From an uncultured Anaerolineales bacterium (GTDB lineage: Bacteria; Chloroflexota; Anaerolineae; CAZSIG01): 29,194 bases of DNA. Numbering within the stretch: the stretch's first letter is position 1; the number at the start of each line of letters is the position of its first letter. The stretch lies in contig CAZSIG010000001.1 of assembly GCA_964606195.1 (NCBI GenBank), forward strand, positions 1 to 29,194. Direction: 5' to 3'. Made by a program: the position numbers and the translations under genes. The notes below the pieces were generated by a model that saw nothing but the letters and a program-made list of their open reading frames with translations, ran no database searches and was not told where the DNA came from. Positions 1-29,194 of the stretch are shown here, piece after piece.

Positions 1-2
1 TC

Positions 3-2864
3 GGTTTGAGCGTGCCGCGCAGTGGTATCGCCCATTCCCTTGACGAAGCGATGCAGGTCGTGCGCGAGACCGGCTTTCCGGCGATTATCCGCCCCGCGTT
101 CACGTTGGGCGGTTCAGGCGGCGGCATCGCGTACAACGTGCAGGAATTTCAAGAGATAGTGCGCAATGGCTTGGATGCCAGCCCGATTTCTCAAGTCTTG
201 ATTGAGGAATCGGTCATCGGGTGGAAAGAGTTTGAGTTAGAGGTGATGCGCGATTTAGCCGATAACTTCGTGGTCATCTGCTCCATTGAGAACTTCGACC
301 CGATGGGCGTCCACACCGGCGATAGCATCACCGTCGCTCCCGCGCAGACCCTCACCGACCGCGAATATCAGCGGCTGCGCGACATGGCGGCGCGCGTCAT
401 TCGGCGTATCGGCGTAGAGACTGGCGGCTCGAACATCCAGTTCGCGGTCAACCCGCAAGATGGGCGGGTGATGGTCATCGAGATGAACCCGCGCGTCTCG
501 CGCTCTTCAGCGCTGGCGAGCAAGGCAACCGGCTTCCCCATCGCCAAAATCGCGGCTAAACTCGCGGTAGGCTATACACTCGATGAGATTCCCAACGACA
601 TCACGCGTGAAACCCCCGCGTCGTTCGAGCCAACATTAGATTACGTGGTGGTCAAGATACCGCGCTGGGCGTTCGAGAAGTTCCCCAGCGCGAGTTCCAC
701 GTTGGGTACGCAGATGAAATCGGTCGGCGAGGCGATGGCTATCGGGCGCACCTTCCAAGAGGCACTGCAAAAGGGGTTGCGCTCGTTAGAGATTGATCGC
801 TACGGATTGGGCGCGGACGGCCACGATAAAATAGCTCCCGAACGACTGCGCGAGCGGCTGATTACCCCGCACCCCGACCGCATCTTCTATATCCGCTACG
901 CGTTTCAGACCGGCATGTCGTTGGAACAGCTTGCCGCGTTGACGCACATTGACCCCTGGTTTCTGGCGCAAATCGAGGATTTGGTCAACTTAGAGGGCAA
1001 GCTGCGCGCTTTTACCCTCGATACCATCCCGCGTGACTTAATGTGGCAAGCTAAACGCGCCGGTTTTTCCGATGTGCAGTTGGCGCATTTGTGCGCCGCG
1101 GGCGCGGGACGCGATATTGTAGGCGCACCCTTGACGGGTGCGAATAGCGCTGAGCTGCGTGTAAGACAAAAACGTGAGGAGTTCGGCATCGCGGCGGTGT
1201 ACAACCGCGTCGATACCTGCGCGGCGGAGTTCGCGGCGCATACGCCCTATCTCTATTCGACCTACGAAACTATCTGTGAGGCACAGCCAACGGCGCGATG
1301 CAAGGCAATGATTTTAGGCGGCGGTCCCAACCGCATCGGGCAGGGCATTGAGTTCGATTATTGCTGCTGTCACGCCGCGTTCGCCCTGCGCGATATGGGC
1401 ATCGAGACAATTATGGTCAACTGCAATCCGGAGACCGTCTCCACCGATTATGACACCTCTGACCGGCTCTACTTTGAGCCGCTGACATTGGAAGATGTGC
1501 TGAACATCGTGGATGTGGAAAAACCCGACGGCGTGCTGGTACAGTTTGGCGGGCAGACGCCGCTTAAACTAGCCCGCGCCCTCGAAGCCGCGGGGGTGCC
1601 ATTGTGGGGTACATCTCCTGACAGTATCGACTTGGCGGAAGACCGTGGGCGTTTCGGCGCGCTGTTGGCGGAATTGGGCATACCCACGCCGGAAAACGGC
1701 GCGGCGTTCTCGCTGGATGAGGCGCGGGCGGTAGCGGCGCGCATCGGCTATCCGGTGCTGGTGCGCCCCTCTTACGTCTTGGGCGGGCGCGCCATGACCA
1801 TCGTATATACCGATGATGAACTAGAACACTACATCCGCGAGGCAGTGGAGGTTACGCCAGACGCGCCGGTGCTCATCGACCGCTTTCTCGAAGACGCGTT
1901 CGAGATGGATGTGGACGCGATTGCCGATGGTGAAGATGTAGTCATCGGTGGCATCATGGAGCAGATTGAGCTGGCGGGCGTCCATTCGGGCGATTCCGCG
2001 TGTGTGCTGCCCACCTATATGGTCGCGCCGCAGCACATTGAAACTATGCGCCGCTATACTGTGCAACTGGCGCGCGCCTTGAAGGTGCGCGGGTTGATGA
2101 ATATTCAGTATGCGATGAAAGATGACGTGGTTTACGCGTTGGAGGTCAACCCGCGCGCCTCGCGCACGATCCCATTCGTCAGCAAGGCGGCCGGCGTGCC
2201 GTTGGCTAAAATCGCGGCGCAGGTGATGGCGGGCAAGACGCTGCGCGAATTAGGCTTGACGCGGGAGCCGGAGATACGCGGCTTTTGGGTCAAAGAGGTA
2301 GCGCTGCCCTTCACGAAGTTCCCCGGCGTCGATACGCTGTTGGGTCCCGAGATGAAAAGCACCGGTGAGAGCATGGGCGTGGCGGGCGACTTCGGCTGGG
2401 CTTACGCGAAGGCACAGATGGGCGTCGGGCATGAGCTTCCCACCGAAGGCGCGGTATTTCTGTCTGTAAACGATAACGATAAGCCGAAAGTGGTGGAAAT
2501 CGCGCGGCAGTTGGCGGAGATGGGCTTTGAACTGTTGGGCACATCGGGCACGGCGGCTTATTGCACCGCGCAGGGCTTGCCGACGCGGACGATATTCAAG
2601 GTGAACGAGGGGCGCCCGAACGCGGTGGACTTCATTGTCAACGGCGAAATCGCGCTGATTATCAATACGCCATTGGGCAAATCATCGTTCTCCGATGAGC
2701 GCGCTCTGCGCCGCGCCGCGGTGATGTATGGTGTGCCGTACACGACGACGCTCTCCGCGGCTGCCGCGGCGGTCGAGGCGATGCGCGCGATACGCGATAA
2801 TAGACTAAATGTGTGTAGTTTGCAGGAGTGGCAAGGTGAGCAGTGGTGTGATAGGGAAAAGTAA
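3..2864 (+). CDS. carB: Carbamoyl-phosphate synthase large subunit (5' end lies outside the window)
   Basis: Two ATP-grasp halves ([33 protein letters not shown]; [10 protein letters not shown]), oligomerisation-domain motif [12 protein letters not shown] and a C-terminal MGS domain (KVNEGRPN). The frame is open to the window edge. Confidence 0.98.
1119..1142 (+). repeat. GTAG-tagged REP-like hairpin embedded in frame in carB
   Basis: gtag-g-cgcaccc-ttgac-gggtgcg: GTAG tag plus a 7-bp perfect stem. It lies within an extra ~16-aa segment (…[12 protein letters not shown]…) of CarB. Confidence 0.6.
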
Positions 2865-3016
2865 TACAATAATTTAACCACTAAGAGCACCAAGAACACT
2901 AAGATTTTTCAGCCAATGGTAATCATACGCGATCAAAAGGTATCATTCAGGACATAAATTAGCTTAGTGCTCTTGGTGTCCTTTGTGGTTAAGTTGTAAT
3001 TATTTTAACCATTACT
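2841..3016. mobile_element. Degenerate MITE-like insertion at the carB stop codon
   Basis: Flanked by a 10-bp near-direct repeat gcaaggtgag (2831-2840) / gtaaggtgag (3017-3026). Both ends read CAGTRRTG inward. The interior holds an inverted-repeat pair. Confidence 0.5.
2872..2994. repeat. Long imperfect inverted-repeat pair (REP-like doublet)
   Basis: atttaaccactaagagcaccaagaacactaag pairs with cttagtgctcttggtgtcctttgtggttaagt across a ~60-bp loop. Confidence 0.8.
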
Positions 3017-3054
3017 GTAAGGTGAGTAGCTCGACAGCGGCGCGGTTTTGGGGC

Positions 3055-3083
3055 TTGGGGGTTGCGCGAGGGTGTGGTATAAT
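3055..3083 (+). promoter_or_regulatory. Putative sigma70 promoter with extended -10
   Basis: TG-g-TATAAT at 3075-3083 and ttgggg 17 bp upstream. Lies 70 bp before the UPF0175 gene, which has RBS aggaggtg. Confidence 0.5.
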
Positions 3084-3152
3084 TGGGCATTGATGATGTA
3101 ATTATTTTTTCCAATGCTGGGTTAGTCTTCCTATTGGAACAGGAGGTGAAAG

Positions 3153-3437
3153 ATGGATACATTAACGGTAGCTATGACCTTACCGCGTGACCTTTTGGGC
3201 GCGCTAGATGTTCCACAAATCAGGCTAGAAGCTAAACTGCGCGAATTAATCGCGCTGGAACTGTTTCGTGAAGAGCGCATCTCTTCTGGCAAAGGCGCGG
3301 AGTTATTGGGTATTTCCAAATGGGAGTTTATCCGCTTGTTGAACAAACATGGCATCTCTTATTTCACAGAATCTCCTGAAGAATTGGAAGCAGAAGTGGC
3401 TATGCTAGAGGCAGTATTAAGGGAACACAGTAAATGA
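3153..3437 (+). CDS. UPF0175 family protein (putative antitoxin)
   Basis: 94 aa with ALELFREERISSGKGAELLGISKWEF…L…GI motif. Strong RBS. ATGA overlap with the downstream PIN gene. Confidence 0.85.
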   Translation: MDTLTVAMTLPRDLLGALDVPQIRLEAKLRELIALELFREERISSGKGAELLGISKWEFIRLLNKHGISYFTESPEELEAEVAMLEAVLREHSK

Positions 3438-3919
3438 TAGTAGTGGCTAATTCGGGTCCCCTAATTTCTTTAGCGCGGGTTGGGCAATTGAACTTGCTGG
3501 AGACGTTATACAATCAATTATATATTCCTCTTGCAGTGCGCGAGGAAGTAGTACACAAGGGGTATGGACTTCCCGGCGCGTCGATGGTTGACGCGGCCTC
3601 CTGGATACAAATTAGGGCAATTCATGATACTGTAGCAGTTCAATTGTTGAGGAAAGAATTGGATGCTGGGGAAAGTGAGGCGATTATACTGGCTGTTGAG
3701 TTGCAAGCTGATTTATTGCTGATTGATGAAGCACGTGGGCGACGTGTGGCAGAGATGCGCGGGTTGTGTAAAACGGGAACACTAGGAACACTAATCGCGG
3801 CGAAGAAACGTTACATCATCTCTGAAGTAACACCATTGCTGGATGACCTCCGAAATGCAGGGGTTCACATGAATAGGGAACTGTATCAGAAAGTCCGCAC
3901 TTTAACAGGGGAAAACTGA
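3434..3919 (+). CDS. DUF3368 family PIN-domain protein (putative toxin)
   Basis: VVANSGPLI start, LDAGESEAI, LLLIDEARGRRVA and GTLGTL motifs typical of COG2405/DUF3368. Confidence 0.88.
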   Translation: MIVVANSGPLISLARVGQLNLLETLYNQLYIPLAVREEVVHKGYGLPGASMVDAASWIQIRAIHDTVAVQLLRKELDAGESEAIILAVELQADLLLIDEARGRRVAEMRGLCKTGTLGTLIAAKKRYIISEVTPLLDDLRNAGVHMNRELYQKVRTLTGEN

Positions 3920-3965
3920 GGCGTTGAAGAAGTACCTCTTTAATAATATTAGAGAGACGCGTCGC

Positions 3966-3990
3966 GTAGGGATGTAGCGAGCTACGCCCT
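3966..3990 (+). repeat. GTAG-tagged REP-like hairpin
   Basis: gtagggatgtagc-ga-gctacgccct: GTAG tag and an imperfect stem. Confidence 0.6.
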
Positions 3991-4016
3991 TTCATGTTTA
4001 CAATCCTGTGTATATT

Positions 4017-4045
4017 TGGACATAACCGCGTAGATGCGGTACAAT
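4017..4045 (+). promoter_or_regulatory. Putative sigma70 promoter for purA
   Basis: TGGACA-N17-TACAAT, 33 bp upstream of the purA ATG. RBS aaggag at 4065-4070. Confidence 0.55.
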
Positions 4046-4078
4046 ATTGCAAATTAACCGATAGAAGGAGATTGGCAA

Positions 4079-5347
4079 ATGACAGTAACCGTGGTAGTAG
4101 GAGCGCAGTGGGGCGATGAAGGCAAGGGGCGCATCATAGATTATTTGGCACAAGACGCGAACATGGTAATCCGGTTTCAGGGAGGGGATAACGCCGGACA
4201 TACCGTCATCAACGAACATGGTAAATTCGCGCTGCATATTATCCCTTCCGGTATTTTTAATCCTAAGACCACCTGTCTGGTCGGCGCGGGAACGGTGGTC
4301 AATTTCGACATAATGGCGGAAGAACTCGCTAAGTTAGAAGCCGCGGGTATAAGTACGAGCAATCTAGTAGTCGATAAACGCGCCCACCTGATTTTGCCCT
4401 TCCATCGCCAACTTGACGGCGCGGAGGAGGCTTCGCGTCGGGAAGGATGGACGGTGGGTACAACTAAACGCGGCATTGGACCTACTTACGCTGATAAAAC
4501 GGCGCGCAACGGGATACGTGTCGGTGACATACTACGCCCTGACCGCTTGCGCCCCCGTCTGGAAATGCTCGTGCCGCGCAAAAACCGCGACCTGACCTTC
4601 TTTGGCTTATCGGAGGTCAACGTTGATGAGTTGATGGAACTCTGCATGGACTGGCGCGATGAATTTGAACAGCGTATCGTAGATTCAGTGCCCATAGTGC
4701 GCGGCGCGGTGCGTAGCGGAAAGAATATCTTGCTGGAAGGGCAGTTGGGGGCTATGCGCGGGCTGGATTGGGGTATCTATCCCTTCGTCACATCTTCGTC
4801 ACCGACGGCGGGCGGCGCGTGTATCGGCGCGGGGGTGCCTCCGCGCGCCATTGATGAGGTATTAGGTGTCGTTAAAGCGTATTCGACCTCAGTGGGCTTC
4901 GGTCCGCTGCCGACTGAATTACATAGTGACATCGGCGAAAAGCTGCGCGAAGTAGGCGGAGAGTTCGGCGCGACCACCGGGCGCCCGCGCCGCTGCGGTT
5001 GGTTCGACGGTATCGCGGTCAGTTACGCGAGTTGGCTCAATGGCTTCACCGGCATCGCGGTGACTAAACTCGATGTGCTGGACACCTTTGAGACGATTCA
5101 ACTCTGTGTCGGCTATCGGCGCGGCAATGAGATGTTCGACTACGTGCCGGACACCGCGACTCAGGAAGAGGTTGAGCCGATTTACGAGGTTTGGGAGGGG
5201 TGGATGACCGATACCAGCGGTGCCCGCGCATGGGATGATTTGCCAATAGCTGCGCAAAACTACCTGCGGCGGATTGAGGAGTTGGCGAACGCGCCGATTA
5301 AGTTTGTCTCGGTGGGACCGGAGCGCGACCAAATCATTGTTTTGTAG
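4079..5347 (+). CDS. purA: Adenylosuccinate synthetase
   Basis: [33 protein letters not shown] and [16 protein letters not shown] motifs. Confidence 0.98.
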
Positions 5348-5404
5348 TTCTCCCGATTGATTTAACAAACGACTGTTTTTTGAAGGTATTTGAAAGTAAA
5401 ACTA

Positions 5405-5683
5405 ATGGAGTTAGAACTGGAATTCGTTGCTAACGCGTTCAAACATGGCGTTACCGAAGAGGAGATTTGGGAAGTATTTCTCAATGATATGGTTAGATGC
5501 GTTATTGTGAAATACAAAAAGAGTGGAACAGATGTTATCTATAATGCTTATGGTATCACTTATGCGGGCAGATATTTGGAAATTGGATATGTAAGGAAAA
5601 CTGCTTCTCAATACCGCGTAATACATGCTATGGATATGCGCGATGCGACCAGAAAAAGATTTAGAAAAATGAGGAAGCTATGA
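5405..5683 (+). CDS. Putative type II toxin, BrnT/DUF4258-like
   Basis: ~92 aa, AT-rich. GRYLEIGY…YRVIHAMDM resembles BrnT/RelE-fold toxins. Overlaps the downstream gene (ATGA). Start could be TTG 5390 or ATG 5405. Confidence 0.6.
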   Translation: MELELEFVANAFKHGVTEEEIWEVFLNDMVRCVIVKYKKSGTDVIYNAYGITYAGRYLEIGYVRKTASQYRVIHAMDMRDATRKRFRKMRKL

Positions 5684-5970
5684 TGGTGAAACTAGAGAAG
5701 ATACCAGATTTTAAGGATGAGCAAGAGATAATTGCCTTTATGGAACAGCATGATGGTTTTGAATTGGTAGACCGCGGATTGGCGGAGATAGTGAAAACTC
5801 CTGTCTTTTATCGGAAAAACCAGATTGAACTTGACGATGATACATTAGAACTTTTAGATGAATTAATTGCAGCAGGAGTTTGCGAGAATAAACAAGAAGC
5901 GGTTAATAACGCGGTACACAGTTATGTATTAGCAGTGTTGCCGCAGTCTTATAAACTAATGCGGGGATAA
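5680..5970 (+). CDS. Putative antitoxin (CopG/BrnA-like N-terminus, ribbon-helix-helix-like C-terminus)
   Basis: IPDFKDEQEIIAFMEQHD resembles CopG-type antitoxin N-termini. Coupled to the upstream toxin-like gene. Confidence 0.6.
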   Translation: MMVKLEKIPDFKDEQEIIAFMEQHDGFELVDRGLAEIVKTPVFYRKNQIELDDDTLELLDELIAAGVCENKQEAVNNAVHSYVLAVLPQSYKLMRG

Positions 5971-6023
5971 TAGAGCACGATTCACTACGGTTTATTTGAG
6001 AACCTATCTCTACAAAAGTACCT

Positions 6024-7436
6024 ATGCCAAAAAACACCTTCTCTCACAAAACCTACCTATCTCCCTTCACCTGGCGCTATGGCACTGACGCGATGCGCCG
6101 CGTATGGTCGGAGGTGCATAAACGCCGCCTGCTGCGCCGCGTGTGGGGCGCGCTGGCGACCGCGCAGTATGAGGCGGGATTAGTCACCGCGGAGCAGTTG
6201 GCGGATTTGCGCGCGCATAAAGATGATGTGGACATCGTCCGCGCCGCGGAGATAGAGGCGGAAATCAAGCACGACTTGATGGCAGAGGTCAAAACCTATG
6301 CCGAACAGTGCGCGGTCGGCGGCGGCATAATCCATCTCGGCGCGACCAGCATGGACGTGCTGGACAACGTGGACGCACTGCGGGTGCGCGAGAGCCTCGA
6401 TTTACTGCTCGCCGCGACGCGCGCCCTGCTCGCCGACTTAGCCGACTTGATTACCGAACGCGCCGCGCAGCCTTGCATGGCGTTCACCCACATTCAACCC
6501 GCGGAGCCAACCACCGTCGGTTATCGACTGGCACAGTATGGTCAAGATTTGCTGACCGATTATCGGGAGCTGCGCCGCGTACGCGATGGCATTCGCGGCA
6601 AGGGCATCAAGGGCGCGGTTGGGACTTCCGCTTCCTACGCGGAACTACTTGCAGGCACCGGGCTGTCCGCCGCCAAATTGGAAGGGCGCGTGATGGAACT
6701 GCTCGACTTGGCATCGTTCCCCGTCGCTACCCAAACCTACCCGCGCAAGCAAGATTGGTTAGTGCTCAACGCGCTGGTGGGCTTGGCAGGGTCGCTACAC
6801 AAGTTCGCGTTCGACCTGCGTATTATGCAATCCCCCCCGTTTGGCGAGTGGAGCGAACCGTTCAGCGCGAAACAGGTCGGCTCATCCGCGATGCCATTCA
6901 AGCGCAATCCTATCACCGCGGAGAAAATCGACTCGCTGGCGCGGTATGTGGCAACGCTGCCTCGCGTGATGTGGGACAACGCGGCGCACTCGCTGCTAGA
7001 GCGCACGCTGGACGACTCGGCAAATCGGCGCGAAGTATTGCCCGCCGCGTTTCTGGCGGTCGACGAACTGCTAAAATCGGCGGGGCGTATTCTGCGAGAT
7101 TTGCGCATCAATGACTCGGTTATCGCACGCAATTTGACGGTTTACGGCGTATTCGCAGCGACGGAGCGGGTGTTGATGGCGGCAGTGCGCGCGGGCGCGA
7201 ATAGGCAGGAGATGCACGAAGTAATTCGCGAACATTCCCTCGCGGCGTGGGCGGCTGTTCAATCTGGCGGCGGCGAGAACCCCCTGCCGCAAAACTTGAG
7301 CGCGAATGAGCGCATAACGCGGTATTTATCACCGGAGCGCGTGTTGCAGTTGATGGATGCTACCGCGTACGTCGGCGACGCGCCGCAGAGAGCTAGTGCT
7401 CTCGCGGCTGAACTTCGCGCTGTCATCGAAGCATAA
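6024..7436 (+). CDS. purB: Adenylosuccinate lyase
   Basis: Fumarase/ASL signature GSSAMPFKRNP, HDLMAE, IHLGATS and FTHIQPA. Confidence 0.96.
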   Translation: MPKNTFSHKTYLSPFTWRYGTDAMRRVWSEVHKRRLLRRVWGALATAQYEAGLVTAEQLADLRAHKDDVDIVRAAEIEAEIKHDLMAEVKTYAEQCAVGGGIIHLGATSMDVLDNVDALRVRESLDLLLAATRALLADLADLITERAAQPCMAFTHIQPAEPTTVGYRLAQYGQDLLTDYRELRRVRDGIRGKGIKGAVGTSASYAELLAGTGLSAAKLEGRVMELLDLASFPVATQTYPRKQDWLVLNALVGLAGSLHKFAFDLRIMQSPPFGEWSEPFSAKQVGSSAMPFKRNPITAEKIDSLARYVATLPRVMWDNAAHSLLERTLDDSANRREVLPAAFLAVDELLKSAGRILRDLRINDSVIARNLTVYGVFAATERVLMAAVRAGANRQEMHEVIREHSLAAWAAVQSGGGENPLPQNLSANERITRYLSPERVLQLMDATAYVGDAPQRASALAAELRAVIEA

Positions 7437-7527
7437 CTTTTTGTCCTTTATGGGGTTATTAACAAAGAAAGTAGTTATGAGTAACCGGACAAGGTTTCGT
7501 TTGAAAAAAGTACCGCGAAATTGTTGC

Positions 7528-7648
7528 ATATGTCACCCTGAGCGCAGCGAAGGGGCTCGTTGTTGTAATAAAACCGCGTCTGGGGGACAGAAAATACTCC
7601 TCGATAGTGCAAACGGGATGCTTCGCTGCGCTCAGCATGACATGATTA
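7528..7648 (+). repeat. 121-bp palindromic element, left direct repeat of the GIY-YIG gene
   Basis: Arms tgtcaccctgagcgcagcgaagg… and …cttcgctgcgctcagcatgaca. 115/121 identical to 7998-8118. Confidence 0.95.
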
Positions 7649-7692
7649 CTGTATACATTAATACCTCGATATAGATATAGGAGTTCGATGTT

Positions 7693-7980
7693 TTGAATAA
7701 TTACTATGTCTATATCATGACCAATCACTCAGGAACTCTTTATATTGGTGTTACTAATGATTTACAGCGTCGCGTTTGGCAGCATAAGCAAAAGCTCATT
7801 AAGGGTTTCACTAAACGCTACAATATTACGCGGTTGGTCTATTACGAGGAAACTTCTGATATAAAGGCTGCAATCACTCGCGAAAAACAACTAAAGGGTT
7901 GGATACGTAGAAAGAAAATTGTTTTGATAGAATCATGTAATCCTGACTGGAAAGATTTGAGTGACAATTGGTATAAGTGA
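7693..7980 (+). CDS. GIY-YIG nuclease family protein (UPF0213/YhbQ-like)
   Basis: YYVYIM…LYIGVTNDLQRRVWQHK, LVYYEE, AITREKQLKGW and NPDWKDL. TTG start 10 nt after AGGAG. Confidence 0.93.
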   Translation: MNNYYVYIMTNHSGTLYIGVTNDLQRRVWQHKQKLIKGFTKRYNITRLVYYEETSDIKAAITREKQLKGWIRRKKIVLIESCNPDWKDLSDNWYK

Positions 7981-7997
7981 GAGCTTAATTTCGCGAG

Positions 7998-8118
7998 ATA
8001 TGTCACCCTGAGCGTAGCGAAGGGTCTCGTTGTTGTAATAAAACCGCGTCTGGGGGTCAGAAAATACTTCTCAATAGTGCAAACGAGATGCTTCGCTGCG
8101 CTCAGCATGACATGATTA
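7998..8118 (+). repeat. 121-bp palindromic element, right direct repeat of the GIY-YIG gene
   Basis: Direct copy of 7528-7648 at a 470-bp period, with 6 substitutions. The loop is shared too. Confidence 0.95.
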
Positions 8119-8179
8119 GAAATAGCTTGATATTGTCAAAGCAGTCGTTTCACAGAGTTTTCATTGGAGTCGAAGAAAT

Positions 8180-9436
8180 ATGCGTAGTCAAATACCGCGG
8201 GGGGTACAAGACCGCTTCTTAACTGAGGCTGCTCGTTTACGGTGGGCAGAAGCCGCGCTGCGGACACAGTTCGAGCGGTGGGGCTATCAGGAGGTCATTC
8301 CACCTACTTTTGAGCTTTATGATAATCTAGCTGTAGGCGAAGGCGCGGATTTACAGCAAGCGATGTACCGCTTCTTCGACCGCGAAGGATATACCCTCGC
8401 GCTGCGCGCCGACTTCACGCCACAGATGGCGCGCATCGCGGCGACAAAACTGTTCGACCAACCGATGCCACTACGTTGTTTTTACATGGGCAGTCTATTT
8501 CGCTACGAGGAGCCGCAAGCGGGCAAACAGCGCGAGTTCACCCAAGCGGGCGTGGAACTCATCGGCGCGGACACCGTCGCGGGGGATAGTGAAGTAGTGG
8601 CGTTAGCCATCGCCGCGCTAGACGCGTTAGAATTGCGCGATTTTCAGGTTAATCTGGGGCAGATGGCTTTCTTTCGCGCCTTGACTGCTGAACTGCCAAA
8701 TGATGAATTGACCGCTATTCGAGACGCTATCGACCATAAAAACTGCGCCCGCTTGACCGCTGCGTTAGACCGCGCCGAAGTGAGCGGGGCGCGGCGTAAG
8801 CTGCTGCTGCGATTACCATTCATGGTTGGCGATGTGCAAGTGCTGGAAGAGGCGCGTAGGCTCAGTCAAAAGCTGGTCGATGCGGCGTCCGCGCTGGCGG
8901 CATTGGAACGATTGGCGGAGGTTTATCGCCTGCTACAAAATTACGGCGCAGTGAATCGCGTCATCATCGATTTGAGCGAGGTACGCGGCATGGATTATTA
9001 CACCGGACTGACCTTTCGCGGCGTTGCGCCCGGCTTGGGTTGGCCGGTGGTCAGCGGGGGGCGATACAACGATTTCATCGCGCGTTTTGGGCGCCAGATG
9101 GCGGCGGTCGGCTTCGGGTTGAGCGTTGACCGCGTGTTGCTGCTACAAGCGCAACAGAATGTGCCGGTTCCTGCTACGGCTCCACATTTATTGGTACAGG
9201 GCTGCAACCGCACAGCTTGTTTGGAATTGATGACCCAACTACGCCGGCGCGGCTGCCGCGTCGCGGTCGATGTGCTGGGCTTGAGCGCGACGGAGTTGAC
9301 CGAGCAGGCACAGCGGCGCGGCATCCCGCGCACTCTGAGGCGTACTGGCGACGCTTGGCTGCTGTCCGATAAGCGTGGTGAGCATATTATGACCGCCGCC
9401 GCGGTGTTGCATGAAATGGAGAAGTGGCTAGCTTGA
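8180..9436 (+). CDS. hisZ: ATP phosphoribosyltransferase regulatory subunit
   Basis: HisRS-like paralog (IPRGVQD, LALRADFTPQMAR, REFTQAGVELIG, DYYTGLTF, GGRYN) directly upstream of a short-form hisG. Confidence 0.93.
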   Translation: MRSQIPRGVQDRFLTEAARLRWAEAALRTQFERWGYQEVIPPTFELYDNLAVGEGADLQQAMYRFFDREGYTLALRADFTPQMARIAATKLFDQPMPLRCFYMGSLFRYEEPQAGKQREFTQAGVELIGADTVAGDSEVVALAIAALDALELRDFQVNLGQMAFFRALTAELPNDELTAIRDAIDHKNCARLTAALDRAEVSGARRKLLLRLPFMVGDVQVLEEARRLSQKLVDAASALAALERLAEVYRLLQNYGAVNRVIIDLSEVRGMDYYTGLTFRGVAPGLGWPVVSGGRYNDFIARFGRQMAAVGFGLSVDRVLLLQAQQNVPVPATAPHLLVQGCNRTACLELMTQLRRRGCRVAVDVLGLSATELTEQAQRRGIPRTLRRTGDAWLLSDKRGEHIMTAAAVLHEMEKWLA

Positions 9437-9439
9437 GGT

Positions 9440-9504
9440 GTGAGGCGCGAAACGTAAGACGTGAGACATGAAACGTAATGCGTGAAGCCTTGCGCATTAC
9501 GTTT
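9440..9504. repeat. Degenerate 7-bp tandem repeat array ending in a 12-bp hairpin
   Basis: Units gtgaggc/gcgaaac/gtaagac/gtgagac/atgaaac/gtaatgc/gtgaagc. Perfect stem aaacgtaatgcg (9471-9482) / cgcattacgttt (9493-9504). Confidence 0.75.
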
Positions 9505-9547
9505 TGTGTATATGGGAATTTGATGTCAATAGTGAGGAGGTAAGCTC

Positions 9548-10207
9548 GTGAGTCAATTGACCGTCGCGTTGCCCAAGGGACGTCTTCTCAAACCAACCGC
9601 GGCGCTGTTTCGCGGTTTGGGATGGAGTTGTGATTTGGGTAACGGTTCGCGACAACTGTTCGTGTGTGAGACCAACCCCGCGGGTGAAGAACTCTGCTTT
9701 TTACTCGTCAAGCCGGGCGACGTGCCGACTTATGTAGAATATGGCGCGGCAGATTTGGGGATTGTGGGACAGGATACGTTGTGGGAGAGTGGGCGCGATG
9801 TGTATGAACCGGTGCAGTTGGGGTTTGGGTACTGCCGCTTAGTGCTGGCGGGAACGCCCGCGCAGCGCGACCGCAATCTACGGTTAGTGACCGGCTTGCG
9901 CGTGGCAACGAAGTATCCGCGCCTGGCGCGGGCTTATTTTAGAGATTGTGGATTGCCTGTCGAGACTATCCCCCTGACCGGCTCCATCGAACTCGCGCCG
10001 CTGGTCGGGCTGGCGGATGTGCTGGTGGATATAGTGGAGAGCGGACGCACGCTGCGCGATAATGGGCTAATTGAGTTGGAAGAGATTTTGCGTTGTCAGG
10101 CAACCATCATCGTCAACCGCGTCGCTTATCGGCTGCACTTAGAGCGAATCCAGCGATTATTGGCTGGGGTGCAGGCGTGTAACGAGGAAACAAGTAAAAA
10201 ACAATAG
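9548..10207 (+). CDS. hisG: ATP phosphoribosyltransferase, short form
   Basis: VALPKGRL, DVPTYVEYGAADLGIVG, VATKYP, GSIELAP and DIVESGRTLRDNGL. GTG start after gaggagg. Confidence 0.97.
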   Translation: MSQLTVALPKGRLLKPTAALFRGLGWSCDLGNGSRQLFVCETNPAGEELCFLLVKPGDVPTYVEYGAADLGIVGQDTLWESGRDVYEPVQLGFGYCRLVLAGTPAQRDRNLRLVTGLRVATKYPRLARAYFRDCGLPVETIPLTGSIELAPLVGLADVLVDIVESGRTLRDNGLIELEEILRCQATIIVNRVAYRLHLERIQRLLAGVQACNEETSKKQ

Positions 10208-10250
10208 AATACGACTGAGGATCGCTGACTCATAACGACATTAAAAAGGA

Positions 10251-11714
10251 GTGAAGGCGCATACCGCGCCACAAATTTTTATGAAATTACCAAGAATTAT
10301 TCAAGGCGGCATGGGGGTTGCTATCTCCGATTGGCGGCTGGCTAAAGCCGTAGCGACGCGAGGATATGGGGGAGTTGTCTCCGGGACCGGAATAGCCCCA
10401 GTGCTGGCGGCGCGGTTGAGCGATGGGGATATCGGCGGGCACATGCGCCGAGCGTTAAGCCATTTCCCTTTTCAAGAATCGGTTCAGCGCGTTTTGGACA
10501 AATATTTTATCCCCGCCTCTCCTGAATCGCGAAAACCACAGCCGTCTTATAAACGTCCACCACTATGGACGCTCAACCCATCTAAAGCACTTAATGAGTT
10601 GACCGTCATCGCCAACTTCGCCGAAGTATTTTTAGCGAAGGAGGGACATCGGCACGCGGTAGGAATTAATCTATTAGAGAAGGTGCAGATGCCGATAATG
10701 GCTTCTCTTTACGGCGCGATGTTGGCAGGCGTAGATTTCGTGATTATTGGAGCGGGTATTCCCGGACAGATCCCTGATATTCTCGATAAGTTGGTCAATC
10801 ATCAGGCAGCTAGTTATCGCCTCGATATGCGGGGGGGCACACGCGGGGATGATTATCAGTTGCATTTCGATCCCCAAACAGTTTTTCCCGGTGTTATGGA
10901 GAAGCTTGGTCAACTGACGCGGCCTTATTTCATGCCTATCATCTCTTCGGTAGTATTAGCTAAAGCACTGATTAAGCGGACGGCGAATAAGATAGATGGG
11001 TTTGTCGTCGAAATGCCCTCCGCTGGAGGGCATAACGCACCTCCCCGCGGAGCGCTGCGCCTGAATCAGAAGGGTGAACCGCTCTATGGAAAAAAGGATG
11101 AGGTAGACCTGGACAAAATCAAGAAATTGAGACTGCCTTTTTGGCTAGGTGGAGGCTACGACAGCCCCGAAAAACTTCGACAAGCGCTATCCGCTGGCGC
11201 GGCAGGTATTCAGGTGGGCACCGCATTTGCCTGCTGCGTCGAATCAGCTCTGGATGAGGTTCTTAAAAACCGCGTTATCAAAAAAACGCTAGAACAAACG
11301 ATAATCGTGCATACCGATCCGACTATTTCCCCTACCGGCTATCCATTCAAGGTAGTCCAGTTAGAAAAAACGTTGTCAGAGCCGGAGGTTTACCAAGAGC
11401 GCCCCCGCGTGTGCGATATTGGCTTGCTGCGCCAACTCTACAAACAAGCAAATGGACAGATGGAATTCCGTTGCTCTGCCGAACCGGTGGCGCGGTATTT
11501 GGCAAAAGGGGGAAAATTGGAAGATACTGTTGGGAAAAGCTGTCTGTGCAATAATCTACTCGCCAGCGCAGGGTATCCGCAGCGGCGCGCAGATGGTTAT
11601 ATCGAACCCCCGTTGGTCACTGCCGGAGATGGACTCGCAACGATTGTCAGATTTATTAAGCCCGGCTGTCACAGCTACACAGTTCAAGACGTGTTGGATT
11701 ATCTAACCGAGTAG
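10251..11714 (+). CDS. Nitronate monooxygenase family (FMN-dependent) protein, long Cys-rich variant
   Basis: IIQGGMG, GAGIP, AGGHNA and GIQVGTAF motifs. The true start may be ATG 10281. Confidence 0.85.
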   Translation: MKAHTAPQIFMKLPRIIQGGMGVAISDWRLAKAVATRGYGGVVSGTGIAPVLAARLSDGDIGGHMRRALSHFPFQESVQRVLDKYFIPASPESRKPQPSYKRPPLWTLNPSKALNELTVIANFAEVFLAKEGHRHAVGINLLEKVQMPIMASLYGAMLAGVDFVIIGAGIPGQIPDILDKLVNHQAASYRLDMRGGTRGDDYQLHFDPQTVFPGVMEKLGQLTRPYFMPIISSVVLAKALIKRTANKIDGFVVEMPSAGGHNAPPRGALRLNQKGEPLYGKKDEVDLDKIKKLRLPFWLGGGYDSPEKLRQALSAGAAGIQVGTAFACCVESALDEVLKNRVIKKTLEQTIIVHTDPTISPTGYPFKVVQLEKTLSEPEVYQERPRVCDIGLLRQLYKQANGQMEFRCSAEPVARYLAKGGKLEDTVGKSCLCNNLLASAGYPQRRADGYIEPPLVTAGDGLATIVRFIKPGCHSYTVQDVLDYLTE

Positions 11715-11746
11715 AGATCTGATTAGAAGGTATCAGGAGATATTAA

Positions 11747-13078
11747 ATGACTATTCGTATCATAAATGATTTATCAGCAGCGCAGGCACATATTGCGCGG
11801 CTGCGAGCTGTGGGGGAAATCGAACTGCCGAAGAGCGTTAAGGCGCGCTTGCGCGCGGTGTTCGGGCGCGATATTGCCGCGCCGGAGGCAGTGGCGCAAA
11901 TCGTGAAAGATGTACGGCGCGGCAGTGATGATGCCTTGCGCGATTACACCCAGCGTATTGAGAGAGTTACCCTTGAGCAATTTTCCGTCGGCGCAGATAC
12001 TATCGCGGCAGCTTATGAGGCGATGCCCGCCGAACTGCGCGACGCGTTGCACATCGCGGCTGACCGGATTCGCGCCTTCCACGAGCGCGAGCCGCGCCAG
12101 TCGTGGATAGATTGGGATGACGAGGGGGGCGCGCTGGGGCAGAAGATTCATCCGATTCAGCGCGCGGGTATCTACGCGCCGGGCGGCACTGCGGCTTATC
12201 CCTCATCGCTGCTTATGGCAGCGGTGCCCGCGCAGGTCGCGGGCGTCGCGGAGATTGTCGTCACTACGCCACCGGGACCGCAAGGCACCGGCGCGGCGTC
12301 AGTTTTGGCGGCGGCGTACGTCGTCGGATTGGAGCGCGTGTTCCTGTTAGGGGGCGCGCAGGCGGTCGCCGCGCTCGCTTATGGTACGGAGAGTGTGCCG
12401 CGGGTGGACAAAATCTTCGGCGCGGGCGGGCTGTTCGTCACGCTGGCGAAGAAGCAGGTTTATGGCGATGTGGGGATTGACGGGTTGTATGGTCCCACGG
12501 AAACATTACTGATTGCCGATGATACCGCGAACCCCGCGCTCGCTGCCGCTGACCTGTTGGCACAGTCGGAGCATGACCCGCTGGCGACCGCGCTGTTGAT
12601 TACACCATCGGCGAAGCTGGCGGAGGCAGTGCGCGCAGAGGTAGAGTGTCAGATGGCTAAGCTGGAGCGGCGCGAGATTATCGCAGAATCGTTGGCGGGG
12701 CAGGGCGCGATAATGATAGTCAGTGATATGGAAGAAGCGTTGATGCTCGCTAATGAATACGCGCCGGAGCATCTGTGCTTGTTGGTCGCGGAGCCCTGGT
12801 CGCTGGTGGGCGAGGTGCGCAACGCGGGCGGGATATTCGTCGGCGAGGCGTCGTCGGAGGCGTTGGGGGATTACGTCGTGGGACCGAGCCACGTCATGCC
12901 AACGAGCGGCACGGCGCGGTTTGCCTCACCGCTTCATGTGCGCGATTTCCTCAAGGTGACGAGCATATTTGCGCCCGGCGCGACGGCGGCTAAGAGATTG
13001 GCGGCGACCGCGCAGACTATCGCATGTGCAGAGGGGTTTACGGCGCACGCCGCGGCGGTGGCGGGGCGCGGGGAGTAA
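11747..13078 (+). CDS. hisD: Histidinol dehydrogenase
   Basis: GIYAPGG, YPSSLLM, DLLAQSEHD, APEHL and GDYVVGPSHVMPT. Confidence 0.97.
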   Translation: MTIRIINDLSAAQAHIARLRAVGEIELPKSVKARLRAVFGRDIAAPEAVAQIVKDVRRGSDDALRDYTQRIERVTLEQFSVGADTIAAAYEAMPAELRDALHIAADRIRAFHEREPRQSWIDWDDEGGALGQKIHPIQRAGIYAPGGTAAYPSSLLMAAVPAQVAGVAEIVVTTPPGPQGTGAASVLAAAYVVGLERVFLLGGAQAVAALAYGTESVPRVDKIFGAGGLFVTLAKKQVYGDVGIDGLYGPTETLLIADDTANPALAAADLLAQSEHDPLATALLITPSAKLAEAVRAEVECQMAKLERREIIAESLAGQGAIMIVSDMEEALMLANEYAPEHLCLLVAEPWSLVGEVRNAGGIFVGEASSEALGDYVVGPSHVMPTSGTARFASPLHVRDFLKVTSIFAPGATAAKRLAATAQTIACAEGFTAHAAAVAGRGE

Positions 13079-13080
13079 CG

Positions 13081-13308
13081 ATGATTTGTGATATTTGTGG
13101 TCGAGAAGGTGCCCGTGTTAGGTATGTAACGCGCAGTTACGGTAAAGGCGAAGATTTGCTTGTGGTTGAGAATGTTCCAGTTATCAGTTGTCCGCATTGT
13201 GGAGAAAGTTATCTGACTGCCGAGACTTTACATGAAATTGAACGCATTAAGCTGCATCGAAATAGTTTTGCTCAGGAACGTCCTGTGCCTGTGGCAGTTT
13301 TTGCTTAG
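13081..13308 (+). CDS. YgiT-type zinc finger protein (MqsA-like N-terminal domain)
   Basis: CDIC…ENVPVISCPHCGESY. ATG at 13081, 5 nt after GGAG. The ORF-track start at 13024 overlaps hisD and is unlikely. Confidence 0.85.
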   Translation: MICDICGREGARVRYVTRSYGKGEDLLVVENVPVISCPHCGESYLTAETLHEIERIKLHRNSFAQERPVPVAVFA

Positions 13309-13339
13309 TTTTTAGCAGCGCATACGCGAATTTCGCAAG

Positions 13340-13528
13340 ATGATAGAAACAAAACTACCCGAAAACTCTCCGAAAAGATTTCGCGCCGATTGTCCTTGTC
13401 CCAAGAAGAAATGCCCGCGACATGGATATTGCGATGAATGTGAGGAATATCACGCCGCGAAGGGGAATCTTCCCTATTGCGTTAGGGAGAAAACGATATG
13501 GGACAAATTGATGAGGCTTTTTAGCTAG
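13340..13528 (+). CDS. Small Cys/His-rich protein (possible metal-binding; DUF6485-like)
   Basis: CPCPKKKCPRHGYCDECEEYH…LPYC pattern, 62 aa. Confidence 0.65.
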   Translation: MIETKLPENSPKRFRADCPCPKKKCPRHGYCDECEEYHAAKGNLPYCVREKTIWDKLMRLFS

Positions 13529-13749
13529 GGCTTTCTCAAAGTACAAACCGCGTGGTCAAAACCGCTAGTAAGCTCTAGCCCAAGATGTCATGCTGAGCCC
13601 CCGTGCGGGGATAAACTACGCGAAGCATCTCGTTTTCGCTATAATTATTACCTGATGATTAGAACCACCAAAATTAATGGGAGAACGAGACCCTTCGCGG
13701 CGCTCAGGGTGACATATTATTCCAACCACGCGACTTTGAGAAAGCCTTA
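13526..13749. mobile_element. MITE (224 bp) with 17-bp TIRs and a perfect 9-bp target duplication
   Basis: TIRs tagggctttctcaaagt / actttgagaaagcctta (16/17). TSD ctttttagc at 13517-13525 and 13750-13758. Confidence 0.9.
13585..13717 (-). repeat. Solo copy (reverse orientation) of the GIY-YIG-flanking palindrome family
   Basis: atgtcatgctgagc…gcgaagcatctcgttt and aacgagacccttcgcggcgctcagggtgacatat match the reverse complement of the 7998-8118 arms. The loop differs. Confidence 0.9.
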
Positions 13750-13797
13750 CTTTTTAGCTGAAGCGTTGAACTATTGCGAGCTTGAGGGATAACAGGA

Positions 13798-14322
13798 ATG
13801 ATTATTGAAACAACCTGCGGTATGATTCGACATTGGTGCGAAGGAGATATTACCGCGCTGGCGAAGTATGCCAATAATCGCGCCATTTGGTGCAATCTGC
13901 GCGACCTCTTTCCGCATCCGTATACCGAAGACGATGCACGGGACTTTATAGAAATTGCGGGCAAGCAAGACTCAACGACCTTATTCGCCATCGCGACGCC
14001 TGAAGAGGCTATCGGTGGGATTGGGATTAGCCTCGGCAGCGACGTGCATCGCTTGACCTCGGAGCTGGGGTACTGGCTGGGCGAACCGTACTGGGGTAAG
14101 GGAATTATGACGGAAACGGTGCGTAAATTTACCGATTACGTCTTCGAGCATTTCAACTTGGTGCGGGTATACGCGGAGCCGTATGCCTATAACGCGGCAT
14201 CGGCGCGCGTGTTGGAGAAAGCGGGATTTGTGTTTGAGGGGAGACTGAGATGTAGTGTGATAAAGGAGGGTAAAATTACTGACCAATTATTGTACGCGAA
14301 GATAAAACTCGATAATTGCTAG
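13798..14322 (+). CDS. GNAT family N-acetyltransferase (RimJ/RimL-like)
   Basis: ELGYWLGEPYWGKGIMTE and NAASARVLEKAGFVFEG. Confidence 0.93.
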   Translation: MIIETTCGMIRHWCEGDITALAKYANNRAIWCNLRDLFPHPYTEDDARDFIEIAGKQDSTTLFAIATPEEAIGGIGISLGSDVHRLTSELGYWLGEPYWGKGIMTETVRKFTDYVFEHFNLVRVYAEPYAYNAASARVLEKAGFVFEGRLRCSVIKEGKITDQLLYAKIKLDNC

Positions 14323-14412
14323 TCTTACCGCGGGGTCTCGCAACGGCGCGTGATCTACGTCATAGAAGCTATATTGTAGAACGTATTATCACGAAGAACA
14401 AGGAGGAGAATT

Positions 14413-16185
14413 ATGTATATTAACGGTAAGTTTAAGTTTGTAGACAGAAAGGTAATTATTCGCTTGCGAGATAGAGTATGCGAGACCCCTGAAGAGTTTC
14501 TCTCAAGTGGTTTGTTTCGCGAGGTTGTCACTCGCTATGTCAACGATTTGAAACGGAGAAACGCGCCGATTCTGGAGGTATTTGATAAACCGACTCAGGA
14601 AATCGATGAGACGGACATCGACGCGGTGATTCAGGTGTTTCAGTTGCTGAGCAAGATGACGATAGATGTTGTGCCCAAACTGCTGGAAGATTCCGCGCGC
14701 TTCGTGCGAGACCCATTGCTCTTGCATATGTTTGTGGAACGGTTGTACAATTACTGGCGCGAATTCGAACGCTTTATCGTGTGCGATTCGGAGGGTGATC
14801 GCTTAGACCAACGCCCGTACCGTACATTTAACTCGACGATTGAGTCGCTGACGCATCTGGCGCGCAAGGTGTACCGCGACGTACAGGAGAACATCACCGG
14901 CAAACACCCGAATATCTATCGGCAAACGCAAGCTGGCGCGGAGGTCGCGGTAATCGCCTTGCCCAAGAACATCCCGCCGCTTAATGGGACGTACCAACAA
15001 CTCAAGGAGATTCCACTTATTCGCCAGGTTTTGCTAACTCCTCCGCTGCTCCTCAATCCGCCGATGAATAAACGCACCGGTATGTTTCAGAAGGTGGCGC
15101 GAAATCCTTTAGAGGCGGTAGAATTGGACAAGAATGAGTGGCTGTGTTATCCGGCAAAAGTCGGACCGCTGCTGATTCTGGTGTATATTCACGAAAAATT
15201 CTTTGAGCTAGGGTTTTCTCTATGCAACCTGTTCGAACTCGCGGACGACGAGAGTTTAGACCAGCCTGCCGACGCGGTTTATCTGTTTGGCGTGCAAGGG
15301 ACTGCTCTTGATGAAATGGCGAGTCTGCCAACGGTATTTTATGACGATGCCGCCAACGACATGCTAATCGGCGCGGTTCCCGGGCGAAACGAATTCGGCT
15401 ATTTCGGCTATCTCAAGAAGATGATTCTGACGCTCCATAACATCAAGATGATGAAATTGGGCAGAATGCCCTATCACGGCGCGATGGTCAGAATCCTGTT
15501 AAAGGGCGAAAAAACGGTGACACTTTTACTCATTGGCGATACCGGCGCGGGCAAATCTGAGTCGCTGGAAGCCTTTAGAATCATCGGCGATGAACATATT
15601 GAGGAGATGACTATCATCGCGGATGATATGGGGTCGCTGGGTATCGATGAAGAGGGTAATGTCATCGGCTACGGCACGGAGGTTGGAGCATTCGTGCGCC
15701 TGGATGATTTGCAGCCCGGTTACGCGTTCGGGCAGCTCGATCGGACGATTATTATGAGCCCGAACCAGGTCAATGCGCGCGTGGTGTTACCAGTGACGCA
15801 GTATGATGATGTGGTAAAGGGATATCCGGTGGACATCATTTTATACGCGAACAATTATCAAGATGTCAATGATGACCACCCGATTATCGACCGTCTGCCT
15901 GACCCCGAAGCCGCGCTGGAGGTGTTTCGCGACGGCGCAGCGATGAGCAAAGGGACGACGACCTCGACGGGATTGGTACATACCTACTTTGTAAATACTT
16001 TTGGCGCGGTGCAATACAAATCCCTACATGAGGAAATCGCGCAGCGCTATTTCGAGGCGTTCTTCGCGCGCGGTCTCTTCGTCGGACAACTGCGCACGCG
16101 GCTCGGTATCGCTGGCTGGGAGCGCGAGGGACCGGAAGAGGCGGCGCGGGCACTATTAGCGATGTGCTATGAGTCCCCCGAATGA
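14413..16185 (+). CDS. Divergent phosphoenolpyruvate carboxykinase-like protein (PEPCK/HPr-kinase superfamily)
   Basis: YFGYLKK, HGA, Walker A GDTGAGKSE and IADD in the same order as the ATP-PEPCK active-site motifs. RBS aggaggag. Confidence 0.65.
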   Translation: MYINGKFKFVDRKVIIRLRDRVCETPEEFLSSGLFREVVTRYVNDLKRRNAPILEVFDKPTQEIDETDIDAVIQVFQLLSKMTIDVVPKLLEDSARFVRDPLLLHMFVERLYNYWREFERFIVCDSEGDRLDQRPYRTFNSTIESLTHLARKVYRDVQENITGKHPNIYRQTQAGAEVAVIALPKNIPPLNGTYQQLKEIPLIRQVLLTPPLLLNPPMNKRTGMFQKVARNPLEAVELDKNEWLCYPAKVGPLLILVYIHEKFFELGFSLCNLFELADDESLDQPADAVYLFGVQGTALDEMASLPTVFYDDAANDMLIGAVPGRNEFGYFGYLKKMILTLHNIKMMKLGRMPYHGAMVRILLKGEKTVTLLLIGDTGAGKSESLEAFRIIGDEHIEEMTIIADDMGSLGIDEEGNVIGYGTEVGAFVRLDDLQPGYAFGQLDRTIIMSPNQVNARVVLPVTQYDDVVKGYPVDIILYANNYQDVNDDHPIIDRLPDPEAALEVFRDGAAMSKGTTTSTGLVHTYFVNTFGAVQYKSLHEEIAQRYFEAFFARGLFVGQLRTRLGIAGWEREGPEEAARALLAMCYESPE

Positions 16186-16190
16186 ATTCA

Positions 16191-16285
16191 GGGGCTGCTA
16201 CCAAAAGCCCGCTAAAGCGTGCTGCATCAAAAATCCGCTCCATTCGTTTAATCCGCTGACTTTTTCACCTTTTTTCAGTAGCCCC
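16191..16285. mobile_element. Short degenerate MITE-like element
   Basis: Ends ggggctgctaccaaaag / ctttttcagtagcccc are imperfect inverted repeats. The interior has aatccgc…aatccgc repeats. No TSD found. Confidence 0.4.
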
Positions 16286-16328
16286 ACTCTATAAATTCAT
16301 TCACTAACCATAAGGAGGTTGTAGGAAG

Positions 16329-18179
16329 ATGAAAATACTTAGGTTTTGTTCACTCGTTCTCGCCACCGCGGTTGTAGTTGCTACGCTATCACTATCCAAC
16401 AGTTCCCCCACACTAGGGCAACAACCCGCGCCGCTGAGCACGCAGCCAATCACTGACAAAGAATTAGTACGCAACGGTGATTTCGCCCAATACGATAGCT
16501 ATAACAAACCTAACGGGTGGATTGTGGCAGAGGGAACTGGCAGTGCTGTCAACGTTTCTGCGGGGCAAGATGGCGGTCCCGTGATGTCGATGGAAGCGAT
16601 TATGGAGACGCAAGCATCGCTCTATCAAGAACTGCGACTCCCCTCACAGACGACGAGCGCCGCGTTGGTTTTCGATTACCGTTTGTTGCTACCCGATTAT
16701 CCCGCTGGCGGCGCGGCGCAGTTTTATGCCCAGGTTGAGACGACCAGCGGCCTAATCGCGAACCTCCTGACCACCCCCGTGGTCAACTCTGATACCGGCT
16801 GGCAAAGCTTCAATAGCTCCCTCGATAGCGCGGTGGTGGCACAGATTCAATCCGCCCACGCCGCGGGACAAGCGGTGTACCTCACTTTTTACCTGCTTCA
16901 GAACCCCGCGAACTCTATGAAGGCTTACCTCGATAACGTCTCTTTTCGCGTCAGCGGCAGTATGAACTATCCCACCTTGAGCGGCAGCATCGCGTACGTC
17001 GGCTTTGATGAGCATGGCTATCCTAAAACGGTCAAGCGCATCGACCCCGATGGCAGCAACCACCAAACTCTATGGACGCATCCCAGCACGATTCCCAGCA
17101 CCAACGCGATCTATGATGTGGCATGGAAGCCGAACGCCGGTGAAATCGCGTTCAGCAGTAACCATGAGTCCATATATTCCGCGTTTCACTCCGATGTCTA
17201 CGGCATTAAGCCGGACGGCAGCGGTCTGCGCCGCATCACCAATCCCCCCGCCAAATCGGAAATCGATGCCGGCGGCTATCAAATGGGCACAGTGTCGGGC
17301 ATAATACACAATAACTACGGCAATGTCATCACTTTTCTCCTGTATATCGAGGGCGCACAAGATGCCATCGCGGTGGATATTGGCAATTTTAACGACCAGG
17401 TCAATTTTACCGTTCCCAATGTGGCAGATTTAGGCGCGGGATTTCACTACGCGGTTTTTACCTGGTCTGACGGCAGCAATGCCAACTGCAAAGAGTATGC
17501 CGCCGCGGTCGTAAATGTTATCCCCGGACAAACAGTAGACGCAGGTACACTTACCTTCGGCGGCACATGCGGTACATACGAGAGCACCAGCATTTCCTGG
17601 AAACGCGACGGTTCTTATGTGGGTGTCGATGTGATCGCGCCGCGCAAATTTCTCGCTACAGGCGAAGCGCTCGGCTCTGACCTCTTCACCGCGCCCCTCA
17701 CCGCCGACGAGTTAGCGTGGTCGCCGGTAGATGACCGCATTCTTTACCGCAACCTGCTCGTCAGTGGTGACAAGGGTATCTATCTAACCACGGAAAACGG
17801 CGGCACAGGCACCTGGCTAGTTGACGAGGGATACGCGGTGTGGGTCACGCCCGCGTGGCTGCCTGACGGCTCAGGTTTTATCTACACCATAGACCATCAA
17901 ATTCGCCATTACAACCTCGCGAATAACCAAGATACCCTCCTCGCGAATTTTTATAATGAATACGTTTTTAACCCCAGCGTGTCACCGAATGGCGGATACG
18001 TGGTATTCGAGTGGCAGACCAACGCGAACCCAGTGCAAAAAGACCTCTGGATTATGGATCGCAGCAATCCGGTAGAGATGTGGGCACTGACCACCGATGG
18101 CAAGAGCACCGACCCCGATTGGAGCCACCAAACCGCGCCGTCTAGTTACAAAGTCTATCTGCCCGCGATATTGAAATAG
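16329..18179 (+). CDS. Secreted protein: signal peptide, CBM-like beta-sandwich, TolB/PD40-type beta-propeller, C-terminal VYLPAILK motif
   Basis: Hydrophobic N-terminus (MKILRFCSLVLATAVVVATL), LVRNGDF, YLDNVS, repeated W[SK]P[DN]G-like blades and terminal YLPAILK. Confidence 0.8.
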   Translation: MKILRFCSLVLATAVVVATLSLSNSSPTLGQQPAPLSTQPITDKELVRNGDFAQYDSYNKPNGWIVAEGTGSAVNVSAGQDGGPVMSMEAIMETQASLYQELRLPSQTTSAALVFDYRLLLPDYPAGGAAQFYAQVETTSGLIANLLTTPVVNSDTGWQSFNSSLDSAVVAQIQSAHAAGQAVYLTFYLLQNPANSMKAYLDNVSFRVSGSMNYPTLSGSIAYVGFDEHGYPKTVKRIDPDGSNHQTLWTHPSTIPSTNAIYDVAWKPNAGEIAFSSNHESIYSAFHSDVYGIKPDGSGLRRITNPPAKSEIDAGGYQMGTVSGIIHNNYGNVITFLLYIEGAQDAIAVDIGNFNDQVNFTVPNVADLGAGFHYAVFTWSDGSNANCKEYAAAVVNVIPGQTVDAGTLTFGGTCGTYESTSISWKRDGSYVGVDVIAPRKFLATGEALGSDLFTAPLTADELAWSPVDDRILYRNLLVSGDKGIYLTTENGGTGTWLVDEGYAVWVTPAWLPDGSGFIYTIDHQIRHYNLANNQDTLLANFYNEYVFNPSVSPNGGYVVFEWQTNANPVQKDLWIMDRSNPVEMWALTTDGKSTDPDWSHQTAPSSYKVYLPAILK

Positions 18180-18183
18180 CGGA

Positions 18184-18257
18184 CGGCGTTATAGGGATAA
18201 CGCCCTAACTAGGACTTTCTCATTGTCGCGGGGCGGCGTTATAGGGATAACGCCCTA
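18184..18257. repeat. Two identical 24-bp REP-like palindromes
   Basis: cggcgttatagggataacgcccta at 18184-18207 and 18234-18257 (stem ggcgttat/ataacgcc). Confidence 0.85.
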
Positions 18258-18280
18258 GCACCGCGTACTATAGACGCAGT

Positions 18281-18350
18281 CCCTATTGTCGCGTACCACA
18301 GAGCGCAATCCCTATTGTCGCGTATCACAGGGCGCAATCCCAATTGCGCC
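18281..18350 (+). repeat. 29-bp tandem repeat (2 full copies plus partial copies)
   Basis: ccctattgtcgcgtaccacagagcgcaat / ccctattgtcgcgtatcacagggcgcaat / cccaattgcgcc. Confidence 0.8.
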
Positions 18351-18373
18351 AATCATAAGGAGAACATCACCCG

Positions 18374-20110
18374 ATGAAAATCGAATCCCTGATTTCCGCC
18401 CACGTTCACGAACTACACCCCTACGAACCACCCGACCGCGTCGCGCTGGCTAAACGCGCCGGTATTTCCCCCACCCGCCTGATGCGCCTCGACGCCAACG
18501 AGAATCCCTACGGCATCTCCCCCCGCGCCGCCGCCGCGCTGGCGCGGTTTGACGGCTACAGCGTTTACCCCAACCGCCGAGCGATAACCACCGCGGTGGC
18601 GCACTACGCCGGCGTCGCGGAGAACCAAGTAGTGCTGGGCAACGGCGGCGACGAGGTAATCGACATGATCACGCGCACCTTCATCGAGCCGAGCGACGCG
18701 ATTATCATCTGCCCGCCATCGTTCGGTATGTACGCCATCAGCGCGGCGGCGCATCGCGGTGAAGTGTTGAGTGTCCCGCGCCGCGCAGATTGGTCTTTGG
18801 ATGTAGAGGGGATAGAAAAGTTGGTGAATAACGCCGCGGCGGAGACGCGCCCGAAGTTGCTCTACGTCATCTCGCCGGGCAACCCGGAGGGTTTGGCGAT
18901 TCCGCACGATACGATCAAGCGGTTGTTGCAGTTGCCCCTCGCGGTTGTCGTGGACGAGGCATACATCGAATTCGGCGGTGAGACGATTGTTCCGCTGATA
19001 GGCGCGCATTCTAATCTGATTGTGCTGCGCACTTTCAGCAAGTGGGCGGGCATGGCGGGGCTGCGCTTAGGCTACGCGGTCACTTCTGCGGAGATCGCCG
19101 CGTTCATGGAACGAGTGCGCATTTCGCACAACGTCAACGCGGCAGCGATCGCGGCGGGCTTGGCAGTTTTAGAGGATATAGATTACGCGCGTTCGATCAT
19201 CAAGAACATCGTCACCGAGCGCGAGAGGTTGTACAACGCGCTTGACGCCATGTCGGGGGTACACCCGATTCCTAGTCAGGCTAATTTCGTACTCTCTTAT
19301 CTCGATAACCATGTTGGTCAAGAGATAAAAGACGCGTTGGTGCGGCGCGGTATTCTGATTCGTACTTACTCCGATGCGAAATTGGCGAACGCCATTCGCA
19401 TCACGGTTGGGCGTCCTGCACAAAACGACGCGGTAATCACTGCGCTGGCGGATATTCTGAAGGTTTCCGTCCCGCCGATGATTCGAGATGCCCGTCACCT
19501 TGAAGGTAATGAGCATTTGGCAGTACCGCGCCACGCGCAAATCGAGCGGAGCACACGCGAGACCGAGATCGCGGTCGATTTGCATCTCGATGGTACGGGA
19601 CAGTATGAAATCAGCACTGGCTTGGGATTTTTGGACCACATGCTGGCACAAATCGCGGCGCATGGGTTGTTCGACTTGACCGTGCAGGCGCGCGGCGATT
19701 TGGAGATAGATGAACATCACACCGTTGAGGATGTGGCGATTGTGTTGGGGCAAGCGATAGACGCGGCGTTGGGCGATCGGCACGGCATCGTGCGCATGGA
19801 GCACGCCTACGCGCCGCTCGATGAAACTCTGGCGCACATCGTCGTGGATTTGAGCGGACGCCCCTACGCGGTCGTAGATGCGGAGTTCACCACGCCACGC
19901 GTCGGCGCGGTCGGCACCGATCTCATCGCCCATTTTTTGGAAACCCTAGCGTTCCACGCGCGCCTGAGTCTGCACGCTCGCGTACTTTACGGACGCAATG
20001 ACCATCACAAGGCAGAGGCTTTGTTCAAGGCGTTAGGACGCGCCCTAGATGCCGCGACGCGGTTAGATGCGCGGCGCGTTGGCGTACCTTCAACTAAGGG
20101 GATTTTGTGA
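18374..20110 (+). CDS. hisC-hisB: Fused histidinol-phosphate aminotransferase / imidazoleglycerol-phosphate dehydratase
   Basis: N-terminal HisC ([30 protein letters not shown]), ~25-aa linker, C-terminal IGPD ([30 protein letters not shown]). No stop between the domains. Confidence 0.95.
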
Positions 20111-20113
20111 GAG

Positions 20114-20183
20114 GTAAAACGTAATGCGTGAAACGAAAAAGGCGCGAATGGTAAACTAAATAGGGCGCAGTATATACTGTGCC
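20114..20183. repeat. Three 7-bp units plus a REP-like palindrome
   Basis: gtaaaac/gtaatgc/gtgaaac (16 nt identical to 9471-9486), then tagggcgcagtatatactgtgcc with a perfect 12-bp palindromic core. Confidence 0.55.
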
Positions 20184-20195
20184 GGGAGGTAACAG

Positions 20196-21203
20196 ATGTC
20201 TAAATTTTCGTTGGATGTTTTGCAAAAACGGGTTTTCCCCTTTGTTGGCGCGGCTGACCCCGATGTCATTTTGGGGGCAGCTTTTGGTGAGGACATCGCG
20301 CTGACACGCGTCGGCGGAGATGTTTTGGTCTCGCACGTAGACCCTATCGTAGGGGCTATCGGCAATATCGGCGGATTGGCGGTGCACGTGGCGTGCAACG
20401 ATGTCGCGACGAGTGGGATTCCGCCGCGGTGGGCACTGCTGTTAGTATTAGTGCCGAGTATTGATGATGAAGAATTATTGGAACAAATCATGCGCGACGC
20501 CAGCGACACGGCTAAGGAACTTGGCGTTGCCATCATCGGCGGACACACCGGCTACTCCGCGGGACTTTCTCGCCCATTAGTCGCGGTTACCGCGCTGGGC
20601 ACTGCGGGGGGACACGAATTGATACGAAGCAACGGGGCGCGCATCGGCGACCATGTGTTGGTTACAAAGGGCATCGCGTTGGAGGGAACCGGCATCCTCG
20701 CCCAAGATTTCGCCGATGTGGCGCGGGATTTGGGGTTGAGTGATGATGAACTTGTGGAAGCGCGAAAATTACTAACCGATGTAAGCGTTGTGCGAGACGC
20801 CCTCGCATTGGCGGAGCAGGGCGTAACCGCGATGCACGATGTGACGCGCGGCGGTTTACTGGAAACGTTGCTTGAGATCGCGCATCTTTCGGATGTGGGC
20901 ATTGAGGTGGACAGCGCGAAACTCCCGATTCACCCCATCGTGGCGCGGTTTGCCCAGACGTTTCAATTTGACCCGATGCGAATGATTTCGTCCGGCACGC
21001 TCGCGGTCACAGTTCCGCCTAAGAAGGTCGAAGCGGTGAGTCATGCGCTGGAGAAACTGGGAACGCCGTTCGCGTTTATCGGGCGCGTCGTGGATGGAAC
21101 TGGCGTACGTATTGCGCGGGATGGTGAAGTGGTTCACCATACAGAAATTCGCTGTGAGGAAGATGAACTGGCGCGCATGTGGGCGTTGTATCCGCGCAAT
21201 TAG
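20196..21203 (+). CDS. AIR synthase-related (PurM/HypE/ThiL fold) protein
   Basis: GEDIAL, DPIVGA, ACNDVA, GGHTG, AMHDVTRGGL and ISSGTL. Confidence 0.88.
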   Translation: MSKFSLDVLQKRVFPFVGAADPDVILGAAFGEDIALTRVGGDVLVSHVDPIVGAIGNIGGLAVHVACNDVATSGIPPRWALLLVLVPSIDDEELLEQIMRDASDTAKELGVAIIGGHTGYSAGLSRPLVAVTALGTAGGHELIRSNGARIGDHVLVTKGIALEGTGILAQDFADVARDLGLSDDELVEARKLLTDVSVVRDALALAEQGVTAMHDVTRGGLLETLLEIAHLSDVGIEVDSAKLPIHPIVARFAQTFQFDPMRMISSGTLAVTVPPKKVEAVSHALEKLGTPFAFIGRVVDGTGVRIARDGEVVHHTEIRCEEDELARMWALYPRN

Positions 21204-21251
21204 GCGAATGGAATAGGGCGTAGTTACGCGGTTCAATTAGAGAGGGATAAC

Positions 21252-22781
21252 ATGATTGCTATTATCAGTGTGTTCGATAAAACCGATGTTGATAAGTTGG
21301 GGCATGGTTTAGTAGAGTTGGGCGCGATGATCTACTCTACCGGCGGCACGCGGCGCGCGCTAGAGATGGCGAACGTGCCGGTGTGCGCGGTCAGCGAACT
21401 GACTAACTTTCCGGAGATTTTGGGGGGGCGCGTCAAGACGCTGCACCCCGCGGTGCATGGTGGAATTCTGGCGCGGCGGCATATGCCTGACGATTTGGCG
21501 GAACTAGCGCAGCACGGCTTGGGGCAGATTGACCTCGTCGCGGTCAATCTCTATCCCTTTGCGGAAACGGTGGCTGAACCGAATGTGCCGTTGGCGACCG
21601 CGTTGGAGAATATCGACATCGGTGGTCCCACGATGCTGCGCGCCGCGGCAAAGAACTTTCCTGCTGTGATACCGTTGTGCGACCCGGCAGACTACGCGGC
21701 GGTGCTCGCTGCTCTACACGAAACAGGAGATTTGGACGCGGCGTTTCGGCAGCGGTTGGCGGTGAAGGCATTTCGGCATACCGCGTTCTATGATTCGCTT
21801 ATATCGACCTATCTAGGCACGGGCGAAATAGATTGGCAAGAGGAGATGACCATTGGTTTGCAAAAGATGCAGGAGTTGCGCTATGGCGAGAACCCGCAGC
21901 AGCGCGCCGCGTTCTACGCGGCGGTACAGCCGGGTAAATCGGCGCAAGGTTTAGTCGCGGCACAGCAGTTGCAGGGCAAGCCGCTATCGTATAATAATAT
22001 TCTCGATGCCGACGCGGCGTGGGCGGTCGTCAGCGATTTCGCGCCGTTGACAGTGGCGATTATCAAACATACCAATCCCTGTGGTTTGGCTCGCGCGGCG
22101 AATTTACTGACCGCTTATGAAAACGCCCTGGCGGGCGACCCGATAGCGGCTTTCGGCGGCATCGTGGCAGTGAACGCGCCAGTGACCGCCGCGCTAGCAG
22201 AGCGCATCGTCGATCATTTCTACGAGATTGTGTTAGCGCCCGAATACGCCGCGCCCGTGCTGGAGATTTTGGCGCAAAAGCCTAACTTGCGCGTCTTGGA
22301 ACTGCCGCTCGTCAAAGAAAATGGCGTGAGATGGCGTAGTGTAATCGGCGGCATGTTAGCGCAAGAAGTCGATAGTGTGGATGACGCGGAGTTGAACAAA
22401 GCTCGCGTTGTCACCAAGCGCGTCCCCACAGATGAGGAGTGGGCAGCCTTGAGTTTCGCCTGGCGCGCGGCGCGGCATGTCAAATCGAACGCGATTGTGT
22501 TGGCTCAGGGGCAGGCGTTGGTGGGCATGGGCGCGGGACAGCCCTCGCGCATCGCGGCGGCGGAGGTCGCGATAAAGATTGCTGGAGAGCGCGCGGCGGG
22601 CGCGGCGCTCGCTTCGGACGCGTTCTTTCCCAAAGCTGATGGCATCGAGGTCGCGGCGCGGGCGGGAGTGCGGGCAATCGTGCAGCCCGGTGGCTCTCTG
22701 GGCGACGCGGAGGTGATTGCCGCCGCCGATGCCGCGAATATGGCGATGGTGTTTACGGGGAAGAGGCATTTCTTGCATTAA
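21252..22781 (+). CDS. purH: Bifunctional AICAR transformylase / IMP cyclohydrolase
   Basis: GRVKTLHP, IDIGGPTMLRAAAKN, LRYGENPQQ, KHTNPCG, HVKSNAIV and SDAFFP. Confidence 0.98.
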   Translation: MIAIISVFDKTDVDKLGHGLVELGAMIYSTGGTRRALEMANVPVCAVSELTNFPEILGGRVKTLHPAVHGGILARRHMPDDLAELAQHGLGQIDLVAVNLYPFAETVAEPNVPLATALENIDIGGPTMLRAAAKNFPAVIPLCDPADYAAVLAALHETGDLDAAFRQRLAVKAFRHTAFYDSLISTYLGTGEIDWQEEMTIGLQKMQELRYGENPQQRAAFYAAVQPGKSAQGLVAAQQLQGKPLSYNNILDADAAWAVVSDFAPLTVAIIKHTNPCGLARAANLLTAYENALAGDPIAAFGGIVAVNAPVTAALAERIVDHFYEIVLAPEYAAPVLEILAQKPNLRVLELPLVKENGVRWRSVIGGMLAQEVDSVDDAELNKARVVTKRVPTDEEWAALSFAWRAARHVKSNAIVLAQGQALVGMGAGQPSRIAAAEVAIKIAGERAAGAALASDAFFPKADGIEVAARAGVRAIVQPGGSLGDAEVIAAADAANMAMVFTGKRHFLH

Positions 22782-22819
22782 GCGAAGCATACCTATTACT
22801 TTTTTTGACAGGAGAATCA

Positions 22820-23446
22820 ATGATAACGATAATTGATTATGGTATGGGCAACCTGCGGAGCGTGCAGAAGGCTCTGGAGCGCGTCGGCGCGCAGGCGATT
22901 ATAACCGCTGACCCCGCCGCGTTGGATACGGCGCGGGGAGTTATATTGCCGGGTGTCGGCGCGTTCGGCGATGCGATGGTGAATTTGAGGAAATATGAAT
23001 TTGTCGAGCCGCTATTGCGGCAGGCGAAGATGGGTAAACCGCTGCTGGGTATCTGCCTGGGAATGCAGTTACTGTTCGAGGAGAGTGAGGAAATGGGGCA
23101 GCATCGCGGCTTGGGCTTGCTGCCCGGACGCGTCGTGCGTTTCCTCGAGGGGGAGTTGAAAGTGCCACACGTCGGCTGGAACCAGTTGCAAATGCGCGCC
23201 GCGTCACCGGAGCGCGATGTATTGTTGGCAGATATTGATGATGGAGCCTATGTATATTTTGTACATTCTTACTACGTCGCGCCCGAAAACCCGCGTGATG
23301 TGCTGGCGGCAACGGAGTACGGTCTCGAATTCGCAGCGATAGTGGGGCGCGGCAATTTGTTTGGCGCACAGTTTCACCCGGAGAAAAGCCAAGAGGTGGG
23401 ATTGCGGATATTACAAAACTTCGCGAAAATCTGCGGAGAGAGTTAG
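22820..23446 (+). CDS. hisH: Imidazole glycerol phosphate synthase, glutamine amidotransferase subunit
   Basis: IIDYGMGNL, LPGVGAF, GICLGMQ, YFVHSYY and QFHPEKS. ATG at 22820 after aggag. Confidence 0.97.
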   Translation: MITIIDYGMGNLRSVQKALERVGAQAIITADPAALDTARGVILPGVGAFGDAMVNLRKYEFVEPLLRQAKMGKPLLGICLGMQLLFEESEEMGQHRGLGLLPGRVVRFLEGELKVPHVGWNQLQMRAASPERDVLLADIDDGAYVYFVHSYYVAPENPRDVLAATEYGLEFAAIVGRGNLFGAQFHPEKSQEVGLRILQNFAKICGES

Positions 23447-23465
23447 AGCTATTTGTTGGAGAAAA

Positions 23466-24080
23466 ATGGAACGAACTATCGAACGTAAATCATCTAGTAC
23501 GGCAGGTTACACCTGTTTTTCGCGTGCCTGTGCCAACAGAGAACCGGACGCGCGGTTTCGCGGTCCCGATGACATGGCGCAGGTTTTCTTGTCCTGGGGC
23601 GCGAAGGTGGTGCTTAACGTTCCTCTATTCAGAAAGTTTTTCATGCGTCGTATCGCGCCGCCCGGTATATACGAATACGTGCTGGCGCGCACGAAGTTGT
23701 TAGATGAGGTATTCAGGATCAACGCAGATTCGTGGGGTAAACGGTAGCAGCCGCGAAGTGCAAAATACCCGCGTAGGGCGGCTTTCTTAGTCGCCGCTCC
23801 AAATCATCGGAAAAAACGGCAGGTATGGAAACTTGCCCTACCCCACGAATCCGCGTAGAGCCGGTATTCATAGACGCGCTGGAAAATCACTTCGCGCAGA
23901 TTGTGCTGTTGGACGCGGGTTTTGACACCAGAGCTTTACGGTTTCGGTATAAGAACGAGGGAACTAAGATTTTTGAGTTGGATATTTACACTACACAGTA
24001 ACCCAAGATCGATATTCTTCAGCGTGAGGGGGTTGCTCTGCTCGTGTAACTCATTTTTGTGCCGATTGATTTCAACCACG
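23466..24080 (+). pseudogene. Class I SAM-dependent methyltransferase (TIGR00027/LCM-like) pseudogene
   Basis: …YVLARTKLLDEVF|IDALENHFAQIVLLDAGFDTRALRF…KIFELD…FVPIDFN. Broken by a MITE, two in-frame TAA codons (23999, 24047), an apparent G>D change in the GAG motif and 3' truncation. Confidence 0.85.
23716..23862. mobile_element. MITE (147 bp) with 24-bp TIRs and an 8-bp target duplication
   Basis: TIRs ggatcaacgcagattcgtggggta / taccccacgaatccgcgtagagcc (21/24). TSD ggtattca at 23708-23715 and 23863-23870. Removing the element restores the reading frame. Confidence 0.9.
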
Positions 24081-24183
24081 CCGCGGTGCTCCGATGCGAA
24101 AATAGGTTCTACGGTGAAAAAGAGATCTACGAAACAGTATCGAAAACTGGAGAGGGTTGGACTTTTGGTATAGGGGAGGGGGA

Positions 24184-24330
24184 AATGTAGTAGAAGAGGT
24201 CGGAACGCGCCTCGTCGGGGGTGTGATACACCCGATGATAAACCCATTCGCTCTTCAACGCGCCGAAGAAGCTCTCCATCGGCGCGTTGTCGTATCAGCT
24301 CCCCGCTCCATTCATACTGACCTGGCTGTG
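24184..24330 (-). pseudogene. IS3-family transposase fragment (integrase core C-terminus)
   Basis: Minus-strand translation HSQVSMNGAGS*YDNAPMESFFGALKSEWVYHRVYHTPDEARSDLFYYI. The stop sits at the conserved Cys position. Confidence 0.8.
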
Positions 24331-24360
24331 CCCGTTCTTGTTTTCATCAAAACCGCCTGC

Positions 24361-25173
24361 TCACCGCTGCGCCACCCATCGGCGCATCAGTTCCACCGTG
24401 AACTGCCAATGTCCGTCCGTCTCGCGTATCACGTCGTGCCGCGCCAATGTATCTAGGGCGCGGCGCGTTTCCTCCGACGTAAGCTGTGCCCCCCGCGCGA
24501 TTTCCTTCTCCGTCATCCCCGCGTCCGCCTGTGCCAGGACGCGCAGCACCTCCGTTTGCGTGGGCAGCGCACTCTTCTCCGTCTGCCCCCAGATGCCGGT
24601 GAAGTAGGCGTCGCCGTCGCGGTAGAACTCCGCCGCGCCGACCACCGCCGTCACGTCCGCGAGCGCGAACCGCCGCTCTCTCTCAATACCTTCCTCGAAT
24701 GTCTGCCGGTTGAACCGCGTCACCAGGTGGTGGCAGACGAGCTGCACCAGGTACGGCTGCTCATTGGTGAGGGCCAAAATCCTCGTGATGGCGTCCGCGT
24801 CGTAGTCGATGGCGAAGTCGGGCGAGGGCTGCGTGATGAGCCGCCGCGCCGCGCCCTCACTCAAAAAGCTGACCGAAATGGCGGTGACGCTGGCGAACAG
24901 CGGGTGCCAGTAATCGCGCCGCATCTCTTCCAGCGTGTGCAAGCCCGCGAATGCCATGATGAACCAGGAATAGGTCTGAATCAGGCTGCGCCAGAAATCG
25001 AGCAGGCGCGCATCCAACTCGCCCGCGGCAATCCCCTGCTCTATCATTTCAAACTCGTCGACCGCGACGATGAACTGCCGCCGCCCTCGCACGCGGTCGA
25101 GCCGCTTGAGGTAGCGGTCGAGGGCGGTGTAGGGGTTGTGCGCGGTGAATTGTTCTTCGGCTGGTTCTGCCAA
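24361..25173 (-). pseudogene. C-terminal fragment of an AAA+/STAND-like ATPase
   Basis: Walker B IVAVDEFE, FAGLHTL, LTNEQPYLVQLVC and a C-terminal winged-helix-like segment are present. No Walker A. In-frame stop at 25221-25219. Confidence 0.7.
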
Positions 25174-25212
25174 GACTTCCGAAGTCTTGAAGACTTCGGA
25201 AGTCTGGCAGAA
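25165..25212. repeat. Double (nested) palindrome
   Basis: agacttc-c-gaagtct tga agacttc-g-gaagtct: each half is self-complementary and the two halves are inverted. A relative lies at 29102-29135. Confidence 0.85.
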
Positions 25213-25294
25213 ATTCGTTCAGTGGCGCGGTGCGCAACTATGCCAAATCTTATCGCACGCTTCATCCGGTCACCGTTCAACCAATAACCGAAAG

Positions 25295-25386
25295 TGAGGA
25301 GCGCAGCGCCGAAGAATCTCGCGCTACACCGGATTATTACTTCCTGAACCGAGATTCTTCGCTCCCGGTGGTCGCTCAGAATGACA
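25295..25386. repeat. Divergent solo member of the GIY-YIG-flanking palindrome family
   Basis: tgaggagcgcagcgccgaagaatctc…gagattcttcgctcccggtggtcgctcagaatgaca. Same gcgcagcg/gaag…tctc and gctcag…tgaca skeleton. The left tgtca end is lost. Confidence 0.7.
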
Positions 25387-25454
25387 TCCTATCGCGAAGT
25401 CTCGTTGTAGTGTTAGTATCCTCCTCTATTCTCGCATCACTAATCCCCAAGCCG

Positions 25455-25498
25455 TAATGTAATAATGTAATAATGTAGCCGCAGGCTTTACATCTGCG
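25455..25498 (+). repeat. 8-bp tandem repeat x3 running into a short GTAG hairpin
   Basis: taatgtaa taatgtaa taatgtag, then ccgcaggctttacatctgcg. Confidence 0.45.
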
Positions 25499-25542
25499 CT
25501 GACCGCGCAAGTTATTTAATTCGCGATCCTTAACAAAAACAG

Positions 25543-27036
25543 CTATCTTCCCAAAAACCACATCGCGGTGAGGGGAGTGATGTTAGCTTCGATGAACGCG
25601 GCAATCAGGAATATGGGGACACAAACTAACAAGAATACCTTTACAAAATTTGCGACAGCGAGCAGTAACCCCTCGCCGACGGTCATGCCCTCCGGCGGTG
25701 CCATGAGCGCGGCGCCTATCTGGACGGCAAACGCGTAGGCGATGATCGCCGCGGGTAATTCTAATATGCCGTGCGGAAGGATGAAAGTAGTAAGTAACAG
25801 CACCGGATTATAACCGAGAAAGTGCGCCTCCAGAGCGATGAAACCAATGATGCCCATCGGAAAGGCGATGGCTAAGAGGGGCAGGGTGCCAAAGGTGAAC
25901 ACCGCGATAAATGCAGAGAGGATGATGGCGCGTACGTTGTGGAAGAAGATCGCGAGGGTACTAAATCCGGGCAAAATGCCGCGCAGGGCTTCTCTCATTT
26001 CTGATAGTTCGCCTGTGGCATCGCCGCGCCCGATGTTGAGTTCAGATAAATCCGCGTCGAGGATCTCCGGTGGGAGCGGAAATTGCGAGGCAACGATCGC
26101 GCCGCCGATGAGCGCCGCAGTGATAACAATGAACACGGTGATTAGGGGCAAGCGATAGAGTTGTATCAGGCGCGGAATGTCGTGCCGGTAGAAACGTTTG
26201 AAATCGGGCGCGGGCAGCTTATCGGGTAGCACTCCGTAACCCTGAGTTTTGTTCTCGTCCGGCGGATTCAACAGGAAAAATAGAAACTTGCGCCAGATCA
26301 ATCCCAAATCTAAGCGGTCGAACTCACGCGCCAAAATCTCCTCGCGATTGAAGATGCGAATGCCCATGCGCACCACGACGATGTCTATGACGAATATAAT
26401 CGCGACGATCGACCACATCTCCACATATTTGCCCCAGAAAAGTAGAATGCTCTCGGCTTGCAGGAGCAACGCCATCGGTACGACGATGAAACTGGCAAGC
26501 AGGTTCGCGGCGCGCACGCTGGTGGTGTGACTGGAAACCACGACCGCGCCCGCGACCATGACCAAGCCCTCCATCGTGGTGATAATCAGCGTTTGAATAA
26601 TAACGATAGCGGGGGGGATATAGTCCAGAGTGAAGTAGATCAAGCCCAGATAAACCGCGATGCCGAGATAGCTGGCGAAGAGTGGCGGCGTCATCGCCGC
26701 GATTAGTTTACCCAAATAAAGCTCCGCGTCGGTGACCGGCATCGCTAACAACGGTTCGAGACTGTTGCGTTCCTTTTCGCCCACAAAGGTCTCCAGCGCG
26801 ATGACGAGCGAGAAGGTGATCGGGAAAAAGCCGACCAGCAGCATGGCAAAGGGTATCAAGCGTAACGGTATAATTTGTGCTCCGTACTCCTCGATAAAAT
26901 CGAGCGCGGCGTCGGTAGTCATCTGCATTAGCCAGGGAAACGCGGTAGTGAGGATGAGGATCGGCGCGATGATACGCCAGTCGCGCGTGCTGTCTATCAA
27001 TTCTCGTTTGGTGATGATAAATACATTTCTTAACAT
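25543..27036 (-). CDS. ABC-2 type permease fused to a SpoIIM/DUF95-like membrane domain
   Basis: N-half: FVGEKERNSLEPLLAMP…LYLGKL. C-half: IFFHNVRA…LPHGILELPAAIIA…AAFIEANITP. Confidence 0.85.
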   Translation of the reverse strand: MLRNVFIITKRELIDSTRDWRIIAPILILTTAFPWLMQMTTDAALDFIEEYGAQIIPLRLIPFAMLLVGFFPITFSLVIALETFVGEKERNSLEPLLAMPVTDAELYLGKLIAAMTPPLFASYLGIAVYLGLIYFTLDYIPPAIVIIQTLIITTMEGLVMVAGAVVVSSHTTSVRAANLLASFIVVPMALLLQAESILLFWGKYVEMWSIVAIIFVIDIVVVRMGIRIFNREEILAREFDRLDLGLIWRKFLFFLLNPPDENKTQGYGVLPDKLPAPDFKRFYRHDIPRLIQLYRLPLITVFIVITAALIGGAIVASQFPLPPEILDADLSELNIGRGDATGELSEMREALRGILPGFSTLAIFFHNVRAIILSAFIAVFTFGTLPLLAIAFPMGIIGFIALEAHFLGYNPVLLLTTFILPHGILELPAAIIAYAFAVQIGAALMAPPEGMTVGEGLLLAVANFVKVFLLVCVPIFLIAAFIEANITPLTAMWFLGR

Positions 27037-27073
27037 GGTTCTAAAAAGTGATACGTAAAACTTGACTTTAGGA

Positions 27074-27259
27074 CTAGCTATCTGACACTTTCAAATTACC
27101 CCTGCGGCTCGCGCCGCGGTTCGCCGAGTGAACTCGGCGCGGCTACCGGAAATATGCTGAAGCATGTGCAGCATAACGCGCTTCAGCACGTTTCTCATGG
27201 CAACCGTGAGTTCACTCACGGGGTGCGCGACGCGAGACAGCAAACTGTCAGGTGGCTAG
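27074..27259. mobile_element. MITE-like element (186 bp) containing nested REP hairpins
   Basis: Ends ctagctatctgacacttt / aaactgtcaggtggctag (15/18 inverted). Flanks actttagga / actttacat share only 6/9. Interior hairpins at 27122-27146 (GTAG on - strand), 27155-27188 and 27204-27221. Confidence 0.55.
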
Positions 27260-27306
27260 ACTTTACATAAATTTGTCTAAGAGCTTGTTCTAAACTCCTC
27301 AGTGTC

Positions 27307-27981
27307 TCAGTGGTTGCAAACTCGGTGCACACTCTCAAAAAACGCGGCTAATTTTTCTTCATCCAGTTTATCATTAGTTCGCACGCCGCTGCACACATCC
27401 ACACCATACGGGCGCACTTGCCGAATCGCCGCCGCGACGTTATCTGGACGCAATCCACCCGCGAGGAATATCGGCACTTCGACTTTCTCCCGAATGCGAC
27501 GGCTAATTTCCCAGTTATGTGTCCTGCCGGTGCCGCCTAACTCCTTCACCGCGAGGTTGGGATTGCCCGAATCGAGCAGAATTCCATCCACATGCCGCGC
27601 CACCGTGCGCGCTTCCGCGATCACCTCTTCACCCGTAACGTGAATCACTTGGACGATTGATACCCCCGGCAACGCGGCTTTTAGCTTCGCGTAGCTTTCC
27701 AATTCTAAACGGTCGCAGAGTTGCAACGTGTTCACGCCACAGCACCGCTGCTGCGCGATAATCTCCGCCGCGTCTTGACGGCTGGTGAGCAGAAACGAGC
27801 CAATCGCGGGGGGGACATGTGCGGCAATTTTCGTTATGAGAGATTCCGCGATGACACCAGGACCGCTCGGCATCTCTGAAACCAAGCCTAGTGCGGATGC
27901 GCCATAGCGTATCGCGGTCCACGCCTCCGCGACGCTGCTGATACAACAAATCTTGACCCTTGTGATTCTGGGAGGCTCCAC
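27307..27981 (-). CDS. trpF: Phosphoribosylanthranilate isomerase family protein (stand-alone, KICC variant)
   Basis: RVKICC, LLDS, GGTGRTHNW, LAGGLRPDNV and GVDVCSGV. Confidence 0.75.
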   Translation of the reverse strand: MEPPRITRVKICCISSVAEAWTAIRYGASALGLVSEMPSGPGVIAESLITKIAAHVPPAIGSFLLTSRQDAAEIIAQQRCCGVNTLQLCDRLELESYAKLKAALPGVSIVQVIHVTGEEVIAEARTVARHVDGILLDSGNPNLAVKELGGTGRTHNWEISRRIREKVEVPIFLAGGLRPDNVAAAIRQVRPYGVDVCSGVRTNDKLDEEKLAAFFESVHRVCNH

Positions 27982-27985
27982 GTTT

Positions 27986-28705
27986 CTATTTTTTCCCTAC
28001 TGGCATAATACACAACGGGATCTCCGCATTCTCCATGTTCATGCTTTTCTTGATCTCATCGTCGTAGAAAGCCCCGACGATTACCGTCCCCAAATCTAGT
28101 GCGCCGGCTTGCAAATAGACATTCTGCGCCGCGTGCCCGACCTCTATGTGTACATATTTTATACCCCTATCGTCGTACTTCTGTGTCGTCCGCTCGTAAA
28201 CCGCGCCGAACACGATGACGATGGCGCCTTCTCCGACCCAACTCTGCCCCACCGCCGCGTCGCTCAACTGCTCCCGCACATCGCGATTGCCAATTCTTAT
28301 CAATTCGTGACCATCAGGTCTGTACTTGTAGACGCCCGTTGTAATCCCCTCGACGTTGCCGACCGCGACGTATAGCTCCAGCGGATAGAGCGCGCCCGCC
28401 GACGGCGCGGTTCTGTAGCCACGCTCATTGGTAATTCCCTGCGCCGCCCATAGTAATTGCGAGACTTCGGCGCGCGTCAGCGGCTCTTTTGCGAATTTTC
28501 TCACTGACCTTCTGTTGAGCAGTGCTTCTTCTACTGATATGTCACTATCGCGTCGCGGTTCGGGCAGTGTTACGGTGCTCGTTTCGCTTTCCTCGCTTGA
28601 TAAGGGCGCGTTATTCTCGTTCGCGCGCAATACTGTGAGAAATATCACCATTCCCGCGCATATAATCGCGATGAGAGAAAGTAAGAAGGGTTTCGATTTG
28701 TTCAT
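27986..28705 (-). CDS. SagB/ThcOx-family nitroreductase with an N-terminal membrane anchor
   Basis: RRSVRKF, QLLWAAQG, RTAPSAGALYPLE, EVGHAAQNVYLQA and GAFYDD. Confidence 0.9.
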   Translation of the reverse strand: MNKSKPFLLSLIAIICAGMVIFLTVLRANENNAPLSSEESETSTVTLPEPRRDSDISVEEALLNRRSVRKFAKEPLTRAEVSQLLWAAQGITNERGYRTAPSAGALYPLELYVAVGNVEGITTGVYKYRPDGHELIRIGNRDVREQLSDAAVGQSWVGEGAIVIVFGAVYERTTQKYDDRGIKYVHIEVGHAAQNVYLQAGALDLGTVIVGAFYDDEIKKSMNMENAEIPLCIMPVGKK

Positions 28706-28757
28706 CTTGGCACTTATGCAATTTGCAAATAGCTATTTTTTTGCCACTTATTTCAGC

Positions 28758-28979
28758 TAGGACTTACGCAACTTCGGGGTATTTTTACCGCCGAGCACGC
28801 CCCCGTGCGGGGATAAACTACGAGCGCGGAGTTTTAACTACAATTTGTACCATCTGAAAATATGACCTTAAATGATAGCGTATGATCGCTTATGCTGGTA
28901 GCAAAATTATTTCTATAAGAATGCTCCGCGTCCTCAGCGCTCTCTGCGGTGAGTTGCAGCGCGGTTTGCGTAAGTCCTA
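28758..28979. mobile_element. MITE (222 bp) with TAGGACTTACGCAA TIRs
   Basis: Perfect 14-bp TIRs. Flanks tcagc/tcagt (5-bp TSD with 1 mismatch). Interior has an accgccgag…gcggag / ctccgcg…ctctgcggt inverted pair. Confidence 0.85.
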
Positions 28980-29020
28980 TCAGTTCTTTTAATTGATACA
29001 ACGCGAGCGACAAGAATATG

Positions 29021-29154
29021 TAGGACTTACGCAACTTCACATTAAATCTGCACGACTGAGCTACAAATGACTACTAATGAACGCCAATGAACGCGGGGCG
29101 GAGACTTCCGAAGTTTTCCGAAACTTCGGAAGTCTGAAATTTGCGTAAGTCCTG
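29021..29154. mobile_element. MITE (134 bp) with (T/C)AGGACTTACGCAA TIRs
   Basis: TIRs taggacttacgcaa / ttgcgtaagtcctg. Perfect 5-bp TSD atatg (29016-29020, 29155-29159). Interior has a double palindrome at 29102-29135. Confidence 0.88.
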
Positions 29155-29194
29155 ATATGATTTAAGGATAGCCAAATTGGTGAAAATCTGTGTT

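Follow-up and report, generated by a model that had tools for sequence, protein, structure and literature searches.

Does each MITE-like shell of this locus carry a different palindrome and, if so, did the shells spread the palindromes or did the palindromes settle in the shells? The window analysed is the whole stretch of 29,194 nucleotides from an uncultured Anaerolineales bacterium. It lies in a his/pur biosynthetic gene cluster and contains 14% non-coding DNA, which is rich in repeats. The span is not a single system but holds several unrelated elements, including four or five genuine miniature transposons in the spacers between histidine and purine genes. No Rfam family matches any of the repeat regions analysed. 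A sister strain, 98.5-99.9% identical to the window, has every element at its place; comparison with this one strain reveals no filled/empty polymorphism and no direct sign of recent movement. Copy counts within the genome cover the window and 1.1 kb of the sister strain (about 31 kb).

MITE insertions and their classes

Four of the seven candidate shells proposed in the initial annotation are real MITE insertions: 13526-13749, 23716-23862, 28758-28979, and 29021-29154. Their sizes range from 134 to 224 bp and no gene is called within the elements in the sister assembly. TSDs of 5, 8 and 9 bp pair with three unrelated TIRs, in agreement with the suggestion that several different transposases had acted; the window itself has no transposase gene.

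MITE 13526-13749 is bounded at its exact ends by the TIR TAGGGCTTTCTCAAAGT (16/17 matches) and flanked by a perfect 9-bp TSD, CTTTTTAGC (13517-13525 and 13750-13758). Its fold z-score is -9.3, and it entered exactly at the stop codon that closes a small ORF, 13340-13527. MITE 23716-23862 (147 bp) has a 24-nt TIR (21/24) and an 8-bp TSD, GGTATTCA (23708-23715 and 23863-23870). It splits a LCM methyltransferase pseudogene (23466-24001): deletion of the element and one TSD copy restores a continuous ORF in which a PF04072 match spans the junction, while the interrupted left half alone gives no domain match. For these two families neither a second copy nor a partner IS was found in the approximately 31 kb or in wider scans.

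The 5-bp class is represented by two elements on the forward strand that share a TIR, (T)AGGACTTACGCAA(CTTC), over 13-14 exact nt and are grouped here as family A. The first, 28758-28979 (222 bp), has the TSD TCAGC/TCAGT and a hairpin interior with arms at 28787-28831 and 28924-28950, hereafter the ACCGC hairpin. The second, 29021-29154 (134 bp, z = -7.9), lies 41 bp downstream in the same orientation, between TSD copies ATATG (29016-29020 and 29155-29159). The TIR motif occurs in four exact copies in the window against 0.5 expected. The interiors of the two elements differ. The window ends about 40 nt beyond the second MITE, and related contigs end alike.

A search with an 18-mer of this TIR returned 39 loci. 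Among 23 paired elements, 21 have a perfect 5-bp TSD, with the geometry N-AGGAC...GTCCT-N. The search for autonomous IS with matching TIRs, proposed in the initial annotation, succeeded for the 5-bp class only, in Ca. Poribacteria (L043 and L025) and in Planktothrix. The IS of L043 (positions 371-1452, 1082 bp) encodes an IS701-family transposase (NF049921, 390 bits for a cut-off of 250 bits) that shares 55% identity with annotated ISPlag1 transposases. A Planktothrix plasmid carries ISPlag1 with the ends CAGGACTTACGCA.../...TGCGTAAGTCCTG and the 5-bp TSD TTCAA; the ISPlag1 TIR and TIR-bearing remnants in Planktothrix agardhii have been published (IS701 group; Christiansen et al. 2008, PMC2464740). 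Cyanobacterial MITEs of about 90 bp have the termini and TSD geometry of the window pair. The elements 28758-28979 and 29021-29154 belong to the published ISPlag1 (IS701-group) family. Both ISPlag1 and the window pair have termini (C/T)AGGACTTACGCA...TGCGTAAGTCCT(G/A) and a 5-bp TSD, and Planktothrix and the window alike hold short non-coding elements enclosed by these TIRs; unlike ISPlag1, the window pair measures 134 and 222 bp, has unrelated interiors, and resides in a non-cyanobacterial genome. No ISPlag1-type transposase was found in about 31 kb of DNA of the host lineage.

Candidates that are single hairpins or too weak

Segment 2841-3018 (178 bp, fold z = -6.7), directly after the coding end of carB, has one strong feature, a hairpin with 33-nt arms (2871-2903 and 2963-2995, 85%), each composed of three units of 9 nt (NNCACNAAG). 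The 8-bp sequence AAGGTGAG is repeated exactly and in direct orientation on either side of the hairpin, at 2833-2840 and 3019-3026, and removal of the 178 bp gives carB a TAG stop at 3027-3029. The segment had been described as a weak shell, 2841-3016, with a doublet as cargo. With those outer ends there is almost no TIR, and the TIR is marginal for 2841-3018. Most likely a single long hairpin inserted here, rather than a shell that encloses cargo of its own.

Segment 27074-27259 (186 bp, z = -7.3) folds end to end into a long imperfect palindrome whose terminal inverted repeat is marginal (12/14). It has no clean TSD, and neither separate cargo nor the three nested hairpins of its first description were found within it. 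It is possibly a degenerate MITE. The candidate 16191-16285, between two genes, was rejected: its 9-nt inverted repeat is weak (about 8/9), no TSD is adjacent and its fold reaches a z-score of just -2.1. The aatccgc repeats read as its cargo are two copies of AATCCGCT, a direct repeat and no palindrome. The generalisation that every MITE-like shell carries a different palindrome is not supported: three of the seven candidates are single hairpins or no shells.

Palindromes inside and outside the shells

True nesting is found in 13526-13749, 28758-28979 and 29021-29154. The first shell encloses a GIY-YIG-type hairpin (13585-13715), as had been noted, whose arms match 7528-7561 and 7998-8031 over 34 nt (94%) and whose orientation is opposite to that of the copies at 7528 and 7998. 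The source of this cargo family stands free on the forward strand at 7528-8118, where two hairpin copies of 121 nt (7528-7648 and 7998-8118), 95% identical to each other, bracket a GIY-YIG gene (7693-7980, PF01541). Sequence comparison adds a degenerate free-standing hairpin with an enlarged arm loop at 25296-25392. Of the four GIY-type hairpins in the window, three lack TIRs in their vicinity, and in unrelated genomes such hairpins flank GIY-YIG genes without any MITE shell. The position of the arm loop is hypervariable across genomes. A cassette with a GIY-YIG gene may have given rise to the GIY-type hairpins as its non-autonomous derivatives, with the arm loop as a general acceptor site for inserts.

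The AGACTTC double palindrome is nested in 29021-29154 (29102-29135) and also occurs as a free-standing doublet, AGACTTCCGAAGTCT / AGACTTCGGAAGTCT, at 25173-25205, with no TIRs nearby. In the sister strain the centre base of the latter, 25189, has flipped (G/C). The motif has eight matches in the window against 0.37 expected. Together with the three free GIY-type hairpins, this doublet confirms that cargo families exist outside shells. In MITE 23716-23862 the expected GTAG doublet is present as two inverted GTAGGGC-tagged hairpins (23773-23841), but these are the only two copies of GTAGGGC in the window and the interior recurs nowhere else in it. In layout, as inverted doublets of short imperfect palindromes in intergenic DNA, the AGACTTC(C/G)GAAGTCT doublets and the GTAGGGC pair resemble BIMEs and REP/REPIN elements (Bertels & Rainey 2011, PMC3116915; Di Nocera et al. 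2013, PMC3733652). Unlike REP/REPIN elements, the AGACTTC units carry neither a GTAG nor a CGTC tag, the tag start being present only in the GTAGGGC pair, and the window has no RAYT (IS200/IS605-like) gene.

A third family consists of a mini-insert of 27 nt, GCCCCCGTGCGGGGATAAACTACGAGC, at 28799-28825 (forward strand) in the left arm of the hairpin of 28758-28979. Its other copy, GCCCCCGTGCGGGGATAAACTACG, at 13597-13620 on the same strand, is in the variable loop of the arm of GIY-type hairpin 13585-13715 and forms a third layer of nesting. The copies share 24 exact nt (0 expected) and are predicted to fold into a CCCC/GGGG stem with a tail. Both lie within arms of unrelated hairpins, each just 3' of GAGC. 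The pre-insertion sequence can be reconstructed from paralogous copies, no orthologous empty site having been seen. GIY-type arms 7612-7643 and 8082-8113 lack the insert. So does a copy of the family-A subfamily with the ACCGC hairpin that occurs at a different site, with a different flank, in the Anaerolineales MAG L047 (TAGGACTTACGCAACTTCGGAGTATTTTTACCGCCGAGCAC|GCGGAG, reading GAGCAC|GCGGAG at the junction); this copy ends with its contig after 49 nt and only its left part is visible. A 21-mer of the mini-insert has no copy in JGI metagenomes or IMG/VR; the window holds two.

Repeats within repeats are familiar from plants, in which nested MITEs are known, and IS reportedly insert into REP sequences; such arrangements arise as repeats provide targets that are neutral or preferred. 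There the larger element usually enters the smaller palindrome, whereas in the window small palindromes lie inside MITEs. The closest precedent is that of small dispersed repeats (SDRs) inside cyanobacterial minitransposons: SDR1-8 of Nostoc and Anabaena are hairpin-containing units of 21-27 nt located within other repeats and minitransposons, sometimes nested, with mobility reportedly deduced from reconstructed pre-insertion sequences. Like them, the mini-insert is a small hairpin unit within other repeats, present in one MITE copy and absent from its relative; unlike them, it has two known copies only and a non-cyanobacterial host. It is conceivable, if rather doubtful, that GCCCCCGTGCGGGGATAAACTACGAGC is a SDR-type ultra-small mobile element outside cyanobacteria that enters hairpin loops or arms, giving a three-layer nesting of mini-insert in GIY-type hairpin in MITE. 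SDR5 inserts precisely into HIP1 according to Elhai et al. 2008 (Genome Res 18:1484), cited in PMC4390886.

Origin of the nesting

Of the six cargo copies in the window two are nested, a proportion that matches the MITE share of non-coding DNA (P = 0.22 with a strict shell set, 0.45 with a loose one). On this point, the comparison of nesting with intergenic density put forward in the initial annotation goes partly against its own proposal. We favour as the probable explanation of the span a combination of MITE insertions, two kinds of interior, and neutral nesting. At least four non-autonomous MITEs of three unrelated TIR/TSD classes have inserted and would have been mobilised in trans by DDE transposases; the 28758-29154 pair would owe its movement to an IS701-family transposase of ISPlag1 lineage. 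Interiors of the first kind would be hairpin modules integral to a MITE subfamily and moving along with it, as exemplified by the ACCGC hairpin. Those of the second kind would result from later entry of independently dispersed palindromes, namely the GIY-type hairpin in 13526-13749, AGACTTC in 29021-29154, and the 27-nt mini-insert. Nesting would follow because MITE interiors are just more neutral non-coding DNA, and a palindrome once inside would be carried passively. We infer in which sequence shell and cargo came together for the GIY-type and AGACTTC families, as well as the palindrome-moving enzymes and activity in this genome.

Small palindromes might instead prefer hairpin or cruciform DNA, MITEs and other palindromes being favoured landing pads. 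The GAGC-adjacent position of both mini-inserts in arms of other hairpins, one of them at the hypervariable loop, points in this direction, and when the mini-insert is counted four of eight copies are nested (P = 0.02, strict shell set). However, that test is post hoc and concerns an insert with n = 2 whose 21-mer has no copy in the metagenome and virus collections, and without the mini-insert nesting equals expectation. Entry of palindromes into shells is backed by single cases (the L047 copy without the 27 nt, the free copies) and a preference for shells is not; we regard targeting as unlikely.

Still less probable is that DDE-mobilised MITEs are the main route of palindrome spread, with free copies as remnants of decayed shells. 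MITEs act as vehicles in single cases: the ACCGC hairpin moves with its shell in L047, and in Heteroscytonema the central palindrome is within the MITE in 31 of 31 occurrences. Across phyla the family-A TIRs enclose a different palindrome in each genome. Yet most GIY-type hairpins and one of the two AGACTTC doublets in the window stand without TIRs, GIY-type hairpins accompany GIY-YIG genes in unrelated genomes without a shell, and in other genomes the palindromes of family-A shells (AGAAACCSGGTTTCT, the C6/G6 element) are also found outside shells, the AGAAACCSGGTTTCT doublets mostly so in L021 and Heteroscytonema. That there is no nesting, only MITEs or terminator-like hairpins whose palindromic interiors resemble each other by chance, fits 2841-3018, 27074-27259, 16191-16285 and the singular interior of 23716-23862, but is refuted for the three nested shells by the arm matches and 24-nt identity, too long for chance, and by the AGACTTC excess, while the lack of Rfam matches also speaks against it, leaving it very improbable overall.

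Significance

The clutter of repeats within repeats is real, though of a kind known before. A new layer of mobility is not established; neutral accumulation and passive carriage can explain the nesting. In a little-studied uncultured lineage, at least three MITE classes and several small palindrome families lie in layers in the intergenic DNA. The ISPlag1/IS701 TIR family spans cyanobacteria, Ca. Poribacteria and Anaerolineales-type genomes, with a hairpin interior that differs in each; such a multi-phylum family is useful for repeat annotation and helps to explain assembly breaks at such repeats. Two features deserve further attention: the 27-nt mini-insert, and the architecture in which hairpins accompany a GIY-YIG gene.

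Anatomy of the seven candidate elements

The initial annotation had proposed seven MITE-like shells, each enclosing a palindrome (its cargo). The arms, flanks and folding of every shell were examined directly. Those starting at positions 13526, 23716, 28758 and 29021 are clean MITEs, those at 2841 and 27074 are single hairpins, and the one at 16191 is unsupported. A generic TIR and TSD scanner, which requires an exact terminal seed, recovered 29021-29154 only and was replaced by direct checks of arms and flanks.

The MITE at 13526-13749 has a 17-nt TIR (16/17 matches; terminal sequence TAGGGCTTTCTCAAAGT), a copy of CGCGTGGT in subterminal position at either end, and a 9-bp TSD without mismatch (CTTTTTAGC). 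Its insertion point coincides with the stop codon of a short Cys-rich ORF, and the encoded protein is unaltered. The MITE at 23716-23862, 147 bp long, has a 24-nt TIR (21/24; terminal sequence GGATCAACGCAGATTCGTGGGGTA) and an 8-bp TSD (GGTATTCA). Its in silico removal with one TSD copy fuses same-frame pieces into a 126-aa ORF with a match to LCM methyltransferases that spans the junction (PF04072, E = 1e-13); the interrupted left half alone gives no Pfam match. Within region 23466-24279 this pseudogene is split by the MITE and also truncated after ~126 aa, with an IS3-type rve_2 remnant downstream (24127-24279, minus strand). A possible assignment of 23361-24173 to a split hisA was rejected, the region being the LCM methyltransferase pseudogene. 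The MITEs at 28758-28979 and 29021-29154 are oriented alike, with 41 bp between them, and have a common TIR, (T)AGGACTTACGCAA(CTTC), with 5-bp TSDs TCAGC/TCAGT and ATATG/ATATG, respectively.

The segment 2841-3016 has nearly no TIR at its ends and is in fact one 178-bp hairpin (z = -6.7) in which every arm is composed of three 9-nt units. An exact 8-bp direct repeat, AAGGTGAG, is found on both sides (chance of such a flanking repeat ~1%, estimated by hand), and carB without the element has its stop, TAG, right after this repeat. It is probably a lone hairpin element that inserted here, rather than a cargo-bearing shell. Segment 27074-27259 is, over its entire length, one extended imperfect palindrome (folding z = -7.3; terminal match 12/14) with no clean TSD in its flanks; the three nested hairpins described there are a single interrupted stem. 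At 16191-16285 there is a weak 9-nt inverted repeat (z = -2.1), and the AATCCGCT repeats are direct, not palindromic.

Affiliation of the 5-bp TSD class

The 18-nt TIR of the two right-hand MITEs (family A) was scanned against 185,579 species genomes, giving 39 loci. Most are ~91-bp MITEs of Heteroscytonema crispum and other Nostocales, the remaining ones being from Ca. Poribacteria, an Anaerolineales MAG and other uncultured bacteria. Perfect 5-bp TSDs are present in 21 of 23 paired elements, with the geometry N-AGGAC...GTCCT-N that is found also in the window's pair. In Ca. Poribacteria the TIRs enclose a 1082-bp element coding for a 344-aa IS701-family transposase (NF049921, 390 bits vs a cut-off of 250) that has 55% identity to "IS701-like element ISPlag1 family" transposases of Planktothrix plasmids. 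One plasmid copy of ISPlag1 has ends CAGGACTTACGCA.../...TGCGTAAGTCCTG and the 5-bp TSD TTCAA. Both the ISPlag1 TIR, CAGGACTTACGCAAGCACGC..., and MITE-like remnants of ISPlag1/IS701 were published previously (PMC2464740). Since TIRs, TSD geometry, IS701 transposase and ISPlag1 ends agree, 28758-28979 and 29021-29154 are ISPlag1-family MITEs. Autonomous ISs with TIRs matching the shells, envisaged initially, were thus found for family A (in Ca. Poribacteria, and ISPlag1 in Planktothrix), in genomes other than this one.

A family-A 17-mer gave seven matches in IMG/VR, at least three of them in HTH-type coding sequence and none with paired TIRs, which were treated as unrelated. For the 8-bp and 9-bp classes, relatives were sought without success in IMG/VR (no match to the 13526 TIR pattern), in JGI metagenomes (13526 TIR and subterminal pattern; two matches, both by chance in high-GC coding DNA), in PLSDB (no blastn match for either element, 13526 or 23716) and in the literature, where a search with the TIR strings of both elements returned nothing relevant.

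Interior palindromes and their order of arrival

Three shell interiors contain sequence of repeat families present elsewhere. The hairpin at 13585-13715 has arms 94% identical to two 121-nt hairpins around the GIY-YIG gene 7693-7980, and a degenerate fourth copy of this GIY-type hairpin is located at 25296-25392. The double palindrome AGACTTCCGAAGT...ACTTCGGAAGTCT at 29102-29135 has a counterpart at 25173-25205, outside any shell; its AGACTTC motif has 8 matches in the window vs 0.37 expected. The 9-nt-periodic arm design is found in three arms only, two in 2871-2995 and one inside 28758-28979, and occurs therefore both free-standing and within an ISPlag1-type shell. Further 9-nt-periodic arms (…CTCCGTGAACTCCGCGACTCTGTGGTTAA) are present in the sister strain just past window end 29194 (locus L052, 1040-1160). 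The interior of 23716-23862 comprises two inverted GTAGGGC-tagged hairpins, and the window has no other GTAGGGC.

Positions 13597-13620 and 28799-28822 hold the identical 24-nt string GCCCCCGTGCGGGGATAAACTACG (0 expected by chance). The first copy lies in a GIY-type hairpin arm and the second, 28799-28825, in an arm of the hairpin inside 28758-28979. The unit, which we call mini-insert, is a 27-nt hairpin-plus-tail, 24 nt of which are exact between copies, and its two host arms are unrelated. It had no match in IMG/VR, nor did its 21-mer in JGI metagenomes.

The Anaerolineales contig L047 terminates in TAGGACTTACGCAACTTCGGAGTATTTTTACCGCCGAGCAC|GCGGAGAG, which corresponds to the first 40 nt on the left of 28758-28979 together with its hairpin arm, but lies at another flanking site. 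The hairpin is thus part of this MITE subfamily and moves with it. The L047 copy is without the 27 nt GCCCCCGTGCGGGGATAAACTACGAGC, so the mini-insert is a later arrival. The central palindrome of the Heteroscytonema MITEs, GATAATTCATGAATTATC, is inside the MITE in 31/31 occurrences (~240 kb of fetched DNA), and in that genome the family's interior is constant. In other genomes with the family-A TIR the interior palindromes are found outside shells too. Free AGAAACCSGGTTTCT doublets occur in L021 and Heteroscytonema, and a free CCCCCC...GGGGGG element in Calothrix (L035) and Heteroscytonema (L024). An element in a MAG labelled Saccharibacteria (locus L029, 2689-2860) has an ISPlag1-type left TIR and a diverged right end (...TTGCATAGGTCCTA), and encloses a hairpin that, on visual inspection alone, is similar to GIY-type arms (CGTCTTTGCGAG...CTCGCAAAGACG). 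This is possibly a further palindrome inside a shell, from a distant lineage.

Region 7528-8118 consists of the 95-aa GIY-YIG gene between the two copies of the 121-nt hairpin, a layout found also in unrelated contigs (L054-L059). The arms have the form GTCA-stem-CTGAG(loop)GAAG-stem, with a loop of 6 to ~38 nt and stem covariation (CCCT/AGGG, TGCT/AGCA, ATTCT/AGAAT). The protein belongs to a family of over 5,000 clusters; some homologues are named Anaerolineae and others are in other genomes. L054 and L055, one locus in two samples, have 1 vs 3 tandem copies (10289-10530) of an 88-nt unit that combines the GIY-YIG gene's 3' terminus with one hairpin arm, a copy-number polymorphism at the cassette. 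As several unrelated genomes have GIY-YIG genes bordered by GIY-type hairpins, the nuclease is a candidate for their mobilization.

Gene content and comparison with a sister strain

The window, a complete contig of 29,194 bp with ~14% non-coding DNA, carries ordinary biosynthetic genes (carB, purA, purB, hisS, hisG, hisD, hisC/hisB, a purM-like gene, purH, hisH and trpF), together with a GNAT acetyltransferase and a nitroreductase. The apparent hisC/hisB fusion, 18374-20110, is one 578-aa ORF with a class I/II aminotransferase domain (HisC-like) and an imidazoleglycerol-phosphate dehydratase (HisB-like). Toxin-antitoxin-like small genes are found among the his and pur genes (3153-3919, 5390-5970 and 13081-13308), their types being UPF0175 with DUF3368, a CopG-like pair and a YgiT/MqsA-type zinc finger. 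Neither an Rfam family (E <= 1) nor a tRNA was detected anywhere in the window, so that its hairpins correspond to no known RNA. The DNA is probably of Anaerolineae-type origin, since it shares a MITE subfamily with the "uncultured Anaerolineales" MAG of L047 and has GIY-YIG homologues named Anaerolineae.

Upstream of the fusion, at 18181-18332, the palindrome GGCGTTATAGGGATAACGCC occurs twice at a spacing of 50 nt, ahead of a 29-nt tandem repeat (18275-18332); these may have a regulatory role or represent a further repeat family. The ACGTAATGCGTGAA-type repeats, a strong hairpin after hisS (9440-9509, z = -4.5) and one isolated arm downstream of hisC/hisB (20107-20132), are another small dispersed family.

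Sister assembly GCA_054922115.1 has the same DNA on three short contigs (98.5-99.9% identity), and over 27194-28785 the window has an identical counterpart in a Logan contig (SRR33304596). The filled/empty polymorphism to be looked for among strains was absent from the comparison with the sister strain: every element is present at the same position, and differences are limited to SNPs and a single 1-nt indel (23615). A G/C flip separates the strains at 25189, the exact centre of the free-standing AGACTTC palindrome, and five differences (7555-7616) bring hairpin copy 7528-7648 closer in sequence to copy 7998-8118. These changes suggest loop inversion and gene conversion among repeats. The contig ends ~40 nt beyond a MITE and the related contigs L047 and L053 end within one, consistent with repeat-induced assembly breaks.

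Nesting and mechanism

Of the non-coding DNA free of cargo, 15% is accounted for by validated MITEs (their own cargo subtracted), and 25% when the two doubtful shells are included. GIY-type and AGACTTC copies are nested in 2/6 cases (P = 0.22 and 0.45 for the 15% and 25% sets), and this comparison with the non-coding expectation, set beforehand as the test, does not reject the null within the window. With the two mini-insert copies added, 4/8 are nested (P = 0.02 and 0.11); this test is post hoc, and these copies lie in hairpin arms, not in MITE DNA as such.

Palindromes had been proposed either to colonise MITEs as neutral landing pads or to be spread by MITEs acting as vehicles. Both occur, as seen in L047, in Heteroscytonema and in the free palindromes of other genomes, and neither is shown to be dominant. 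We lean, with some reserve, towards one mechanism joining the two. Shells would be MITEs mobilised in trans by at least three transposase lineages. Some interiors would be integral hairpins, and others small palindromes that are dispersed independently and inserted later. Nesting would reflect accumulation in neutral DNA, then passive carriage.

Elhai et al. reportedly described in 2008 small repeats of cyanobacteria that lie within minitransposons and within one another; PMC4390886 cites this work. REPs as IS insertion targets and REPIN doublets are likewise known (PMC3116915, PMC3733652). The repeat-in-repeat pattern is thus of a known kind, now in an under-studied lineage, its least precedented components being the 27-nt mini-insert and the variable-loop GIY-type hairpins.

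Follow-up and report, generated by a model that had tools for sequence, protein, structure and literature searches.

A GIY-YIG gene between paired hairpin repeats in the purB-hisZ interval: a probable variant example of the Ssn/SRM system

Introduction

The closest described relatives of the locus analysed here are the Ssn nucleases, a family of small GIY-YIG proteins for which the biochemistry of four homologues has been published (Chenal et al., Nat Commun 2025, PMC11893778). SsnA of Neisseria meningitidis (NMV_0044/NMB0047), a 94-aa single-domain GIY-YIG protein assigned to CDD cd10448 (GIY-YIG_unchar_3), binds the NTS hairpin repeat (CGTCATTCCCGCGMAVGCGGGAATCYRG) only as single-stranded DNA and cuts a few nucleotides upstream of it; it has no activity on double-stranded DNA, RNA or the complementary strand, and RNA is not bound (PMC11893778). 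Cutting is abolished by the substitutions Y6A, Y17A and E64A; cleavage depends on the three bases that precede the palindrome on its 5' side, and binding on the C that follows it (PMC11893778). The palindromic core of NTS is known as dRS3, and deletion of ssnA in N. meningitidis raises transformation by NTS-bearing DNA about 5-fold (PMC11893778). Cognate motifs (SRMs) were reported near 71% of Ssn homologues and on both sides of the gene in 42%, and the NTS-ssnA-NTS arrangement was likened in the discussion of the same paper to insertion sequences (IS), to IS200/IS605 and to REPs (PMC11893778). The published degenerate SRM pattern, HGTCWYN(0-2)YYVSBRHN(0-5)WNVSBRGN(0-2)RNCYNB, is an operational search pattern and not a biological definition of the motif.

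The present analysis concerns a 29,194-nt stretch of DNA (hereafter the window) from an uncultured Anaerolineales bacterium, in which a small GIY-YIG gene lies between two long repeats. The original prediction, made from the sequence, had proposed a candidate non-IS mobile or homing system; the system had already been published as the Ssn family with its SRM repeats (PMC11893778), and the cassette in the window is a new example of it and no new kind of element. The locus nevertheless differs from the described cases in its motif, its host and the arrangement of its repeats, and these differences, along with the question of mobility, are considered below.

The cassette and its neighbourhood

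The cassette occupies the interval between purB and hisZ, and motifs of the same type recur at two further places in the window. The features are as follows.

6024-7436: purB, with Lyase_1/ADSL_C domains
7528-7648, plus strand: R1, the upstream SRM doublet (left arm, spacer of about 50 nt, inverted right arm); direct repeat family D1, with a hairpin fold
7529-7560, plus strand: R1 left arm, TGTCAC-CCTGAGCGCAGCGAAGGG-GCTC; nhmmer with an HMM built from foreign loci, E=6.4e-7, and covariation across loci
7536-7554: proposed structure of the R1 left arm, with stem 7536-7539/7551-7554, tandem G.A pairs 7540-41/7549-50, GC pairs 7542-43/7547-48 and GCA triloop 7544-46
7613-7644, minus strand: R1 right arm, the same motif, TGTCAT-GCTGAGCGCAGCGAAGC-ATCC; nhmmer E=1.6e-8, with an exact core match at 7621-7635 (minus)
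7693-7980, plus strand: putative ssn gene encoding a 95-aa single-domain GIY-YIG protein; TTG start, GGAG 9 nt upstream
7998-8118, plus strand: R2, the downstream SRM doublet, oriented as R1; direct repeat family D1, 95% identical to R1
7999-8030, plus strand: R2 left arm, SRM; nhmmer E=1.3e-7
8083-8114, minus strand: R2 right arm, SRM; nhmmer E=4.3e-9
8180-9436: hisZ, tRNA-synt_His-like
13584-13717, minus strand: solo SRM doublet in the hisD/GNAT intergenic region, inverted with respect to R1 and R2 and with an unrelated spacer; inverted-repeat pairs I1 and I2, nhmmer
25299-25388, minus strand: solo degenerate SRM doublet, intergenic; sequence, and nhmmer E=5.7e-6 for 25349-25388 (minus)

In the ORF listing, the 95-aa gene is the reading frame that separates purB from hisZ, and its composition (36.1% GC, 38.5% GC3) stands apart from a local GC of about 60% and from the GC/GC3 of its neighbours (61/72% for purB, 59/64% for hisZ). 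The repeat finder returned 7528-7648 and 7998-8118 as one two-copy family, the copies being 121 nt long, identical at 115/121 positions (95%) and 470 nt apart from start to start. The low-GC gene and its two 121-bp direct repeats with a 470-bp period, as originally described, are thus real by ORF listing, Pfam and repeat finder alike. Domain searches found no transposase domain in the window cassette, and inspection outside the arms, which are themselves TIR-like, showed no short TSD.

All SRM doublets of the 29-kb window, four in number, are intergenic. The two solo relatives, earlier placed at 13585-13717 and 25295-25386, share their arms and not their spacers with R1 and R2, as seen by alignment and by an HMM of foreign motifs that finds the arms. 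At 13584-13717, the minus-strand arm is matched by nhmmer at 13685-13716 (E=1e-3), and the plus-strand arm, broken by a 20-nt insert with a small hairpin of its own (CCCCGTGCGGGG), gives split matches only. The doublet at 25299-25388 carries a 9-nt loop insert in its minus-strand arm and lacks the 5' TGTCAY in its plus-strand arm. Both solo doublets, at 13.6 and 25.3 kb, are proposed to be further targets or derivatives of the cassette. At the other end of the cassette, the ATGACA end of the R2 right arm forms a -35-like hexamer directed towards hisZ, within a promoter-like site at 8107-8136 (plus) identified by consensus match only.

Structure of the repeats and their arms

Each 121-nt copy folds into a long imperfect hairpin, at -29.9 kcal/mol as DNA (z=-5.2, 0/200 shuffles as good) and -54.6 kcal/mol as RNA (z=-4.9). 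The design of the doublet is a head-to-head pair of oriented motifs of about 30 nt, each made of TGTCAY, a hairpin and ATCY. Hence the description of a 121-bp palindrome holds for the repeat and fails for the single palindrome, which resolves into two inverted hairpin motifs of about 30 nt around a spacer of about 50 nt. The outer stem is CC..GG in the left arm and TG..CA in the right, so that either arm can pair with itself there but not with its partner, and the same positions appear as two internal loops in the long inter-arm fold. Such heterotypic arms occur in 16/20 doublets from the window and related loci, which suggests that selection acts on the individual arm hairpins and not on the long inter-arm hairpin.

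The probable structure of a single arm comprises an outer stem of 4-5 bp, tandem G.A/A.G pairs, two G-C pairs and a G-N-A triloop. In a comparison of 105 distinct arms taken from other genomes, outer-stem position -1/+15 covaries (T-A 34, C-G 25, G-C 12), as do the inner pairs (G-C 89 vs A-T 8), the triloop N being unconstrained. Nearest-neighbour folding of single arms gave energies no better than those of shuffled sequences (about -3.7 kcal/mol, z from -1.0 to +0.6). The nearest-neighbour model gives no credit to d(GCGNAGC) minihairpins and tandem sheared G.A pairs, which are unusually stable. Since the folding energies are not significant, the single-arm hairpin is proposed from covariation together with the known stability of such GNA triloops and G.A pairs. 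The motif consensus around the homologues is TGTCATYCTGAGCGNAGCGAAGRATCT, and it has in common with NTS the 5' GTCAY, the hairpin and the 3' C.

Searches for other structured elements gave no Rfam family at gathering thresholds across the whole window; with relaxed thresholds, the interval 7400-8250 produced chance-level matches only (best AaHKsRNA41, 20.6 bits vs a gathering threshold of 97). No terminator-like sites were found.

Family assignment of the protein

The 95-aa protein matches the Pfam GIY-YIG domain PF01541 over residues 3-75 (E=1.2e-15, 58 bits vs a cutoff of 22.6), with no further Pfam domain above threshold. A tblastn comparison with two N. gonorrhoeae chromosomes, mislabelled as plasmids in PLSDB, gave a single matching site with 55% identity (E=2e-21). 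This site is a 94-aa ORF with Y6, Y17 and E64, surrounded by canonical NTS copies that are partly arranged as inverted pairs; its length, its NTS flanks and the positions of Y6/Y17/E64 indicate that it is probably the orthologue of NMV_0044. Pairwise BLASTP between the window protein and this ORF again gave 55% identity (E=1e-31), well within the limit of E<1e-10 to Neisseria SsnA applied in PMC11893778. In an alignment of 14 diverse homologues, Y7, Y17, R27, H31, E64 and N83 of the window protein are invariant, and the columns of Y7, Y17 and E64 coincide with the catalytic Y6, Y17 and E64 of Neisseria. The UPF0213 structure 1ZG2 (BH0048) shows weak similarity to the window protein (E=1e-4), which is therefore no close member of UPF0213.

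Because homology to SsnA, the catalytic residues and the flanking oriented motifs agree, and the matches to UPF0213 and homing enzymes are weak, the gene is assigned with a probability of roughly 85% to the Ssn family of single-stranded-DNA nucleases, and its 121-bp repeats to paired cognate SRMs, the function being predicted by homology. The locus shares with the described family a single domain of about 94 aa with the catalytic Y, Y and E, oriented hairpin motifs with 5' GTCAY and 3' C that flank the gene on both sides and recur at other intergenic positions, and inverted motif pairs such as those also present in N. gonorrhoeae. It differs in the interior of the motif, which is CTGAGCG-N-AGCGAAG (tandem G.A, GNA triloop) as against the perfect TTCCCGC/GCGGGAA stem of NTS; in its host, a Chloroflexota-like MAG as against Pseudomonadati; and in that a whole 121-nt doublet, spacer included, is directly duplicated around the gene.

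Homologues and their flanking motifs across phyla

Relatives of the ssn ORF number more than 5,000 at E<=1e-5. The survey covered 81 loci, 80 from species-representative genomes of Chloroflexota, Cyanobacteria, Bacteroidota/Ignavibacteriota, Acidobacteriota, Bacillota, Planctomycetota, Pseudomonadota and candidate phyla, and one from a Planktothrix plasmid. When up to 2 mismatches are allowed, the core CTGAGCGNAGCGAAG reaches a density of 2.40/kb in the 300-bp flanks of the gene, as against 0.080/kb over the other 385 kb, a 30-fold enrichment, so the expectation that flanks of homologues carry repeats of the same family passed its check. Within 300 bp, the core is present at 50/81 loci, with both sides occupied at 22/81; loci devoid of it have other hairpins in the frame TGTCAT-stem-loop-stem-ATC, often as near-identical inverted arms of 24-39 nt situated 10-40 nt from the gene ends. 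Arms upstream of the gene lie mostly on the gene strand (47:17), and those downstream mostly on the opposite strand (33:17). An HMM built solely from foreign arms finds all four arms around the window ssn (E=4e-9 to 6e-7) in addition to arms of both solo doublets.

Direct repeats of at least 50 nt surround ssn at 20 of the 78 loci with enough flank. Several of them are whole doublets duplicated with their own spacers, as in Clostridia (L014, 83 nt), Deltaproteobacteria (L023, 84 nt), Acidobacteriota (L059, 178 nt) and Planktothrix (L083, 92 nt); the locus-specific sharing of loops first noticed in the window therefore recurs in other phyla, with doublet and spacer duplicated on both sides of the gene. 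Nucleotide similarity between loci ends at the boundaries of the ORF, and the conserved parts are the ORF and the arms only, which rules out a larger conserved element body.

A motif variant outside the published pattern

The published SRM pattern has no match in the window, as against nine in the 3.3-kb N. gonorrhoeae locus, and it matches near 2/81 homologue loci, as against 50/81 for the variant core. Since the pattern misses the window and all but two of the 81 loci, the motif described here appears to be a variant of the SRM, and its cleavage is extrapolated from proteins of 55% identity. The frame common to the variant and the NTS type consists of 5' TGTCAY, a hairpin and 3' ATCY, while the interior differs. 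The literature searched contained no mention of the variant core in an ssn context.

Signs of horizontal transfer and mobility

In a search of 5.8 billion proteins, the best relative of the window HisZ is 68% identical, whereas Ssn has relatives of up to 85% identity in metagenomes and 70-75% in cyanobacteria. Furthermore, the GC content of ssn is below that of its flanks in 82/82 loci, by a mean of 10.6 points, and the gap in the window is among the largest. As Ssn relatives are far closer than HisZ relatives and a GC3 gap separates the gene from its surroundings, the gene-plus-repeats cassette looks horizontally acquired; to this extent, the original reading of a mobile-looking cassette is upheld.

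The cassette occupies the corresponding position in a strain whose NCBI contig (JBUDUC010000072, L001) matches 10 kb of the window at 98.7% identity, differing by 131 SNPs and free of indels. Five SNPs fall in R1 and none in either ssn or R2, and all five turn R1 into the R2 state, so that R1 and R2 differ at 1 position in this strain vs 6 in the window. The pattern may represent either gene conversion between the copies or import of a recombinant patch, the SNPs being patchy throughout.

A comparison of loci with and without the gene comes from two Planktothrix plasmids. In plasmid p1 of P. agardhii No.66, an array of three doublets lies between an MmeI-type gene and the DISARM gene drmA, and ssn separates its second doublet from its third; in plasmid p1 of PCC7805, three contiguous doublets with 9-nt linkers contain no ssn, and a PIN toxin-antitoxin pair lies further on instead. 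The ssn segment (L083:2454-2859), which has no counterpart in PCC7805, is bounded on both sides by T(G)TCATTCTGAG, a sequence from the 5' portion of an arm. Both plasmids thus have three doublets and the differing unit is the gene alone, which is mild evidence against a doublet-length target duplication and against the mobile unit originally envisaged (gene plus one repeat, moving as a 470-bp circle). In Rhizobium, ssn is accessory as well, being present in CIAT894 and in no other of the 117 plasmids with the neighbouring peptidase gene; no clean junction could be drawn there, the intergenic DNA of the more than 100 plasmids lacking ssn being wholly different.

A metagenome scan for HisZ recovered 39 loci of up to 72% identity (up to 67% full-length), none with purB or ssn upstream of hisZ, and an empty purB-hisZ site was not found in the collections searched, where the organism has no close relative. 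Proteins present on several contigs (P0064 on 24, P0120 on 5) each had one context, which gives no sign of recent transposition. The loci compared share no target beyond the arms and show no short TSD there.

Discussion

Relation to other repeat-associated systems

The architecture of the cassette resembles REP/REPIN-RAYT systems, in which a small single gene is likewise flanked by cognate short hairpin repeats that are dispersed intergenically, often as inverted doublets, and recognised as hairpins on single-stranded DNA. The resemblance is one of architecture only; the window protein would act by GIY-YIG hydrolysis with no covalent intermediate, RAYTs by HUH tyrosine transesterification, and the window protein has the GIY-YIG fold in place of the Y1 HUH (IS200/IS605 TnpA) fold. 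The analogy with RAYT/REP offered in the original prediction is reasonable, but it had already been drawn (PMC11893778). The window cassette differs from a classical insertion sequence in having no transposase domain and no short TSD, its SRM arms being TIR-like. Neisseria intergenic mosaic elements are units of 50-150 bp between inverted dRS3 copies, sometimes in arrays; the window doublets share with them the delimitation of 50-150-bp units by an inverted short hairpin motif, and differ in core sequence and organism, with four doublets in 29 kb. With I-TevI-type homing endonucleases, the common ground is the GIY-YIG catalytic domain and a tie to horizontally moving DNA; Ssn, however, has neither the DNA-binding domain nor the intron nor the double-stranded target of those enzymes, its relatives acting on single-stranded DNA only.

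Proposed mechanism

By homology, Ssn would bind one arm extruded as a hairpin on single-stranded DNA, in an orientation-specific manner, recognising the 5' TGTCAY and the C that follows the stem. Mg2+-dependent hydrolysis of the strand would be expected a few nucleotides 5' of the motif, and no action would be expected on duplex DNA or RNA. On the plus strand, cuts would fall at the left-hand end of either doublet, near 7520-7530 and 7990-8000; on the minus strand they would lie at the right-hand end, near 7645-7655 and 8115-8125; the predicted cuts would therefore mark the outer edges of each doublet on opposite strands. The earlier suggestion that the nuclease may cut a cruciform finds no parallel in the characterised homologues, which cut single-stranded DNA only and show no activity on motif-bearing double-stranded DNA (PMC11893778). 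Because DNA cut by a hydrolytic GIY-YIG enzyme cannot be rejoined by it, host replication and repair would be needed for any spread; one speculation is that nicks become breaks at replication forks and are followed by recombinational copying between SRM sites. Excision and reintegration by Ssn alone are not expected of an enzyme that hydrolyses DNA with no covalent intermediate.

Selfish element or host function

Granted the Ssn assignment, two readings of the biological role deserve to be weighed. According to the first, SRM-ssn-SRM is an autonomous and selfish mobile cassette, inserting itself and spreading gene-less, MITE/REPIN-like doublets through the action of its nuclease, with host repair and ligation completing the process; this reading is compatible with the family assignment and can be held tentatively. 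It draws on the TIR-like geometry of the arms across loci, on the many loci with closely placed inverted arms (some of them locus-specific), on the direct repeats that in several cases are whole doublets, and on the signs of horizontal transfer and low GC. The presence of ssn in one P. agardhii plasmid and its absence from the same doublet array in the other, its restriction to a single one of the Rhizobium plasmids sharing the neighbouring gene, and the erasure of 5/6 R1/R2 differences in a 98.7%-identical strain, which points to recombination or conversion between the copies, are in keeping with it. Against it stand several observations: neither an excision product nor a circle nor a clean empty site came to light; the sequence outside the arms contains no short TSD or conserved target; identical proteins on many contigs always have the same context; the similarity between loci stops at the ORF; GIY-YIG enzymes, forming no covalent intermediate, cannot rejoin DNA alone; and in Neisseria the gene keeps a fixed chromosomal position and has its phenotype at the level of the host (PMC11893778). 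Nuclease-driven mobility is therefore treated here as a hypothesis. A more specific form of it, in which SRM-ssn is a mobile element of new mechanism, appears improbable: the nuclease, specific for single-stranded DNA, would nick each strand at the outer edge of a doublet, host replication and repair would copy the gene in and sometimes duplicate the 80-190-bp doublet as a long target duplication, and gene-less doublets would be its MITE-like progeny.

According to the second reading, only slightly less likely than the first, Ssn and the dispersed SRMs form a domesticated host function, a single-stranded-DNA 'restriction' system or modulator of recombination as in the transformation of N. meningitidis. 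The increase of about 5-fold in transformation by NTS-bearing DNA upon ssnA deletion (PMC11893778) and the intergenic dispersal of doublets, four in 29 kb, accord with such a function, as do the Planktothrix homologues residing in defence islands, between MmeI-type/BREX and DISARM genes, and a homologue adjoining an SNF2/PLD helicase. The window gene, however, has the look of a recent acquisition, its GC3 lying about 25-35 points below that of its neighbours, and it has no match among PADLOC defence families. The role could thus be selfish spread by nick-stimulated recombination, or control of incoming or recombining single-stranded DNA as in Neisseria; we lean slightly towards a selfish or semi-domesticated cassette.

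Two readings that dispense with the Ssn assignment carry very little probability. Were the repeats ordinary intergenic hairpins (terminators, mRNA stabilisers or structured RNA) lying near a GIY-YIG gene by coincidence, their good RNA fold (z=-4.9) and exclusively intergenic positions would be explained, but the 30-fold enrichment beside homologues across phyla, the retention of the non-palindromic 5' TGTCAY by the oriented arms, and the failure of N. meningitidis SsnA to bind RNA (PMC11893778) would not, and no Rfam family or terminator-like site speaks for this reading. An I-TevI-like double-stranded-DNA homing endonuclease, or a housekeeping repair nuclease of the UPF0213/YhbQ or Slx1 type, would account for the GIY-YIG fold and the weak similarity to BH0048 (UPF0213, E=1e-4) and is scarcely credible for a protein of only 95 aa that has no DNA-binding or zinc-finger domain, scores 19.2 bits with the group I intron endonuclease model TIGR01453 (cutoff 56), is encoded in a chromosomal intergenic position with no intron or phage context, and is far closer to SsnA (E=1e-31) than to UPF0213.

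Implications

For the organism itself, the cassette parts purB from hisZ, and its outward arm supplies the -35-like hexamer, an arrangement that could matter for hisZ expression. For the family, the variant TGTCAY-CTGAGCG-N-AGCGAAG-RATCT appears to be used by an Ssn clade of Chloroflexota, Cyanobacteria, Acidobacteriota, Bacillota and candidate phyla, and because the published pattern misses this variant, the published estimates of SRM association are probably too low. The duplicated doublets, the heterotypic arms and the Planktothrix case provide material for a test of mobility, a question left open by PMC11893778. The window protein and its motif also offer a new candidate enzyme/site pair for the development of single-stranded-DNA tools.

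Probable repeat exchange and ssn content

The cassette in which ssn (a 95-aa GIY-YIG ORF of the Ssn family of ssDNA nucleases) stands between the direct 121-nt repeats R1 and R2 is also present in L001 (JBUDUC010000072.1), whose strain shares 98.7% identity with the window. R1 of this strain differs from that of the window by five SNPs (window 7555, 7587, 7599, 7603 and 7616), all of which are changes to the R2 state, while ssn and R2 hold zero SNPs; on sequence comparison, this pattern indicates that the repeat copies have undergone conversion or recombination.

The presence of ssn differs between two Planktothrix agardhii plasmids carrying doublets, i.e., two inverted arms of the Ssn-related motif (SRM) around a spacer:

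L083:2190-3060, No.66 plasmid NZ_LR882964: ssn follows the second SRM doublet and precedes the third
L136:1860-2300, PCC7805 plasmid NZ_LR882951: three SRM doublets contiguous, without ssn

The segment differing between the two plasmids is bordered by T(G)TCATTCTGAG, and the doublets at these loci are flanked by incomplete arms in tandem, with units of 23 nt and 32 nt that break off within the hairpin. The surroundings of both loci are a defence island comprising MmeI-type/BREX PglX and DISARM drmA, in which PCC7805, lacking ssn, harbours a PIN toxin-antitoxin pair instead.

On a Rhizobium tumorigenes plasmid (L138:2900-3860), ~950 bp 3' of ssn separate the gene from htpG. This segment, which lacks an annotated gene, has counterparts of 87-94% identity elsewhere, on further replicons in related strains, and may be an SRM-rich mosaic array. 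The Neisseria ssnA locus used for comparison was taken from NZ_CP119140.1 and NZ_CP119142.1, 2.17-Mb N. gonorrhoeae records which are filed as plasmids in PLSDB and are evidently chromosomes.

Insertions within SRM arms and unrelated repeats

The plus-strand arm of one gene-less (solo) doublet of the window carries a 20-nt insertion (13597-13616) with its own small hairpin (CCCCGTGCGGGG), located exactly at the expected position of the GNA minihairpin. A 9-nt insert occupies the same place in the solo arm at 25349-25388, and inserts at this position are also seen in several foreign arms (L005, L059 and L060).

Other repeats were observed in the window. The intergenic region 18181-18340, separating the ORFs 16329-18179 and 18374-20110, contains two copies, 50 nt apart, of a 27-nt hairpin-containing repeat (GGRCGGCGTTATAGGGATAACGCCCTA), followed by about three tandem 29-nt units (CGCARTCCCTATTGTCGCGTAYCACAGRG); neither is related to the SRMs. 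The short repeat GTGAG...GAAACGTAATGCGTGAA occurs twice 3' of hisZ (9440-9510), where it makes a terminator-like hairpin with GCGCATTACGTTTT, and again at 20107-20132, after the ORF ending at 20110.

Genetic surroundings of the cassette

The cassette splits hisZ from purB. A putative sigma-70-like promoter (8107-8136), recognised by sequence match and directed toward hisZ, is composed of ATGACA, with which the right arm of R2 ends on its outward side, and the downstream GATATT/TATTGT. Two small toxin-antitoxin-like gene pairs lie between carB-like/purA and purB:

about 3150-3919: two ORFs of 97 aa and 96 aa that overlap, the latter weakly matching a CopG antitoxin
5390-5970: UPF0175/DUF3368 pair, toxin-antitoxin-like

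Several small accessory cassettes are gathered in the purine/histidine gene stretch of the window.
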